IMG/VR virus record: IMGVR_UViG_3300022723_000207
Span: 32,001 to 96,000 of that record
Source: a virus
Length of the DNA: 64,000 nt
Reading direction: 5' to 3' (one strand)
Shown here: piece after piece, positions 1 to 64,000 of the stretch
Layout of the letters: each line of letters opens with the position of its first letter
How positions within the stretch are numbered: the stretch's first letter is position 1
The notes under the pieces: generated by a model
Database searches by the model: none
What the model saw: the letters and a program-made list of their open reading frames with translations, nothing else
Told to the model about the DNA's origin: nothing
Made by a program: the position numbers and the translations under genes

Positions 1-9
1 CCAGAGATA

Positions 10-207
10 GTGCATGAGGATATCGATGCTTGGATAAATGATGGTAAGAAAGATTTGTACTTGAATACGATTAAGCGCAAGTTTACTTTTAGAGATGCCT
101 TAGTTGATAAACAAGTAATAGGTGTAAATAGATATGGAATGACAAGCAGAAATCTTAGAGTATCTTATTCAACGATGCTTTTTGGATTTCATAGGAGAAG
201 TGAGTAA
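10..207 (+). CDS. hypothetical protein, probably the 3' end of a gene starting before the window
   Basis: 65-aa frame open to the window edge; its stop overlaps the next ATG (TAATG). Confidence 0.5.
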   Translation: MHEDIDAWINDGKKDLYLNTIKRKFTFRDALVDKQVIGVNRYGMTSRNLRVSYSTMLFGFHRRSE

Positions 208-860
208 TGCCAGTATATCAATATGTATGCGATGATTGTTCAACTGACGGAAAGATCAAGAAGAGCGATCTATATGATCGCGAAGAAGATACCGCTGGCT
301 ATCATCCAAATGGGTCGTATTTATTCTTTAAGAACTATCCTATGAAGAAAATGGTTCCCAAGCCTAAATGCCCGAAATGTGGTGGGGCCAATACTTCTCG
401 TTCATATCATGATATTAATCTGGTTTGTTATATTCGTGGTGACGGTATTGTTAAAGATAGGGCTGGTGCTAGAAGAGATATGAATAGGCATCATCTTCAA
501 AATGGTGATCCGTATGGTTACATGCGTCAACCAGGTGAAGTGGACCACATGTTAGATCAAATTAGAGATGCTGGTCGCGATATGTCTAAAATTCGCTCTG
601 AGGCAGCGTCAACTTCTAGAGAGACAGCTAAAAGAGCGCGTCGGATGCAACAAGATGATTTACCACGCGATCAAGAAAGAGTTCTTATTAAGATAGAAGA
701 ACTAGGAGGGTCTTGTCGTTTTAGTGATTTATCTGAATTTGATGATGTTAGTGGTTTGTTGAATAAATTGATGCCCGAATTTGTTTGTGAATCTAAAGAT
801 ATTTTTATGTTGATGGCTGCTGGTAGGGCATATGTGGACAATATTCTTAACCCAGATTAA
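207..860 (+). CDS. FmdB-family zinc-ribbon protein
   Basis: N-terminal MPVYQYVCDDC...KCPKCGG matches the MPxYxYxC..C/CPxCG FmdB pattern. Confidence 0.65.
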   Translation: MPVYQYVCDDCSTDGKIKKSDLYDREEDTAGYHPNGSYLFFKNYPMKKMVPKPKCPKCGGANTSRSYHDINLVCYIRGDGIVKDRAGARRDMNRHHLQNGDPYGYMRQPGEVDHMLDQIRDAGRDMSKIRSEAASTSRETAKRARRMQQDDLPRDQERVLIKIEELGGSCRFSDLSEFDDVSGLLNKLMPEFVCESKDIFMLMAAGRAYVDNILNPD

Positions 861-868
861 AAAGTGAG

Positions 869-1966
869 ATGGATGTTCTAATAGTTCAATGGGGAAATAA
901 GAGGCCAGAAGAAGTACTTATTACTAATCTTGAGAAATGTAAAAAGATAACTCTTTGGAAGAAAGGGTCTGATTTAACCATTCAGGAAGTATTAGATAAT
1001 GAAAAAAGGTTGATTGATATAGTAAATGATAAAGATGATTTGACAATAGTAGAATATAAGAAATATTGTGACTACTTTGGGGTTGCTAGATCTCAGCAGT
1101 TATATGATTGTCCTCTTGATTTTGATGATTTAAAACATGGATTAAAATTAATTGCGTTAGATAGGAATAATCTTGGTAAAGAATGGCAAGCTATTCGTGC
1201 TGATGCTGCAGAAGCTTATATGGCTATTGAGAAAAGAGGGATTCTTGTTAGTGGTATACCTAAATTTCCTAAATATTCAATGGATGTTTATAGTGGGCGC
1301 TCTAAGACTACATCTTTCAACATCCAGGGATTAGGCCCTGGCTATGAGATAGAACACCCGGATATTAAAAATAATATTTTTGTTCGTTTTGATTGGGTTG
1401 CAGCTGATATGCGTATGGCATCCTATTTGTCAGAAGACAAGGAATTGATGGGTAGCTATAATACTGCCGACCCGTATGCATATATAATGGATTGTTTGGG
1501 TGATAAGATTGACAGAGATCAGTGCAAATTGGCTTTAAATAGGGCGGTTAATTCATTAAACAATAATGATTTGATATTGAAGATATTTCCCAAATTTGGT
1601 TCATGGATCCAAGATCAAAAGAGGAACTTAGAGAAATTAGGGTACGCTAGATCTATTATGGGTAGAAGGTTTTACACGGATAGAACCCTAAAGGGAGACA
1701 GAAGAGCCTTTAATGGTACATTACAAGGTAGCGTAGCGCATGCAATGCAAAACACGGTGTCGAGAGTTACGAGATCGTGTGGTAATATTATCATTACGGA
1801 ACAGCACGACTCTTTGACGATTGCTATTTCTGAACCTCGGTTGATGAAGACCATCAGAAAAATTACGGAGATAATGCTTAATCCTATTGATGGTGTGACA
1901 ATGCCGCTGACGGTTGAGGTTGGCAGGTCTTGGGGTACTTACAAAAGATTTAAGGAGTTTCGATGA
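869..1966 (+). CDS. divergent family-A DNA polymerase core (no exonuclease domains, thumb largely absent)
   Basis: SGRSKTTSFNIQG (motif 2), FDWVAADMRMASYLSED (motif A), RDQCK (motif B), NGTLQGSVAH (motif 6), QHDSL (motif C), PLTVEVGRSWG. Confidence 0.8.
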   Translation: MDVLIVQWGNKRPEEVLITNLEKCKKITLWKKGSDLTIQEVLDNEKRLIDIVNDKDDLTIVEYKKYCDYFGVARSQQLYDCPLDFDDLKHGLKLIALDRNNLGKEWQAIRADAAEAYMAIEKRGILVSGIPKFPKYSMDVYSGRSKTTSFNIQGLGPGYEIEHPDIKNNIFVRFDWVAADMRMASYLSEDKELMGSYNTADPYAYIMDCLGDKIDRDQCKLALNRAVNSLNNNDLILKIFPKFGSWIQDQKRNLEKLGYARSIMGRRFYTDRTLKGDRRAFNGTLQGSVAHAMQNTVSRVTRSCGNIIITEQHDSLTIAISEPRLMKTIRKITEIMLNPIDGVTMPLTVEVGRSWGTYKRFKEFR

Positions 1967-2169
1967 GCAAGAAACTATCTAAAGATCAAAAGCGTAATAA
2001 GAAACTCAATAAGAAGAAGTCTAAGAAGAGGCGTTGGGAAGAGCGGTGTGTTAATAGATTGATAGAAGCGGCGGAAGAATATAACCGTCTAAAGACTCAG
2101 GAAAATTCTGAGGTATTTGATAAAGAGAATCCGGAGTCTGATGATGAAGAACAAGTGGTGGGAGAATAA
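1963..2169 (+). CDS. small Lys-rich hypothetical protein
   Basis: ATGA overlap with the polymerase stop; AAGGAG upstream. Confidence 0.55.
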   Translation: MSKKLSKDQKRNKKLNKKKSKKRRWEERCVNRLIEAAEEYNRLKTQENSEVFDKENPESDDEEQVVGE

Positions 2170-2620
2170 CGTAGATTCAGATATTGCTGACGTAATTATT
2201 GATCTTAGGGCTACCTTGAGTGGCAAAAAGGTCAGCAAGAATTGGGTTGATGATTTGGCCCTTAATTATGAAAATCTCGATAGAGATATGGAAGATATTC
2301 CTACCGTATTAGCGTTTTGGGGCGCAGTATTGGCGGAAGCTAGAAAACAGCGTGGCATTAATAGAATGAAGATGGATATTCGTAGGTCTAAAGTGCTTGA
2401 AGGTACCAAGGAACTTGCAAAAGAAGGAATTAAATTAACGGTTAGTGATAAAGATAACATTGTTAATGTGGACCAAAAGTATATGGCTCTTGGAACCAAA
2501 GAGATCGAATTGGATGCCACGATTTCCAAGCTATTTGGAATTGTAGATGCCCTCAAGATTAAGGCTGATAATTTGCGTTCTTTTGCAGCCATGAAGAGAG
2601 CGGAATTACACAACACATGA
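2141..2620 (+). CDS. uvsY: UvsY-like recombination mediator
   Basis: Helical pattern L.LNYENLD..M..IP..LAFW...KLT..D.D..V..D..Y...L..K..NLR; directly upstream of the SSB. Start moved to the ATG after GGAG. Confidence 0.6.
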   Translation: MMKNKWWENNVDSDIADVIIDLRATLSGKKVSKNWVDDLALNYENLDRDMEDIPTVLAFWGAVLAEARKQRGINRMKMDIRRSKVLEGTKELAKEGIKLTVSDKDNIVNVDQKYMALGTKEIELDATISKLFGIVDALKIKADNLRSFAAMKRAELHNT

Positions 2621-2747
2621 TTTTAAGCAAATGTAAGGCATACTAGAGACAAGCTAGAAATACTAGAGCGTATTTCAAAATAAACCAGAGATCTGAGGAT
2701 GTTCCTCAGAACGAAGAGACAGCCAGAACAACTAGAGGAGACTAGAG

Positions 2748-3863
2748 ATGGCGCTTTCACGAAGTGAAAAGCAGAAGCTTCTGCAAAAGATGAGGGAAAC
2801 CAAAGCCAAGAAGGGTGGCGGATTCCGGGACCCCAATGAATGGCGTCCCAAGTTTGAGAAAGATAAAGATTTAACTTATCGCATTCATATCTTGCCACCA
2901 TTGTTGGAGGGTGACGAGTGCATTGGTAAAGATGGTAAAACCACTAAATGTGAGAAAGACTGGGACCTATATTATTACCAGCGTGGTGGCCATTTTATTA
3001 ATAAGAAGATCCACGAGTGTCCAAGAGTGCGTGATGGCGGCGAATGCCCCATGTGTTCTATCGGTTTTGATTTAATGCGCGAAAGTGATGATAAAGAAGT
3101 TCGTAAGCAGATCGCTAAAGAGTGGCTCTCTCAAGAGTCCCATGTTGTGAACATTTACTTCCCTGACCATAAAGACAATCCATCCGATTTGCGTGGTAAT
3201 GTGATGTATTGGCGTTTACCTATGGCTATTTTCCGCCAGTGTGAAGATGCTTTTGATCGTGATGATGACGGTGGCGATGATGACGACCCATTAGCATTTG
3301 GGCTGTTTTTTGATCCGGAAGAAAGCTTCCCGATTAAAATCACTCTGCGCGAAAAGGCTGGATACAATAATTATGATGACTCCAAGCTCTTAGGCAAGAG
3401 CAGAGCATTAGCTGATTCTGAAAGTGAAATTGAAGAGATTTTAGCTAAGCGTATTGATGTGCCAGAGCGGTATCCTAAGCCTGATATTAAAGAGCTGCAA
3501 AAGATTGCTGACGCTAAGATGTCTGGTGACACTGACGGGTCGTCTGGCTTTGATGAAGATGATAACTCTTCCAAGGAAAATAAGAAGGTTCAAGAGTCTA
3601 AAGAAGAACCTGAGAGTAAAGATGACTCAGATGGCTCAGAAGAGGATGAGAAGAAGAAAAAGAAGGAAGAGGCCCTTAAAAAGCAGCGGGAAGCCAAGAA
3701 GAAGAGGGAAGAAGCTGCCAAGAAAGAAGCTGAAGAGTCTAAGGATGACGATGACGATGACGATGATGATGGTGATTCAAAGTCTAAGTCTAAATCCAAG
3801 GATGACGATGACGACGATGAATTAGATCCCGAGATGGCTGCCCTTCTTGAAGATCTTGCTTAA
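2748..3863 (+). CDS. gp32: gp32-like single-stranded DNA-binding protein
   Basis: W.PK...RIHILPP, H..CP....CP.C zinc site, FFDPEE, GYNNYDDSK, long acidic tail ending LLEDLA. Confidence 0.85.
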   Translation: MALSRSEKQKLLQKMRETKAKKGGGFRDPNEWRPKFEKDKDLTYRIHILPPLLEGDECIGKDGKTTKCEKDWDLYYYQRGGHFINKKIHECPRVRDGGECPMCSIGFDLMRESDDKEVRKQIAKEWLSQESHVVNIYFPDHKDNPSDLRGNVMYWRLPMAIFRQCEDAFDRDDDGGDDDDPLAFGLFFDPEESFPIKITLREKAGYNNYDDSKLLGKSRALADSESEIEEILAKRIDVPERYPKPDIKELQKIADAKMSGDTDGSSGFDEDDNSSKENKKVQESKEEPESKDDSDGSEEDEKKKKKEEALKKQREAKKKREEAAKKEAEESKDDDDDDDDDGDSKSKSKSKDDDDDDELDPEMAALLEDLA

Positions 3864-3889
3864 TAATATCGAATGAGTTTTTTGGTCTT

Positions 3890-3918
3890 GCTTGCGGGAG
3901 GCGCTGCCTCCCGCAAGC
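3890..3918 (+). terminator. perfect 13-bp hairpin after the SSB gene (terminator or processing stem)
   Basis: GCTTGCGGGAGGC-gct-GCCTCCCGCAAGC, followed by TGTATTT rather than a U-run. Confidence 0.55.
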
Positions 3919-3932
3919 TGTATTTGAATTAT

Positions 3933-4748
3933 ATGTATGACAATATTTTAGTTGATGGTAAGAACATTGTGTGCAGGGCAACTATGGCTGCCCGTAGTGG
4001 GGGATTTAAAGTACATCCTGTCACAATAATGATTAGAATGATGGATCGCTGGCGTAGAACTTTTGATCCAAAACATTGGAGAATATTCTGGGATGTGCCT
4101 AAAGAAACTTTGTGGCGCAGGGAGATATATTCAGAATATAAGGAAGGAAGGCCAGAATATGATAAAGTTGTCCACGGTTATATAAAAGATAGCCAGAAGA
4201 TTGCGGCTCTGGTTTTTGCTAACATGGCAATGACGCAATATATTAAAAAATGTCATGAAGCTGATGACTTAGTATATGCTTTTGTTGTTGGTCATTTAGA
4301 CCAAAATAACTTGGTGGTTACTAGCGATGGCGATGCTACACAAATACCTTACCATTTGGGGGTAGATCTATTTAACCCCGGCAATAAAGATGGGAATGTT
4401 GAACCTATTCCGGAATACGATCCAGTTGTGGTGAAATCATTAGCTGGGGATAAATCCGATAATATACCTAATTATCGGCTTATTAGAGATTTATCAGCGT
4501 ACAAAATAATCGACAAAGGCATTGATGAATTTTTAGATGAAAGAGGAAGGGAATTATTTGATAGAAATAAGAAACTGGTAGATCTATCTTATAATCCGTA
4601 TTTAGATGAAAATATTGAATATGTTAAGAGTGTAAAAGAAAATGACTCTTTTGACATCCAAAAAATAAGAAAATTAATCGCTAAATATAATATAGATGGT
4701 TTGAGTGGTGACTTGGTTACGAGGGTCAGACCGTTCAAAAATATTTAA
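3933..4748 (+). CDS. rnh: 5'-3' exonuclease / T4 RNase H-like flap nuclease
   Basis: ILVDGKN, FWD...WRREIYSEYKEGR, EADD, VTSDGD, LAGDKSDNIP. Start moved to 3933 because 3873-3932 spans the hairpin. Confidence 0.85.
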   Translation: MYDNILVDGKNIVCRATMAARSGGFKVHPVTIMIRMMDRWRRTFDPKHWRIFWDVPKETLWRREIYSEYKEGRPEYDKVVHGYIKDSQKIAALVFANMAMTQYIKKCHEADDLVYAFVVGHLDQNNLVVTSDGDATQIPYHLGVDLFNPGNKDGNVEPIPEYDPVVVKSLAGDKSDNIPNYRLIRDLSAYKIIDKGIDEFLDERGRELFDRNKKLVDLSYNPYLDENIEYVKSVKENDSFDIQKIRKLIAKYNIDGLSGDLVTRVRPFKNI

Positions 4749-4760
4749 ACGGAGGACGCA

Positions 4761-5030
4761 ATGGCTGTTCGAACTGCGATAATGAGATTGGTTAATGTAG
4801 ATTCTAGCGGAAATATTGTGTATAAGGACAATGCAACTATTGCCCAAGTGATGGCACATGCAGCTCCGCAGCTTAGAGTGTTCGAATTTCAATCTGGCTC
4901 AGCCCCAAATGCTGCTAAAAACAATTCAAAGACCGCACCTACTTTACATGAATACTTGAATCTTGAAGATGATGATGGATATGAATTATGGCATCTAGAT
5001 CAGACTTTTGTGATTACGCACATTCCTTAA
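4761..5030 (+). CDS. hypothetical protein
   Basis: GGAGG ribosome-binding site; CAAAAATA motif at 4736. Confidence 0.65.
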   Translation: MAVRTAIMRLVNVDSSGNIVYKDNATIAQVMAHAAPQLRVFEFQSGSAPNAAKNNSKTAPTLHEYLNLEDDDGYELWHLDQTFVITHIP

Positions 5031-5045
5031 ATTGATATATAATGT

Positions 5046-5633
5046 ATGTCATCGTGGAAAGCAGCCGAAAGCAGAATAGGAATCTGGTTTGGTGCTAAGG
5101 GAATTAAAAAATCTGGTCGAGTACCGTTAAGTGGTGGCGGTTCTGGTACTTCGCGTAGCGATTCACCACATAGAACGGTTTTTATAGAATCTAAAAGAGA
5201 TAAGCGATATCATTCGGTTATCAGATTATGGAAGAATAATAGGAAAAATAAAGGTTTGCATGTGCAGGCATTACCTGTCGCTGAACACGGCAAAATAACC
5301 GCCAAAACAAGTGATTTATGGTGCTTTCATAATTCTGATATGGAAGCGATCGTTAATGCACTGAATAACGATGAAGAAATTACCATCCATAGTTGGAAGG
5401 GCAACTATCCAAGTGCATTAACGTTGTATAAAGAAGCATTGTCAATAAAGAACTCCACTATTTTAGATAGGGATAAACAAGTAGTTTGCTGTAGTTTAGT
5501 TTATCATCGCAGTCCTGGATTTTGGATTATTATTAATAAAAATGACATAATTAAATGTTGGGATTTGATATTGCTGGAGAGAGAATATAGAGAAGAATTG
5601 ATTAGAGAAGAAGAATTATTTCAAGGAGAATAA
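5046..5633 (+). CDS. Hjc-like PD-(D/E)XK Holliday junction resolvase
   Basis: W.AAESR...RVPLSG...D...FIESK. Confidence 0.6.
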   Translation: MSSWKAAESRIGIWFGAKGIKKSGRVPLSGGGSGTSRSDSPHRTVFIESKRDKRYHSVIRLWKNNRKNKGLHVQALPVAEHGKITAKTSDLWCFHNSDMEAIVNALNNDEEITIHSWKGNYPSALTLYKEALSIKNSTILDRDKQVVCCSLVYHRSPGFWIIINKNDIIKCWDLILLEREYREELIREEELFQGE

Positions 5634-5634
5634 A

Positions 5635-5817
5635 ATGGGATGCGGTTGTGGCAAAAAGAAAGTCAAAGTCAATATTAAAAATTCTAAGTTGCGCAAAGCA
5701 TGCCCTAAATGTAGAACCTTGATGGGATACAAGCAGTTATACTCTCCTAAGATGAAACGATATATAAAGAAGTGGGAGTGCCCAAGATGCAAACACACGG
5801 AAGTTTTGAAGAAATAG
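5635..5817 (+). CDS. small Cys-rich zinc-ribbon protein
   Basis: MGCGCGKK, CPKC...CPRC; AGGAG upstream. Confidence 0.65.
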   Translation: MGCGCGKKKVKVNIKNSKLRKACPKCRTLMGYKQLYSPKMKRYIKKWECPRCKHTEVLKK

Positions 5818-6176
5818 CAATCTTTATTCTGCTATGGATATTTTTCATAGTCTTTGCGGAGTCGCTAACACAAATCCTTTTGCATGCAGGACCGCTTGAG
5901 CCTATTAGAGCATTTTTGGCTCGCCAGAGTCGATTTCTGGCTGATCTTTTAGGATGCGGATATTGCTTTTCAGTTTGGGTTGCTTTTTCGATTGCGTGGG
6001 TATTGCCATCTCCCGTTGGTTTAGCTTTGTCTTTTGGTATATCTAATGATTTTTTAATATTCGTGGAAGATAATTTGTGGTGGTTTGTGAATGGATTGAT
6101 ACTACACAGATTGGCTAATGTGTTCCACGATAGAGTAACTAGTGTACCAGAAATAGAGGTCATTGATGAAGAATAG
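5772..6176 (+). CDS. DUF1360-like membrane protein
   Basis: Hydrophobic segments and the LLGCGYCFSVW motif; exact start uncertain. Confidence 0.6.
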   Translation: MGVPKMQTHGSFEEIAIFILLWIFFIVFAESLTQILLHAGPLEPIRAFLARQSRFLADLLGCGYCFSVWVAFSIAWVLPSPVGLALSFGISNDFLIFVEDNLWWFVNGLILHRLANVFHDRVTSVPEIEVIDEE

Positions 6177-6648
6177 ACGGATGAGATCTGATGTTAAGGT
6201 TGAGGATCACCTTAAGCCGGTTGTCATTAATAATATTCAGGATATTCGTAGGGCGATAATGCCTTTTGTTAGAGAGGTTCCTGAAGGTAAGGTAGACATT
6301 GAAGGTAAGGTAGATTGGACTGATGAGGATGGTAAGAAACATTCTACTGATGTTAAGTCATATAGCTCTGACGCAAGTATGCGCAAAGGCTTGATTGATG
6401 GATTTGAGCATGTTAAAGAACAAGAAGAGATGTGGAATCGGCTTTATAATGTGCTAGATGATGATGAATATAGTGCTACTTTGCCTAAAGTGAATGTTGA
6501 CAGTATGTCTCTTCCAGTAGACCGCATTATCAAACAACGTCTTGGTGGTCGTAGAGAGGGTATGACGGTGGTCTGGAATTTATCGACTAGAAAAGTGGTA
6601 TTTGATCCTTATAGTAAGAAGTTAGAAGAGATACCATTGGAGGAATAA
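6163..6648 (+). CDS. hypothetical protein
   Basis: 161-aa ORF in a tightly packed operon. Confidence 0.6.
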   Translation: MMKNRRMRSDVKVEDHLKPVVINNIQDIRRAIMPFVREVPEGKVDIEGKVDWTDEDGKKHSTDVKSYSSDASMRKGLIDGFEHVKEQEEMWNRLYNVLDDDEYSATLPKVNVDSMSLPVDRIIKQRLGGRREGMTVVWNLSTRKVVFDPYSKKLEEIPLEE

Positions 6649-6923
6649 TGGCTAGAGACGTTCAAGTTGATCTTATTGAGCATGGCTCCATGAATATGTG
6701 GGTGCCTAAAGTCGGTGATATGATTTTTAAAGATGGCGGTCTCTTTAGATGGTGTGGGGTTATTGACGGTATTAAAGATGATAATGCAAGTGTTAGGAAG
6801 TCTGGCAACCCGACTTTGTTGTTGACTGGCGATTATAAAGCTGAGATCATAAATGTCCAAAAAATCAAGCATGCCAGGATGGGTTCATATTTTGTAGTTT
6901 CTGGTGGTACTTATTATGTATGA
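6648..6923 (+). CDS. hypothetical protein (possible SH3-like beta barrel)
   Basis: GGAGG RBS, TAATG overlap; W.PKVGD.I pattern. Confidence 0.6.
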   Translation: MARDVQVDLIEHGSMNMWVPKVGDMIFKDGGLFRWCGVIDGIKDDNASVRKSGNPTLLLTGDYKAEIINVQKIKHARMGSYFVVSGGTYYV

Positions 6924-7447
6924 GCTTTACTATACCAGATTTTGTTGACTATCCTGAGCTTTATAATGTTAGCGATAACCTTAAATTATTTAAGGGTGTT
7001 TTTGTATATGTCATCGAGCCTTATCCTGTAAAAGGTTATAGTTTATATATTGGCTTTAGGGAAGATTATAGCTTTTTCAGAATTGCTGATTTTAAGTCTA
7101 AGGAAATTGGTAAAGATGATTTAGATCAGCAGTCTCAAACTGTATTAGCCTGGTCTGCATTATTGAAAGAAGTGATGAAGTCAGCGCGAGTTACTGATGC
7201 CCTGTTTTATTTTTCGGCAGGAAAAGATTTAAGGTTAGTGGATGTCATGATGTCAGCCAATAAATTTCTTGGACCAGGTATGTTAAAAGACTTGTTTGCT
7301 AGTGTTGTGCCTACTCAAGAGGTAATAACTCATGTTGTTTTAGATGATGAAGAAATATCTAAATACAAAGGTAAGATAGTGAAGCCTAGTAGGTTCAGGT
7401 ATCTTACTGAAGAAGGATTAGTCAGGCCACAATACGGAATTATATAG
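6920..7447 (+). CDS. hypothetical protein
   Basis: ATGA overlap, 175 aa. Confidence 0.6.
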   Translation: MSFTIPDFVDYPELYNVSDNLKLFKGVFVYVIEPYPVKGYSLYIGFREDYSFFRIADFKSKEIGKDDLDQQSQTVLAWSALLKEVMKSARVTDALFYFSAGKDLRLVDVMMSANKFLGPGMLKDLFASVVPTQEVITHVVLDDEEISKYKGKIVKPSRFRYLTEEGLVRPQYGII

Positions 7448-10329
7448 TGCAATATTTGTTTAGGAACATTAAGGGACATACGGTTAAGTTGCCAGGGCGT
7501 GATGGCAAGCTGGTACATTTCGCAGTTGGTGAGCAGAAAGCTTTGGATTCTTATTTTAAGAAGTATGCTCCAAAGTATTTGGCGGTTGTTAGGGAAGTTA
7601 AGGGTAAGGCAGTAAATGTCAGCAATCAGAGAGTACGTGTAGTAAAGCCCAAGACTAAAAAAACTAGTGAACCTAAAAAAGTACTGATAACACGTAAAGC
7701 AGCCAATTCTACTATTACTGTCGACAATGGCAGAAGGGTTATAAAGACTTCGAAAGTTGTCGGCAGGGCGTCTAAAATAGGGCGCAAGAATGCCACTGCT
7801 TTTTCCCAAGCCAGGATTACGGAAAATTCTGTTCCAATCTCTAATGATATTGGTGTTGGTATACTAAGTTTTAATCGTTTAAAATCACTAATACCACTTA
7901 TTGAATCTATTCGTAAATATACAGATTTAAAAAAGACAACTATTTTTGTTAGCGATGAAAGTACAAATCCAGAAGTATGGAATTGGCTTAAAGAACAAAA
8001 GGACATTGTAGTTTTTCATGAAGAACGCAAGGGAATCGCTGTTAACACTAACAGGATTTTGAGATGCCTTGCTCGTTTTAAGTATAAATTGCTCCTTAAT
8101 GATGATGTTGAAGTATTAAAGGAGGGCTGGGATTCTTTTTATTTTGAAGCAATGAAAAAAACCGGTTTGAAACATTTTTGCTATCGGCAGCGAGGGATTT
8201 ATGGAGCTGAAAGACCTAGAGCTGATTCAAAAGGTCTCTTAAAGATCGTAGAGAAGCCTCATGGTGCTGTATTGGCAGTTCATGATGATGCATTTAGAGA
8301 AGTTGGTTATTTCGATGAGGGATTTGGCACTTATGGATTTGAACACGTAGAATATAGTGATCGCATAGCCAGAGTCTGTCATAAAGAAGATGGTTATTTT
8401 GATGTAAGCGGGTCTGACTCTTATTTTAGAATTTACGATGATACTTCAAGTGATCCAGAAAAGCACAGAAATTATGCCAAAGCCAAAAAACGGTATGCCG
8501 AAACCCCTAAAAATAGGAAATTTGTTGATACTACTGATAATTCTGCAGTTCCTGGAATTACTTATATTATCCCTTTTAGGGATATTGGTCGGCAAGAGTG
8601 CGTTAGGACAGTGGTAAACAATATCAAAGCTCAGCGCTACCCTGAAATTCAAATTATTTTAGCCGAACAAGATGAGCGTTTAAAGACTAGCTTTAGCTGT
8701 ATTGATCATATATTAGTTAAGAGCTGGTTTAAAGGTATGCACTTTTGTAAGGCGGCAGCATTTAATAGAGGTGTTGAGGTTGCGAAATTTGATAAGCTGA
8801 TTTTACATGATGCGGATATGTTGGTTAGGTCTGACTATACGCACAATCTGTCTATATTATTAACAAAGTATGAGTCGGCCCATATAGGTGCCACTGTTTG
8901 TTATATGGAGAAAGAGTCTACTGATAAGATTGTTCGTAATCAGTCTATTAATAGAGATCAAGTGTCTAGTGATAGAATTGTTAATTATTACGAAGGAGGG
9001 TCTTTTGGTATTTTGAAATCTGCCTACATTAGAATAGGTGGATTCTGTGAAGATTTCATAGGTTATGGGTGTTTCACTGAAAATAATTATGTGGTTACTT
9101 CTGACGGTTTGGTTGACATTAAAGATGTTCAAGTAGATGACTATGTTTTAACACATACTGGTGAATACCATGCAGTAACCAGAAAGTTCATTAGAAATCA
9201 TGGTGGTGAAGTACATGACATCTTCATCCCTGGGAGATTGCCAATAAAAGGAGTGACTGAAGAACATCCATTCTTGGTTGACGGCGAATGGATTAGGGTT
9301 GATGATCTAAAAATCGGCATGAAATCAACATTTCAACCAGATTATTTAGACCTAGTTCAATATCAAGACCTTAGTTATATTTCTAATGCTGACAATTCAA
9401 AAAATGAAATAAATATTGATTTTTACTCAAAAGAATTTTCATGGTTTGTTGGAGTGTTTTTGGCTGAAGGAGTTGTTAAATTAAACAAAGCGGTATACTT
9501 GTACATCGCAGAAGACGAATCATGCTTATTGTCAAGAATATTAGACATGATTAACAAAATAAACCCGATGATCTCAGTTAAATCTCATTATGTTAAAAAT
9601 GGGTGTAGGGAAGTAAGAATATTTAGTTCAAAATTGGCTAAAATAATTAATGCTGTTTCACCAAAATCAATTGCAAGAAACAAAGTGCTAGCCAAATGGT
9701 ATATTGAAAAGTTGAACACCAATTCTAAGCTATGGCTCCTTAATGGTTTGATAGATGGTGATGGCGATAAGCAACATGGATCCAAAAAAAGGTTAGTTTA
9801 TACGACTGGTAGTATAAACCTAGCTAACATTATATCGATGATGATGGGCGAATCTGGCATAACACATAGCTTTGGAATAAGAAAAACTGGTGGTTTTACA
9901 GAAAATGATTATTATTCATTAACAATAAATAGAAATTGTGAAAGATTTTTAGATGTTGTTGGCATGATAAAAGAAGATGTCGTAAGTCATGACTCAAATT
10001 TTGGGCACATAAATGAAATAAGAAAAAGACTGGTTAATGAGCCTGTTTACAATTTAGAAGTAGAATGCGATAATTCATATATAGTTAATGGTGTGGTTGT
10101 TCATAATTGTGAAGACACAGAGTTTTATAAGAGGATGACCGAAGGAACAAAGAGTTTTACGCAGAGGTCTGTTGATCTGTTTCATTTGTGGCATGGTCGC
10201 ACTGATGGCTGGACTGAACGCCATGACATTAATAAGAATATTCAAGTTAAAATGTTTAAAGAGAATCAAGTTTCTTTGTACAAGAGACTAAATAAGTTTT
10301 TGCTGAATAAGTATGAAGGATTAAAGTGA
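7447..10329 (+). CDS. tandem GT2/GT7-type glycosyltransferase precursor containing an intein
   Basis: Domain 1: GILSFNR, VSDES, LLNDD, VGYFDEGFGTYGFEH. Domain 2: YIIPFR, AAFNRG, HDAD, IGGFCEDFIGYG|CEDTEF. Confidence 0.85.
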   Translation: MQYLFRNIKGHTVKLPGRDGKLVHFAVGEQKALDSYFKKYAPKYLAVVREVKGKAVNVSNQRVRVVKPKTKKTSEPKKVLITRKAANSTITVDNGRRVIKTSKVVGRASKIGRKNATAFSQARITENSVPISNDIGVGILSFNRLKSLIPLIESIRKYTDLKKTTIFVSDESTNPEVWNWLKEQKDIVVFHEERKGIAVNTNRILRCLARFKYKLLLNDDVEVLKEGWDSFYFEAMKKTGLKHFCYRQRGIYGAERPRADSKGLLKIVEKPHGAVLAVHDDAFREVGYFDEGFGTYGFEHVEYSDRIARVCHKEDGYFDVSGSDSYFRIYDDTSSDPEKHRNYAKAKKRYAETPKNRKFVDTTDNSAVPGITYIIPFRDIGRQECVRTVVNNIKAQRYPEIQIILAEQDERLKTSFSCIDHILVKSWFKGMHFCKAAAFNRGVEVAKFDKLILHDADMLVRSDYTHNLSILLTKYESAHIGATVCYMEKESTDKIVRNQSINRDQVSSDRIVNYYEGGSFGILKSAYIRIGGFCEDFIGYGCFTENNYVVTSDGLVDIKDVQVDDYVLTHTGEYHAVTRKFIRNHGGEVHDIFIPGRLPIKGVTEEHPFLVDGEWIRVDDLKIGMKSTFQPDYLDLVQYQDLSYISNADNSKNEINIDFYSKEFSWFVGVFLAEGVVKLNKAVYLYIAEDESCLLSRILDMINKINPMISVKSHYVKNGCREVRIFSSKLAKIINAVSPKSIARNKVLAKWYIEKLNTNSKLWLLNGLIDGDGDKQHGSKKRLVYTTGSINLANIISMMMGESGITHSFGIRKTGGFTENDYYSLTINRNCERFLDVVGMIKEDVVSHDSNFGHINEIRKRLVNEPVYNLEVECDNSYIVNGVVVHNCEDTEFYKRMTEGTKSFTQRSVDLFHLWHGRTDGWTERHDINKNIQVKMFKENQVSLYKRLNKFLLNKYEGLK
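9070..10107 (+). mobile_element. intein with LAGLIDADG homing endonuclease (346 aa)
   Basis: Starts CFTENNYV; block B VTEEHPF; VGVFLAEG and LNGLIDGDG; ends VYNLEVECDNSYIVNGVVVHN followed by Cys +1. Confidence 0.92.
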
Positions 10330-11340
10330 CTTGATTTTTTCTATTAGTGATTGTTCATTTTTGAATTCATCTTCCCAAATTTCGATTAGCATATAATTAG
10401 TATTGCTATTGACAAATGACCTTTTTCTTTTGTCTCTTGCTATTACTTCTGGTTTTGTATGCCAATAATTACCTTGAACTTCTATTAAAATATTATTGTT
10501 TGGTAAGAAATAATCAAAATGCCAAAATTTAATTAAGTGTTCTTCTTTCCATTCAATGTTTAATAAATTGAATATTGGTATTAGTTTTCTTTGTAGTTTA
10601 GATGGCTGTGGACTCCAAAAAGCTGTGTTAGCCATATGTTCTCTATAATCGTCGTTTGCCCATAGTTCTATCATTAGTTGTCTATTGAATTCTCTTTTTT
10701 CTTTTGTCATAATTTTGGATTTTAGTTTTCTGTGTTCTGCAGATTGCATTATAGATAATAATTTTTCTCTAAAGTCTGGTTTTCCCCACATTTTAGAAGA
10801 TCGTTTTGAACGCTGTTCAAATGATTCGTTATTGCCTAATTCCTTGTTTTCCCTTTCTAACAATGATGAGACTACTTTATTTCTAAAGTCAGTGTCTCTC
10901 CACAATCCAGATATTATTGATGATGCCAGCTCATGAGATTCTGGTTTAGACCAATATTCTTTAGAAGCTAATATTGATTTTTGTAGTACTTTTTCAGAAT
11001 GTTCAAAACACTTTTTGTGTTTAACTCTGTGTAACTTTTTTAGCAAATCATTAGCACCTCTATATTGGATCTCTACTTGTTTCTTGCACTTAATGCATTT
11101 GCATATTACCGGATTTCGCATTCTGATATTAGTGTAATCATATCCGTATTTGTTTTTGGTGGTGCTCCATAGAACGTTAGGAGCGGTTTTTAATGTTTTA
11201 ATTCTGTTCTGCAGCTTGTTTTCAGCTAAGGAACAATTGCGACATGTGAATCCATTATTTTGTGCTTTCTTGATCGCTCTTCTGTCTTTTAGTGTAAATA
11301 ATTCGTTGCATTTTTTGCATGGTGTTGTTAAAGAATCCAT
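10321..11340 (-). mobile_element. free-standing Vsr/DUF559-like homing endonuclease gene (Zn ribbons plus NUMOD3-like helices)
   Basis: PSKLQ...FDYFLP...LIEVQGNYWH...RDKRK...IEIWEDE; antisense, AT-rich, inserted between two glycosyltransferase genes. Confidence 0.75.
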
Positions 11341-11385
11341 GCATTACTTTTGGTTGTGTGGTTTCACTAACACAAGGAGAGGGCC

Positions 11386-12380
11386 ATGAAGGTTCTTATC
11401 ACTCGACCGCAAGGTGGAGCTTTTTTTTTTTTTTTTTCATAACCAAGGGTTTTCTAAACGCTTTTAATGATATCGGGGTTGAAGCAAAATATTGGGATGG
11501 TGATCAAAAGTCGTGGTTCGATTTTGATCCTGACCTGTATTGCGGAGCCAGTGGCCACAGACAAAACATTCCGTTAAATCGAGGGAAATGTAAAGTTGCT
11601 GTTCATGTCAACCCGTTTGGAGTCCAATTAAAACCTTTGTTTGGTGTTGATATCAATGAGCCAAGACATGCTATCGATTGGACCGCTAAGCAGAAACCGG
11701 ATGCCGTATTTGGTTATGGTTTACAACAAGATGCTAAAACTTATTGGAAAAATTGGTCTGATATAGCACCATTTGTGGGGTGTCCAACTGCTGGTGATGT
11801 TACTGAGTATTATCCTCAAAAAGAAGATTGTGATTATAAAGTTGCTTTTTTAGGTGGTAGGTGGGGTTATAAAGGTCACAATATTAATAAGTGGTTGCTG
11901 CCGTCGATTTATAAACTAGGAAATAAGATAGCGATTAAAGGATGGGGTGGTTGGCAAGAAGTCAAGCAATATCATGGAGTTCTACCAGAGAGTGATAGTG
12001 GAAGAGTATTTTTAAGCTCTGCTTTAGTGGGTCCATGTGTTTGTGAACCGCATACGTCTGATTATGGCATAGATATCCCTGAACGATTTTTTAAGGTTGC
12101 TTTGTGTGGCGCTTTACCAATTATGGATAATGTTGTTGGGTTTGATCGATATTGTGATAATTATGTAATGGCGAGTAACCCAAATGATTATTATACTAAA
12201 ATTTTAAATTATTCTTCCAATCCTGATTATATTGAGGAGGGTAAAAGGCTAGCGGCTAAAATTAGGGAAGAAGTATTGAAAAAGCACACTTATCATCATC
12301 GCATGCGCGATTTATGCTTGGCAGTTGGGTTTGATGATATTGCTAAAAGATTTGATGAAAGAATAGCTAAATTCGATTAG
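11386..12380 (+). pseudogene. GT-B (CgeB/Glyco_trans_1_2-like) glycosyltransferase, out of frame at a T17 tract
   Basis: AGGAGAGG + ATG11386 gives MKVLITRPQGGA, then a stop just after T17. The body (PERFFKVALCGA...HTYHHRM) is in another frame. Confidence 0.75.
11421..11437 (+). repeat. T17 homopolymer tract in the 5' coding region
   Basis: 17 consecutive T, by far the longest homopolymer seen in the window. Confidence 0.9.
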
Positions 12381-12604
12381 CCTTCACCAACATTTATCAT
12401 TACCTGTCTTAGAAATTGTGTATGGGTTGTTTTAAGTGTACGGGTAATTTCCATAATATCTTGAGGCCTATATAAAACTGCTAATTTTTCTTCTTCAATA
12501 TGGGGATTGTCGTATATGAAGACGTATTTTTCAATGTTGAATTCTTCAACTAATTTTTCAAATCGGTCTCTGAATTCATTTAGATTCGCATCATCTTCAC
12601 TCAT
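12377..12604 (-). CDS. hypothetical protein
   Basis: 75-aa ORF filling the gap between + strand genes. Confidence 0.55.
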   Translation of the reverse strand: MSEDDANLNEFRDRFEKLVEEFNIEKYVFIYDNPHIEEEKLAVLYRPQDIMEITRTLKTTHTQFLRQVMINVGEG

Positions 12605-12618
12605 AGTGTATTATCTAC

Positions 12619-13230
12619 GTGGCTGAGATACGTAAAGATGTACTAGAAGCGGCTGTCGCATTTAAGAACGAAATGCGAAAAGTTGGCAAGGGTTTTAAAT
12701 TCGCTAAGGCTAAAGATATTACTAAGACCTACCATTATCGGTGGTTCTGTTCTTTTTTAGATAAATGCTATCGTAATGGATTTAATTCAGATAGTGTCAA
12801 AGAAGTTGTGAGAGCAGTGGTGTTGTATGCCAAAGAATATGGTCTGCTCAATAAGGGAGTAGCTTTATTGAGCAGAAGTGATATTGTCGACATTTGCATT
12901 AAAAATATGGAAAAAGAAGTGCAAGACACTGACGACCATTTGTCATTGATAAGGTCTGCTGTGGAAATAATTGACGTTGATGATCCTGTTAGAATGTTAA
13001 CTAAAAAGCAACATCGTCATGGTTCTCCAAATATTATTGCTCTAAGGGATAATGGCAAGTTGCCTGATTTCTTTATAGCTATATCAAAATCCTGCATGAA
13101 AGCCGTGGCAGATTTGAAATGTGATGATTTACCTACTGTAAGGGAATATTTTATTACGAGGATGAAAATGAAAACCAAGTTTGGTGATGAAGTTCTTGGT
13201 GAGGTGATGGGAGGTGAATATAATGGCTAA
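12619..13230 (+). CDS. hypothetical protein
   Basis: 203-aa ORF upstream of the primase. Confidence 0.6.
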   Translation: MAEIRKDVLEAAVAFKNEMRKVGKGFKFAKAKDITKTYHYRWFCSFLDKCYRNGFNSDSVKEVVRAVVLYAKEYGLLNKGVALLSRSDIVDICIKNMEKEVQDTDDHLSLIRSAVEIIDVDDPVRMLTKKQHRHGSPNIIALRDNGKLPDFFIAISKSCMKAVADLKCDDLPTVREYFITRMKMKTKFGDEVLGEVMGGEYNG

Positions 13231-14251
13231 ATATATGGATTTTAAGAGAAGTAAGTACACCATTCAGCCTACCCCAGACCAAATGGAATACTGGTTTAGA
13301 GCCAATGGTGTTGACTATAAGATAGGAACCAAAGACCAATTTAGGATCTGTAATCCAGACGGTGATACTAAGTTTTGTGTAGAGGTGAGTAAAGAAAAAG
13401 CACTAGTTCATGATTTTAGGCCAAATCACCAGCAATACGATGGTACCTTCATACGATTTGTTTCAAAGTATAAAGGCATATCAATCCAAGAATCTATCGA
13501 AGAGGTATGTGGCAAGAATATTAGATTAGCAGCTATTGCCAAGAAGCAAGAAGAGGTTGAAGAAGAAATTGAAGATGAGATAGATCTTCCCAGTGGTTGT
13601 TGTTCTATTAGAGATGAATCAATGTTTGATACTAAAATGCACCAACTGGTCATAAATTATTTGATTAAGGACCGTTGCTTAGACAAAGAGGCGGTCATGA
13701 AAGCTAATATTCACTATCTTGGGACATCTATTGTGGTTCCGTATTATGAGTACGGGATGATAGTCTTTTGGCAAATGCGCCAGCAGCTTTCTAAAGTGTT
13801 TAAGTTCCCGCCTTCTTCTAATAAAAGTGCTGGCGATTTCTTGTATGGATTTGATAATGTAGAACCACATTCTTTTGTTATTGTTACTGAAGCTATTTTT
13901 AATACATTATCTATTGGTGATGACTGTGTAGCAACTGGTGGAGCTACTTTGAAAAGCGGTCAAATCCAGCTACTAAAGGCGTTGTCTCCTGAGAAAATCA
14001 TATTGGCACCAGACAATGACCCTGCAGGAATTAAGTCGTTACAAAAAGACTATTTAGCTTTGAGAAAAGGGAAATGGGATATCTATTATTGTTTGCCGCC
14101 TTACGCTGGCAAAGGAGAATCGGATATTGATTGGAATGACTTGAAGAAAATGGGAGTTGATCCTAGGGAATATATATTAAATACTAATCGAAAGCTAACT
14201 ATGAAAGATGTTTTCAATGGCGTCGATAACAAGTCATTTAAGATGCCCTAG
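13223..14251 (+). CDS. DNA primase (Toprim; gp61/DnaG-like)
   Basis: IVVPYY...FWQMR, FLYGFD, VIVTEAIFN, ATGG, ILAPDNDPAG, DWND; GGAGGTG RBS. Confidence 0.85.
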   Translation: MAKYMDFKRSKYTIQPTPDQMEYWFRANGVDYKIGTKDQFRICNPDGDTKFCVEVSKEKALVHDFRPNHQQYDGTFIRFVSKYKGISIQESIEEVCGKNIRLAAIAKKQEEVEEEIEDEIDLPSGCCSIRDESMFDTKMHQLVINYLIKDRCLDKEAVMKANIHYLGTSIVVPYYEYGMIVFWQMRQQLSKVFKFPPSSNKSAGDFLYGFDNVEPHSFVIVTEAIFNTLSIGDDCVATGGATLKSGQIQLLKALSPEKIILAPDNDPAGIKSLQKDYLALRKGKWDIYYCLPPYAGKGESDIDWNDLKKMGVDPREYILNTNRKLTMKDVFNGVDNKSFKMP

Positions 14252-14555
14252 GATTATTTTTGATATATTTCCTGTTGGATAGAGAATATGACCGTTGAAC
14301 TGTTACTTTGTCTAGTATGAACTCTCGATATCCTTTTTTATATGCCTTTGGTGTATTCCTTTTAAACCAAGACACTTTGTTGATTAGTTGATATGAATCA
14401 AGTTTATCATTATTGTTCATAATAATTTCAGCTTCTTGCTTGTCGATAGCTTCATCTAAAATGGCGACAAGTTTGTCCCCTTTGCGTCCAATCATCAAAA
14501 TGACGACGTTTTTGCGTTCGTTTCTTTTTTGATATAGTATTTGGCTTAATATCAT
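14238..14555 (-). CDS. hypothetical protein
   Basis: 105-aa ORF filling the gap, divergent from gp5. Confidence 0.5.
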   Translation of the reverse strand: MILSQILYQKRNERKNVVILMIGRKGDKLVAILDEAIDKQEAEIIMNNNDKLDSYQLINKVSWFKRNTPKAYKKGYREFILDKVTVQRSYSLSNRKYIKNNPRAS

Positions 14556-14583
14556 GGATACATAAAATATAGATCAGTGAAGC

Positions 14584-16656
14584 ATGGCAATAAACGACAA
14601 CCTTCATAATATTTACAATAAATTAGCCTACGACCGCAAGCAGCAGTCTGCTTATGATCGTTATCCCGGCATGTATCGTGCAGAGGTGGTCGAGACTAAT
14701 GATCCGCTAAATATTCACCGAATCCGGTATAAAATGCCGGAACAACATGATTTTGATTTGAAGCCTGAAGATTGCCCATGGGCAGTGCCTGGATTTCAGC
14801 ATGGTGGCAAGGGAGCTGGTTATTGGTCGGCTCCTAAAATAGGCGACATTGTTTGGATTTCTTTTGAAAAACAACATTTTTACTCGCCCATATGGGTTGG
14901 CCATGCAGAGCCGACTAGGCGTCGCTTTTATAAACTGCATGCTTTATTTCAAAAGACTCAAGTATATGTGGATAGAGAAGGTAAACCAGTTGGTGATGAT
15001 CCTATTTCATATGAAGACTATTATCCTAAAGATGGCAGACCTTATTCATTAGGGACCAGAGATCGTTATGGCAATATGTTTGTCATGGATGAAACTGGAT
15101 TCTTTCCTTCAGAGCATTCTCAGTTTCCAGCACCTGCTGGTGTAGACGGCATAACTAACTCCAATTTTCAGAGCCAGCAATCATCTCCGGAATCCAACAG
15201 TCCTGATCGCAAAATGATTGCCCATGTTAGCAAGTATGGGCATTATATGATTTTAGGTGATCAGGGTTATGATTGGCAATCGGAATTTTCCGGCGATTTT
15301 GACGAAGATCACGAGAAAGAGAAGCAGCGAGAAAATAATTTAATTAGGACATTGAATGAGGACGTTCCTAATAGTGCTGATAGAGACCAGAGGCGAATTG
15401 AATTTCGTAGTGGCTACGGCCACAAGTTTGAAATGCGTGATGTTGGCTGGTCTTCTGCTGGACCCAGCGGTAGCAATAGTAGGTCCAATGATTGGTTTGA
15501 AAGTTCTGCTCAGCAATCACAATTTAGTGAGCGTGATGAACGTTGGATGAAGTTCAGAACTAAGGGTGGTCACCTTATTCAAATGATGGATATGGGTGCT
15601 GACCCGTCATCTGATGTTTTTATTAGACGTAATCGAATAGAAGAGATCGGTGGGACAGCGGACGCTGAAGATGATCATTGGCAAGATAGAGATGCTAGAC
15701 AGTTGCGATTTGTGTCTAGATATGGTTTTAAATTTGTTTTGGATGATCGTGGTTCTGATCCAACTGATGCAGAAGGAGCAGAATCTCCTAGGGGAAATGG
15801 GTGGTTAATAAAAGGCCGCAGAGATAACAGGGGGTTCGGTTGGGAAGTTAACGAGAAGGATACTCTTAATCATTCTTTGATGTACACACCTAAATCTAAA
15901 ATTATGGAGCTAAATGATCGATTTGATTATATGATGATGTGTACTGATACCAATTCACCAATTAGTAGGGATTGGGAGAAGCTTAGAGAGAATGAGTTTG
16001 CGCTAGCCAATGCTATGTCTTTCACACCTGAAAATGATACCTATCATTGTAAGCTGGACTTAGCTAACAATTATATTAGAATGAAAACACCCGGCGGTCA
16101 ACGTAATGGTCAGGGTTTTGAGACACGCTATGAGGGTGGCCCAAATACTGTTTGGACTGAAATGATGGATCGAGACAATCGTGCCTTGATTATGAATAGT
16201 ACCTTGCGCCATACTTCATGGCACGATCCGAGAGAGCAGAAATTTATAATGATAGGAGATGACGAACAGGTTATATTGATTAGGAATAAAGCGGGTAAGG
16301 TGCAAATTCATGCTGCTGGTAATGTTGAGGTCAAATCTGATGCTAATATTACTTTAGATGCTGCAGCAAATATTAATGCCAGAGCTGGTGGTCAATTTAT
16401 TGTTAATGCTGGCGGTGGTCAATTTGTTGTCGATGGGTCTGGCGCTGGTACTACTGGTGATCTTAGAGCATCGCAAGTCTTAGCATTCCACCCAGGATGC
16501 GAGCCGGGTGGCGGCGGAGGTTCGCCTTCGCCGTCTGGTGGAGTAGCTCCCCCGTACATTCCTCCAGCAGAGTTGCCTTTGACACCTACAGATCGTGGAA
16601 GAACGTTTAATGGTGGATTTAGCCCTGTTGATGAAAATGTAATAACGGGGATCTAA
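14584..16656 (+). CDS. gp5: baseplate hub/central spike, gp5/VgrG-like
   Basis: OB-fold motif YRAEVVETNDP...RIR...WAVP...PKIGDIVWISFE...PIWVG; C-terminal beta-helix-like repeats. Confidence 0.75.
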   Translation: MAINDNLHNIYNKLAYDRKQQSAYDRYPGMYRAEVVETNDPLNIHRIRYKMPEQHDFDLKPEDCPWAVPGFQHGGKGAGYWSAPKIGDIVWISFEKQHFYSPIWVGHAEPTRRRFYKLHALFQKTQVYVDREGKPVGDDPISYEDYYPKDGRPYSLGTRDRYGNMFVMDETGFFPSEHSQFPAPAGVDGITNSNFQSQQSSPESNSPDRKMIAHVSKYGHYMILGDQGYDWQSEFSGDFDEDHEKEKQRENNLIRTLNEDVPNSADRDQRRIEFRSGYGHKFEMRDVGWSSAGPSGSNSRSNDWFESSAQQSQFSERDERWMKFRTKGGHLIQMMDMGADPSSDVFIRRNRIEEIGGTADAEDDHWQDRDARQLRFVSRYGFKFVLDDRGSDPTDAEGAESPRGNGWLIKGRRDNRGFGWEVNEKDTLNHSLMYTPKSKIMELNDRFDYMMMCTDTNSPISRDWEKLRENEFALANAMSFTPENDTYHCKLDLANNYIRMKTPGGQRNGQGFETRYEGGPNTVWTEMMDRDNRALIMNSTLRHTSWHDPREQKFIMIGDDEQVILIRNKAGKVQIHAAGNVEVKSDANITLDAAANINARAGGQFIVNAGGGQFVVDGSGAGTTGDLRASQVLAFHPGCEPGGGGGSPSPSGGVAPPYIPPAELPLTPTDRGRTFNGGFSPVDENVITGI

Positions 16657-17366
16657 TGATAGTAACTGCTCCGACAGGATTATATGAACCGATACTTCCT
16701 CAATCTTCAGAGGATGCGGGCAATTTTACTTATACTATATCAAGTCAGTCTCCACCTAGATCGGCTGGCACATTTGTTCAGTTACCTGCACCAGAAGTAT
16801 TCCGTAAGCAGCCAGATAGGGTGTACACCAAGCAGCAAAAGAGGGTATTTCTTGGCAAACTTGTTTTTGATGTGACGGTGCCTGGCCCAGCGATTACAGG
16901 TAGTGGCACTGCCCAATTTGATATTGGTGATATTCTAGAATTTGTGGATGCGGATCCTGTGACAAGCGATCCGTTTACGTTGGTTAGGGAACAAGTAAGA
17001 CAAGATCTTAAAGCTATTGACTTTGAGTCTGCTGGCTTATCCAAGGATGAATATATTCAACTTAGAGAAGCTTCGGAACGACGAATGGATGAGATCACTG
17101 TACAAATTGCGGAGGTTAGCTCTGATATTAATTCAAATAAAGAATCTATTCAGCATAATCAAGCCAACATTAATAACTCTAGGTCATTATTGGATAATAT
17201 CATTTTAGTGCTTGGGGATGATAGTGTACAAGCAGAGAAAGTGAAAAATAATTTAGATGATTTAAATGCTCGAAAAGCTGATCTGCTTGTTGAGCGCCAA
17301 CAGTTGCAGGCTTCTTTGCAAACGCTGAGGGATGAGCTGCAGAAAGTTCGTGAGGTAGTAAGGTAG
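16656..17366 (+). CDS. baseplate-associated protein with C-terminal coiled coil
   Basis: Between gp5 and gp25; heptad-rich C-terminus. Confidence 0.55.
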   Translation: MIVTAPTGLYEPILPQSSEDAGNFTYTISSQSPPRSAGTFVQLPAPEVFRKQPDRVYTKQQKRVFLGKLVFDVTVPGPAITGSGTAQFDIGDILEFVDADPVTSDPFTLVREQVRQDLKAIDFESAGLSKDEYIQLREASERRMDEITVQIAEVSSDINSNKESIQHNQANINNSRSLLDNIILVLGDDSVQAEKVKNNLDDLNARKADLLVERQQLQASLQTLRDELQKVREVVR

Positions 17367-17818
17367 TGGCTACTTGGTATGGACCTAGTTTTCCTTTTTA
17401 TCGTGGTAACACACTTTTAGGTGCTACTTCGCAGGTTTTACCTAGGCAAGAAGACAGCAGATTAATTAGAAACGACTTTATTCAAGGCATTTTGACGAAT
17501 AAAGGCGAAAGGGTATTTCGTCCTTCATTTGGCGGTGATGTTTTTAATTTCTTGTTTGAACAAAACGATGCGCAATCTAGAACAGCTCTAGAGAGTTCTA
17601 TCAGACAACAGACATCAACTTATCATCCTAGAATTATAATTAATAATATTGATATAGATCAGCCAAATGATAGCCCAAATGCTGTGGTGGTTAAAATATT
17701 TGGAAGAACCAGCTTAGATGCCACCAATGTGGATGATTTGTTAGTGAGATTTATGGTTCCGATATCTGGGTCTGTTGGACAGAATGCTACAAATAATCCT
17801 TTGGGGTCTAATTCATGA
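17366..17818 (+). CDS. gp25: baseplate wedge subunit, gp25-like
   Basis: ILTNKGERVFRPSFGG..FNFLFEQND...YHPRI. Confidence 0.85.
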   Translation: MATWYGPSFPFYRGNTLLGATSQVLPRQEDSRLIRNDFIQGILTNKGERVFRPSFGGDVFNFLFEQNDAQSRTALESSIRQQTSTYHPRIIINNIDIDQPNDSPNAVVVKIFGRTSLDATNVDDLLVRFMVPISGSVGQNATNNPLGSNS

Positions 17819-19503
17819 ATGACTTTAATACAATAATTGATCTACCGATTAGCCCAGAAGAGATTGGCGTTAGTTTGCCGCCGTCGCAGTTGCGTCGTAT
17901 CGATTTTTCAGCCTTAGATTTTGAAGCTCTTAGGAGAATGGGAGTTGAATATGTAAGAACATATTTCCCAGAAGACTTCAATGATTTTACAATTAGTAAT
18001 GGGTTTGTATTATTTCTAGAAATAGTTTCGGCTGTTGGTAATGTTATATCGGAACGGTCAGATATAATTGCTGATGAGTCATTCCTTCCTACAGCACAAT
18101 CTAGGACAGCAGTTGCCAATCATTTAGAACTGATTGGCCAAATGCTTCGTAGGGCATCTGCTGCTACGGTTGAGATAGAATGTAGCCTAGCAGTTCCTGC
18201 CGCTTTCGATGTCACAATTCCAGCGGGCCTTATTTTTACGGTTTCTGGCCCAGATGGCTCACCAGTGGCCTATGAGTTATATGGTGCACCTGGTGACTTT
18301 GAGACTGATTTAGTGATTCCAAGAGGTAAGCGTGGCGTAATCGGATTCGCTATTGAAGGAAGGTTTGCATCTCCAATCACTCAGATTAGCAATGGTGAGC
18401 CTAATCAGTTTGTTGATATTGTTGGTTCCAATATTTTAGAATCTCCGATCACTGTAGAAGTCGCCAGTGGGTCTACTGCCACTTTGTGGTCGAGGGTCGA
18501 TTTTATTGAGCAATCTGATGCTAATGATGATGTGTTTGAAGTCAGATTTTTGGAAGATAGAGCAAGAGTAATATTTGGCGACGACCAGAATGGTAAGATA
18601 CCAATTTCTGGGCAAGTCATTACGGTAAATCATAGGACTGGTGGTGGTATTCGCGGGCGTATTGGCTCTGGCATCATTAATGAAACCAGACCAATTGGAC
18701 AAACAGGATTTGCTACTCAGACCGTTCTTTTCAGGAATGTGGAACCTTCTATTGGCGGTCAAGACCAAGAATCTTTAAGTAGCGCTAAGAAGAGGGCTCC
18801 GAGAACGTTTGCGATTCATAATAATGTTGCCACATCAGAAGATTATATCTCAATATCTGAGACGTTTGCGCATCCAGCTTTTGGCGCTATCCAGAAGGCT
18901 TCAGCAGCCATTAGGACTGGTATTGATAATGACGTAGATGACGTAGTTAAAGCTGTTCGTTCTGCCCCTACGTTGGAGGCTGCAAAAACGTATTTGTTAG
19001 GAAATTATGTTAATAGAAATATCGTAGAGTTATACGTTTTGCAAGAGGACGAGAATGTACCAATCGCTCCGAATAAGGGGCTAAAGGAAGCTTTAAAGAC
19101 TAGGATTGAAGACATCAATGTGTTTACAGACGAGGTGCGTGTATTAGACGGCAGCATTAGGCCAATTAATATTAGTGCTACTGTTACTGTCTCACGAAAT
19201 GTCGATGCCACATTAGTTAAGGAACAAGTAGACCTTGCTATAGCTGGTGTGTTTAATATTAATGAAATAGAGATGGGCGAGAGCTTTAATAGGAGTGATT
19301 TGATTAGAGCTATTTCTAATGTTGCTGGTGTTGCCGCTGTTGATTTGTTTGAACCAGCTGATGATTTCCCATCTCTAGGTACTATTGTTGACTCTAGTAT
19401 TCCTGTCGAAGATAGGCCGCAAGGTATAGGCATTAATGAATTGTTTGTGCTGGGGTCACAGAACCTTCAATATTTCTTAGAACGTGGAAATTTGAATACG
19501 TAA
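17815..19503 (+). CDS. gp6: baseplate wedge protein, gp6/baseplate J-like
   Basis: IDFSALDFE, ESFLPTAQSR, FGDDQNGKIP, GGQDQES...KRAP...ATSEDY. Confidence 0.85.
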   Translation: MNDFNTIIDLPISPEEIGVSLPPSQLRRIDFSALDFEALRRMGVEYVRTYFPEDFNDFTISNGFVLFLEIVSAVGNVISERSDIIADESFLPTAQSRTAVANHLELIGQMLRRASAATVEIECSLAVPAAFDVTIPAGLIFTVSGPDGSPVAYELYGAPGDFETDLVIPRGKRGVIGFAIEGRFASPITQISNGEPNQFVDIVGSNILESPITVEVASGSTATLWSRVDFIEQSDANDDVFEVRFLEDRARVIFGDDQNGKIPISGQVITVNHRTGGGIRGRIGSGIINETRPIGQTGFATQTVLFRNVEPSIGGQDQESLSSAKKRAPRTFAIHNNVATSEDYISISETFAHPAFGAIQKASAAIRTGIDNDVDDVVKAVRSAPTLEAAKTYLLGNYVNRNIVELYVLQEDENVPIAPNKGLKEALKTRIEDINVFTDEVRVLDGSIRPINISATVTVSRNVDATLVKEQVDLAIAGVFNINEIEMGESFNRSDLIRAISNVAGVAAVDLFEPADDFPSLGTIVDSSIPVEDRPQGIGINELFVLGSQNLQYFLERGNLNT

Positions 19504-19509
19504 AATATA
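19502..19509 (+). promoter_or_regulatory. candidate late promoter nAAAnnTA, 4 nt before the start codon (representative copy)
   Basis: Same motif and 4-nt spacing at 20288, 21728, 22313, 29745, 36715 and 42519; with longer leaders at 4736, 25007, 31351, 44233 and 50134. Confidence 0.6.
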
Positions 19510-19513
19510 GAGT

Positions 19514-20263
19514 ATGATTTGTGGACCTAACGGCCCAGGCGGGCAAGGGTGTGGTGCGGTTCTTCAGTTGGATACTAATCCAACTAAATTAGAGGTTTTA
19601 GCGCATTTTGGTCATCCCAATGTGCGTGTTGAAATAACTGAAGAACAGTTTCAGACTATTTTTAGAAGTGCTGGTGATTTTATTGCTGGATACTTTCCAT
19701 TTGAAGAACAAATTGCCACTTTTTACACCAAGCCCCTTGTAAACGAATATGATCTTCCTCCTAATGCGTATTGGATAAAGCAAGTTAAATGGGATCCAGC
19801 AGTAACTCGAATAGGCGATATATTTGGCGCTGAATCGTTTTTATTTAATATAGGTAATATAACCGGTTTGCAAGGATTGTTGTTAGATTATCATTTATTG
19901 CAAGCATACCGCAAGTTTAGTCAAAGAATACTAGGCACTGAAGGTAGGTGGGAAGTAAAAGGAAATAACAAGATAAGGTTACTGCCAATACCCCGTGGAA
20001 CATTTCCTGTGTTTGTAGAGTATTTTCCATGTGTCAATGAATTTAGAACACCTTGGGCTAAAGAGTTACTTAGAAGATACGTAATTGCGGAAGCTTCTAT
20101 GGTTATTGGTCACACTAGAGCTAGGCGTGCTTTGCCAACCCCCGATGGTGGGACTACTACATTTAATGGTGAAGATTTGTTGTCGTGGGGTCGTGATGAG
20201 AAACGTAAGGTTGAAGAAGAAGCTATTAAGTATGGTGAACCTCCTGGGATTTACCCATATTAG
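19514..20263 (+). CDS. gp13: neck protein, gp13-like
   Basis: LAHFGHPNVRVEITEEQ; TPDGGTTTFNGE...E..KVEEE. Confidence 0.75.
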   Translation: MICGPNGPGGQGCGAVLQLDTNPTKLEVLAHFGHPNVRVEITEEQFQTIFRSAGDFIAGYFPFEEQIATFYTKPLVNEYDLPPNAYWIKQVKWDPAVTRIGDIFGAESFLFNIGNITGLQGLLLDYHLLQAYRKFSQRILGTEGRWEVKGNNKIRLLPIPRGTFPVFVEYFPCVNEFRTPWAKELLRRYVIAEASMVIGHTRARRALPTPDGGTTTFNGEDLLSWGRDEKRKVEEEAIKYGEPPGIYPY

Positions 20264-20299
20264 AATTTACTGAAATGTTTCCTATATCAAAAATATTTT

Positions 20300-21730
20300 A
20301 TGGAATTTGTACCGATAGCTTTAAAAGATTTGGCAGACAAATACCAAAATGGTAGTTCGCTGAGATCTTTAGCGAAAGAATTTGGAACATCTAAATTAAC
20401 TATAAAAAGGAAATTGCAAAAAGCGGGAATTCCTGTTTTGAGTTCTAAAGAATTTATACAAAACAATAAAGAAAAACATAGACGGCAGTCATCTAATAGA
20501 TATAATTACGATCAAAAAATATTTGATGATTACCATAAAGAAAATAAATCTATAAACCAGATAATTAATTTTTATGATGTATCTGAATCAAAAGTTCGTA
20601 GAATTATTGGCACTACAAGAATAATTGATGGTAATTACATAGCTTCTAGGTTTGCTGATATTTATAATGAAGTAAAGCCGGATTGGATTGATAGTGACAA
20701 TTTGTATAATTTATATTATAATGAAAAATGGTCTATTTCTGATATTGCCAAACATTACGGGTATGATGAAGAATCTATTAGACAAGCATTTATTAAATAT
20801 GGAATTAAAAGAAGGAGCACATCAGAAGCCACTTTTTTATGTAATAAAAATAAGAATTATGAGTCTGGATTAGAAGCAGTTGTTAAAAGAATATTAGATG
20901 ATAACAGCGTAAAATATGATAAAGTGATTTTTGGTGGTTATGAATTTGATTTTTTAATTGATAATAAACTATTATTGGAGATTAATGGTTTGTTTTATCA
21001 TTTAAATTGTGATAAGAAGGTTAAAAGAGATGAAGAAAAATATGAATATTGGCACAATAATCTTAGAGAAAAATATGACTTTAAAATATTATGGGAACAT
21101 TTCGCTGAGTCAGTTGGCTCTCTATATGATTTATTAAATAAGTGGATTGGTTTTAATAATGAATATATTGATAAAATCAATATAAGATTTGATAATATAT
21201 CATATAGCGAAGCTGATAATTTTTGTAAATCGTATCACTATCATAGAAAAACTAGAAAAGGTTGTTATTATGGCGCTTTTTATGATGGTGAAATGATCGG
21301 TGTTGCGGTGTTTTCATCGATAACTCGCAAGCAGTCTGCTGATAGATTAGGTGTTTTGACTACTCAAATCAAAGAACTAACTAGATTTTGTATTAATCCG
21401 CGTTTCAAATCTGATAATCTAGCATCGTTTTTGTTGGCAAAATTCGAAAAATTATTTAAAAAATATTCTAATAATACAACAATATTATTAACGTTTGCAG
21501 ATCAAACGACTGGTCATATAGGAACAGTGTATAAAGCATGTAATTGGATTCCTGATGGTGAAACAAAAGAATCTTATTACTATGAGAAAGGTGGCATGAG
21601 ATGGCACAAGAGAACCATATGGCAACATGCAAAGTCTTTAAAAATGAAAGAGATGGAGTTTGCATCGTTGTTTGGTATAAGTAGAGTTAACACTTTAAAG
21701 AAATATAGATTTATTAAGATGGTTAAGTAA
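20300..21730 (+). mobile_element. HTH + Vsr/DUF559-like endonuclease + Mom-like GNAT fusion (copy 1)
   Basis: Three HTH-like repeats; ESGLE...FDF...LEINGLFYH...LWEH; then YHY...YGAF...ELTRFC...NLAS...TFAD..GHIGTVYKACNW. Confidence 0.75.
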
Positions 21731-21739
21731 ATTTATTCT

Positions 21740-22321
21740 ATGAAACTGTCAGTTTTAAATGAAGGCGCTTGGGGTTATGGTCCTCTAGATAATGATGCTG
21801 CCTCTGATCGAAAATGGGAAATTGGTAGATCAGCAGTTGAAGGGCTATCAGATGATCTAATGAATAAATCTGATCCCAGAAAAATGTATCATGCTATTGG
21901 CTTGTGGCTTGATTTAGAGGATAGGCTGGAGACTAGACATTCATATTTAACTGATGATATTAAAGCTAAACATTTTGCATTAGCCAGAGAAGCAATCGAA
22001 TGGTTGCTTAATAATACTGGTGAACTCCATTATGATGAACCGTCAAAAGTAGAAAATATTCTCAAGCGGATGCAAGATTATATTGAATCTCAAGAGTTAG
22101 AGTTAGTTGAAAACATAGCACCTGATCACAAGGATATGCTTAAAAGCTTGTTCACTGATAACCCGATAATGTCCATGGCTTTAGAACCTAAAGAGGATAG
22201 TATTGAAGAATTAGAAGATGAAATTGGTGATGAAATAAGTCAGAAGTCATACGGTCAATCATCAAATTATCATCGTTTAAACACATATGGGAATGACGAT
22301 ATTAGGGGCAGCCAAAAATAA
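21740..22321 (+). CDS. DUF4259-like protein with an 8-aa N-terminal leader (possible internal head protein)
   Basis: MKLSVLNE|GAWGYGPLDNDAASD resembles the GAWG.GPFDND.A.D start of DUF4259. Confidence 0.55.
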   Translation: MKLSVLNEGAWGYGPLDNDAASDRKWEIGRSAVEGLSDDLMNKSDPRKMYHAIGLWLDLEDRLETRHSYLTDDIKAKHFALAREAIEWLLNNTGELHYDEPSKVENILKRMQDYIESQELELVENIAPDHKDMLKSLFTDNPIMSMALEPKEDSIEELEDEIGDEISQKSYGQSSNYHRLNTYGNDDIRGSQK

Positions 22322-22324
22322 AAT

Positions 22325-22753
22325 GTGGCCAATCCTATTGTAATTAAGAATCGTTTGTTGGTTATAGGTAATCGAGTACGTGTGCCTGGATTCGAGCCCC
22401 TATCTGAACAGACTACCAATAATTTATCTTTAGCGTTACAAGGTGCTAACACATTCATCGATTTGGATATCGCTTTAGATTTAATACCTGGATCTAGAGT
22501 AGTTGTTACGCATAATGGTGGCCCAACTGCTGGATCATTCGGGTTTGATAAATGGTTTGAGATTCCTAGTGGCCCCCCACCAAACGGGAACCAATGCCCA
22601 AATAATTGCATAAGGGACTCTTATAAGATATTACAAGACTATGCTCGTTCTTCATTATCCTCCTTACAGCAATCGACATTGGTGCAAGAGTGTAATAAAC
22701 TTGGCGAGTTTGGTCAGTGTGATTTTGATGAATTTGATAGGGGGCTTACATGA
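22325..22753 (+). CDS. hypothetical virion-associated protein
   Basis: In the neck gene cluster; late-promoter-like motif upstream. Confidence 0.55.
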   Translation: MANPIVIKNRLLVIGNRVRVPGFEPLSEQTTNNLSLALQGANTFIDLDIALDLIPGSRVVVTHNGGPTAGSFGFDKWFEIPSGPPPNGNQCPNNCIRDSYKILQDYARSSLSSLQQSTLVQECNKLGEFGQCDFDEFDRGLT

Positions 22754-23328
22754 GTGAGTTTCCAGAATACAGCAGTTTGGATCAGCAGCAGGATTTTAGA
22801 GATCCTGATGCGTCACAAATATCAATATTCGATCCAAATAATCCAGATATCGCGTTCATGGAGCGCGAAGCTTTTAATTATATTCATGAATCTGGCGCTC
22901 CAACTAAGATCTATCTAAGAACAAATGATTTAGGTAATGTCGATGAAGTATGGGAAGAAGATAATAACCCAATATACGATTTGCCTATCACTATTAAGGG
23001 CCAATTTGTTCCTGAGAAAATGAGTATGGCTCTCAATAAATTCGGTGTTGAAAATAATGCCCAATTTGAGATCCACTATTCGAGAGCAGAGCTATTTCAT
23101 ACCTTTAATACCAGAATGATTCGGTCTGGTGATATCATACAGATACCATATAATACATTAATTCAAACTCAGAATACAGAATTTATCGATGGTCAGTTTG
23201 GATTGGCAGATAAATTTAGGGTAATTAGTGCCACCGATACTGGTAATTTTAATTATCGATGGCTTTATTGGTCATGTACCGTTGAACTACTGACAGGCAA
23301 CTTTACTGTGAGGCCAGAGAATGGCTGA
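22750..23328 (+). CDS. gp14: neck/head-closure protein, gp14-like
   Basis: VWEEDNNPIY, LNKFGVE, IRSGDIIQIP; position between gp13 and gp15. Confidence 0.65.
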   Translation: MSEFPEYSSLDQQQDFRDPDASQISIFDPNNPDIAFMEREAFNYIHESGAPTKIYLRTNDLGNVDEVWEEDNNPIYDLPITIKGQFVPEKMSMALNKFGVENNAQFEIHYSRAELFHTFNTRMIRSGDIIQIPYNTLIQTQNTEFIDGQFGLADKFRVISATDTGNFNYRWLYWSCTVELLTGNFTVRPENG

Positions 23329-23590
23329 ATTGCGTACTAACTGGGATCTAGTTAAGCAGCAGATGTTAAATGAGACTTCTAAAGTCTTGCGTAATTTTGG
23401 TAGACGTGCCGTAAGTGATTTTGAAAATCGATTAAAAAAGAAAGGAGTAGACCCTACTAAAATGACTAAATCATCAGATGGAATTGCTTTTATTACTGAT
23501 GATCAACAAGAATATGAATCTGGTAAGGTTTATTTTAGTGAGGTTTATGAGGAAGTAAGCGACAAGAAGTGGCCGGAATCTATATTATGA
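23321..23590 (+). CDS. hypothetical protein
   Basis: 89-aa ORF overlapping both neighbours. Confidence 0.5.
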   Translation: MAELRTNWDLVKQQMLNETSKVLRNFGRRAVSDFENRLKKKGVDPTKMTKSSDGIAFITDDQQEYESGKVYFSEVYEEVSDKKWPESIL

Positions 23591-24528
23591 CAATCCATGA
23601 ATTTGACTTCCCTTCTTTTAATACTGGGCAGGAGGAACAGCAAAGTTTTGTTCCTAAACCTAAGATTGATAATGATTTGCCTGGAGAAAGAGAAACACCA
23701 ATTATAGATGATGTGGGTGATCCAGGTGCTCGTATAAATGATGAACGGAATTTAGAGGATTGTCAACCTTGCAGTTATGTTGATGAAGATAGAATTGATG
23801 TAAATTTTGTTGAGGATGTCAGAGAAACCTATCCGATTGGATTTAAGTTAATGGATAGGGGGATTAAGAACTATTTCTCTGGAATTAGGATACCTGTAGG
23901 TAGCGGTGCTGAACACTATACGATTTTACCAGTTCGTATTACGGCTGCTGACCCAGATACTCTGATTTATTCGGACCAGCACCTCCGTGGCGGCAGGATT
24001 GAATATCCATTTTTGGCGATCACTAGAACAGATGAAAGTTTTGATAATAAGCGTTATAGCCCGCCAATAAGGCCTATTTTTAGGCACATGTTAAAAAGCG
24101 GCAAAAAATCAGAGCTAGTTTATCGTCCAGCTCCTTATCTTATTGACTATACTTTAGACATAGTGGCGGAGCATAAGAGTGAAGCAGAATATGCTCTGTT
24201 TTCAATTATTGCTAAGTTAAATCCGATTGGGTCTTTCTTTTTAGAGGAGAGATCTATGGGTATGGCCCATGAGGTTATATTACATCCTGGAAGCAGTACT
24301 GATAATAGTGATCTAGAGACAGATGCTAATACTAGGCAGTATATTAGGAAAACGATTACTTTGAAGATGGAAGGTTGGTTGCCTACTCCGACTAAAGTTG
24401 TTCCCAATATATTGGCCAAGCCCTTGGCTATTAAAGAAGGTATTGGTCGCACACCTAGTGAAGTCAAAATTCCTGGAGAAACATTTGCTGTAATACGAGA
24501 TTCAGCTATCCCCCCAAGTGAGGATTAA
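23587..24528 (+). CDS. gp15: tail terminator / sheath stabiliser, gp15-like
   Basis: LPVRIT, YPFLAITR...D.KR, PAPY.I.YTL.I......A...I....NP. Confidence 0.65.
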   Translation: MTIHEFDFPSFNTGQEEQQSFVPKPKIDNDLPGERETPIIDDVGDPGARINDERNLEDCQPCSYVDEDRIDVNFVEDVRETYPIGFKLMDRGIKNYFSGIRIPVGSGAEHYTILPVRITAADPDTLIYSDQHLRGGRIEYPFLAITRTDESFDNKRYSPPIRPIFRHMLKSGKKSELVYRPAPYLIDYTLDIVAEHKSEAEYALFSIIAKLNPIGSFFLEERSMGMAHEVILHPGSSTDNSDLETDANTRQYIRKTITLKMEGWLPTPTKVVPNILAKPLAIKEGIGRTPSEVKIPGETFAVIRDSAIPPSED

Positions 24529-24529
24529 C

Positions 24530-24997
24530 ATGGTTCAACAAAAAGATAGACCCCTTACTGTTCGTGAGCTTCAGGCTCAGAAAAAACAAAAGAGAGAAGC
24601 AGAACAAAATAAAATCAGAATTCGTAACGTCACTAAGCTTCAACCTGTACCACTGCAACTATATGGCAAAGAATCAAAAGCTGCAGTCAATCAAATTACT
24701 ATTCATATTGGTCCTGGAAAATCTGTTGATTTACCTGAATATCGCTTAATTCCTGGTCAAATTATTAATCTTCGTAAGAAGAAATTAATTTCTACTACTA
24801 AGATGGGCGCGTCTGGTAAGACATTTAAAGATACAGACTACAAGCAATTTTTGCCTGCGGCGAAAAAAGCCCAAAAGGTTGATTTAACTAGATCTGGGAA
24901 GGGTGCCAAAGCGAGTTCAACTAAGGTCGAATCTAAAACCAATAAGTCTTCTAAAAAGAAGACTGATAAGATCACTAAGTCAGAACCGGCTGAATAG
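24530..24997 (+). CDS. basic hypothetical protein
   Basis: GAGGA RBS; Lys-rich C-terminus. Confidence 0.6.
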   Translation: MVQQKDRPLTVRELQAQKKQKREAEQNKIRIRNVTKLQPVPLQLYGKESKAAVNQITIHIGPGKSVDLPEYRLIPGQIINLRKKKLISTTKMGASGKTFKDTDYKQFLPAAKKAQKVDLTRSGKGAKASSTKVESKTNKSSKKKTDKITKSEPAE

Positions 24998-25037
24998 TGA
25001 CTTCAGCAAAAATATTATAAAGTTTACGGAGTAAGCG

Positions 25038-27905
25038 ATGGCGACGTTTCTAAGTCCTGCAGTTTTTGTGAATGAAATCGACCTGAGCGCCCTCCCAGGC
25101 GGATCAAGCGGTATCATTCCTGCTTTTATTGGCACTGCTAATAAGGGTCCGGTAAATGAGCCTCAGGTCATTACTAATGCGCAACAGTTTGTAGATTCTT
25201 TTGGGAATCCTTTCCCAGAGAGTTTCTTGGGGTATGCTGTAATTGCATATCTTGAGGAAGGAAATGTCGCTTGGGTTAATAGGGTTGGTGTTGAATGTGA
25301 AGATGGCCAAGTAGAAGAATTAGATAGCATTTGCATAGATACTTCTGGAAATCAGGGTAAAGGTTGGGGTCGCATTCCAATCTACCAGAATATCGATTTT
25401 GGTAAAATCTGTAGTCGTGATATTGATGATGGTTTTAGTTTTCATGATCAGTCTATCACTTTTGTCGAGTTCAATGATGCGATTGTTAACGATGTAACTT
25501 TTGGTCCTACTGCTGCTACATTAACATTCACTGGTACTGATTACACTGCTCCTATCGATGATGAATTCTTAGTGATCATCACTACTGCCCCAACTACTGT
25601 TGGTAGCGTTATGGATGGTGCAGGATACTCTGTTATTCGCAGCTCAGATGGTCTTGAGGTTGATTCAGGGGCCATTGTCGAGAGTGGTACACCAGGCACC
25701 AGCGAAGACATTGCGTTGAGTGATGGTATAATCGTTCAAATTGTGGTGTCCGCAGGCACACTGGACGTTAATGATAGCTTCCGGTTTAGTGTGGAGCCTG
25801 ATAATCGTTCATTCTCATTCAATGTGACTGATAATGTGACTCGTTGTGGATTTAGAGATCCTAGTGATGTTGAAACTTTCAGTCTTACTGGCGATTATAC
25901 AGATGTTGAGGTTTTAGTAACTGATATCTTGGCTATCTCTGGGTTCTCGGCTGAGGATTATACTGTAGTAGTGGACGGCGATACTATCTGCTTTAGAACT
26001 GAGAATAATGGTGATGCGATTCAGCTAGTAGGATCTGAAGCTTTTGCATTAGAGATCGGTCAGAGCCTCTACGCCTTTGATATTCCTAGGTCTAATCTAG
26101 TAGGAATTCAGCCTGAACCTTTCGATATTACCTCTGATAATAGCACTGCTAAGTTTGAGGTTGAGTCTAATACTGGCAAGACACAGTTCACCGCGACTAT
26201 TCCAGTAGGGTTCGATATTCCAGCAGCTACAATTGCCTCGGCAATTAATGCTGCTGCGACTGTTTCTGGCGACACATTAGTTTGTTCTTATCCGCTGACG
26301 ATCCCAGGTGGTGATGTTGTTCTAGTGGTTGAAACCACGGTTGATCACCAACTAGATCAGCTCAAATTGTTAGCTAATGGTAGTAATATCTCTTCGGTAA
26401 GATTCGCTGAAGAGGTTGGGTTTATTTTCCCATATACTGAAAACTTTAGAGGTTTCTTCGATTCTCGCACTATTCTTCCTGAGGGCGGCGAGGTGACAGA
26501 AGAGACTCCCCTCTCCTGCGAGGAATTCTTGGATGGTGACTCCAGTCAAGAGGCTCAATGTACGTTAGATGCTGCGTACTATGCCAACATTGTTGGTTGG
26601 TTTGTGGCTACCTCTGCAGGCACTTGGGTTGACAGTTACACGCTTGATCTAGAGAGATTTGAGGGAGATGTCACAGAGCCTGGTAGGTTTACTCTTAAAC
26701 TTTATGATAATCAAGATGTGTTGATCTTCCGTCTGGATGATTTCAGTTTCAATCCGGGTAGTGATGCTTATATTGGAGATCAGATTAATCCTGGCACCAG
26801 TGGTGGTGGCGTTAATGGCAACGAATTCATTAATTGGATTAATCGTCCTGATTTCTTAGGTGGTGACGCCACCAGTGATGATTTTGAGGATCGTGAGCCA
26901 GCTTCCTTCTTCAATCGGGAGTTTGCTGGACAAGCCAATGGCATCCCGGCTGATCCTGCCTTTAGCAGTGAATTAGATCGTGCCATTATTGGTAATCCTG
27001 CGTTGCAGACTGGTCTGTTCAAATTCTCTGATCCAGAACGCTTTGATATTAGCCTATTGGCTGCCCCTGGCTTTAGCAGCGGGGCAGTGATTACAACGGG
27101 CATTTCAATTGCTACTCAGCGTGGTGATGTCCTTTATCTGGTGGATGCTCCATTCGGCTTGAATGCGCAGCAGGTTGTTGACTGGCATAATGGCCTTCTG
27201 TTCAATGACTTACAAGCCGCGCTTAATAGTAGCTATGGCGCTTTGTACTACCCATATGTGAAGATCAGTGATCAGTTTAATGGGGGCAATATCTTCACAC
27301 CTCCATCAGGCCATGTTGCTTCGGTATTCGCACGCACAGAGCGTGAGAATGAGCAATGGTTCGCACCAGCTGGTCTGCGTAGAGGTAAACTAAGTCAGGC
27401 TCTAGATCTTGAGATCGACGTAACTCGTGGTGAAAGAGATCTTCTCTACGGTCTGAATAATGCGGTCAATCCGCTTGTCAATTTCCCTCAGCGTGGCATT
27501 CATGTTTGGGGTCAGAGAACTTTACAGAGGCTGGATAGTGCGCTCGATCGCATCAATGTTCGTATGCTCTTATCCTTCATTAAGAAGGGCTTGGCTGGAC
27601 CTAATGGCCTGCTTAATGATTTCATCTTTGAACAGAACGATGAAATCACTCGTTCATCTGTCACGTCGGTCGTGTCCGGATTTATGGGTGATATTCAGGC
27701 AAGAAGGGGTGTTACTGGTTTCCGCGTGATTTGCGATGAGACTAATAATACTCCAGTGCGTATTGATAGGAATGAGCTTCATGTCGCTCTTCTTATTAAG
27801 CCGACTCGCGTTGCCGAATTTATCGTCTTAAACATTGCTGTGCTTCGCACTGATCAGAGCTTCTCTAGTGAAGAGGTTCTGGCTGCTGCTGGCGTGGTAG
27901 TCTAA
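25038..27905 (+). CDS. gp18: contractile tail sheath protein
   Basis: FLSPAVFVNEIDLS, FIGTANKGP, PPSGHVA, WFAPAGLRRG, WGQRTL, RINVRML, FEQND, KPTRVAEFI. Confidence 0.95.
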   Translation: MATFLSPAVFVNEIDLSALPGGSSGIIPAFIGTANKGPVNEPQVITNAQQFVDSFGNPFPESFLGYAVIAYLEEGNVAWVNRVGVECEDGQVEELDSICIDTSGNQGKGWGRIPIYQNIDFGKICSRDIDDGFSFHDQSITFVEFNDAIVNDVTFGPTAATLTFTGTDYTAPIDDEFLVIITTAPTTVGSVMDGAGYSVIRSSDGLEVDSGAIVESGTPGTSEDIALSDGIIVQIVVSAGTLDVNDSFRFSVEPDNRSFSFNVTDNVTRCGFRDPSDVETFSLTGDYTDVEVLVTDILAISGFSAEDYTVVVDGDTICFRTENNGDAIQLVGSEAFALEIGQSLYAFDIPRSNLVGIQPEPFDITSDNSTAKFEVESNTGKTQFTATIPVGFDIPAATIASAINAAATVSGDTLVCSYPLTIPGGDVVLVVETTVDHQLDQLKLLANGSNISSVRFAEEVGFIFPYTENFRGFFDSRTILPEGGEVTEETPLSCEEFLDGDSSQEAQCTLDAAYYANIVGWFVATSAGTWVDSYTLDLERFEGDVTEPGRFTLKLYDNQDVLIFRLDDFSFNPGSDAYIGDQINPGTSGGGVNGNEFINWINRPDFLGGDATSDDFEDREPASFFNREFAGQANGIPADPAFSSELDRAIIGNPALQTGLFKFSDPERFDISLLAAPGFSSGAVITTGISIATQRGDVLYLVDAPFGLNAQQVVDWHNGLLFNDLQAALNSSYGALYYPYVKISDQFNGGNIFTPPSGHVASVFARTERENEQWFAPAGLRRGKLSQALDLEIDVTRGERDLLYGLNNAVNPLVNFPQRGIHVWGQRTLQRLDSALDRINVRMLLSFIKKGLAGPNGLLNDFIFEQNDEITRSSVTSVVSGFMGDIQARRGVTGFRVICDETNNTPVRIDRNELHVALLIKPTRVAEFIVLNIAVLRTDQSFSSEEVLAAAGVVV

Positions 27906-27915
27906 GGAGAAATAA

Positions 27916-28452
27916 ATGCCAGGATTCGCTATTCCTTATAGTGCTTCTCATGCTGGGCGGGATGCTCCGAATGCTCGTTCAGAGTCGAAAAGAAAGCATC
28001 GGTGGATTTTCACGGTTTTCTGGAATAACGACATCTCGTCACTCCAGAATAGTTCAGTTTATTTGCAGTCTGCTCAAAGGCCGCATGCAGTAACTGAAGA
28101 AGTCGTGATGCATCATGATGAAGAACAGGTGTATTTTGCTGGTAAGTATCATTGGGAGCCTCTTTCGTTGGTATTCTATGATGTTCAGGATCCAGTGAAT
28201 TCATCGCAGGCTATTTGGGATTGGTTTAATGCTGTTGTTGATGTCCCAAATGCCACTGTTGCATTGCCTTCAGATTACAAGAAACAGTGCAAACTTGATA
28301 TGACTGATGGCGCTGGTGGGTCGATCGAGTTATGGGAAATTGATAACTGTTGGCCAATCGATGTGAATTGGAATGATCTCGATTACACCAATACTGAAAT
28401 TCAGACTGTTGACGTTTCGATGAAGTTCGACAGAGCTAACAAGACTTCTTAG
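27916..28452 (+). CDS. gp19: tail tube protein
   Basis: KRKHRW, YFAGKYHWEPL..VFYD, WEIDNCWP, LDY; follows the sheath. Confidence 0.9.
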   Translation: MPGFAIPYSASHAGRDAPNARSESKRKHRWIFTVFWNNDISSLQNSSVYLQSAQRPHAVTEEVVMHHDEEQVYFAGKYHWEPLSLVFYDVQDPVNSSQAIWDWFNAVVDVPNATVALPSDYKKQCKLDMTDGAGGSIELWEIDNCWPIDVNWNDLDYTNTEIQTVDVSMKFDRANKTS

Positions 28453-28462
28453 CATAGTGTTT

Positions 28463-28493
28463 CTGATCCCCTCGCTTTTAGTGAGGGGATCAG
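28463..28493 (+). terminator. hairpin after the tail tube gene
   Basis: CTGATCCCCTCGCT-ttt-AGTGAGGGGATCAG, followed by TGTATT. Confidence 0.6.
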
Positions 28494-28526
28494 TGTATTC
28501 TGAAGTCTGTTGTTAGTAAATAGTGT

Positions 28527-29522
28527 ATGAGTAATGAGAACGAAGCCGAAAACGATGACATGGACCAGCTTCCAGATGCCGTCGTTAGAAATGCTGAGAG
28601 ACTACAGCAAGACAAGGAGGCTCAAGCTGAGTCCCTTGACCTGCTTGATGAACTTTTAGGTCATGTACAAAATAATTATATTCCTTGGGAGAAGGTCCAG
28701 CTTCCGAGTAAGGGGATCTATTACGGCGATCTTATGCCAGACGGTTGGCTTGAAGTCAAGCCGATGGGCGTGGATGTCGATAAGATGCTTACTAATCAAA
28801 GGCTGATTGCTAATGGTGAACTTTTAAATAAAGTGATTGAGGTTTGTACTCGTCTCCCAGATGGCTTTAGCATTCGTGATATGCTATCTGGTGATTTCAA
28901 CTTTTTGCTTTATTATCTTAGAGGCATCACTCACGGCCCTGATTATGAGTTTGTGGCGGATTGCCCTGCCTGTAAGACTAAGAATACTTTCACGTTTGAT
29001 CTTAGTGGTTTGAACGAAACTATTAACTGGGCTAATGAAGCATATCTAGAGGAACCCTTTGAGGTTGAGTTGCCTGTTCTTACTAAGTCGTTTGGTAAGA
29101 AAGTTTGCGCCCTTGTGCGGATGATCCGTGTAGACGACATTATGCGTATGGCTAGGCCAGGTGAAGATAAGGTCTTTGACCCTGTTCGTCGTGGTCGTGT
29201 TTCGGTTAGAAAGAAGAAAGATAAAACTATTATTCGTAACGATGGTCAAAACCTTGAACGGATTTACGAAGATAATATGAAATCGCAAATATTGGCTGTA
29301 ACGATTGATGGAGTAAGGTATGGAGATCGTGAAAAGTTGAATGCTATCATTGACCAGATGCATCAGAGGGATGCAGCAGAGATTAGAGATTTCTTGGATG
29401 ATGTTAGCCCAAGCATTGATACAACATTGGATGTAACTTGTGTCAATGACGAGTGCAAAAATGAATTTAGTGTAAACTTACCCTTTAACGAAAACTTTTT
29501 TCGCCCCAATAACCAGCATTGA
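28527..29522 (+). CDS. gp26: baseplate hub assembly protein / tail assembly chaperone, gp26-like
   Basis: LPSKGIYY...VKPM...D..FLLYYLRG.THG..YEF...CPAC; C-terminal C...C...LPFNENFF. Confidence 0.75.
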   Translation: MSNENEAENDDMDQLPDAVVRNAERLQQDKEAQAESLDLLDELLGHVQNNYIPWEKVQLPSKGIYYGDLMPDGWLEVKPMGVDVDKMLTNQRLIANGELLNKVIEVCTRLPDGFSIRDMLSGDFNFLLYYLRGITHGPDYEFVADCPACKTKNTFTFDLSGLNETINWANEAYLEEPFEVELPVLTKSFGKKVCALVRMIRVDDIMRMARPGEDKVFDPVRRGRVSVRKKKDKTIIRNDGQNLERIYEDNMKSQILAVTIDGVRYGDREKLNAIIDQMHQRDAAEIRDFLDDVSPSIDTTLDVTCVNDECKNEFSVNLPFNENFFRPNNQH

Positions 29523-29739
29523 CCTAGAGAAACAGTATTGGGGTATCTGGAATCAGATATTCTTACTTAAGGAGTATTGTGGTCTGAGTCTAGAAGAACA
29601 GCGGATGATGACTGCTGAGGAACGGGCTTGGTATTTATCTAGATATAATGAAGAAGTAAAGAAACGTAATGAAGATGAGAAGAGACATTCTCGTAATGCT
29701 CGTGCGCCCAGTGTATCAAGACCGAGCGTCAGAAGATAG
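29497..29739 (+). CDS. gp51-like chaperone C-terminal frame lacking a usable start (candidate frameshift product of gp26)
   Basis: Frame open 29476-29739: ..DLEKQYWGIWNQIFLLKEYCGLSLEEQRMMTAEERAWYLSRYNEE.., resembling gp51 (F.L.....SL.E...M...ER..Y). Not in the ORF track. Confidence 0.65.
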   Translation, partial: FFAPITSIDLEKQYWGIWNQIFLLKEYCGLSLEEQRMMTAEERAWYLSRYNEEVKKRNEDEKRHSRNARAPSVSRPSVRR

Positions 29740-29756
29740 TAATGCAAATATAACCT

Positions 29757-30626
29757 ATGCCAACAAGAGAGCGTCTTAGTGGTGCTGTATGTGAAGATAT
29801 TGCTCTCAACGTACAGTTCTTAAATAGCGGTGTTCCAGCGGATCCATCTGCCATATGTTCAGTAAAGATTTATAAGTGTTCAGTTAGCCAAGAGAATTTG
29901 GTGACTGAGGTTGTGTTCCCAGAGCCAACTGATAATGATTTCGATTTATCTAATGAGTTTGTTTATGGAGGCATGCTCCAGCGGTGCAATGATACTTCCG
30001 ATCCTGCCCTTTGCGGTACTGATGTGGAGCCCCAGTTTACTCCTGGATGTTTTGTACTAAATCTTAATCTGTGTCCGGATGTGTTTGAGCCTGGTGTTTA
30101 TTTTGATGTGTGGAATTTTGTAGGTACTGCATGCGATCCTTGTGAAGGTACTGATGTTACTTCGGTCACAGATGCTAGCATTTGTGCTGATGAGACGCAA
30201 CTTCAGAGTCAATGTAATAAATTCTTCGTAAGTGATCGTGGTTGGTTTGTAGATGATGGCCTTAAGAATATTAGGTTAGGGTTCGAACCACTAGATAAAA
30301 GGTTCCAGCAGCCAGAGAAGCGGTATCTTGAAGTTGGCTTGACTCCGTTACCGCTATATGATTTTGATACAGATAAAATTCAAGCAATTTTGCCGTCGTT
30401 AAGTGCCACAATCACAATTCAGACGGCTTGTTTTGAGTTGTTGGTTGACGCAGAACCAATGAAAGTTGGGTTGAGGCAAGGGTCTTACCGCTCTAATCCA
30501 TATATTTTAAAATATCTTTTAGATACTAACAGATTTCTAAAGGGTACATATCGATATCGGGTAGACGTACAACTACCTGATGGTCAAACTAGATCGTCAC
30601 CTTATTTCACTCTGGCTATAAGATGA
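29757..30626 (+). CDS. Cys-rich, beta-rich virion-associated protein
   Basis: 289 aa, many Cys; late-promoter-like motif 4 nt before the ATG. Confidence 0.6.
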   Translation: MPTRERLSGAVCEDIALNVQFLNSGVPADPSAICSVKIYKCSVSQENLVTEVVFPEPTDNDFDLSNEFVYGGMLQRCNDTSDPALCGTDVEPQFTPGCFVLNLNLCPDVFEPGVYFDVWNFVGTACDPCEGTDVTSVTDASICADETQLQSQCNKFFVSDRGWFVDDGLKNIRLGFEPLDKRFQQPEKRYLEVGLTPLPLYDFDTDKIQAILPSLSATITIQTACFELLVDAEPMKVGLRQGSYRSNPYILKYLLDTNRFLKGTYRYRVDVQLPDGQTRSSPYFTLAIR

Positions 30627-31102
30627 AGATTTTAAATCAATCAGGGATTAGAAAAATCATAAAGTATCTAGGAGAAGACCGCTTCGCCTTGGCGAAACCC
30701 TATGGTCTTGATTGCTTACTAGGCAAAGTAACGCAAGAAGACAAAGAGAAATTATCGGAGATTGGTGTTACGCTTCATCCGTGTAGTAATGATGGCGTCT
30801 TATTTGAAGCGACATTATCTGAAGAAGCATCATTAGATAGCACTAAGGTAGAGCCAGAAGATCCAACCAGCTCAGAAGAGCCAAAACAGGTTGGTGATGG
30901 CATACCAGAGGGTGAAGTTAGAAAATTAGCTAACGCATTGATTCCTTATTTGGAAAGAAACTTTCCGACTAAGGAAGAACTTAATGATATTTTGAGTGCT
31001 CTGCAAGCTCAAGCGATTGATCCTGAGGAAATGATTGATGGTCTTAAAATGCAGATTAAAAGAATAAAGAAACAGTCTCGGGTTAATGATGAAGTTGGGT
31101 GA
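30623..31102 (+). CDS. hypothetical protein
   Basis: ATGA overlap, 159 aa. Confidence 0.6.
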   Translation: MKILNQSGIRKIIKYLGEDRFALAKPYGLDCLLGKVTQEDKEKLSEIGVTLHPCSNDGVLFEATLSEEASLDSTKVEPEDPTSSEEPKQVGDGIPEGEVRKLANALIPYLERNFPTKEELNDILSALQAQAIDPEEMIDGLKMQIKRIKKQSRVNDEVG

Positions 31103-31364
31103 TCTTAATCAGAATAATATCGATTTAGGCCACAGTAGAACTGTGGAAGGTGACTCTTTTGAATTCGCTGTTCCCATGAATATGCGCCAGATTGATAAAG
31201 CTAATATCGATGACGACGAGGATGAAATTGATTATTCAGATGATTTTGATGATGATATCGATCATGATAAATTAATTAATTTGTTACATGTTGCAAAATC
31301 TTGGGCACCTAAGAGGGATCTTCCAGATATGCGGAAGGTTCCCAATACGGCAAACGTAATGTAA
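31086..31364 (+). CDS. acidic hypothetical protein
   Basis: 92-aa ORF. Confidence 0.5.
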   Translation: MMKLGDLNQNNIDLGHSRTVEGDSFEFAVPMNMRQIDKANIDDDEDEIDYSDDFDDDIDHDKLINLLHVAKSWAPKRDLPDMRKVPNTANVM

Positions 31365-31376
31365 TTGGAGGCATCC

Positions 31377-32588
31377 ATGTTTGGATTCGATGACAAAATG
31401 ACTAGTCTGTTTTCTGTTAACGATGAGATTATCGTTGAACAGGATGATGATCAGAGGGATTGGACTAATATCCCAAATCCAAAGCCTGGAAAGACTCTTG
31501 ATGATCTAAAGGGTGTCAAGTTGCCTTTAGAGAGTGGTTGGACTGAAGAAGAATTAGTGTCTGCACTTAAGCCCACTTTAATCGCTGCTGCTCGCAAGTA
31601 TGATACTCCTAACTTTAGTCAGGATGAAGCTTTAATGGCGGCTATGGAAGGCATTTTTGACGCGATTAGGACTGATAAAGGAATTGCACCGTTTACAACG
31701 CACGTGTTTCCAGCTATTAAGAGTAAGACCATGCGTGCGGCAGCTGGTACGCGTGATTTTCCAACGTCCAATGTGTCTGGAGTTAAACCTCACGAAGGCG
31801 GTAAGACAGATTTCTTAAAAGGATCCAAAGCGACCGTTAGCGCAGATACGCCGGTAGATGATGAATCGGGCGGCGGATCTCATGTAGCCAGAATGTCTAG
31901 CGATGCTGACTCTGGTGAAAGAGCTGCTCAAGAACAGATGAATACAGTTAAATTGTTGAATAATTTGTTCTCTTCTGAGGAAGTTGGTCTTAATAAGCAA
32001 GAACAAGTGATCATGCGTGCTACGTATGGTATTAATGCTGATGGTGAGTATTCTGAAGCTGGTCCCAAGAGTACTGCAGAAATTGCCAAAGCATTTGGTG
32101 TTAGCAATGTTAGAATTTCTCAGGTGAGGAAAAAGGCACAACAGAAAATTAAGGACTATTTAGATAGTCGTGGACTGGGGTCACCAGAAGAGGCTATGGT
32201 TGCATTTGGTATTGAGGAAGCCAAACTGGTTGCTGCAGCCAAATTGGTTATTGAATCTATGGCCGAAATCATTGAGTTAAATATTGAGCTAATGCAGGAG
32301 CATCAAAACATTCCTGTTGATGTTGCTGTCAGTGGTGTAACTCGTCATGCCGTGGTCAAGATTAATTCAGACACATTTGAAGTGGATGACGTTGTAGCTG
32401 AAGGAAATGAAAGTGTCATGTATAACACTGACATGACGCAGATTGCGGAAGCTGTTGATCTAGCCAAGGCTAAATTGAGTCAAGGGTATTTTTCTGAGAC
32501 TGTTGCCACTATCGTTCAGATGCATGCTCAGCCAATACTTGGTGTAATTGGCCGATTAGAGGATGATGACGAAGAAACGGAAGATTAA
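31377..32588 (+). CDS. sigma70-family RNA polymerase sigma factor with terminal extensions
   Basis: Region 2: LIAAARKY...DEALMAAMEGIFDAI...PFTTHVFPAIKSKTMRA. VSADTPV. Region 4: LNKQEQVIMRATYG...STAEIAKAFGVSNVRISQVRKKAQQKIK. GGAGG RBS. Confidence 0.8.
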   Translation: MFGFDDKMTSLFSVNDEIIVEQDDDQRDWTNIPNPKPGKTLDDLKGVKLPLESGWTEEELVSALKPTLIAAARKYDTPNFSQDEALMAAMEGIFDAIRTDKGIAPFTTHVFPAIKSKTMRAAAGTRDFPTSNVSGVKPHEGGKTDFLKGSKATVSADTPVDDESGGGSHVARMSSDADSGERAAQEQMNTVKLLNNLFSSEEVGLNKQEQVIMRATYGINADGEYSEAGPKSTAEIAKAFGVSNVRISQVRKKAQQKIKDYLDSRGLGSPEEAMVAFGIEEAKLVAAAKLVIESMAEIIELNIELMQEHQNIPVDVAVSGVTRHAVVKINSDTFEVDDVVAEGNESVMYNTDMTQIAEAVDLAKAKLSQGYFSETVATIVQMHAQPILGVIGRLEDDDEETED

Positions 32589-32600
32589 TAGAATTTTCTA

Positions 32601-32627
32601 GGTCCCCCTGGTGATAACTGGGGGATC
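32601..32627 (+). terminator. hairpin after the sigma gene
   Basis: GGTCCCCCTGGT-gata-ACTGGGGGATC (imperfect), followed by GGTGTATTTT. Confidence 0.5.
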
Positions 32628-32644
32628 GGTGTATTTTATAAGCA

Positions 32645-34621
32645 GTGCAGATCGTAATAACTGATAATCATACTTTGCGTTTGACGCAAGTTTATGAACT
32701 TCATGAAGAAGTTTTAGATGAGCATTTTCGTGTTAAGGATCCACAGGCTCATCACAAATTGAGTATGCGTCGTGGATATTGGGATGGTTACTATCGGTTT
32801 TATAATTCCAAAAACCAAACCTTAGCTAGAGGTTATTTGAAGGATTTAATTGAGTTATGTGTTAAGAATGATTTTCCTTTTGAAATCATCGATAAGAGGC
32901 CCAAATCTAAATACCCTGTCCCAGCACCTGGTTCTTTTGATAATCAGTTAATAGATGCTGAAATTAAAGGTAACAAAATAGTCGCTCATGATCACCAGAT
33001 GCGGTGTTGGGATGCAGTGTGCAAGGCATCTCAACACCCAATATATGAAGTCTGCACTCACTTCCACCCTACAGGTGGCGGTAAGTCTTTGATGATGGCG
33101 GGTATCGTAAAGTTGATTAGATGCCCGACGGTAATCATAACTGAACAGTCGATTGTCTTGAATCAAATAGTTAATAGTTTGAAACTATTCAATGTAGTTC
33201 ATCATGATGATATTGGTGAATTTTATTCAGGGAAAATGCCAGAAGGTAATGTGGTGTGTGTTGGTTCAATAGCTGCTTTGCAGACTCCTGTTAAGCCGCA
33301 GTTAGCCAAGTTCAATGTTAGAATGGCTACCCTGAAAAAAGATTTCAATAGCATGTATGCCAAAGATTACGACAAGTTAAAGACGATAATGTCTGTTAAA
33401 GCAATAGACGCTTGGCGTAGATCTTGTGTTCTTGATGATGTTGGTGAATTGTATGATAAGAATTTGAAGAAGGATAAGAAAAACCGAATTGATCTATCAG
33501 ACCTGATCCCTAAGCATAAAGATTGGGATGAAGTTGTTAAAGATATTGCTATTAATATTGGATTTTGGATAAAGAAAGACAAAAAGAAACTTGAGAAGTT
33601 GATTGGTAGTTTTAATGTTGCTACGTGGGAAGAGACAGAGCACGTGTCTTCTTCTTACCACAAAGAATTGAAGAATGCTATGGCTATATGGTATACTTTC
33701 GAGAGAAAGAAATATTTCGATATTGCCAGAAAAGCGTACCACACCCGGCTAGATAAATGTAGAGAATTACAGAATATGGTGTCGGAATGCGAATTATTAA
33801 TTGTTGATGAGATGGATAATGCAGCTTCTGCTAATTATACTCCTTTGTTCACGGAGTGGTTTCAGGGCAGGTATGTCCATGGGTTTAGTGGGACCCCTTA
33901 TGATCCAGATAAGCCAGTAGAAGAGATGCGCCTACGTGGCTATTTTGGGCCTGTTTCCTCTAAATCTGAGAGAAGAGAATTAGAAGAGATTGGACAGATA
34001 CAGCCAGTTAAATATTTTATGATTCAATTCGGTGATGTAGATCAACAGGATAAGACAGCATTTGATGTGGCTGAAAGAGATGTCATAATTGATAATTGCG
34101 ATTTTCATAGCGTAATAAAGAAGTCGGTTTTAAATTGGCCAGATGAGAGTCATTTAATTATTGTAGATACGACCAATGTTGAGGATCTTGGAAAGAGGTT
34201 AAATGAAATCATTCCTAACTCGGTATTTGTTTATGGAAAAGTATCTCCAAAAAAGAGACAAGCGATGATTAGGGATTTTGAGAATGGCGATATCAATGTG
34301 TTGATTGTTAGTAAAGTTGGTAAGAGAGGGATGGACTTAGGTGGTGGCGCACACAATATGCATATCATTGGGGGTGGAAAGAATCAGAGCAATTTTGATC
34401 AAATTATTGGTCGTGGTGTTCGTAATAATGATCGCGGTTGGGCTAGGGTTTTCGATTATTACTATACTGGCAATTATTATCTCTTAAGGCACTCTCGTAG
34501 GAGGCTCAATTTTATTTGTCAAATGGGTTATCAAGCCAAGATAATATTTGGCACAAAAGTGATAGAAGCTCAAAAGTTTATATCTTCTAGGTATAGAATA
34601 CCAAAAGAATTTATTTCTTGA
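32645..34621 (+). CDS. uvsW: UvsW-like SF2 helicase with a large insertion
   Basis: YWDGYYRFY N-terminal domain, HPTGGGKS, IVDEMD, SGTP, RGMDL, QIIGRGVR. Confidence 0.85.
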   Translation: MQIVITDNHTLRLTQVYELHEEVLDEHFRVKDPQAHHKLSMRRGYWDGYYRFYNSKNQTLARGYLKDLIELCVKNDFPFEIIDKRPKSKYPVPAPGSFDNQLIDAEIKGNKIVAHDHQMRCWDAVCKASQHPIYEVCTHFHPTGGGKSLMMAGIVKLIRCPTVIITEQSIVLNQIVNSLKLFNVVHHDDIGEFYSGKMPEGNVVCVGSIAALQTPVKPQLAKFNVRMATLKKDFNSMYAKDYDKLKTIMSVKAIDAWRRSCVLDDVGELYDKNLKKDKKNRIDLSDLIPKHKDWDEVVKDIAINIGFWIKKDKKKLEKLIGSFNVATWEETEHVSSSYHKELKNAMAIWYTFERKKYFDIARKAYHTRLDKCRELQNMVSECELLIVDEMDNAASANYTPLFTEWFQGRYVHGFSGTPYDPDKPVEEMRLRGYFGPVSSKSERRELEEIGQIQPVKYFMIQFGDVDQQDKTAFDVAERDVIIDNCDFHSVIKKSVLNWPDESHLIIVDTTNVEDLGKRLNEIIPNSVFVYGKVSPKKRQAMIRDFENGDINVLIVSKVGKRGMDLGGGAHNMHIIGGGKNQSNFDQIIGRGVRNNDRGWARVFDYYYTGNYYLLRHSRRRLNFICQMGYQAKIIFGTKVIEAQKFISSRYRIPKEFIS

Positions 34622-34658
34622 ATAATTGACCATAAACAGTGTTTGCGTACATATAAGT

Positions 34659-36716
34659 ATGGGCACACAAACAATAGTAAAACCGTCTGAAGATTCAGAC
34701 ACTAAATCGTTTAACAAAAAAACTGAAGCGCCAAAGAAGCCAGGCCCACCGAAGAAAAAGAAGAACATGTACTTTGACAATGCGGCTGTTGAGCAGCTGC
34801 TTGATAGGTATGTGCGAAGAGGATGTGTGGATGTAGTATTGCGTGATGAGATTATGTCTCATGCGGAAGAGCTGATTAGACAAATTATTCGAGCCCACAA
34901 TTTTGAACATATTTTCCCAGGGCGAGACCAGTCATCCTTTGGTGAATTATTTCAAGTAGCTTGGATGCAGATTGAAAAAACTTTATATAAATATGATAAT
35001 GGACCTAATTCTCCCAAACTATTTAATATGTGGTGTGTTAAGCCAGACACCAGTATCTTCACAGAAGATGGTATTAAGAGTATATCAAATGCGATAAGCG
35101 ATAATAATATAAAGACTTATGGGTTAGATGGGATAACAGATATTGTTGATAGCGTGCGTAAAGACAGTAGAGTGGTTAATTCCATAACTACTGAATTGGG
35201 ATATGAAATCTCATGCACTCCTGAACATTTGTTGTACAAGCTTGGATCTGACGGCCCAGAATGGGTCAAATCATGCAATATTAAAGATGATGATCTAATT
35301 GGTATACAATATAACCAAAATACGTTTATTGATGATAATAAAGTTGATTTCAATGATAATAAATGGTCAGTTGATGAGATAACTGAAGAATTAGGCTATA
35401 TCATTGGTTTATATATTTCAGAAGGCTGTATTGGTAATAATTGCGTGATGATTTACAATATTGATAGTGAAGTAATTAATAAACTTTTAGATAATGATTT
35501 AGGATTGTCATGCAAGCATTATCCTGATAGACAAGCTGTGCACATACATAATGCTGGGTTTGTTAAGTTTATGGAATCCATTGGACTTGGTGGTTTGAAG
35601 GCTAGTGCCAAGATTGTTCCTGATATTGTCTTAAGATCGTCAAGAAATGTTGTTATATCAGTCATTAAGGGTATGTTTGATGGTGATGGACATTCATCTA
35701 GACATAATGGCTGCGTAGGGTATACTTCTGCTTCTGCAGCCTTAATAAAACAGGTGAGAATGTTATTGTTGAATCTTGGCATCTTATCTAAGATTAGTAG
35801 AGACAACAGGATTATTAGGAAATTTAAGGTAAAGGATAAGAAAGAATACACTAGCATTCTTACTGGTAGCATGCAGATCAGTCTGTCATCATTCGACTCC
35901 CTTAAATATTATGAAATAATTGGGTTTGAAATAGTAAGGAAACAGATAAATGTTAGTAATTTGAAAAATATTAGGGTTTTAAGGTATGGTCTTACGGCCA
36001 AGATTAATGAATTATGTGAAGATAATGGTATTTCTAGCCGATCGTCTGGATTAAGGTCTGCTAGAAATTCAAAGACTGGCTTATGTGATATTAATGAAAC
36101 GGGCAAAAAATTAGCTCTATTAGATGTTAATGAGGATGATCGCAATTTATGTTTTTTGGTTGATAGATTATCGGAAGAAATGAGCAAACATGATAGAGTT
36201 GTTTGGTTGCCAGTTAAATCAATTGAACAATCAGAGTCTGAAGTCTGTGAAATACAGGTATCATCAGAATATAGTTCATATATAGCTAATGGATTTATAT
36301 CGCATAATAGTCAAATTGCTAAGACTAGAATATTGGCATATTTGAAGAAGGAGAAACGCGATAAGAAAAATATGCCATCCTATCGTGATTGGATGCAGCG
36401 TAGGTACAAGACTAAATCACGATCAATTGAAGATTTTGAAGAATTTCTAAGTGAACTTGAACAGTTATGTGATTACGATGATGATTTTTCTGGATTAACA
36501 ATGATAATGAGGAAATTATGGCTTGAAGACGATAAACCTTATGATGGTTTTAAAGCTAAATTGCAGAGATTATCTGGCAAAGACATGAATGTTATTAATC
36601 AATTTTTGAGATTGATTAGATTACACAGAGACGAATTTTCGGCTAATGTATTCGATATGAGGGATTTTGATTACAAGGATGATGGCGGCTATTTCTATAA
36701 CGATCACGATGAATAA
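34659..36716 (+). CDS. gp55: gp55-like late-transcription sigma factor precursor containing an intein
   Basis: KKNMYFDN...NF...YKYD...PKLFNMW|SQIAKTRILAYLKKEKR parallels gp55 HYVNN...NF...NPFAYFTQI...F..RI.KEK; about 260-aa extein. Confidence 0.7.
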   Translation: MGTQTIVKPSEDSDTKSFNKKTEAPKKPGPPKKKKNMYFDNAAVEQLLDRYVRRGCVDVVLRDEIMSHAEELIRQIIRAHNFEHIFPGRDQSSFGELFQVAWMQIEKTLYKYDNGPNSPKLFNMWCVKPDTSIFTEDGIKSISNAISDNNIKTYGLDGITDIVDSVRKDSRVVNSITTELGYEISCTPEHLLYKLGSDGPEWVKSCNIKDDDLIGIQYNQNTFIDDNKVDFNDNKWSVDEITEELGYIIGLYISEGCIGNNCVMIYNIDSEVINKLLDNDLGLSCKHYPDRQAVHIHNAGFVKFMESIGLGGLKASAKIVPDIVLRSSRNVVISVIKGMFDGDGHSSRHNGCVGYTSASAALIKQVRMLLLNLGILSKISRDNRIIRKFKVKDKKEYTSILTGSMQISLSSFDSLKYYEIIGFEIVRKQINVSNLKNIRVLRYGLTAKINELCEDNGISSRSSGLRSARNSKTGLCDINETGKKLALLDVNEDDRNLCFLVDRLSEEMSKHDRVVWLPVKSIEQSESEVCEIQVSSEYSSYIANGFISHNSQIAKTRILAYLKKEKRDKKNMPSYRDWMQRRYKTKSRSIEDFEEFLSELEQLCDYDDDFSGLTMIMRKLWLEDDKPYDGFKAKLQRLSGKDMNVINQFLRLIRLHRDEFSANVFDMRDFDYKDDGGYFYNDHDE
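35034..36308 (+). mobile_element. intein with LAGLIDADG homing endonuclease (425 aa)
   Basis: Starts CVKPDT; block B CTPEH; IGLYISEG and IKGMFDGDG; ends SSYIANGFISHN followed by Ser +1. Confidence 0.92.
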
Positions 36717-36726
36717 AATATAACAC

Positions 36727-37278
36727 ATGGCTATTCCAAAATCAGCGAATGAACGTATTCGTCGTAAGATACGCAAAAAGAAAGTGGAGCCTAAAGGTAG
36801 AGACGATACTGGCAGAGTAGTTGTTAAGAAAACTGCGAATAACGATCCTAACAGGAACAATCGAAATAGAAATAGTAAGAAGAGAAAAGTATCTGAGGAT
36901 TTTTTAAAATGGTATCGTGGTGGTAATGTAGACAACCCTAATCGATTCGAAAAACTGTTAGAAGATCTAATCACTGTTGCTGTGGAAGCTGGTGGTGAGA
37001 TACCCTTTCCGCTGGAATTGTCAAGATTAGTAGAGCTAAAAGAGTCAATCGATGACGAGGTTCCTTTTGTTATTATACAGAACAAAAATGTCCCTGTTAA
37101 GGTGCATGTCTGCCCAATTTGTAATGAAGAAATATTAGAGAAAACGACACACTTGCCAGAAGATCAGAGGGGTAGTGATTATCCTGAATGGAGACATTCT
37201 TGTGGCGGTCGTTTTAGATATCCTCCAGTAAATAAGGATGATATTATTAGGAGGCTTAAAGGTGTCGGAGGAGATTGA
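36727..37278 (+). CDS. basic hypothetical protein with a C-terminal Zn-ribbon-like motif
   Basis: CPIC...HSCGG; late-promoter-like motif upstream. Confidence 0.6.
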   Translation: MAIPKSANERIRRKIRKKKVEPKGRDDTGRVVVKKTANNDPNRNNRNRNSKKRKVSEDFLKWYRGGNVDNPNRFEKLLEDLITVAVEAGGEIPFPLELSRLVELKESIDDEVPFVIIQNKNVPVKVHVCPICNEEILEKTTHLPEDQRGSDYPEWRHSCGGRFRYPPVNKDDIIRRLKGVGGD

Positions 37279-37894
37279 CCCAGAACTTTCTGGTCTTCTT
37301 AATGAAATAGAAGATGCGGAAGGTGATGCTAGCAAGGCCCAGCTTGAAGAGGATATTGATGATCCTCAAAAAACTGAGATGGAAAAAGATGCAGAAGCGT
37401 CTGCTAGCTTAGAGATTGATGCTGAAGAGAATGATATTGATGATTTTAATTCTTTGGAAGATGATTTTGAAGAGGATGGCAATGATGATTTTGAAGCTCA
37501 AGTGGAATATGAAGCTGAGGTAGTAGAAGTAGACCAAGAAAAAGAGCGAATTGAGAAGAATATTATAGGGCTGCTGGATCAGCATTGTGATAGTGCTAAA
37601 GCAATGTTTGAAGAAGCAGAAGTTGACCGTCGTAGGATTGATGATGTGGTTGCCATATTGCTCCCTAAAATAGAGGGTGATGACTATCGCGGGTCGGATA
37701 TTATGGCATTGGCTAATTTAATTCAGACTAAGGCAGACATTAGTAAAAATAGAGCATCTAATATGGATTCTATTGCCAAATTGTTTGCAGCACTGAAGAA
37801 TAATGATCGGATTGCACCGAATGCTGGCGGTTCTGGCGATGATGACCTCTCAAATGAAGAGATAGCTGTGCTATTGGGTAAGAGAGATGCATGA
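37262..37894 (+). CDS. acidic helical protein, possible terminase small subunit
   Basis: AGGAGG + GTG; the call rests on position upstream of TerL only. Confidence 0.35.
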   Translation: MSEEIDPELSGLLNEIEDAEGDASKAQLEEDIDDPQKTEMEKDAEASASLEIDAEENDIDDFNSLEDDFEEDGNDDFEAQVEYEAEVVEVDQEKERIEKNIIGLLDQHCDSAKAMFEEAEVDRRRIDDVVAILLPKIEGDDYRGSDIMALANLIQTKADISKNRASNMDSIAKLFAALKNNDRIAPNAGGSGDDDLSNEEIAVLLGKRDA

Positions 37895-39317
37895 ATTTAT
37901 AGAAAAAGCTGTCGGAGTGCATGGTCATAATTGTGATTATTCTGAAGTCGATTATGTAAATTCATACACTCCAGTTAAGATAATATGCAAGAAACATGGT
38001 TATTTTTTCCAGAAACCATCTGAACATTTAAGGAGTAAGTATTCGTGTCCAGAATGCAGAAAGTATTCGGTTCGTAATCTACTAAAAAGAAGTTATAATG
38101 AATTTTTAGAGAAATCGATAAAATTGTATGGAAGCGATTATGAATATAAAGAAGAATGGTATGGTGATAAGAGGTCTAAAGTATACTGTAAAGTGCATGG
38201 TGTAGTTAGTATTAATAATAGGACGTTTTTAGAGGGAATGGGATGCCCTAAGTGTGGATATGACAGGTCACATAGTAGTAGAGTGCTATCCACGTCTGAA
38301 TTTGTTGATAGGGCCGTTAAGGTTCACGGCCATAAGTACGACTACACCAATGTCGATTACAGTCATAATAAGATAAATGTTGGGATAAGATGTCAAAAAC
38401 ATGGGGTGTTTTACCAAGAGCCGAATAATCATTTAGAGGGCAAAGGGTGCCCCAAGTGTTCTTTCATTGTTACTAAATTTCACGATGATGTGCAGAAGTT
38501 TATTAAGAGTATTGGGATTGGTTTTAAATCAAATGATAGGAAATCAATTGACCCATATGAAATAGATATATTGTGTGATGGCAATATTGGCATTGAGTGT
38601 CATGGATTATTTTGGCATTCGTATGATAAACCAGAGACGAAAGAGGAAAGATTTCGCCATTATGATAAATATGATTTGGCCACCAAAAACGGTGTTAGTC
38701 TTATTCAGATATACGAAAATGAATGGAAGTACAAGAATGAAATAATTAAGTCTGTTTTATCTTGCAAATTTGGCAAAAATGGTACTATTGGTGCTAGAAA
38801 GTGCACAGTTGTTGAGTTGTCATTTAATGACTATCATAAATTTATGGATGCTAATCATATACAGGGTTCCACTAATAATTGTAGCGTTAGATATGGATTA
38901 ATTTATGGTGGTAAAATAGTATCTTGTATTGGTTTTAACAGGCATTTTAGGTATGGGTGGGAGATATCTAGGTTCGCCAGTTTGCTTTGGTTTAATGTTA
39001 TTGGTGGTTTTAGTAAATTATTCAGAAGATTTATAACTGATTATAACCCAAATACTGTATTGACATATTCTGATCGACGTTACTTTAGTGGTGATATATA
39101 TCGTAGTAATGGTTTTATTTACGATGGCGTTACAGCTCCTGGTTTTTGTTATACTGATAAATTTACAGTTTACCCTAGGCAGAAATTTCAGAAACACAAA
39201 TTGCCTGGTATATTAATAAATTTTAATAAATCATTGACTGGCCCTGAGAATATGTTTGTTAATGGGTATAGAAGAATATGGGATGCTGGTAATCATAGGC
39301 TATTATGGCGGGCTTAA
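37887..39317 (+). mobile_element. Hef-like homing endonuclease gene
   Basis: Repeated Y.Y....Y...C..HG.F...P..HL...CP.C modules; EIDI...GIECHGLFWHS...IYENEW; then GARKC, NHIQG, WEISRFA, GGFSKL, TYSDRRY, RIWDAG. Confidence 0.75.
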
Positions 39318-41224
39318 CTAAAAATCAGAAAATAATGGTGTTAAGAAGATGCAAGAAGTCTTTTCAGTACTTCTGTGAGAATTTTTGCAAAATTAAACAT
39401 CCTAATGCTGGAATTATTCCATTTAAACTGTTTAAGTATCAGAAGAAGTCTATTAAGGCATTTAAGAAGTATGATAGAGTAATTTATCGTAAATGCCGCC
39501 AGTCTGGAATATCAACACTCACTGGTGCCTATGCACTTTGGTTGGCGATGTTTCATCCGAACCGCAAAGTATTGATAGTATCCAAAAGAGATGAGGATGC
39601 CATTGGATATCTTAATAGAAATGTAAAATTTGTTTTTGAATATCTTCCTGAGTGGATGCATGCTATTTTTGGTGATCCACGATCAGGCAAGTCTAGAAAA
39701 TACGCTCCTCCTAAGACCTATAACGAGCACACCATTGAATTCTTTCATGGTTCGGATATCAAATCATTAACTAGCTCTAAAGATACTTTGCGGTCCAACA
39801 CTGCTTCTCTTGTTATTATCGATGAAGCTGCATTTATTGATTATATGGAAGAGATGTGGACTGCTGGTCAGCCTACCCTGATGCATGGTGGTCGTGTTAT
39901 TGTGATTTCTACTACTAATGGTAAAGGCAATTGGTATCACAATACATGGGAAGATGCGGTTGCTAATACTAACGGGTTTTATCCAATCCAGATTCCGTGG
40001 TGGAATATGGATTGGGTTATTGAATGGTATGATGAATTAGCTGGAAAACGTATTCGTTTAGCACCTTGCGATGGGATCGAAAAGTGCATTTCTAGAGAAG
40101 ATAAGCTGAGATTTGGCAAGTTCAAGAGCCCCTGGCTTGAGCAGCAATATCGTGAGCTACAAGAAAATGGTGAAGCTTGGAAGTTCCGTCAAGAAATTCT
40201 GATGGAATTTATTGGCGCAGGCAATACAGTATTGAGTCAAGAAGCTTTGCTTACTCTAGAGAATCAGATTAATAATGATTATAAAGTGATGAAAAAATCA
40301 ATAGCTTATAACAATGATAATGCTAACATTAATGGTTATATTTTAGATTTTAATGATGGATTACATATTTGGGAAAGACCAGTTAGAAAGACTCAAGATA
40401 TAATTAATGCTATTGGTAGAGTTGTAACACCAGGAAATCCAGGTAATAAATATAGTTTAGGGGCTGACATATCTTCTGGTGAGGCTACTGACTATTCATC
40501 TATTGTCATTATTGATGCTACTGTTAGAAGACAGGTAGCAGAATTGAAAATTAAATGTGATACCTCAGATTTTGCCAAAATGATCGACTTTTTAGGTAGG
40601 TATTATAACAATGCTTTGGTAGTCGTTGAAAATACTGGAATCGGTAAGCCAGTGGCACAGGATCTGAAGAGGATGTATTATTATCCTAATCTGTACTATC
40701 GCAGATTGCCATCTGGCAAGAAAGATAAGAAACCAGGTTTTCCAACTACAAATGCCAGTAAGCCAGATATTGTTAAGGCTTTAACAGATAATATGGGTAT
40801 TGAAGATGATGGTGTTCTATTTAAATCCGCTAGATTGGCTAAAGAAGCTAATTCATTTATTCATCTTGGTGGCGGCAGAGTTGGCAATGAGCCTGGGACC
40901 AATAATAATGATGACTTAATGATCGCTGCTGGCTTGGCATGCATAGGCATCATGGATGCATTAGAGACACCAGACGGTTTGATACCTACTACATCAAGGC
41001 ATGTTGAAGCTCATATGGAAGAGCGAATCGAAATGACTCTTGATGATGCGCTGACTAAGGGTGGTCGAGAGTTGATGTTTCCGATTGCTGTAGGATCTGA
41101 TCCATCTACCATTATGAATGTGGAAGATGAGGTCAACAATTTTATTAATCAGATGGGTGGAGGTAGGACACCAGACCAGAAAGCGGTAATGCCCGCTACC
41201 AGTAGTAAGAAATATTTCCAATGA
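39305..41224 (+). CDS. terL: terminase large subunit
   Basis: KCRQSGIST (Walker A), IIDEAAFI (Walker B), ISTTNG, FRQE, GADISSG, VENTGIG, NDDLMIA. Confidence 0.95.
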   Translation: MAGLTKNQKIMVLRRCKKSFQYFCENFCKIKHPNAGIIPFKLFKYQKKSIKAFKKYDRVIYRKCRQSGISTLTGAYALWLAMFHPNRKVLIVSKRDEDAIGYLNRNVKFVFEYLPEWMHAIFGDPRSGKSRKYAPPKTYNEHTIEFFHGSDIKSLTSSKDTLRSNTASLVIIDEAAFIDYMEEMWTAGQPTLMHGGRVIVISTTNGKGNWYHNTWEDAVANTNGFYPIQIPWWNMDWVIEWYDELAGKRIRLAPCDGIEKCISREDKLRFGKFKSPWLEQQYRELQENGEAWKFRQEILMEFIGAGNTVLSQEALLTLENQINNDYKVMKKSIAYNNDNANINGYILDFNDGLHIWERPVRKTQDIINAIGRVVTPGNPGNKYSLGADISSGEATDYSSIVIIDATVRRQVAELKIKCDTSDFAKMIDFLGRYYNNALVVVENTGIGKPVAQDLKRMYYYPNLYYRRLPSGKKDKKPGFPTTNASKPDIVKALTDNMGIEDDGVLFKSARLAKEANSFIHLGGGRVGNEPGTNNNDDLMIAAGLACIGIMDALETPDGLIPTTSRHVEAHMEERIEMTLDDALTKGGRELMFPIAVGSDPSTIMNVEDEVNNFINQMGGGRTPDQKAVMPATSSKKYFQ

Positions 41225-42534
41225 TAGACTGGGAAATCACAAGAAGAAAGTTTAATATTAGCACTGTGGATGGCTATAGACCTAAGGTAGTAGTAAGATG
41301 CGATAAGTGTGGCAAAATAAATGATTTAACAATAAGAGTAAAGTCTAAAGTAATAGACAATAATATTAATTGGATTTGCCATAAGTGTGTTGGTAGTCGC
41401 TCAGAAGTTAGATCTAAACTTAGTAAGTCTACGTCTAAAAAATGGGAAAGTCAAGAGTACAAAAATGAAAGAATACTAAATAGTAAACAACTATGGTCTA
41501 GTCCTGAATTTATCCGCAAGCATCAAGAGTCAGTCAATTCACTTGCTAGTAGAAAGAAATGCTCAGAAGCTGCGGTTAATGCTTGGAAGAATGAGCAATA
41601 CAGAGAACGTCATGCAGTTGCTCTAACTGAGCAGTTTAACAAAATACCATCAACAGAAGTGAATGTCATAGCCATATTAGATGGGTTAGGTGTTGACTAT
41701 GTTCACCAATACGCGGTTGGCCCTTACACTTTTGACTTTTTGATTGAAGATTATTTGTTAATTGAAATTAATGGAAATTATTGGCATACTAGGCCAAATG
41801 TCATTAGGAAAGATAGAGCCAAAGAGTCGTATATTTCTCAAATAAACAAGTACAAGTATAAGGTATTGTGGGAATCACAACTATCTGATGTTGATAAAGT
41901 TATATCATTATTTAAACATTGGATCGGTATTGAGGATGTTAAAGCTAAATCTATTATTCTTAAAGATTTAGAATTTAAATTAGTTTTAGAACCAGAATAT
42001 AAGAAGTTTTTTGGGTGTTATCATTATTTGGGAGGGGCTGGAAGGGCTGGTACAGCAGTCGGCGCATATTTGCGAGATGAGCTGGTGTGTTGCGCTTTAT
42101 TTGCTCATCCAACGAGGCGTGAGACTTACCATAGGTTAAAGTTATCCAAAAATCAATGTTTGGAGCTGACAAGACTTGCTACATCGCCCTTTTATACAAA
42201 CAGTAATTTATGTTCATATTCTATGAAGATGTTTATCAAACTAATATATGGAGAATATAGTGATTTAGCCTGCCTGATTGCTTTTTCAGATCCAATTGAG
42301 GGTCATAATGGAACTGTTTATAAGGCTAGCAATTGGCAATTTGATGGATTTACTGCTAGTTCTTATTATTATGTCAATGGCGATGGTTGGAAGATGCATA
42401 AGAAAACTTTATGGAATAAAGCTAAAGGGATGCATTTGAAAGAAAAAGAATTTGCTGATAAGTTTGGCTACAAGATGGTTAGAACACCACCATTACGTAG
42501 GTTTTTGTATTATTTAGGTAAATATAGAGCATGA
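41221..42534 (+). mobile_element. Zn ribbon/NUMOD3-like + Vsr/DUF559-like endonuclease + Mom-like GNAT fusion (copy 2)
   Basis: PSTE...GPYTFDF...IEINGNYWH...LWE; YHYLG...GAY...ELTRL...NL.S...AFSD..GHNGTVYKASNW...GWKMHKKTLW. Confidence 0.75.
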
Positions 42535-44213
42535 GTTTTGTATTGTGGGATAAACTGCGTTTGTTTTTCAAGCGTGGCAATGTATATGGGCATGAGAACC
42601 TACTGCAAAACCAGCCTGATTTTGATCGTGTCTTACGTGATAATGGTGAAGTTGATTTCTCCGATCCGAATTTTTTGTTAGAGCAGACAAACGTACAGAT
42701 TAATAGGCTTGAGCGCTATAAAGATTATGATCAGATGGATGAGGTTGGGGAAATTTCCCTGGCTTTAGATATGTACGCTGATGAAGCGTCTTTAAAAGAC
42801 CCAGAGCGTAATCACTCAGTATTTGTGAAGACGGGTAATGCCCGTCTTAAAATGGAAGTTGAAGACTTTTTATATGAGACCTGGAATGTTGATGCGCATA
42901 TCAGGCCGATGACTCGTTACTTGACAAAATATGGTGACTTACCACTTGAGGTTGTTCCAACAGTTGATAGAGATGGTGTTGCTCAGATTAGGCCAATGCA
43001 AGTCTACAATTTTACTAGAGTTGAGACCAAGTATGGTGATTTAGTAGGGTTCTTTTTCCAGGAAGAGGGTGGTGAGCCGACTTATTTGCATCCATGGCAA
43101 GTAGCTCATATGCGCTTGACTTCTTTTGAGCAGATATTTCACCCTTATGGAAGAAGTTTATTGGATGGCGCTAGGCGAGACTTTAGACGCCTGCGGTTAA
43201 TGGAAGATGCTGCTCTTGTTTATCGTTTGGTTAGAGCACCAGAGAAGCGCTTGTTTAGGGTGCCGGTCGGTAATTTAGCCCCTAAGGAGCGTGAGCAATA
43301 TATTCAGATTATTGCTAGACGGTTTAAAAAGCACAAGTTTATTGACCCAACTACTGGGTCTTTAAATGAGAGATATGCTCCGCACATTCAGGATGATGAT
43401 TATTGGGTGCCAGTTACTGGTGACGGTAGTGGTGTTGAGGTAGAAACTTTATCTGGCGCTGAAAACCTTGATGCTATCGCTGATATTGAATATTTCAAAA
43501 AGAAGATGGTCTCTGCGCTCAAGATACCATTCCATAGAGTTGGTTTAGGGGAAGCTTCTGGCGATCCTGGTAAATCTATTGCTTCTCAATCGCCAGAATT
43601 TGCTAAGGCAGTGCAATGGATCCAAGATCAGCTTATAGTTGGTATTAAGAAGATTATTTTGGTTCATCTGGCTTTGAAGAACTACTCTATTGATCAGATG
43701 AAAGATTTCGAAATATCGATGACATCAGCCAGTGCAATTGATGAACTCTATCGTATTGAAACGTGGGCTAGTCGGGTGGATATCATGGGTGGTTTGAAAG
43801 ACACAGGTATGTTCCCTGATGAATGGATTGTTGATCGGTTTACAGATATGACAGATGATGAGCTTGAATTAATGAATATTACCAAGAAGTTGCAGCAGAC
43901 AGAAGAGACAGAGGATACTGGAGAGAAAGATTTCTTTGAATATAATGATGAAGATAAGTATAATAAGTTATTACTAGAACAACGTTTAAATGACGCCAAG
44001 GATCTGAGACAGAGAATTAAGGAAGATCGTAATAAGTATGGATTCCACACGAGCTTTAAGAAGATGATTAATGATAATGAATTTGATGGCTTTGAAGACG
44101 AATCTTATTTGGAAAATGCTGATGCTAAAGAAGCAAAAATTATGGTAGAACAGATCTTAAGAGACGACATCCCGTTCGATACGTCATTAGAGTATGGCGA
44201 TGATCAGGGTTAA
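42531..44213 (+). CDS. gp20: portal protein
   Basis: YKDYDQM...EISLALDMYADE, LMEDAALVYRLVRAPEKRLF.VPVGNL, DDYWVP, VETLSGAENL..IADIEYF.KK...ALKIP. Confidence 0.95.
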   Translation: MSFVLWDKLRLFFKRGNVYGHENLLQNQPDFDRVLRDNGEVDFSDPNFLLEQTNVQINRLERYKDYDQMDEVGEISLALDMYADEASLKDPERNHSVFVKTGNARLKMEVEDFLYETWNVDAHIRPMTRYLTKYGDLPLEVVPTVDRDGVAQIRPMQVYNFTRVETKYGDLVGFFFQEEGGEPTYLHPWQVAHMRLTSFEQIFHPYGRSLLDGARRDFRRLRLMEDAALVYRLVRAPEKRLFRVPVGNLAPKEREQYIQIIARRFKKHKFIDPTTGSLNERYAPHIQDDDYWVPVTGDGSGVEVETLSGAENLDAIADIEYFKKKMVSALKIPFHRVGLGEASGDPGKSIASQSPEFAKAVQWIQDQLIVGIKKIILVHLALKNYSIDQMKDFEISMTSASAIDELYRIETWASRVDIMGGLKDTGMFPDEWIVDRFTDMTDDELELMNITKKLQQTEETEDTGEKDFFEYNDEDKYNKLLLEQRLNDAKDLRQRIKEDRNKYGFHTSFKKMINDNEFDGFEDESYLENADAKEAKIMVEQILRDDIPFDTSLEYGDDQG

Positions 44214-44265
44214 ACTTTGGTAGCATCAAACGCAAAAATACTCTAAGAATGCAGGGGAATACCTA

Positions 44266-46884
44266 ATGTCCAACTCGCAATTGACTTCTGCGCCCAAAAC
44301 GCATGTTGATGCCAGAAAATTCTTGGGTAACATCAACAAGAGGGGCTTCGCCGGGCAGATCCGTCTGGTCGAAGGTAAGCTTCAAAAGCTTGCTGAAGAA
44401 ACCGACTCTAAGCTTCGTTTAGTAGCGCACTTTGGTGACAGCATCTATTTTGAAGATGTCGCTAGTAATGAATACTATCAAGCTGATATCAATAGCAAGA
44501 ATCGTGCTTTAAGTTTAGACAACATACAATCAGTTGTCATTGAAGACAAAGAGAAGGCTAAGGTATTCGACGAAGCTTGTGATAATTTAATTGATTCTAT
44601 TGAAGAGTCCCTGCAGAGTGGTGACTCATCAAAGGCTGAACAAGTATTTGGGCGTATTGCAACTGGTTACTGTACTCCTCGCGTTATCCCTGAGTGTGGC
44701 CGAGTGCGCACTCGTGATGGTAGTATTCATAGTATTAAAGTAAGTGATGCTCTGATCCCTGAGGAGTCACGTCCAGCAGTAGCAGAAGCACTAAAGGAAG
44801 CAATTAAGAGTTCACAAGTTGTGATAAAAGAAGGGTCGATCTCTATTGGTGAAGAGAGTATTGACCTACCAATCAATGAAACTACTAGGCGGGTATCGAT
44901 TGCCAGGAATATGCGCACAGTGGCTGAAAGCGCCTACTCTAGCGATAACTTCAACAGACTAGCCAAGACAGTTGCTGGGCATGTGTCCAATGACAATATG
45001 AAGGATGCCGTTGGCATCCTTAAGTCTTTCTTATCGGAAGAGCAAGAGTTTACTCTTCTCGATAAGCAGGGTGTTTATACTCTCATTGAAAATACTTTGT
45101 ATCGCCAGGGTATTTTCAATTATCATGCTATTCGCAATACTGCTTTGTTATTCTGGGAAACTAATTGCCATTTGAACAAGGCTGACATCATTAAGGAATG
45201 GTCAACGGCTGCGGCCAAGTGCCGTAATAAGCAGCTATCTGAAAATGTAGAAATTCTTAAGAGTGCTGCTGGTAAGTCCCCAGTGGTCTTTTCTGATGCT
45301 ATGGACAAGTTTAATCAGAGTATCTTTAATGAGGATCATTCAACACGCACTGTTAAAGCACGTTCATATCTCAATATGTTGAAGATGCTTAATAATGTCG
45401 TTACTGGATCCGATGCTGATCAAGCCGTTAAGGGTACAGTTGATGATTTAGTTATGCGCCTTGAAAGTGATCTTAATAACGTTGATGACGCTACATTATT
45501 TGAGGTGGAAGATCTGTTGGCTACTGTTAGTGCTGATTTGATTAATGACACTTCGACTTTATCTGATTTTAATACTATTCCTGAACCGTTTAGCGCTGAT
45601 ACTTTTGGTACTGAAGAAGATCTGGGTGATTTTGAAGGTGACATGGGTGGTGGCAACGATCTGGCCGGTGGGTTTGGTGGCGATTTAGGTGGTGATGTAG
45701 GTGATGTTGATGTCGAAGCAGAAGTTGATGTGGATAATGCAGCTGCTGAAGACGAGGAAGAAGAAGAGCTTCAATTAGATGATATTATTAATAAGGCTAA
45801 GCCTGTTAGTGAAATGAAAGAAGATGACATTAAGGTCGTCTTGGAAGCTTTGAAGGGCATGAAGCCAGAGTCCGTAGAGGTTGATGGTGAATTTAAGAAA
45901 ATGCTCAAGAAGGGCCTAACAGAAAGTCAGGCCACCTTCCTTCGTAAGGTCATGGACCATTCTAAGACCGTTAATAACGAGCTTTATGAAAGTCTGACTT
46001 CATTTTATTATGATCTAGTAATTGCCGAAGACAAGGGCGAAGAAGAGCAACAGCAAGACTCTTACAATTTTGGTGGCAATGGTGATATTGACATCAATGA
46101 AGACTATGCTGGAATCGAAGAGAAGAAGGATCCTGCCCCCAACGAAGGTGGCAAGGATGAAGCTGGCAAAAAGGGCGCTGAAGAGCGCGGCGATGAAGCT
46201 GCTGGTGCAGATGATGGTGTTGAAGAAGACATTGAAAAGGGCGAAGCTGTCGAAGAAGGTCATAAGAAGAACCTTGAAGGTCATAAAGAGGGAGATCGTG
46301 ACGGTGACTATGACGACAACCTCGAAGATGATAGCGTAGACGAATCAATCGCAGTAGTGTCAGCTGATAATGACGAACAGTTACTAAGTATGATCGATAA
46401 GGTTTTAGGCAGCCAAGACGACGAAGGTGAAGAGGACGATGATGAAAACGGTGAAGTAATTGCTGATGGTGAGGACGAAGACCCTCACGCTGCTGCCTTG
46501 GGTCGTAAGGACGATGATGAGCAGGATACTGCTGGCCCAGAAGATCATGAAGATCCACACGCTGTTGCTTTAGCCAATAAGGGTGACGATAGCGAATGGA
46601 GCGATGAGGCTGATCCTGATCAAGATGGTACACCCATCTGGAAGGATGAAGACGATCAGAGGATGGAAGACAAGGATCAAGAAGGCGACGAGATCCAAGA
46701 GGATAACGACGTAACTGATCCAACCCATGCTGACTATGACAGCGACAAGGCTGCCGAAAAGCATGGTGATGGCTCCCAAATCAATTCTAAGCCTAAGTTC
46801 TCTGATAAGGATTATGACGGAACCAGTGGCGCTAATACTGGCAAGAATAAACCTGGTTCTGGGCATCCAAATACGAGCAAGTAG
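44266..46884 (+). CDS. large prohead core/internal protein with a highly acidic C-terminal third
   Basis: Between portal and protease (position of T4 gp67/gp68); many (I/L/V)xE sites. Confidence 0.55.
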   Translation: MSNSQLTSAPKTHVDARKFLGNINKRGFAGQIRLVEGKLQKLAEETDSKLRLVAHFGDSIYFEDVASNEYYQADINSKNRALSLDNIQSVVIEDKEKAKVFDEACDNLIDSIEESLQSGDSSKAEQVFGRIATGYCTPRVIPECGRVRTRDGSIHSIKVSDALIPEESRPAVAEALKEAIKSSQVVIKEGSISIGEESIDLPINETTRRVSIARNMRTVAESAYSSDNFNRLAKTVAGHVSNDNMKDAVGILKSFLSEEQEFTLLDKQGVYTLIENTLYRQGIFNYHAIRNTALLFWETNCHLNKADIIKEWSTAAAKCRNKQLSENVEILKSAAGKSPVVFSDAMDKFNQSIFNEDHSTRTVKARSYLNMLKMLNNVVTGSDADQAVKGTVDDLVMRLESDLNNVDDATLFEVEDLLATVSADLINDTSTLSDFNTIPEPFSADTFGTEEDLGDFEGDMGGGNDLAGGFGGDLGGDVGDVDVEAEVDVDNAAAEDEEEEELQLDDIINKAKPVSEMKEDDIKVVLEALKGMKPESVEVDGEFKKMLKKGLTESQATFLRKVMDHSKTVNNELYESLTSFYYDLVIAEDKGEEEQQQDSYNFGGNGDIDINEDYAGIEEKKDPAPNEGGKDEAGKKGAEERGDEAAGADDGVEEDIEKGEAVEEGHKKNLEGHKEGDRDGDYDDNLEDDSVDESIAVVSADNDEQLLSMIDKVLGSQDDEGEEDDDENGEVIADGEDEDPHAAALGRKDDDEQDTAGPEDHEDPHAVALANKGDDSEWSDEADPDQDGTPIWKDEDDQRMEDKDQEGDEIQEDNDVTDPTHADYDSDKAAEKHGDGSQINSKPKFSDKDYDGTSGANTGKNKPGSGHPNTSK
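46471..46575 (+). repeat. 35-codon module, copy A (EDEDPHAAALGRKDDDEQD...EDPHAVALA)
   Basis: First 57 nt match 48598-48654 with two synonymous differences. Confidence 0.9.
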
Positions 46885-46889
46885 GAGCA

Positions 46890-47573
46890 GTGATGGACTT
46901 GGGTACCGCTAAATTGATTCTTGAAGACACACTGTTGTCCTCTACTGCTGAGGGCAATCAAGTTATTCGTGATTACTCTGCTTTTAAGCTTACTAGATCA
47001 CCAGAAGTTGTAACTGAAAATGTTAATGGTAGGACCAAGAAATTTACGAGGTTAACTGGTTTAATCCAGAAAGCGGACACGCCTAACGAAAATGGTCGTG
47101 TTTACCCTTCTGAGGTCATGCGAGAGGCTCTTGAGGCACTAAAAGAGCCAATCGAAGCACGTATGGTTCTTGGTGAGTTAGACCATCCAGATGACGCTAA
47201 GATTCATACTGAAAATGCTTGTCTGTTGTTAACCAAGATTTGGATGGAAAATAAAGACGTTTATGGCCAGTTTGAGATTTTAGAGGGTATGCCTAAGGGC
47301 CAGATGCTCAAATCTCTAATTGATCAAGGAGTTACGATTTCTATTAGTAGTCGCGGTGTAGGCGACATGGAAATTGAACTCATGGAAGATGGGTCTGAGG
47401 TTAACAAAGTCCTCCCTGGATTCCGTTTTGTCTGTTTTGATGCTGTAAACGAGCCATCTGTTAAGGGTACCAAGCTTAATGTGATGGAGAGCAAGCAGCG
47501 TCAGGCCCGTGTGGAGCGTCGCCGTAGTGGCGAGAAGCAGTTAGTATCTGCTATAAAAGAATTCCTTAAGTAA
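46890..47573 (+). CDS. gp21: prohead protease
   Basis: QKADTPNENGRVYP, LGELDHP, ISSRGVG, FDAVNEPS. Confidence 0.95.
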   Translation: MMDLGTAKLILEDTLLSSTAEGNQVIRDYSAFKLTRSPEVVTENVNGRTKKFTRLTGLIQKADTPNENGRVYPSEVMREALEALKEPIEARMVLGELDHPDDAKIHTENACLLLTKIWMENKDVYGQFEILEGMPKGQMLKSLIDQGVTISISSRGVGDMEIELMEDGSEVNKVLPGFRFVCFDAVNEPSVKGTKLNVMESKQRQARVERRRSGEKQLVSAIKEFLK

Positions 47574-47598
47574 GCAAAAATCAGTCGGAGATACAATA

Positions 47599-49011
47599 AT
47601 GTCACAACGCCTTGCCGTACTTAAAGCCCTCGATGAAGAACTTGCTTCCATTAGGGAAGATAATTCTGGCATGGAGAAGGCCCCTGGTAGCGGGGTCCAA
47701 GGCCGTGAAGTACAGAAGCAGCCTGAATTCTCTAATACTGAGAAAAAGAAGGGCTTCAAGCTTACTGGCGGCGGTCAGTCTGTTGGTGGCGATGCTGGTG
47801 GTGTCACTGAGGGCGTGGTCTCAGAAGATGATGCCATTGAGAAAGCGCCCGGCAACGGCGTTGCTAGTCGCGATCCGCAAGATATTAGTGGCACCGATTC
47901 TTCTGGTGCTCCTAGTAACAGTGGTGCTGAAGATGGCGGCGGTCAGCCTGCGATTGATCGCGCTAGAGGCTCCTCTGTTGCTAGTTCCAAGCCCAAGTCT
48001 TCGGACGGCAGGTCCGCTGGGGGCGGTACTAATGCTAAGGCCGTGAGTAAAGCTAGAGGCAGTGGTGTTGCTTCTCCTAGTGATAAAGCTGATGGCATGG
48101 AGAAGCATAACGACGGTGTTAAGGAGAGTCGTAAGGTCATCGAGTTACCTCACGATGTCATGGTGGAAGCTGAAGATGGCACACTGAAGACCCTATCCAA
48201 AGGCACTAAGGTGGTCATTGGTGAGGGCGGCATGGGCATGGAATATAGTGATCAGGATGCTGGCCCTGGTTACGAAGCTGGCATGGATTATGATGATGGC
48301 ATGGATTATGATGATGGCATGGAGATGGTTGGCCCAGAAGAATGCCCTGTAGCTGATGCGGCTGTCGATGCTGGTGCCAATGCCGATTTAGTAACAAAGA
48401 TCGTTACGGCGGTAGTTCAAGCTCTTAATGGCGCTGGTGATTATGACTATGCTATGGAGGGCAAGGAAATTCTGCCAGAAGCTCTATTAGAGGACGTTAA
48501 AAAGCTCTTAGAGGGTGATAAGAAGAGGCAGGGTCACGCTGGTAAGCGTAAGAGTTATGGCAAGAAGGGCAAGAGCACGCAGTATGGCAAGATGGATGAG
48601 GACGAGGATCCTCACGCTGCTGCCTTGGGTCGTAAGGACGATGATGAGCAGGATGATGCAGACAAAGAGGATGATGAAGATCCTCATGCTGCCGCTTTAG
48701 CCCGTAAAGAGAGCAAGCAGAGACGATTTGGTGGTGTACTGAAAGAGCGTGGCGCTTACTGTGAGGAAGAAGACGAAGAAGACGGCTTAGATGCTACTGG
48801 TAGCGAGCTGGATATTGATGTTGATGTTGAAGATGAGTCTAGCCCTGATTATATCGCTGGCTTGATCGACGATGTTCAAGACGATCTTGATAACATCAAG
48901 GGCGCTCTTGGTGTTGGTGATGAGATGGACTACGAAGATGACGAGGGCGTTGATCTGGAAGGCGATGGCGAAGAGGACGAAGAAGAGGCCGATATCGACA
49001 ATCTGTTCTGA
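47599..49011 (+). CDS. acidic, low-complexity prohead core/internal protein with repeats
   Basis: Four (K/R)A(P/R)G(S/N)(G/S)V repeats, GMDYDD x2, shared DPHAAAL module. Confidence 0.6.
   Translation: MSQRLAVLKALDEELASIREDNSGMEKAPGSGVQGREVQKQPEFSNTEKKKGFKLTGGGQSVGGDAGGVTEGVVSEDDAIEKAPGNGVASRDPQDISGTDSSGAPSNSGAEDGGGQPAIDRARGSSVASSKPKSSDGRSAGGGTNAKAVSKARGSGVASPSDKADGMEKHNDGVKESRKVIELPHDVMVEAEDGTLKTLSKGTKVVIGEGGMGMEYSDQDAGPGYEAGMDYDDGMDYDDGMEMVGPEECPVADAAVDAGANADLVTKIVTAVVQALNGAGDYDYAMEGKEILPEALLEDVKKLLEGDKKRQGHAGKRKSYGKKGKSTQYGKMDEDEDPHAAALGRKDDDEQDDADKEDDEDPHAAALARKESKQRRFGGVLKERGAYCEEEDEEDGLDATGSELDIDVDVEDESSPDYIAGLIDDVQDDLDNIKGALGVGDEMDYEDDEGVDLEGDGEEDEEEADIDNLF
48598..48702 (+). repeat. 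35-codon module, copy B
   Basis: Direct repeat of 46471-46575. Confidence 0.9.
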
Positions 49012-49036
49012 TAACTAAGTCAAAGTAGATCTATTT

Positions 49037-49065
49037 GAGCCCCACTATATGTGGGGCTTTATTTT
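49037..49065 (+). terminator. intrinsic terminator
   Basis: GAGCCCCAC-tatat-GTGGGGCTT followed by TATTTT. Confidence 0.7.
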
Positions 49066-49099
49066 GGGAAAATTTCTATTAAAAGAGGTGGAGAATTAA

Positions 49100-49477
49100 A
49101 TGCCTGCTAAAAGTAAAGATCAAGCTACGGCTGCTAAAATTGCTCTTCAAATTAAGAAAGGGAAACAAAAGGCTAAGTCAGGAACGGCTTCTGCTCAAAT
49201 GGCCAAAAATATGACTAAAAAACAACTGAGAGATTTTACCAAGAAGGAGTCTCTAAAATTAGTTGACGATGTAATGGTCGAGCATGGTGGTCAAATGTTT
49301 ACAATCAAGGCTGGCACGATTTTCGAGACCGTTGGAACTGGCGCAGTCGCAATGATTCCGACTGCCTTGGGTTCTGACAAAGAAGATTATGATGACGACG
49401 AAGACGACGACGAAGAAGAGGAAGAGGTTGAGGAAGCTTCTAACTCTCAGATGTCGGAATTGAATCTAGATTATTGA
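49100..49477 (+). CDS. DUF3008-like protein with an acidic tail
   Basis: MPAKSKDQATAA..AL..KKG...AS..M...MT.KQL.DF. Confidence 0.6.
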   Translation: MPAKSKDQATAAKIALQIKKGKQKAKSGTASAQMAKNMTKKQLRDFTKKESLKLVDDVMVEHGGQMFTIKAGTIFETVGTGAVAMIPTALGSDKEDYDDDEDDDEEEEEVEEASNSQMSELNLDY

Positions 49478-50072
49478 TATAAATCATGTTCTTAAAATAG
49501 TGATCGATGAACATCTCTTTTTCGCGGGAATACTGTTCATCATATAAATATATTTCGTTGATTACGGCGTCAAACTCATACATGGCTATTGTGTATCCCA
49601 AGACGAATTGAAATCCTAGATCAGTTAATATTGCCTGTAGTTTATTATTGTGCTTCTTATAATGCGCACGGCTTCCAAGTATTTTCCCGCGATATTCTGG
49701 GTCTTGCCATTTACGCTTTAATCCTTCGCTTACCATCTCGCGATATTTTGGATTTTGCCATTTTTTCTTACTTCGTTTTTTAGCTCGCTCGCGATTATTG
49801 TGATCAGCATAATAATCCTTAACGCTCTGGCTAATTTTATTGGCATTATGGATGTTATTGAGGGTCGCCCTTTGGCTCATTCTCTCTTTTACGTTAGGAT
49901 CTGAAAGAGCTGCTTTAGAGCGTCGGCTTTGTTCTTTACGATAGGTACTAGATTGGGTTCGTATTCTTATTTTGCATTTTCGACATACGAACTCTTCAAG
50001 ATCATGTTTCTTAAACCATGCCTCTTTGAACTCATAGTCCACATTGCATTTGTTGCATTTTGCGGTTGGCAT
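49440..50072 (-). CDS. Zn ribbon/NUMOD3-like protein with a degenerate Vsr-like nuclease remnant
   Basis: CNKC..CRKC, KKWQNPKYRE/RKWQDPEYRG repeats, YEFDAVI but no E..G.YWH. Confidence 0.55.
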   Translation of the reverse strand: MPTAKCNKCNVDYEFKEAWFKKHDLEEFVCRKCKIRIRTQSSTYRKEQSRRSKAALSDPNVKERMSQRATLNNIHNANKISQSVKDYYADHNNRERAKKRSKKKWQNPKYREMVSEGLKRKWQDPEYRGKILGSRAHYKKHNNKLQAILTDLGFQFVLGYTIAMYEFDAVINEIYLYDEQYSREKEMFIDHYFKNMIYINNLDSIPTSES

Positions 50073-50190
50073 CTTCTAAATATATTTACTTTAATCATTA
50101 AATAGATTGATTATTCGTCAATATAATTCCTCCCAAACGTAATTATAAGGAATCCCCATTTCCGGGCACCCTTAAGAGGAAATATTAATT

Positions 50191-50931
50191 ATGGGCGACA
50201 AAAAATCTTCATCTGGTCTTGATAAGATCGCATCGATCCTCAAGCAGATGGGCATTTCTGAAGAGGCTACCGGCGAGTTCGTCGGTGTCTGTGAGGCTTG
50301 GCACAAGGAAGAGAAGGACAAGCTCCAGCAGGAGTATAAGGTTCGTCTCGAAAAGGCCAAGAAGCTCTGCGTCGAAGAGGTTGAGGCTCACAAGGCCAAT
50401 CTCTCTCGCGGCGTTAAGATGTTCCTCGAAAATCAAGGCGACCTAATCCGCAAGGCTTCTGAAAAGAACGCGGCTATTGCTGAGTCTGATGCTGTCAACA
50501 AGCTTAAGCAGGTAATGAACTTGCTAAACGGCCTCGATGTTGATAGTGCGGCTAACGCGCAGGCTCTGCAGGCTGAGAGTAAGAAGAACGCTGAGCTGGT
50601 TGGCAAGGTTGCTGCCCTTACCGAATCCCTCAACAAGGAGAAGGCTAAGGCAGCTAAGTTTGGTGAGCTTTCTGAGAAGGCAATGGAACGCCAGCGTCTA
50701 TTGGAAAGCAAGATTACCAAACAGACCAAGCTCCTGTCTGAGGCTCGCGATGCTATCGCACAATCAGGTAAGAGCACCGCTAAAACCATTAGCGAAAACA
50801 AGGTCAAGGCCAGTAAGGCCAAGACCGCCAAGCGCACACCCATCAATGCAAGCGATGTCGGCAAGGGCAAGAAGGGTTCTAGCCCTGAGGATCCTTCGAT
50901 TGATGCCATTGCTGAAGCAATGGATGTGTAA
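50191..50931 (+). CDS. prohead core scaffold protein, gp22-like
   Basis: Coiled-coil protein immediately upstream of the major capsid gene; GAGG RBS. Confidence 0.65.
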   Translation: MGDKKSSSGLDKIASILKQMGISEEATGEFVGVCEAWHKEEKDKLQQEYKVRLEKAKKLCVEEVEAHKANLSRGVKMFLENQGDLIRKASEKNAAIAESDAVNKLKQVMNLLNGLDVDSAANAQALQAESKKNAELVGKVAALTESLNKEKAKAAKFGELSEKAMERQRLLESKITKQTKLLSEARDAIAQSGKSTAKTISENKVKASKAKTAKRTPINASDVGKGKKGSSPEDPSIDAIAEAMDV

Positions 50932-50968
50932 GTCTTACTCTCTCACAATAACCAAGGAATGATCGACT

Positions 50969-52483
50969 ATGAAACCAAATCGTCGTCAAGCCACGTTGCT
51001 CGCTGAGGCTAAGTCCAATCAGCAAGTTAAGCGTTGGGCCAAGGTTCTCAACAAGATGCCTGAGGTGCAGTCCAAAGGCAAGATGCAGCTCATGGCTGCT
51101 ATTCTTGAGAATCAGCACTCCCACATGGTGGGCGATGGCTCTCCTCAGAGCAGCCTTCTGACTGAGAACTCTCAGGCCGTCTCCACCGGCAACATTGCGG
51201 ACTTTACCCGCTTTGCTCTGCCCCTTCTGCGTAAGAGCTATCCCAAGCTAATCGCTGACAATCTCGTGGGTGTTCAGCCCATGAGCCAGCCAGCTAGCTT
51301 GCTGTTCTATATCCGCTACCGTTACGCTCTGACCAAGGGTCAGACCCAGGCTGGTACGCAGATCATGCGTCAGAACACCAGCCAGCAGTTCAGCCGTCAG
51401 AACGGTTGGGCGCTCGATCCTTACTACAGCTCCCAGACTGTTAAGGATGAGTCTCTGGCTATTGCTGGTGGTGTTATTTCTGGCAACCTCGTTCACAAGC
51501 CTGTGCTCGCTGGTACTGTGGTTGTTAACGTCTTCGCTGAAGACACCGACAGTTGCGATACCCCTGATCCGCTGATCCAGGTGACCTTCGATGCCAATGG
51601 CGATCCAGACGTTGTTGTTCAGTCTGAGGATGTCACTTCAGCTCTTAGTGTTGATACTGGTAGCTCCAGCTTCAACAATGACACTGGCGATGTGACTGTT
51701 ACTCTGACCGGTGGTTCTCTGCCTGCTGGCGCTTTTGCGACTGTAGACTATGAGTTCGACCTTGAGAACAACCCGTTCCAGCCTGAGGTTACTCTCAGCA
51801 TCGATAGTGATAGCGTTTCTGCTCTCACCCGTAAGCTGAAGACCTCTTGGAGCTTGGAGGCCGCTCAGGACCTTAAGTCGGTGCACAACATCGATGCCGA
51901 GGCCACCCTGACTGACCTGCTGGGTGACGAGATTGTCGCGGAAATCGATCGTGAAATCATCAATGACCTGATCATTGCTGCTAGCGTTCGTGCGACCCAC
52001 AACTTTGCTACCGCTGCTGGCGCGTCAGTGAACTTCGTGGACCGTAACATCGCGCTGCTCTACAAGACTCTGGAAGTTGCGAACGTTATCCACCGTACCA
52101 CTCTGCGCGGCCCTGCCAACTGGATGGTTACTTCGGCTGACATCGCTTCCAAGTTCGAGCAGCTCAATGACTTCCGTGGTTCTGACGCTCTCGCTACTGA
52201 TGGCATCGACATTGGCATCACCAATGCTGGTACCATTCAGGGCAAGATGAAGCTTTACAAGGATCCGCTGTTCCCGAACTGCAAGATCCTCATGGGCTTC
52301 AAGGGCAACAGCGCACTGGACGCGGGCTACTTCTACGCTCCGTACATTCCGCTGCTCAGCACCCCAACTGTGCTGGACCCGAACAGCTTCACTCCAAACA
52401 AGGGTGTTATGACCCGGTACGGCAAGAAGCTGATCGAGGATGGCGGCCTCTTTTATGCCACAGTGAACGTTAGTAACCTTTAA
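50969..52483 (+). CDS. gp23: major capsid protein
   Basis: AILENQ, LIADNLVGVQPM, RKLKTSWSLEAAQDLKSVHNIDAE, EIDREII, FYAPYIPL, PNKGVMTRYG. Confidence 0.97.
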   Translation: MKPNRRQATLLAEAKSNQQVKRWAKVLNKMPEVQSKGKMQLMAAILENQHSHMVGDGSPQSSLLTENSQAVSTGNIADFTRFALPLLRKSYPKLIADNLVGVQPMSQPASLLFYIRYRYALTKGQTQAGTQIMRQNTSQQFSRQNGWALDPYYSSQTVKDESLAIAGGVISGNLVHKPVLAGTVVVNVFAEDTDSCDTPDPLIQVTFDANGDPDVVVQSEDVTSALSVDTGSSSFNNDTGDVTVTLTGGSLPAGAFATVDYEFDLENNPFQPEVTLSIDSDSVSALTRKLKTSWSLEAAQDLKSVHNIDAEATLTDLLGDEIVAEIDREIINDLIIAASVRATHNFATAAGASVNFVDRNIALLYKTLEVANVIHRTTLRGPANWMVTSADIASKFEQLNDFRGSDALATDGIDIGITNAGTIQGKMKLYKDPLFPNCKILMGFKGNSALDAGYFYAPYIPLLSTPTVLDPNSFTPNKGVMTRYGKKLIEDGGLFYATVNVSNL

Positions 52484-52511
52484 TTAGGAAATCTACCGTC
52501 CACAGAATTTC

Positions 52512-52543
52512 AAAAAAACCTCGCCATTGTGCGAGGTTTTTTT
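52512..52543 (+). terminator. bidirectional intrinsic terminator after the capsid gene
   Basis: AAAAAAACCTCGC-cattgt-GCGAGGTTTTTTT. Confidence 0.9.
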
Positions 52544-52574
52544 GTATATATATAATTAAGACGGAGAATTTTCG

Positions 52575-53396
52575 ATGGCCAGTTTACTTAAACCAAATCA
52601 ATGTCTTAAATGTGACAATAAAGAAAATTTTATTCATCTTAGAAAGCCAGAAAGATGGGCATGCGGCAACTGTGATGAAGTAATAGTGCAAAGGCCAGGA
52701 AGAGGAGAATCTGGAGTATGCAGGGATTGTGGTGCCAAAAAAGAAGATGGAGTCCAATTTAAAAAGAATAAAAATCAGTGCATGGAATGTTATGCAATTT
52801 ATCAAAACAAGTATAGAGAAAAAAGGAAAGATGATTTAAATTCTAATAAGAGGAGATGGTATGCTGATAATCAGAAAGAACTTAGGATTAGAGCTAGAGA
52901 TTATGTTCAGCAGTCTCCAGAAAGATTTTTAATAGATCTGGCTAGAAGAACTAGGCACACAGCGCAAAAGAGAAAAAAAGAAAAAGCTGAATATAACATA
53001 GAACACAAAGACCTTCAAGAAATTTATGATTCTAAGAATGGTCTATGCAATATAACTGGATTGAAAATGAAACATGAATATGGGTCATTATATTCAATAT
53101 CTGTTGATCGCATAGACTCTGATAAAGGGTACATCAAAGGTAACGTTCAATTAGTTTGTAAAGGTGCTAATTTTCTCAAGAACAAGCACACACAAGAAGA
53201 GACGCTTAAGTTTTTAGACGACTATTTTGAAGCGAGAGCTGGCAGTAATGTCCTTAAATATGTAAAATCCAGAGAAAGACGATTTCATGAATGTGATTGC
53301 GGCAGAATAGTAACAGATGATGAATGGGACAGTGATGGCAATTGGTGTAACAATTGTCTAGAAAGATATTGGGAAGAAAAAGATAATCAGTATTAA
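52575..53396 (+). CDS. HNH (beta-beta-alpha-Me)-type endonuclease with Zn fingers, likely mobile
   Basis: GLCNITG...SVDRIDSDKGYIKGNVQLVCKGANFLKN; several CxxC. Confidence 0.75.
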   Translation: MASLLKPNQCLKCDNKENFIHLRKPERWACGNCDEVIVQRPGRGESGVCRDCGAKKEDGVQFKKNKNQCMECYAIYQNKYREKRKDDLNSNKRRWYADNQKELRIRARDYVQQSPERFLIDLARRTRHTAQKRKKEKAEYNIEHKDLQEIYDSKNGLCNITGLKMKHEYGSLYSISVDRIDSDKGYIKGNVQLVCKGANFLKNKHTQEETLKFLDDYFEARAGSNVLKYVKSRERRFHECDCGRIVTDDEWDSDGNWCNNCLERYWEEKDNQY

Positions 53397-53425
53397 TCAT
53401 AAATAGCAAATTGTTATAGATTAAT

Positions 53426-54292
53426 ATGATAGAAAGTTTTGTGTTGAAAAAAGGTGTTCTTGGCAACAGGATTTATTCTGTAGTTAATGATATTAATGAG
53501 TCATCTTGTAGTTTTAGTGGCCACAGGTATTATCAAGAAAAGTTTTTAGAACACATAATAAACAATAAATTTTCTAAGATTTCATCACCTACTGGCAGTG
53601 GCAAGAGTAAAGTTATTTTGGCTGCTGCTGCTTATTTTTATAAGATTGGTATTTCTACAATTATTGCTGTCCCTAAAATGTGCATTACTAACAATTTTTG
53701 TAATGAAACTAATCATGGGAAGTTTGTTGTTAATACTTCTAAATTAGAATTAATTTTGCCATCTTTATCAGTGATTCAAGAATACCAAAATAAAAAGGAT
53801 AATGTAAGAAAAATATTGAAATCGGTTGGGCCTCATGTGATTGTGTGTTCTTATGATGTTTTATGTAGTTGTGTTGATTTAATTGATGATCGTTTTTTAG
53901 TTGTTATTGATGAAGCACATCATTTAGCATCTGGAATTAACAATATCGGTAAAGCTGTTGATTCTATATGTCATACTGGAGTTAAAGATTCTAATGATTT
54001 CTTTGATGCCATTAACGCAGCATTTTACAAGGTGCATAGCTACAAATTTTTGGAAGATGAAACATTTGAGGAAGCTTTGGTATCAGAACTGGAATCACAG
54101 GGAATACCACATGAAGACATTGAAATAGCAGTCAATGCATTAGAAAAGGTAAGAAAAGAATACACTTCTGGTAAAAAGAATGAAAATGCTGTTGGCTGGC
54201 CAGAAGACATGGATGGCATTAAACAAGTCACTCAAGATCCACATGATAAACCAGTCAGTGACACTAATAATAACATGCAGAAGATTCATTAA
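53426..54292 (+). CDS. truncated SF2 helicase (first RecA domain only) with an unrelated acidic C-terminus
   Basis: YQEK, SPTGSGKS, IIAVP, VIDEAHH; motifs III-VI absent. Confidence 0.6.
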   Translation: MIESFVLKKGVLGNRIYSVVNDINESSCSFSGHRYYQEKFLEHIINNKFSKISSPTGSGKSKVILAAAAYFYKIGISTIIAVPKMCITNNFCNETNHGKFVVNTSKLELILPSLSVIQEYQNKKDNVRKILKSVGPHVIVCSYDVLCSCVDLIDDRFLVVIDEAHHLASGINNIGKAVDSICHTGVKDSNDFFDAINAAFYKVHSYKFLEDETFEEALVSELESQGIPHEDIEIAVNALEKVRKEYTSGKKNENAVGWPEDMDGIKQVTQDPHDKPVSDTNNNMQKIH

Positions 54293-54329
54293 TGTGTCAA
54301 ACTTGTAAGAGACACTCGGTCGAAGGATC

Positions 54330-54363
54330 AAAAGAACCCCGCCGTTGTGCGGGGTTCTTTTTT
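54330..54363 (+). terminator. bidirectional intrinsic terminator
   Basis: AAAAGAACCCCGC-cgttgt-GCGGGGTTCTTTTTT. Confidence 0.9.
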
Positions 54364-54382
54364 ATATAAAATATGACTTGTT

Positions 54383-55843
54383 ATGGAACAAGAATTATCA
54401 GATAAGATAACAAATTTATTTAATGATGGGTTAACCCATCAAGAAATTGGTGATACTATTGGCAAGCCTCGCAGGACAGTAATGAAGCTGTGTGGGAAAC
54501 TTGGGTTAAAAAGATCCAGAGCAGAGGCTGCATCGTTAAAAACTAAGTCTCCTCTAGATGATCCTGAGATAATTAAATTCATAAGGAACAACAGAAATTC
54601 TTTGTCGTTAGAGGAGATAGCCAAAACATATAACTCATCTATAAGCTCAGTTCAGAGAATATGTGATAAATATGAGATTATTTTAGATAAAAAGAGATTT
54701 GTAAAATCTCAGTCTACTAAAATGAAAAATGCTTGGGACGATAATAAAAAAGAGAAAGCTAGAGATAAAAGTTTAAAATTGGTTACGCCAGAACTGAAAC
54801 AGAAACTTTCTGATGGATCTAGGAAACTGTGGAGTAACAACGATTATAGAGAAAAGCAGGTAAAGATTCAGACAGAAATATGGAATAAGCCAGAAAACAG
54901 GAAAAGGTTAGCTTTATGGAGGGCCAACCAAAGTGGCAGGTTGTCGTCAATACAGAAAATTTTATATTCTATCCTAGATGATTTAGGAATTAAATATTTT
55001 AAAGAAGGCAACCATACTGATAAAGAGTGCATTATTGGTCCCTACAATTTTGATTGTGTAATTCCTAGACCCAATGATAGAGATTTAGTTATTGAATGCC
55101 AAGGTGATTATTGGCACACTCAGGATAAAGCGATAAGAATTGATAAATCTAAGGCAACTTATTTGGAGAAATATTGTTCCAACACACATGAATTGAAATA
55201 TTTATGGGAACATGAATTTGCTTGCCAAAATAGGATTGGTGAACTGATAAAATATTGGACTGGATTAACTGATAACCAAATTGAAAATTTTGATTTTGGT
55301 GATCTGGACATAAAAAGATCAAAAGCTGAAGAATACAAACTGTTGCTATCAAAGTATCATTATTTGCCAAATGCAGGTAAAGGTGGAATGGCTTATGGAG
55401 CTTATTTTGGTGATGAATTGATTGCTGTATGTGTGTTTTCCAAGTTGGTCAGGCAAAATATTGAGATTGATGGGTTTAATAAAAATGAAGTAATTGAATT
55501 ATCTCGTCTTTGTATCCATCCAAATTATCAAAAGAAAAATCTTGCTAGTTGGTTTGTTAGTAGGTGCATTAAAAAGTTAGATGTTTCAATTAAGTGTATC
55601 GTTAGTTACTGTGATACCACTCATAATCATGATGGGGCTATTTATAAATCACTAAATTTTGTTAATGATAAAGAGGTAAGACCAGATTATTGGTATACTA
55701 ATGAGAATGGGTGGGTGATGCATAAAAAGACTTTGTATAATAAGGCTGTTAAAATGAACATTGTAGAATCTGAGTATGCCAACAAATTTGGGTATAAAAA
55801 GATATTTGGATCCAAAAAATTGAGATTTGTGTTTAAAAGATAA
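54383..55843 (+). mobile_element. HTH + Vsr/DUF559-like endonuclease + Mom-like GNAT fusion (copy 3)
   Basis: SSIQ...GPYNFDC...IECQGDYWH...LWEHE; YHYL...YGAY...ELSRLC...NLASW...SYCD..HDGAIYKSLNF...GWVMHKKTLY. Confidence 0.75.
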
Positions 55844-56068
55844 ATCTGCTGGCCAACAAATCAAAGAAGATGCGTTAATCTTTCTCATCTGACTGCTAGG
55901 GGACCCTGAGACTAATTAATAAATAATTTATTAGTCGTCTATTCCTGTTACAAAGGGCCGTCCTTTCAACGCTGATTTTATCAGATAACAGTTTGTCAAT
56001 TGCAGAATTGACTGTCAATGGTATGTTATGAGTATTTGGTTTCATACTACTGATAGAAGCAATTTAAT

Positions 56069-56401
56069 ATGAAGCAGATTTATTATTTTAGAGGCTGTGG
56101 AGGTATCAAGATCCGGATGCGGACTGATAAAGATCCAGCCCAAATCACAATGAGCAATAACAGTAAAAGTCTTGTGCATTCCATCGATCTCAGGATTATA
56201 ACTTGGGATCAGTTGATGACCGATGCTAATATCGATACTGAGTCTTCAATGATTTATTTTAATGGTCGTGTCAGACATCCGATTGAATTCAACGCTCAAA
56301 TGTCATGGTTTAATGATGAGGGTGATGGACTAATCAACTATAATCCAGGAGGCGGATTGATCTTGGTTCAGTTCAGTGGACTTGATTTTAATCCAGGATG
56401 A
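56069..56401 (+). CDS. hypothetical protein
   Basis: 110-aa ORF. Confidence 0.5.
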   Translation: MKQIYYFRGCGGIKIRMRTDKDPAQITMSNNSKSLVHSIDLRIITWDQLMTDANIDTESSMIYFNGRVRHPIEFNAQMSWFNDEGDGLINYNPGGGLILVQFSGLDFNPG

Positions 56402-56518
56402 ATATTACAATCTAATATTTTTATTATAATTCTTTACGGGCGTCTGTCGTTAGTTATAAAATCAATATTGCTGGTGCTTCTTGGAAGTCCGAATTATGGT
56501 GAATAGTATTTTAAAAGC

Positions 56519-57022
56519 ATGAAAGCTAAAGCACTAAAACGAGCTAAATATTTATTAGAAATGTTGGGTGATGCTCGTAAGTCGATTAATGATCATTCAT
56601 TGAATCATACTGAAGTGTGTATTCTTAGGGGCAAAGCGTCAAGAATTGGACTGCCTCAATTTGATAATCTTGATAGGATCTGTCGTGATGTCATTGCAGC
56701 GATTGATGAAATTAAGGGTGAGGACGAAGCCAAGAAATTGATGGAAGAGCTTGGCTTGGATTGGGAATATGATGGCAATGTTTTTAGGATCAACGTTATA
56801 GAATATCCAAATATTAGCCCTGTATTAATTAATCCTGGTTCTGTATTTATGCTGGGAGAGACCATTTGGTCTAAGTTGATTGATATCTTGGAAGAAAATA
56901 AAGCTAAGAAATATTCGTTCTTGAATGGACATACTATATGTGATTGTTGTTTGAATGGTTGTGGTGATATCGCTAGGGAAGATTGCACAGAGTGCAATGG
57001 TGCTGGCTATATCAAACTATGA
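56519..57022 (+). CDS. hypothetical protein with a C-terminal CxxCxGxG-type zinc motif
   Basis: CDCCLNGCG...CTECNGAG. Confidence 0.6.
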   Translation: MKAKALKRAKYLLEMLGDARKSINDHSLNHTEVCILRGKASRIGLPQFDNLDRICRDVIAAIDEIKGEDEAKKLMEELGLDWEYDGNVFRINVIEYPNISPVLINPGSVFMLGETIWSKLIDILEENKAKKYSFLNGHTICDCCLNGCGDIAREDCTECNGAGYIKL

Positions 57023-57188
57023 TATAGGCGGGCTACGTTACATCAACGCGAGCAACCTCTAATAGCCACTATCGGACCAAGAGATCGCTAAAATATTGTC
57101 ATACCGCCGAAAAATTTTATAAAACAAGTATGGATCATTGTGGGAAAGATTGCCGTCGCAACCCTCTACAGGTCGTTGGAGATGAGTC

Positions 57189-57419
57189 ATGTTTAAACTG
57201 AGTGTTAGAGAAGACCGTTGCGTAGTTCTGAAAGAGATCTATAACGGAATCTCGTTAGAGACCGAAGAAGGCAACCAGCTAAATGTTTGCATGAGAGATG
57301 ATACCTTAGAAATGAATGTATGCCCTAAGGGTGTCGATTCTGGGCACTGGTGGCGCGTCGATATGCAAACTGGACGGATAGAGCCAATGGAGCGGCGGGT
57401 TAAACACGGTGGAGCTTAA
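57189..57419 (+). CDS. hypothetical protein
   Basis: 76 aa, GGAG upstream. Confidence 0.55.
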   Translation: MFKLSVREDRCVVLKEIYNGISLETEEGNQLNVCMRDDTLEMNVCPKGVDSGHWWRVDMQTGRIEPMERRVKHGGA

Positions 57420-57420
57420 T

Positions 57421-57564
57421 ATGGCGTTTCAGTCCACACCAAGGCCACACGGCAGTCGGATATCACCGAGTCAGCTTGATGATCCACCACCAAGGCCGAA
57501 TAAGTCACCTCCACCGCCGAAGGGGAGCTATCGGGTCATAAAACTGCCAAGTATTCATTTTTGA
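57421..57564 (+). CDS. small Pro-rich hypothetical protein (47 aa)
   Basis: GGAG RBS; MAFQSTPRP...PPPPKG; below the ORF-track cutoff. Confidence 0.35.
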   Translation: MAFQSTPRPHGSRISPSQLDDPPPRPNKSPPPPKGSYRVIKLPSIHF

Positions 57565-57717
57565 GTGGTCTGCAATTTGCCGTCTATAGGAGTATAAAAC
57601 CGAGTTTATTGCTCTGGATTGTCTTGGGCGGCAAGCATATGATTGGTTGTTTGTACTAATCAATATGGATGGCTTGGTGCTTAATTTTAGTGAGTCTGAC
57701 GATCACGCTGAAGGCCA

Positions 57718-58146
57718 ATGGCTAATGACATGCGCTTAGAAAATGTTGATTTTGAGTTGATAGTAGATAATGTGAAAGTGCGCAAAGACAAAATTGTAAA
57801 GGCAGAACTATTGGTATGTTTAATGAATTTTGGATATGTTAAAAATGATGCAGATTTTGGTGAGATATTTGATGTTTTAAACTTCTTATTAACAACTGAT
57901 ATTGTAGATCATCATCCTAAGCCATGGTTAGTTAAGGTCATGGATTGGTATTTGTGTCATTTTTGTTTTTATCGTCGTTGGCGTGGTGGAGTTTGGAAAA
58001 AATGGTGGATAGACTCTCCGGTAGCTTCTAGCATATGGTTCCACAATGAATTAGGTCAACCAGGGCTGGCCAGGGGTACGCCATTTATCGAAATTTATGG
58101 CATTAGCTGTGAAGCTTTGGATGAGTTAGAAAAATATTATTTGTGA
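57718..58146 (+). CDS. hypothetical protein
   Basis: 142-aa ORF. Confidence 0.5.
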   Translation: MANDMRLENVDFELIVDNVKVRKDKIVKAELLVCLMNFGYVKNDADFGEIFDVLNFLLTTDIVDHHPKPWLVKVMDWYLCHFCFYRRWRGGVWKKWWIDSPVASSIWFHNELGQPGLARGTPFIEIYGISCEALDELEKYYL

Positions 58147-58271
58147 TAAAGGCATTAGCCCATAATAGTTGGCATTGCAGTTTCGGCCCGAAAATTGACA
58201 ACTCATCTGAAGCTCCAAAGTAGATAATGGTGCCGATATAAGGCATACATATCCACTATAAGGAGCCAGAT

Positions 58272-58373
58272 ATGATTCGCGTAGAAGATCTTCAAGATCT
58301 TGATTCCCTTGGCCTATATGAACAGATGGGAATCAACACTAAGAAGTACGATCTTGAAAAATCATTTAGGTAG
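58272..58373 (+). CDS. small hypothetical protein (33 aa)
   Basis: AAGGAG RBS; MIRVEDLQDLDSLGLYEQMG.. Confidence 0.35.
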   Translation: MIRVEDLQDLDSLGLYEQMGINTKKYDLEKSFR

Positions 58374-58434
58374 TAGATTTTATCCGCGCTATTAATAATG
58401 CATACGATCGTGCTATAAAAGCGCGGAGAAGTAT

Positions 58435-59337
58435 ATGCCTAGCGTCTTTGATCAATTGCGAGAGCGTGGTATCATTAAAGATTATCCTCGTTTTCTTAAG
58501 AGTAATGTCCATTATGAAACGATCATGGGCTCCATAGCCTATGGTGTGAGTGGTGATTCTAGTGATTTTGATGTGTATGGTTTTGCTATTCCACCAAAGA
58601 ACATTCTATTTCCCCATTTGGATGGCTATATTCCAGGGTTTGGCGCTCAACCGCCAAAATTTGATCAATTTCAAAAACACCATTTAATGGATAAAGATGC
58701 TGAGGGAGGCAAAGGCCGTGAATACGATCTAAATATCTATAATATTGTGAAGTATTTCGATTTATGCATGGGCTGTAATCCCAATATGATCGATAGTTTG
58801 TTCACGCCTCGACGTTGTGTTTTGCATTCGACTCATATTGGTGAGTTGGTCAGGGACAATCGTAAATTGTTTTTATCAAAGCTGTGCTGGCACAAATTCA
58901 AGGGCTACGCTTACAGCCAAATGCAGAAAATGAAGAGCCAGACTCGTATTGGCAAGCGGGCAGAAGTAGTCCAGGAGTACGGCTATGATCTCAAATTCGC
59001 TTATCATATGGTTCGATTAATGCATGAAGTAGAACAAATTTTAGAAGAGAACGATTTAGACTTAGAGCGAAATCGCGAACAATTAAAGTCTATTAGACGT
59101 GGTGAGTGGACGTTAGAAGAAGTCGAAAATTACTTTGCTGTTAAGGAAGAAGTTCTAGAGCAAGCTTATGCAAAATCGGATTTGCCGCACAAACCACGTG
59201 AGGCAGAGATCAAGGATTTGCTGGTTCATTGTCTAGAGTCTACATTAGATGGCGTGGATAAGGCGATTAATATTCCTGACCAAGCCATTAGGGCTCTGAA
59301 AGAAATACAAGTTATATGTGACAAAGCTATTAAATAG
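58435..59337 (+). CDS. polymerase-beta-family nucleotidyltransferase (RlaP/YcgL/NrdC.11-like)
   Basis: GSIAYG...SDFDVYG, NPNMIDSLF, F.GYA, YDLKFAYHMVRL, L..IRRG. Confidence 0.8.
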   Translation: MPSVFDQLRERGIIKDYPRFLKSNVHYETIMGSIAYGVSGDSSDFDVYGFAIPPKNILFPHLDGYIPGFGAQPPKFDQFQKHHLMDKDAEGGKGREYDLNIYNIVKYFDLCMGCNPNMIDSLFTPRRCVLHSTHIGELVRDNRKLFLSKLCWHKFKGYAYSQMQKMKSQTRIGKRAEVVQEYGYDLKFAYHMVRLMHEVEQILEENDLDLERNREQLKSIRRGEWTLEEVENYFAVKEEVLEQAYAKSDLPHKPREAEIKDLLVHCLESTLDGVDKAINIPDQAIRALKEIQVICDKAIK

Positions 59338-59405
59338 ATATAGCGCTTTATAGTCTATAGTAAAATAGGGATTTATTTATTTTAAGTTAAATATATAAAT
59401 CAGAT

Positions 59406-59684
59406 ATGAGTAAGAAGCGTTACATCTGTGCTGGGCCACGAGCAAATGAGCCTGATGCTAATGGTATAATCTATCCGAAGGAAGTTTTGCAAAAAGCTAT
59501 CGAAGAAGCGCAATATAGAGTTAAGGAAGGCAAAATGCTGGCCCATTGTGGGTCAGGCTGTGGGTCAGGCTGTGGGTCAGGCTATGAGGTAGAGTTAGAC
59601 AAGATTGTTGGAATAGTGCGCAGCTTAGACTTAGAAGATGATAGAGTGATTATAGAAGTAGAAAGTTTGGACAACCAGGAATAA
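59406..59684 (+). CDS. truncated, catalytically dead prohead-protease-like protein
   Basis: ANEPDANGIIYPKEVLQKAIE aligns with ADTPNENGRVYPSEVMREALE of gp21; no GELDHP or SSRG. Confidence 0.6.
   Translation: MSKKRYICAGPRANEPDANGIIYPKEVLQKAIEEAQYRVKEGKMLAHCGSGCGSGCGSGYEVELDKIVGIVRSLDLEDDRVIIEVESLDNQE
59547..59582 (+). repeat. 12-nt tandem repeat x3 (TGTGGGTCAGGC, encoding CGSG)
   Basis: Three perfect copies. Confidence 0.9.
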
Positions 59685-59941
59685 TGTCAGCAGAAGATTA
59701 TTTTGCAGCTGATGGATACGATATCAGCTTGGAAGAAGAATTCGAAATCCAGGCCGGTGAAGATAGGATGGCTGGGCTGGGATGGCAGAAGCGTAATGTT
59801 GATATGACTGCCTGTGCTAATGGCTTTGGGATCGTGCATAATGCTAGAGTTGTGGCATCTGGAAATAATTGGCGAGCGGTGGTTGTAAAAGCCAAAGAGC
59901 TGGCTAAGAAGTACGGATTTGTTGATGTCATCAGAAGATGA
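59684..59941 (+). CDS. hypothetical protein
   Basis: TAATG overlap, AGGA RBS. Confidence 0.55.
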   Translation: MSAEDYFAADGYDISLEEEFEIQAGEDRMAGLGWQKRNVDMTACANGFGIVHNARVVASGNNWRAVVVKAKELAKKYGFVDVIRR

Positions 59942-60187
59942 CACATATCGCCAATGATGGGCTTCCTGCCCACAAAAACGCTGATCCTGACTGCAAGATT
60001 TGCGATGGCATGGAGTTGCACTAAAGGAAGTTCGACATGATATCAAAGAACTTAGATGGTACATTGAAGGCAAGTGATGGTTAGAATTAGCGACTATCAC
60101 TGGACTGAATTAGAAGATTGGTTTTAGAAACAGATAGGAAACGTAGCTCAAAATTAACATGGAGAAACAAAATGACAAAAATCATAA

Positions 60188-60379
60188 ATGTTAAAAAAGA
60201 AGCTAAAGCTAAAAGCTAAAGCTAAAAAAGTTGAAGCAATAAAAAAGGTCAGAGAAGCCAAAGCGGAAGCTGCGACCAACGCAGTAATAGAAAAGTCCAT
60301 TAGTAAAAGAATATTTATTTTGTCATTATTAGCGACTGTTTCTGCTATGGTTGCATATCTTTATTTTGCGGGGATGTAA
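60188..60379 (+). CDS. small basic protein with a C-terminal transmembrane helix
   Basis: IFILSLLATVSAMVAYLYF. Confidence 0.5.
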   Translation: MLKKKLKLKAKAKKVEAIKKVREAKAEAATNAVIEKSISKRIFILSLLATVSAMVAYLYFAGM

Positions 60380-60557
60380 TTTAAAGGCTCAATTGTTTTC
60401 ATGGTTAGCTCAGCTGTACCAATAGGATGGCACTTGAATGTGGTGGGATAGGATTGGCAGTAGTATGTTTGTGAAGCTGGCTTAATGTGGGATAAGTATT
60501 GTGATGGTAATCCTCATAAGTGCAAAAAAGCAGAACTAAAGTTTAAGGATAGGCCCC

Positions 60558-60812
60558 ATGGTTGAAAAGAAGCCCAAAAGTGAAATTTTAAAAGAAGTCC
60601 TAGATCAGAATGGGCTTAAAACTTCCATGACTTTCACTAGAAAAGCTGTATATGAAGCGATGCAGACATATGCCAATCAAGAAATAGCGGCCATTGAAGT
60701 TGAGCTGGATGCTGCCACTAAAGTTCTAGATATTATTATAAACTCTGAAACAGCGGAAGATCTCATTGCAATGAGGGATGCCCTTAGATTGGAAGTAAAA
60801 GATGACGATTAG
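60558..60812 (+). CDS. hypothetical protein
   Basis: 84-aa ORF. Confidence 0.55.
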   Translation: MVEKKPKSEILKEVLDQNGLKTSMTFTRKAVYEAMQTYANQEIAAIEVELDAATKVLDIIINSETAEDLIAMRDALRLEVKDDD

Positions 60813-60828
60813 CGGAATATAAAGATAT

Positions 60829-61350
60829 ATGGATAAAGATTCAACATTTTTAGTAATTGATGTAGAATCAGTCGGTTTACATGGTACTGCATTTGCAGTA
60901 GCTGGCATGTTGCTAAATTGGGAAGGTGTTGGATGGACTTTCACTTATGCCTGCCACCCAGACAAAGCTTCTGGCGCAGATTCTGATCGCAAGTGGGTCA
61001 TGGAAAATGTGCCGAAGTTGGATTATAATTGTGATAATCCTCGCGAAGTTCGTGATTTATTTTGGGATATGTGGATTGATACTAAAAAGAAATACCAAAA
61101 CGTGATCATGGCGGCGGAATGCTCATGGCCAGTTGAAGCTAGATTTTTAAACAGTTGCATTGATGATGATAAAGAGTTACGGAATTGGCTTGGTCCCTAC
61201 CCGTTGCATGATATTTCTTCTATTATGCTGGCTGTTGGCATGGATCCAATGAATAATTATCGGCGTTTAAAGGACGAAAAACCAGAGCACCATCCGCTGT
61301 CTGATGTCAAATTATCGGCTAGACTTTTGCGGGAAGCATTCGATGGATAA
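60829..61350 (+). CDS. DEDDh-type 3'-5' exonuclease
   Basis: VIDVESVG...HHPLSDV. Confidence 0.7.
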   Translation: MDKDSTFLVIDVESVGLHGTAFAVAGMLLNWEGVGWTFTYACHPDKASGADSDRKWVMENVPKLDYNCDNPREVRDLFWDMWIDTKKKYQNVIMAAECSWPVEARFLNSCIDDDKELRNWLGPYPLHDISSIMLAVGMDPMNNYRRLKDEKPEHHPLSDVKLSARLLREAFDG

Positions 61351-61624
61351 GAGGATATTCGAAGTAAAAGTAAAATCTGAAGAATTTCGTGATGCCATTA
61401 TACAGTCTTTAACATTATGCCGATTTCATTTTATTGAGCCGTGCGACTTTGTTGTTGGCGATAAGTTTGTGACTATTGACGACAATTGCAATATCAATAT
61501 TTATGATGCAATATCAGCTTGTGGTGATGTGATTAGTCTTAATGTTGATTCATTGTTAATTGTTGGGATGGTTGACTCCGTTAATAGTTTTTATAAAGCA
61601 CCTGACTATTTTATTAAAATGTGA
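61343..61624 (+). CDS. hypothetical protein
   Basis: ORF track 61304-61624; the ATG (MDKRIF) overlapping the exonuclease end is the more plausible start. Confidence 0.45.
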   Translation: MDKRIFEVKVKSEEFRDAIIQSLTLCRFHFIEPCDFVVGDKFVTIDDNCNINIYDAISACGDVISLNVDSLLIVGMVDSVNSFYKAPDYFIKM

Positions 61625-61697
61625 CTAACTTACATATATCAGAGGGATGGTATATATGACACGTTAGTTGGGCTAAACATTGTGAAGGAACAAATAC

Positions 61698-62483
61698 GTG
61701 GCTGATCGAGTTGCTAAATTTGATAGGCTTGTTTTCCCAATAATTAAAAATATGCCGTCATTTGGTAAGTTTGTTGATGGTGATTTTTCTGGTGTTGATT
61801 TTGAAGCTTTCCAAACTGATCGAGAATTCAATAAAGACGATTATCGTGTGTGGTTTCAAGAAATATGTGATAGCCAGGGCATTGAAAATCAGCATCGTTT
61901 TGCTGTGGCGACTATATTGAAAGAACTAGAGATTTTGTTATACACCCCAGAGGACGTTGCTGGTAGTGGCATCATCAACGATCTAGTTGGTGTTCAACCT
62001 ATAATGGCACCAACAGAGTTAAGGTATAGGTATACAATGACTATTAATTTTTATCATCCTGATGAGAAATATGGCTGTTTCTCTAATTTTTCTAGGCATG
62101 AAGTTGATCTGGGCGGTTATGTTTGGCCAACTAGTGAACATTATTATCAAGCGCAAAAATTTGAGGATCATGATATTCAAAAAAGAGTGCGTAATTGCAA
62201 AGGGCCTGGCGCAGCACGAGGGATGGGGCGTGATCGATCATTACCGCTTAAGAAAAATTGGGAACAGATTAAAGACGATGTGATGTATAAGGTGGTGCTT
62301 GCTAAATTCACGCAGCATAGGCATATTAAAGAAATCCTACTGGGTACTGGTCATAATCATTTAGTTGAGAAATCACCAATCGATTATTATTGGGGGTCTG
62401 GAGCAGATGGAACTGGCCAGAACAAGCTTGGTAGGACACTTATGAAAGTAAGAGAATATTTATCTAATAGTCGTTTCCTTTAG
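61698..62483 (+). CDS. capsid-protein-like N-terminal segment fused to a NADAR domain
   Basis: NADAR from 62037: INFY...YGCFSNF...WPTSEHYYQAQKF...AKFTQH...LVEKSP.DYYWG.G.DG.GQNKLG..LM.VRE. N-terminal part contains IINDLVGVQPIMAP..LRYRY. Confidence 0.8.
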   Translation: MADRVAKFDRLVFPIIKNMPSFGKFVDGDFSGVDFEAFQTDREFNKDDYRVWFQEICDSQGIENQHRFAVATILKELEILLYTPEDVAGSGIINDLVGVQPIMAPTELRYRYTMTINFYHPDEKYGCFSNFSRHEVDLGGYVWPTSEHYYQAQKFEDHDIQKRVRNCKGPGAARGMGRDRSLPLKKNWEQIKDDVMYKVVLAKFTQHRHIKEILLGTGHNHLVEKSPIDYYWGSGADGTGQNKLGRTLMKVREYLSNSRFL

Positions 62484-62582
62484 AAACTGTCCGTGACGCA
62501 TTCGTGCGTATCGGCAGTCCAAAAGCTGCACACTTGTTGTGTTGGGATGATATCATGAGCATCTACTATCAAGAGGTCGGTC

Positions 62583-63215
62583 ATGAATGAAAGATTTAAA
62601 GAATGGGCAACCAGCATATTAATGGATTCTGGGATAGTGCCATGTAAATTGGATGACACCTTAAGCGGCCTGTTAGCATATTATAATAATGGCAGGTATT
62701 ATCATAATCCTGCTCACATCCTCTACATGTTGGATCGCATGGAAGAAGCTGGTTGGACCAGCACTAATCTTTCTTTTGCGATTTTATTTCATGATGTGTA
62801 CTATGCGCTTGGGGTTGGGCGTGGTGTTAATGAAAGAATTAGCGCCGATATAGCCCTACGATCTTTAGAAGATTGCCTTTATATCTTTCGTGATTGTGCT
62901 GCTATTGAAAGAATGATTATGGCAACTGCAGATTTTATGGATTCAATTCACACAGATACAAACTGCCAGAAGATTTGTGATCTAGATCTTTCTTCATTAG
63001 CTCGTGAACCTTATGAAGATTTTGTTTATCAACAGAGAGAAATTTTGATGGAGAACGGTTTAGGAGTTGAGCATCTTCATAAATCCGCGTATTTTTTAAA
63101 CACGCTATTAGAAAAACGAGGTGATGATTTGTTTTATACTGATTACGGTAAAAAGCACTGGCTAGATAAGGCAAAAGATAATATCCAAAGGTTAGAAAGT
63201 GATTATGGTTCATGA
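62583..63215 (+). CDS. HD-domain phosphohydrolase (COG4339-like)
   Basis: RYYHNPAHI, AILFHDVYY, NERISA, CDLDLSSL. Confidence 0.8.
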   Translation: MNERFKEWATSILMDSGIVPCKLDDTLSGLLAYYNNGRYYHNPAHILYMLDRMEEAGWTSTNLSFAILFHDVYYALGVGRGVNERISADIALRSLEDCLYIFRDCAAIERMIMATADFMDSIHTDTNCQKICDLDLSSLAREPYEDFVYQQREILMENGLGVEHLHKSAYFLNTLLEKRGDDLFYTDYGKKHWLDKAKDNIQRLESDYGS

Positions 63216-63240
63216 TTGCTGCTATTTTGTTAAAAATAAT

Positions 63241-64000
63241 ATGATTACACAAATAGCGGTTGCTGACTCTTATGGTGCAGCTTATGAGTTTGCTCCTAAG
63301 CCACCGCTTAATGATTTAAAATTTCATAAGCATCCTAATCGAAAAGACGATTTAGTGGAAGGTGAGTATACTGATGATACTCAGATGACGCTGGCGATCA
63401 TGCGCCATATGATTAGTGATAAGCCTTGGAATCAATATTGGATCGCTTGGCATTTTTTGGATGAATACCGCAATTATAGTATTGATGGGTATGCTAGAAG
63501 ATTTCAAAAGTTTTTAGATGATTGCCGATCTATTAATGATTTTGTGTCTAAGATATCTCCTAAATCCAAGAGAAATGGTAGCGTAATGCGCTCTGTTCCA
63601 ATTGGGGTGTTACCCACGCCTGAGGATGTTGTTAATTATTCTTATATTCAGTCATCAGTTACTCATGCCACCCCATCAAGTTGTATTAGTTCAGCGTCAG
63701 TTGCTTTAGCGTCTCACTACTACTATCATGATCTAGGTCCTAAATCTAAGGTTTCTGAATATCTAAAAGGAATCCTGGGATTTTCACTTAAGCGAGTGGA
63801 CACTAAAGTAGCTTGTGATGCTGTGGAGACGGCCCACGCTGCTCTTTGGATATCCAAAAGCACCGATGATTTAGACTTAGCTATGAAAAAGGCGGTAGAT
63901 CTAGGGGGTGATACCGATTCGGTAGCAGCGGTTGCTTGTGGATTAATATCTATGAGACCCGGTTTGAATGATGAAATGGAATTAACTAGCCTTTTGTCAG
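63241..64000 (+). CDS. ADP-ribosylglycohydrolase (DraG/ARH family), truncated by the window end
   Basis: Hand translation: AVADSYGAAYEF, YTDDTQMT, NGSVMR..PIG, VTH, GGDTDSVAAVA; no stop before 64000. Confidence 0.85.
   Translation, partial: MITQIAVADSYGAAYEFAPKPPLNDLKFHKHPNRKDDLVEGEYTDDTQMTLAIMRHMISDKPWNQYWIAWHFLDEYRNYSIDGYARRFQKFLDDCRSINDFVSKISPKSKRNGSVMRSVPIGVLPTPEDVVNYSYIQSSVTHATPSSCISSASVALASHYYYHDLGPKSKVSEYLKGILGFSLKRVDTKVACDAVETAHAALWISKSTDDLDLAMKKAVDLGGDTDSVAAVACGLISMRPGLNDEMELTSLLS

Follow-up and report, generated by a model that had tools for sequence, protein, structure and literature searches.

Nuclease genes fused to a Mom-family domain as probable mobile homing endonucleases in an uncultured T4-like jumbo phage

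Genes in the window

The stretch of DNA analyzed (64,000 nucleotides, referred to here as the window) is from the genome of an uncultured T4-like jumbo phage. It carries three genes, termed MomF1, MomF2 and MomF3, in which a nuclease is fused to a domain of the Mom family. A Hef-like gene, a nuclease-only relative and a truncated family member are also present. The open reading frames and their modules are as follows (positions are those of the window; aa positions of modules are approximate):

10321–11340, − strand: nuclease-only relative, 339 aa; Zn ribbon and helical repeats, intact EDxHD nuclease, without a Mom domain
20300–21730, + strand: MomF1, 476 aa; two HTH (aa ~1–185), EDxHD/Vsr-like nuclease (aa ~186–275; motif residues E192, D217, H234, D244 and K247), Mom-family domain (aa ~295–476; H313, Y314, R362, S376, D401 and Y411, with T403 at the position of Mu R151)
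37887–39317, + strand: Hef-like putative homing endonuclease, 476 aa; DUF723/treble-clef Zn repeats, EDxHD nuclease, divergent Mom-like domain that retains H324, R362, S376, D396, R398 and Y405
41221–42534, + strand: MomF2, 437 aa; Zn ribbon and W-containing helical repeats (aa ~1–140), nuclease (aa ~141–232), Mom domain (aa ~257–437)
49440–50072, − strand: truncated family member, 210 aa; Zn ribbon, W..P(E/K)YR repeats, first nuclease motif (YEFD) only
54383–55843, + strand: MomF3, 486 aa; HTH (aa ~1–195), nuclease (aa ~196–290), Mom domain (aa ~309–486)

A previous description of the window, termed here the sequence-only reading, presented MomF1, MomF2 and MomF3 as diverged and AT-rich paralogues. 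Both properties are borne out. Pairwise aa sequence identities are 28%–33%, and the motifs quoted in that reading are present in the alignment. The GC contents are 0.28 (MomF1), 0.34 (MomF2), 0.32 (MomF3), 0.34 (Hef-like gene) and 0.31 (nuclease-only gene), compared to 0.39 for the window. The junction sequences of MomF2 show that its start overlaps the stop codon of TerL (ATGA) and that its stop overlaps the start of the portal gene (also ATGA).

The nuclease-only relative had also been pointed out and is a real member; its nuclease part is matched by the Mom-fusion family profile (E-value = 2e-18). The truncated open reading frame at 49440–50072 was missed in the sequence-only reading. It gives a weak match to the same profile (E-value = 0.0015) and has blastp similarity to MomF2, MomF3 and the nuclease-only gene; a Pfam search with this sequence gave no match. 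It is probably a decaying copy, which agrees with a cycle of gain, decay and loss.

Domain identity and conservation

The N-terminal regions differ between the paralogues, as previously proposed, and consist either of HTH or of a Zn ribbon with helical repeats. Pfam HTH matches are found in two of the three (HTH_28/HTH_7 in MomF1). The nuclease is Vsr-like and of the EDxHD type, in accordance with the Vsr-like assignment made previously. Weak Pfam matches to REase_MTES_1575 (Vsr-like) are present mid-protein in MomF2 and MomF3, and I-Bth0305I (PDB 3r3p) is matched by sequence (E-value = 0.03) and by fold (Foldseek with the MomF2 model, TMt 0.81, 27%–29% identity). MomF1 and MomF2 have the first E of the EDxHD motif, and MomF3 has Gln at this position.

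The three paralogues end in a genuine Mom-family GNAT domain that includes the Mom-specific HTH-like insertion close to its C-terminus. Pfam Mom (PF25680) is matched with 98.3 bits by MomF1, 76.2 bits by MomF2 and 66.0 bits by MomF3 (E-values 6e-28, 4e-21 and 5e-18), all above the curated gathering threshold of 27.1 bits, and the match extends to profile positions 177–185 of 202. MomF3 also matches Pfam Sigma70_r4 and Acetyltransf_1. A phmmer search with MomF1 yields PDB 8bv8 (Mu Mom) as well as 3r3p. The AF2 model of MomF2 (pLDDT 94) has 8bv8 as its top Foldseek match in the PDB (E-value = 4e-10, 190 aligned columns, TMt 0.65–0.70). The Mom-like GNAT fold, which had been suggested previously, is thus confirmed. 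The HK.T..A..E.E.A sequence, described previously as a conserved tail that follows this domain, is present but is not a separate element: it aligns to Mu Mom from residue ~182 onward, forms the C-terminal portion of the Mom domain and corresponds to the HTH-like insertion of Mu Mom (residues ~175–209). An acyl-CoA pocket need no longer be expected, as the donor of Mu Mom is Gly-tRNA(Gly) and not acyl-CoA (Silva et al. 2026, PMC13219725).

The related C-terminal domain reported for the Hef-like gene is also found. This sequence matches phrog_559 (E-value = 6e-102) and 939 phage records, many of them annotated as Hef-like or homing endonuclease, and the best PDB match of its AlphaFold model in Foldseek is likewise 8bv8. 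Pfam Mom PF25680 was not found in it at E-value ≤0.1; some of its homologues do carry PF25680. An hhalign comparison of the Mom fusions with the Hef-like family (99.7%, E-value = 2.9e-26) covers 271 columns that span the nuclease and Mom domains. MomF3 matches phrog_3339, annotated “homing endonuclease”, at full length (E-value = 8e-19), and in all three fusions the matches to the “homing endonuclease” PHROGs 3339 and 559 extend over both domains.

The Mom-fusion family is large: 470 representatives (clustered at 50% identity) reach an E-value <1e-30. Among the best 150 of the 470, nearly all have the C-terminal nuclease and Mom domains, with N-termini of variable length. Residue conservation was counted in 152 diverged members whose sequences are less than 50% identical to each other. 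The nuclease residues D, E, H, D and K are present in 151, 143, 148, 151 and 150 members, respectively; E and K are here additional to the invariant or nearly invariant D, H and D of the motif. Mu Mom modifies adenine at N6 in a tRNA(Gly)-dependent manner and has seven essential or important residues (H58, Y59, R111, S124, D149, R151 and Y159; PMC13219725), and six of these are kept. Equivalents are found for H58 in 151 members, Y59 in 150, R111 in 150, D149 in all 152 and Y159 in 151; the S124 equivalent is Ser in 137 and Thr in 14. The exception is R151, which is Thr, Ile and Thr in MomF1, MomF2 and MomF3 and Thr in 132 of the 152 members. Because of this replacement the Mom chemistry may differ or be lost. 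An invariant His, new relative to Mu Mom, lies five residues after the D149 equivalent. The same D....H variant without R151 is seen in the stand-alone Mom-like proteins of phiEf11 and of Arthrobacter phage Martha; thus the variant is not confined to nuclease fusions. The Mu Mom dimer residue W48 is not conserved in the paralogues.

In comparisons of orthologues, identities in the Mom domain versus the nuclease are 65% vs 63%–72%, 49% vs 55%, and 53% vs 48%, and the N-termini diverge. Judged from these alignments, constraint on the Mom domain is as strong as that on the nuclease, and the domain forms an integral part of the enzyme. In the Hef-like clade, about a quarter of the members with the C-terminal domain vary at the S124, D149 and R151 equivalents (13 have G for S, 18 have N for D and 10 have D for R), and R111, H58 and Y159 stay. 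Such variation agrees with a domain that, at least in some of the wider family, is not catalytic.

Occupied and empty sites in related phages

The genes are patchily present at fixed intergenic sites among related genomes. The TerL-portal junction, where MomF2 is located, is empty in 18 of 21 relatives, with the two genes adjacent, and is filled in 3; 2 additional cases are partial. TerL and portal are adjacent in the two closest relatives (L022 and L006), and an orthologue of MomF2 occupies the junction in the more distant L008–L010. MomF2 is 49% identical to the L008 copy, as against ~33% to MomF1 and MomF3. Each paralogue is in fact nearer to the same-site copies in distant phages than to its own neighbors.

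MomF1 lies at a gp13-like site, which is occupied by an orthologue in L003, L004 and L005 and is empty in L118, L119 and L121. The three occupied loci represent two lineages (L003, and the near-identical L004 and L005). In the more distant lineage the identity of the MomF1 orthologue is about that of its neighborhood, and this copy may be partly vertically inherited. MomF3, at the post-MCP site, is absent in the closest relative (L037, MCP 94% identical), and MomF3-related copies in L027 occupy other positions. L006 and L022 lack the Hef-like gene upstream of TerL. At the nuclease-only locus, the flanking glycosyltransferase genes abut in L003, with no such gene between them.

Empty sites are thus found at all three Mom-fusion loci. 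This bears out the mobility proposed in the sequence-only reading and differs from the pattern of genes that are fixed and vertically inherited. The AT-richness, the absence from the same sites in some relatives and the adjacency of TerL and portal in most of them point to mobile, free-standing homing endonuclease genes, and this is very probably what the genes are.

Proposed function and comparison with known systems

The best overall explanation is that the three paralogues and the other family members in the window (Hef-like, nuclease-only and truncated) are free-standing Hef/EDxHD homing endonuclease genes whose Mom part is active and self-marking; taken as a whole, this stands at about even chances. 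The variable N-terminal HTH or Zn-ribbon/helical-repeat modules would select a long target in or beside a conserved gene, the Vsr-like nuclease would cleave the gene-less allele of a co-infecting relative, and recombinational repair would then copy the gene into the cleaved site. Cutting and homing are presumed here from the family (Hef of phage U5, I-Bth0305I). The Mom domain would have Mom-type transferase activity and mark an adenine within the site that the enzyme itself recognizes, the donor probably being an aminoacyl-tRNA as in Mu, and the carrier genome would in this way escape its own nuclease. Catalytic activity of the domain on DNA is about as probable as its absence. A specifically self-protective role is suggested more tentatively. 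A modifier bound at the site would encounter the allele of a rival just as easily as that of its carrier, and the proposal does not account for discrimination between self and non-self. The fullest form of the proposal, in which the Mom domain of Hef-type endonucleases is a site-directed DNA adenine aminoacyl/acyl transferase that marks its recognition site in the carrier, is possible but rather doubtful. If it is true, the conserved Thr/His active-site variant would point to a donor or a chemistry unlike that of Mu Mom.

Two other explanations have to be weighed. The genes may be homing endonucleases whose Mom-derived domain transfers nothing and serves in DNA binding, base flipping or dimerization; the domain could help in target recognition or unite two nicking Vsr-like domains for a double-strand break. 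The loss of the essential R151 and the decay of catalytic-site equivalents in part of the Hef-like clade favor this, as does the existence of nuclease-only members, for which a Mom part is evidently dispensable. In addition, Mu Mom is dimeric with its HTH-like insertion modeled in the DNA major groove (PMC13219725), and I-Bth0305I requires dimerization to cut both strands (PMC3239194). However, W48, which Mu Mom requires for dimerization, is not conserved, the stand-alone Mom-like proteins of phiEf11 and Martha also lack R151, and the near invariance of S124 (Ser or Thr in 151 of 152), R111, D149, H58, Y59 and Y159 among sequences less than 50% identical exceeds what a binding role usually demands. 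A domain without transfer activity is considered possible but somewhat unlikely.

The genes could also act as conflict systems that resemble single-chain (type IIG-like) restriction-modification, a role put forward by Iyer et al. (2021), with homing not their main function. The Mom domain would then broadly momylate the phage genome, and the nuclease would degrade unmodified DNA of the host or of a superinfecting phage. The published prediction covers exactly such a fusion in jumbo phages (PMC7824862), both domains are conserved, no stand-alone Mom was found in the 153-kb record, so that the fusions would be the sole Mom sources, and stand-alone Mom-like genes of other phages adjoin ParB-like nuclease genes. 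Several points speak against this. The three to six copies are diverged, lie in intergenic positions flanked by conserved genes and each have their own sequence-reading N-terminus; they are patchy in relatives at the very same junctions; and each paralogue, e.g. MomF2, is closer to same-site copies elsewhere. These features are the signature of site-specific homing and not of a core defense gene, and family members act as homing endonucleases in the experiments of others (Hef; I-Bth0305I). A conflict system of this type is therefore improbable.

As an annotation, the genes are ordinary, i.e. further members of a very large and already described phage gene family. What is of interest is that a relative of a DNA-hypermodifying enzyme is kept under nuclease-strength constraint in hundreds of diverged homing endonucleases. 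If the Mom part modifies the target site, selfish nucleases would have a new means of leaving their carrier unharmed, an epigenetic immunity in place of the usual change in target-site sequence, and the family would supply sequence-directed enzymes for adenine modification. If its role is confined to DNA binding, it would clearly exemplify the recruitment of an enzyme fold for recognition. Convenient test material is available in the window, with three intact, diverged copies that have different DNA-binding heads and with defined empty-site alleles in relatives.

Both the Mom-REase fusion and the idea of cutting and protecting have been published before (Iyer, Anantharaman, Krishnan, Burroughs and Aravind 2021, Viruses 13:63), as have Hef (2005) and EDxHD (2011). 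The cut-and-protect elements of the sequence-only reading are therefore not a new idea, the same architecture and the same proposal having appeared in that paper; the mobility, shown by the empty sites, does stand. Iyer et al. (2021) do not mention homing, Hef, Vsr or DUF723, whereas patchy site-specific insertions are shown here. Mu Mom (8bv8) is the best PDB match by both sequence and fold, although at only 18%–19% identity. It has in common with the fusions the equivalents of H58, Y59, R111, S124, D149 and Y159 and the HTH-like insertion. In the fusions, by contrast, the domain sits behind a nuclease and DNA-binding modules, lacks the dimer-interface residue W48 as well as the basic tail at the N-terminus, and has Thr or Ile at R151.

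Hef-type endonucleases were placed in the EDxHD family by Taylor et al. (2011, PMC3239194), where I-Bth0305I is described to cut next to its own insertion site. I-Bth0305I has the EDxHD residues E, D, H and D in common with the nuclease of the fusions, but it is encoded in an intron, carries NUMOD/HTH motifs N-terminally and ends at the nuclease without a Mom domain, whereas the fusions are free-standing.

The Hef-like endonucleases have the whole nuclease and Mom-like module in common with the three fusions, and they are likewise free-standing between conserved genes, patchy and present in several copies per genome. Hosts of the Hef-like family include T4-related, ViI-like (LIMEstone F-LimIII, VII, VIII and X), Campylobacter, Klebsiella and jumbo phages. 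Homing by Hef of phage U5 was reportedly shown experimentally in 2005. The fusions differ from the Hef-like proteins in their N-termini, which are HTH or a single Zn ribbon with helical repeats and not DUF723 Zn-repeat arrays, and they mostly have Thr where Mu Mom and most Hef-like proteins have R151. Their Mom domain is also much closer to Pfam Mom (66–98 bits) than that of the Hef-like gene at 37887.

Domain architecture of the three paralogues

Three open reading frames, MomF1, MomF2 and MomF3, had been described in a sequence-only reading as paralogues that join DNA-binding modules, a nuclease and a Mom-like domain, and were interpreted as candidate mobile cut-and-protect elements. The observation is confirmed and the interpretation is partly supported. 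The three frames are present at 20300, 41221 and 54383, and pairwise identities of 28%–33% agree with paralogy. The genes discussed are:

20300-21730, + strand: MomF1, nuclease and Mom domain
41221-42534, + strand: MomF2, nuclease and Mom domain
54383-55843, + strand: MomF3, nuclease and Mom domain
37887-39317, + strand: Hef-like gene
10321-11340, - strand: nuclease-only gene
49440-50072, - strand: truncated family copy

The proposed variable DNA-binding modules are HTH modules in MomF1 and MomF3; in MomF2, a Zn ribbon precedes W-containing helical repeats. The C-terminal domain belongs to the Mom family, as the sequence-only reading had suggested, with a match to Pfam Mom (PF25680) far above threshold in all three. 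PHROGs labels the three as "Mom-like DNA modification protein" and also, over the full length, as "homing endonuclease". In a phmmer search of PDB sequences, the C-domain matches Mu Mom (8bv8) and the nuclease matches I-Bth0305I (3r3p), a homing endonuclease. The nuclease of MomF1 was located through the 3r3p match and a common motif alignment; MomF2 and MomF3 show a weak REase_MTES_1575 (Vsr-like) match in mid-protein.

Structure comparison leads to the same family. The AlphaFold model of MomF2 (pLDDT 94) has 8bv8 as its first match in the PDB (E = 4e-10, TMt up to 0.70) and 3r3p as its second (TMt 0.81), and ordinary GNATs rank lower. The tail that was said to follow the Mom domain is indeed conserved, but it is Mom's own C-terminal HTH-like insertion and not a separate element; this insertion is essential in Mu Mom (Silva et al. 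2026, PMC13219725). An origin of the three genes as recent internal duplicates was rejected, since each is more similar to copies from other phages than to its own neighbours.

Conservation of the module and relation to Hef genes

In a full HMMER scan with the nuclease and Mom profile as query, and with sequences clustered at 50% identity, 470 representatives pass E < 1e-30 and 2772 pass E < 1e-10. The complete module is C-terminal in nearly all of the best 150 matches, and the length of the N-terminus varies widely. Comparison of orthologues shows equal conservation of Mom domain and nuclease, but divergent N-termini. Both sets of active-site residues are nearly invariant, with the exception of R151.

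Residue conservation in 152 family sequences (Mom residues in Mu Mom numbering)
Nuclease D, E, H, D, K: 151, 143, 148, 151, 150
Mom H58 equivalent: 151
Mom Y59 equivalent: 150
Mom R111 equivalent: 150
Mom S124 equivalent: S in 137, T in 14
Mom D149 equivalent: 152
Mom R151 equivalent: Thr in 132
Mom Y159 equivalent: 151

Five residues beyond the D149 equivalent, these sequences have a new invariant His. This His, as part of a D....H variant of the active site, is also present in the stand-alone Mom-like proteins encoded by phiEf11 and Arthrobacter phage Martha, in which R151 is replaced by Asp or Val, not Thr. Thus the loss of R151 together with the added His is not peculiar to nuclease fusions. 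A tblastn search with MomF1 matched stand-alone Mom-like genes only. In phiEf11 (L122 990-2106), Martha (L123 768-2136) and Microbacterium phages the stand-alone gene is 3′ of a gene with a ParB-like nuclease domain, and in these Gram-positive phages either no gene or one small gene lies between them, an arrangement that mirrors the nuclease-Mom pairing with two separate genes.

Gene 37887 is a typical member of the Hef-like homing endonucleases (phrog_559, E = 6e-102) with homologues in 939 phage records, many of them annotated as Hef-like. A profile built from 37 homologues of this gene matches the nuclease and Mom module of the paralogues with 99.7% probability over 271 columns, Mu Mom is likewise the top PDB match of its structure model, and a precomputed PF25680 match is present for some Hef-like homologues. 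The Hef family thus has the nuclease plus Mom-like domain as its standard core. R151 is mostly retained in the Hef-like clade; S124, D149 and R151 vary in about one quarter of the members that have the C-terminal domain.

Presence and absence in related phages

The source record is 153 kb, with an estimated completeness of ~42%. Nearly all genes of the window are on the + strand, and they encode T4-like proteins (baseplate wedge, tail sheath, helicase, large terminase, portal and major head protein). Related contigs reach 320–395 kb, and a megablast search with 24 kb of the window against a phage collection gave no match. The source is therefore an uncultured T4-like jumbo phage without a close cultured relative. 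The loci of relatives (L numbers) were gathered with portal, MCP and gp13-like queries; with TerL as query against viral contigs, only relatives of 27% identity were obtained. The window has neither tRNA genes nor Rfam family matches, thus no group I introns.

Each of the three genes is missing at its own site in some relatives. At the MomF2 site, TerL adjoins the portal gene in 18 of 21 relatives (gap of 44–411 bp), and the closest two, L022 (portal 80% identical) and L006 (69%), have no gene at this junction. An orthologue of 49% identity is found at the exact junction in the more distant L008–L010, and L038 and L049 carry partial copies immediately 5′ of the portal gene. In the window, MomF2 has an ATGA overlap with each of its two neighbours. 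L003 and the near-identical pair L004/L005 carry MomF1 orthologues (59%–61% identity) at the gp13-like site; in L118, L119 and L121 the next conserved gene directly follows the gp13-like gene. The MomF3 site, after MCP, is occupied by HTH-only genes in L037, the closest relative (MCP 94% identical), and MomF3-like genes are found at two positions elsewhere in L027. The Hef-like gene 5′ of TerL is absent from L006 and L022 and the nuclease-only gene from L003, and Hef-like genes are at still other positions in L003–L005. All copies are AT-rich, as had been noted. Patchy presence, AT-richness and the truncated copy together form the signature of free-standing homing endonuclease genes, which invade, persist, decay and are lost.

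Other insertions are seen nearby. An ORF of 193 aa without a family match (21740-22321, + strand) accompanies the MomF1 insertion; it is missing in L118, L119 and L121, which lack MomF1, and in L004, and only its last 64 residues remain in L003, followed by a Hef-like gene on the opposite strand. A 960 aa glycosyltransferase gene (7447-10329, + strand) has an intein with a LAGLIDADG endonuclease domain at aa positions ~549–887 (Intein_splicing, PT-HINT and LAGLIDADG_3 matches), and the L003 homologue likewise has intein matches. Another LAGLIDADG intein is at aa positions ~147–561 of a 696 aa protein (34626-36716, + strand). Its flanks (~47–146 and ~562–679) align contiguously in L006, L008, L015, L022, L023 and L024, which are therefore intein-free, and the alignment extends across the intein region in L012, L013 and L027. 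Immediately 3′ of the major head gene, 52575-53396 (+ strand, GC 0.34) matches PHROG endonuclease/endonuclease VII/HNH (E = 3e-23) and is probably another mobile nuclease. Directly 5′ of MomF3, a 288 aa frame (53426-54292, + strand, GC 0.32) has a DEAD/ResIII helicase N-terminal domain only, and may be a gene fragment. A C-terminal helicase half was sought further 3′ and none was found, so that splitting of a helicase gene by MomF3 was dropped. The portal and TerL genes of the window are uninterrupted. In many relatives, the portal gene is broken by ~1.0–1.2 kb at residue ~83–90 or ~209 (L023, L024, L025, L027, L034) and TerL by ~0.4 kb near residue 57–66 (L012, L013, L019, L023, L027), presumably by introns or inteins.

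Proposed role and comparison with known systems

The analysis establishes how the domains are arranged, that both active sites are conserved, and that the genes occur patchily at specific sites. Judging from related families, the N-terminal modules would recognize a long target, the Vsr-like domain would cut the allele that lacks the gene, and repair would then copy the gene into the cut allele. Iyer et al. (2021, PMC7824862) would have such fusions act as a general restriction-modification system, which is consistent with the conservation but at odds with the site-specific patchiness.

An active transferase is favored, since residues with a catalytic role in Mu are nearly invariant. The sequence-only reading had proposed acyl-CoA sites as a check; the donor of Mu Mom is Gly-tRNA(Gly), not acyl-CoA (Silva et al. 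2026), and an acyl-CoA pocket is thus the wrong criterion. Three observations leave room for a non-catalytic role of the Mom domain: R151 is changed, some of the Hef clade has decayed active-site residues, and nuclease-only family members exist.

The nuclease-Mom fusion and the cut-and-protect idea are already in print (Iyer et al. 2021), as are the chemistry and structure of Mom (Silva et al. 2026) and the Vsr-like EDxHD family, to which Hef-type enzymes were assigned in 2011 (Taylor et al. 2011, PMC3239194). A literature search found no published experiment that tests the Mom domain of these nucleases. The Hef family has been published as well. MomF1, MomF2 and MomF3 are a Hef subfamily, in which the Mom domain is better preserved and the DNA-binding heads are different.

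Follow-up and report, generated by a model that had tools for sequence, protein, structure and literature searches.

The locus examined here encodes a protein in which a NADAR domain is preceded by a stretch that resembles the major capsid protein (MCP) of the same phage. Phage NADARs are an established counter to the ADP-ribosylation of DNA, and what determines their cellular specificity is still being sought (PMC11125620, PMC11825919). In the gene at 61698..62483 of the window (the whole stretch of 64,000 nucleotides that has been analysed), a NADAR of the YbiA type is joined to an N-terminal module (N-module) apparently derived from that stretch of a T4-type capsid protein which is conserved best and makes contact with the host. 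The question raised by this fusion is whether the N-module changes the destination of the NADAR, be it the virion, the chaperonin or a sensor complex, or the defence that is beaten by it. Genes that mimic the capsid N-terminus recur in this phage clade and, as one half of the fusion has a known and assayable activity, the fusion provides a practical handle on the function of the mimic.

One reading frame with two possible starts

A first-pass annotation, made from the DNA letters, had described a capsid-like part that runs in frame into a complete NADAR domain. The assembly agrees with this description: a single open frame of 261 aa extends over both halves without a stop between them (Table 1), and the NADAR profile of Pfam (PF08719) is matched over nearly its full length. 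At the junction the other two frames both contain stops, and the fusion frame has none. The first possible start, GTG 61698, is preceded by a Shine-Dalgarno (SD)-like element whose duplex energy of -5.7 kcal/mol is stronger than that of the median gene (-3.4 kcal/mol, 38 window genes), whereas the start chosen by the gene caller, ATG 61752, has an SD score of 0. The separate start at 62037 that the annotation had allowed for has gained weight, since this ATG (M114) coincides exactly with the start position of stand-alone NADARs and follows an SD-like AGGT, the energy of which (-3.9 kcal/mol) is about the median of the same 38 genes. An internal start at this position would yield a free NADAR beside the tagged NADAR, and both products are plausible. 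A reported upstream motif, CAAACGTAAT, has been rejected as a candidate signal; its frequency is not above chance and it is absent 5' of the fusion gene.

Table 1. Positions of the fusion gene, its predicted parts and the related genes discussed in the text; entries beginning with L are contigs of related phages.
Feature	Position	Strand	Remarks
Whole ORF, capsid-N-terminus mimic module plus NADAR	61698..62483	+	ORF reading, Pfam
N-module, residues 1-113	61698..62036	+	Rare family of ~110-aa phage proteins
NADAR module, residues 114-261, YbiA subfamily	62037..62483	+	Separate production from ATG 62037 possible
SD-like AAGGA	61685..61689	+	8 nt 5' of GTG 61698; anti-SD duplex -5.7 kcal/mol
SD-like AGGT	62028..62031	+	5 nt 5' of internal ATG 62037; -3.9 kcal/mol
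First motif of the first-pass annotation, residues 5-17	61710..61748	+	Weak alone, HMM domain i-E 7
Predicted small helical core, residues ~31-90	61788..61967	+	AlphaFold2, alignment A6; block-mean pLDDT 72-84
MCP-like region, residues ~61-112	61878..62033	+	Colinear with MCP ~72-119, 11-residue insert (MAFFT)
Gol-like motif, residues 92-112	61971..62033	+	Core LVGVQP; predicted flexible
MCP, gp23 family, putative source of the mimicry	50969..52483	+	PF07068 E 4.2e-81; T4 gp23 structures E 7e-30
MCP N-arm / Gol-equivalent stretch, residues 72-119	51182..51325	+	Aligned to T4 gp23; nearly invariant in 30 relatives
Prohead protease	46890..47573		Family S77 (gp21-type)
92-aa ORF resembling S77 protease N-terminal part	59406..59684	+	BLASTP vs 46890-47573 E 0.002; phrog_207 E 0.018
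HD-type phosphohydrolase-like gene	62583-63215	+	phrog_19425
ADP-ribosylglycohydrolase	63199-64000	+	PF03747; start overlapped by HD gene; runs off the window
Stand-alone N-module homologue, 111 aa (G007)	L098 1429-1764	-	BLASTP E 2e-4
Orthologue of the 59406..59684 ORF, 154 aa (G007)	L106 4854-5318	-	Without the repeat
Mini-capsid gene, 128 aa	L011 16724-17110		MCP N-arm copy, Pfam Gp23 above cut-off
Mini-capsid gene, 163 aa	L089 1423-1914		MCP N-arm copy, Pfam Gp23 above cut-off
Mini-capsid gene, 200 aa	L076 18347-18949		MCP N-arm copy, Pfam Gp23 above cut-off

Likeness of the N-module to the major capsid protein

The window lies within a 153-kb IMG/VR record that is estimated to be 42% complete, and relatives of its MCP, with identities of 70-94%, are found in uncultured phages of 320-395 kb. 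That the N-module resembles the Gol-equivalent stretch of this phage's own gp23-type capsid protein, as had been proposed, has been borne out by shuffled controls, by a hidden Markov model (HMM) and by profile-profile comparison. BLASTP of residues 1-113 against the MCP has aligned residues 92-112 with MCP 95-119 at 13 identities in 25 positions, and the Smith-Waterman score of 55 (shuffle mean 30.6, sd 4.5, z about 5) has been reached by 2 of 3000 shuffles. An HMM of the MCP N-terminus, built from 61 related sequences together with this phage's own and with the mimic proteins excluded, has returned the N-module ORF as the only non-MCP match (E 2.6e-4) among the 889 stop-to-stop ORFs of the genome. 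The comparison of profiles by hhalign has given a probability of 92.5% (E 4.8e-7), and tblastn of the N-module against the MCP genes of relatives has given E-values from 5e-5 to 1e-2. The likeness of residues 1-113 to a gp23 profile depends on the profile used: it is recovered by the clade-specific HMM, whereas Pfam and PHROGs hold no match for the N-module and Pfam Gp23 (PF07068) gives none at E up to 1.

Of the two motif pairs that had been put forward, the second (residues 92-112 against MCP 95-119) is real, and the first (residues 5-17 against MCP 79-91) reaches an i-E of 7 when taken alone. The homologue of the N-module in a related phage (G007) favours another placement, in which residues ~64-77 match the MCP 79-91 stretch. 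A colinear copy of the whole propeptide has been considered and set aside as weakly supported; tblastn speaks for it, and the HMM splits the match. MCP 72-119 aligns to T4 gp23 about 84-131, a range that holds the segment quoted as Gol in the first-pass annotation. On this alignment, residues 92-112 would be positionally equivalent to the T4 Gol segment, where the equivalence is that of the quoted segment, the published Gol region being given as 29 residues without coordinates (PMC3014915). The SD-like element of ATG 62037, AGGTATAGGTAT, also encodes the RYRY with which the match ends; the match remains strong without RYRY.

It is highly improbable that the N-module is unrelated to the MCP and resembles it by chance, even though the significant stretch comprises about 20-25 residues only, its RYRY part has a second role as an SD-like element, Pfam Gp23 is silent, and phmmer, run exhaustively against 1.84 billion proteins, has returned no capsid protein. 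The few shuffles that reach the score here have no counterpart in the G007 homologue, which resembles its own MCP over 65 residues with a score reached by 0 of 1500 shuffles. Moreover, what is matched is the best-conserved stretch of the capsid protein, the core of the match is kept in all three members of the family described below, and relatives carry unambiguous copies of the capsid N-terminus. There is no nucleotide similarity between the N-module region and the MCP gene, from which we take the copy to be old and preserved in its protein sequence. Judged from these comparisons, the 113-aa N-module is a diverged copy of the MCP N-terminus, that is, a mimic or diverged MCP fragment and not a capsid protein.

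A small N-module family and capsid copies in relatives

Among 1.84 billion representative proteins, the only phmmer match of residues 1-113 has been P0002 (E 1.6e-5), a protein of 109 aa that is encoded on a 17-kb Logan contig, ends shortly after an LV-x-VQP core and, on its own, bears no significant likeness to the MCP. A third member, the stand-alone ORF in G007, a phage whose MCP is 83% identical to that of this phage, has come from a search of relatives for the motif. The three sequences (alignment A6) share 28-35% identity over about 110 aa, with a helical core followed by I-x-[DN]-L-V-[GS]-V-Q-P-[MI]; in P0002 and the G007 ORF the core of this motif has been conserved while the remainder has drifted to about 30% identity. 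Two of the three members are separate proteins that contain hardly anything else, so that the mimic region there is no mere tag. Further searches have not enlarged the family: searches of word indices have recovered nothing beyond P0002 and the protein of the window itself, neither the full protein nor P0002 has matched anything in scans of viral contigs, a phage collection has contained no near DNA match and no match covering the N-module, and the ESM Atlas has offered sub-threshold leads only. Apparent upstream extensions in the phage collection have been dismissed as read-through of an intergenic gap (e.g., Stenotrophomonas phage AXL1).

Clearer copies of the MCP N-arm occur in relatives of this phage. 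The three mini-capsid proteins of Table 1 cover only Gp23 profile positions ~2-77, are 51-63% identical to their own MCP and have no DNA similarity to it. P0003 and P0004 exceed the Pfam Gp23 cut-off, PF07068 is given for P0005 (174 aa) as a precomputed annotation only, and P0004 and P0005 are orthologues that are 69% identical within the copy. This identity and the persistence of the relatives' copies at the protein level without nucleotide similarity argue for selection. The idea of one tag on many different cargoes has been abandoned, since the four clear capsid-copy proteins of relatives have one common C-terminal domain of ~90 aa and so form a single mini-capsid family. In L089, two ORFs downstream of the mini-capsid gene (1911-2228 and 2225-2497) look like untagged paralogues of this C-terminal domain. 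Partial copies are seen in G002 (L090 1426-1689) and G011 (L097, G011 182506-182589), short ORFs in which the first half of the MCP N-arm stretch is kept and divergence sets in before the VQP core. Short proteins annotated as "major head protein" make up PHROG 12830 (128 positions), and an ESM Atlas cluster of 87-aa viral proteins has 102 members with Pfam Gp23 in 95% of them; short capsid N-terminal proteins may be widespread.

The fusion itself has not recurred among the 43 related records or the 22 viral NADAR loci that have been inspected, so the first-pass proposal of a selected "bait plus antidote" design rests on one genome. In 16 further viral contigs the NADAR lacks a long N-terminal extension, the one relative with a NADAR (G001) lacks the extension as well, and no NADAR is present in G007. 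Three giant-virus NADARs are fused to unrelated large proteins. The giant-virus NADAR domains of L108-L111 lie at the C-terminus of very large proteins, one of them RNA polymerase subunit-like; three related ones carry an acidic linker. From this distribution, two separate accessory genes have apparently become one frame in this lineage. It is unlikely that the fusion is accidental or unreal, with a recent stop loss or a consensus error at the junction and with mimic and NADAR acting apart, the latter made mainly from ATG 62037. Such an origin would agree with the separation of the halves everywhere else and with the native NADAR start at M114 and its SD-like AGGT; however, the assembly has no in-frame stop where the other two frames both stop, GTG 61698 has the stronger SD, and neighbouring counter-defence genes often fuse and may remain functional when they do.

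Predicted shape of the N-module

AlphaFold2 with the three-member alignment has placed helices at residues 46-59, 64-76 and 84-88 of the predicted core. The confidence of the N-module model is low to moderate (mean pLDDT 60); residues 1-27 and the Gol-like stretch 91-113 have pLDDT <50, and the motif has remained <50 in both models, that of the N-module and that of the full-length protein. The full-length model contains no confident contact between N-module and NADAR and otherwise agrees with the N-module model. Considering these predictions, the Gol-like motif is most likely an exposed linear peptide.

The NADAR half and its probable activity

The NADAR half is intact. Residues 118-255 match PF08719 with 139.4 bits (cut-off 35.1; E about 3.2e-41 to 1.6e-40, Pfam) over profile positions 2-162 of 163, and E. 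coli YbiA (PDB 2B3W) aligns end to end with this half over 141 residues (E 1.7e-42). The 22 residues that do not vary among 16 viral NADARs have all been kept, both active-site glutamates, E147 and E224, among them. The AlphaFold2 model of residues ~111-260 has block-mean pLDDT values of 83-98, mostly >90, and shows alternating helices and short strands, so that the half is predicted to have the YbiA fold with its five core helices and small flanking sheets. The residue in the last strand is Glu in YbiA, Asp in BC4488 and His in the gp30.3 phage NADARs (PMC11125620). In the model E224 lies in the last strand (221-224), where it aligns to LVE of YbiA and is invariant in the 16 viral NADARs; by this Glu, sequence and model assign the half to the YbiA subfamily. 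The AdfN/T4 gp30.3 family profile (PF08010, Phage_30_3) is matched with 16-18 bits against a cut-off of 36, which leaves the protein outside that family, and PADLOC has reported only a NADAR-type match.

The label "ADP-ribose eraser" of the first-pass annotation is sound as regards an intact NADAR, and it needs to be narrowed in that the domain is of the YbiA type and not of the T4 gp30.3 type. In vitro, every NADAR type that has been tested, that of YbiA among them, takes ADP-ribose off guanine in DNA (PMC11125620), and the label is well founded as family knowledge, by which the NADAR half would remove guanine ADP-ribose from DNA. AdfN (T4 gp30.3) and YbiA share fold and family with the NADAR half, which keeps the family-invariant residues; phage NADARs strip guanine of ADP-ribose, and DarTG1 is countered by AdfN (PMC11825919, PMC11543638), also during phage infection (PMC11825919). 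By analogy with T4 AdfN, the NADAR half should blunt DarT1- or YarT-type toxins. The differences are that gp30.3-type NADARs carry His in the last strand, where Glu is found here, and that in one study neither YbiA nor the T4 NADAR rescued cells from DarT1 toxicity (PMC11125620). We only infer an AdfN-like working of this half.

Genomic neighbourhood

The fusion gene lies 9 kb downstream of the MCP gene on the same strand. Downstream of it follow the HD-type gene and the ADP-ribosylglycohydrolase, and an RlaP-type nucleotidyltransferase is encoded upstream. NADAR, HD gene and ADP-ribosylglycohydrolase are three consecutive ADP-ribose or nucleotide-processing genes. A "dead protease copy" nearby, as it had been called, has turned out to be a look-alike of the protease N-terminus, weak in its likeness, 2 kb upstream of the fusion. 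This ORF holds a perfect (CGSG)x3 repeat and is possibly a companion mimic, going by its sequence. The pairing recurs in G007, where the orthologue lies 3 kb from the Gol-like ORF, and the protease look-alike is the only gene common to the two 17-kb neighbourhoods (this genome, G000, and G007).

Further upstream, an ORF just downstream of the capsid module (54383-55843, +, 486 aa) joins HTH-like pieces and a nuclease piece similar to REase_MTES_1575 to a Mom-family GNAT domain. The MCP gene and the DEAD-like gene each end in a strong hairpin terminator, rich in GC and with a T run (52484-52574 and 54293-54382), which is followed directly by a TATATA-rich box before the next gene, and an HNH/EndoVII-like gene (52575-53396) stands immediately after the MCP terminator.

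Possible roles of the capsid mimic

The Gol stretch of T4 is the most conserved part of gp23 and binds domains II-III of EF-Tu (PMC3014915); according to later citations, the N-terminus of gp23 guides proteins fused to it towards GroEL (Snyder and Tarkowski 2005, cited in PMC3012670, PMC10052503), and newly made gp23 triggers CmdTAC, an ADP-ribosyltransferase defence (PMC11618068). Against this background, we tentatively prefer to read the N-module as a competitive mimic of the unassembled capsid N-terminus that an event specific to this lineage has joined to an anti-ADP-ribosylation enzyme. The N-module family is a diverged duplicate of the MCP N-terminus, with a predicted helical core and a flexible tail in which the most conserved capsid stretch is kept, and the mimicry itself would be its function. 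This is suggested by the two members of three that are little but mimic, and by the mini-capsid and protease look-alikes, which also stand alone. The exposed tail would then compete for binders of the unassembled capsid N-terminus, the T4 partners of which are EF-Tu and GroEL, contacts that capsid-sensing defences such as Lit and CmdTAC exploit, so that the N-module might act as a decoy or competitor within a counter-defence island. The conservation of the motif core while the rest has drifted, the flexible tail on a helical core and the counter-defence context point in this direction. In this lineage the N-module would have become fused in frame to an adjoining counter-defence gene, and the fusion may put the eraser beside the partner of the mimic.

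Several points count against competitive mimicry. By analogy with T4, a Gol-like peptide would be expected to switch a Lit-type system on and not off, which speaks against a decoy. Furthermore, P0002 does not resemble the MCP significantly on its own, the fusion is present in one assembly, the N-module model is of low to moderate confidence, and the cell experiments with DarT1 offer no support for an in vivo effect of a YbiA-type enzyme in that one study (PMC11125620).

The main rival assigns the N-module to the prohead, where it would make the contacts of the MCP N-terminus (scaffold core, S77 protease), so that the NADAR would be packaged and injected with the DNA as an antidote. We consider such a head-loading handle possible, though on the unlikely side. 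It accounts for the fusion more neatly than competitive mimicry, an S77 gp21-type protease is present, and the position 9 kb downstream of the MCP gene on the same strand suits it. In the T4 prohead, the N-terminal region of gp23 is disordered and faces the interior (PMC9958956), and a survey has argued that NADAR, Macro and ART proteins are often packaged in the virions of myoviruses (PMC9503650). In T4, diverse counter-defence proteins (internal proteins, Alt) are loaded via a common leader, and a gp21-type protease is present both there and here (PMC3012670). The T4 leader, however, is a 10-residue N-terminal peptide unrelated to gp23, whereas the module here is about 110 aa long, apparently capsid-derived and usually cargo-less, and a T4-type leader ending in [L/I]-x-E has not been found at residues 1-12. 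All three members do contain [I/L]-x-E tripeptides some 15-20 residues ahead of the motif, in almost identical places of the alignment, but such tripeptides are expected by chance about once per 100 residues, so that internal sites are not distinctive. Head loading also leaves the two cargo-less members unexplained, the stretch of the MCP cleavage site is deleted in the G007 homologue, and the N-arm itself is a putative loading signal.

It is improbable that the mimic serves chaperonin routing or assembly control, by sending its cargo to GroEL and the phage co-chaperonin or by tuning the folding and assembly flow of the MCP. The GroEL-directing property cited for the T4 gp23 N-terminus would favour this role, but the 17-kDa NADAR folds alone in all other phages, and the context is one of counter-defence and not of morphogenesis. 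The single-chain "bait plus antidote" of the first-pass annotation is, in our estimation, distinctly improbable. Here the bait would dock on the sensor of a capsid-triggered, ADP-ribosylating defence, be it a chaperone sensor like that of CmdTAC or a complex of the EF-Tu/Lit kind to which an ADP-ribosyltransferase is coupled, and would bring the NADAR to the site of toxin release, the protease look-alike being a second bait.

Relation to known systems

The NADAR half is of a known kind, and an N-terminal capsid mimic on a YbiA-type enzyme is new, given that YbiA-family proteins have been described as "naked" domains without extensions (PMC11125620), whereas the protein here bears an N-terminal module of 113 aa. 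A literature search has found no description of phage proteins made in imitation of the N-terminus of the phage's own capsid protein. The mimic motif aligns with the same gp23-type stretch as the T4 Gol segment; Gol, however, sits in the capsid protein, whereas the motif here, in a comparison by sequence, is carried by a non-capsid protein as a predicted flexible tail with about half of its residues matching the phage's own MCP. CmdTAC links newly made gp23 with an ADP-ribosylating effector and is the one published system on which both a capsid look-alike and an ADP-ribose eraser would act (PMC11618068). Unlike the NADAR target, guanine in DNA, the target of CmdT is the adenine N6 in RNA. We know of no NADAR that reverses this adenine N6 modification. 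Another ADP-ribose eraser of jumbo phages, the DarG2-like antitoxin of Chimalliviruses, resides in the phage nucleus and has an effect that depends on its location; it differs from the fusion protein in its family (a macrodomain), in its principle of localisation and in the phage group to which it belongs (PMC13309987).
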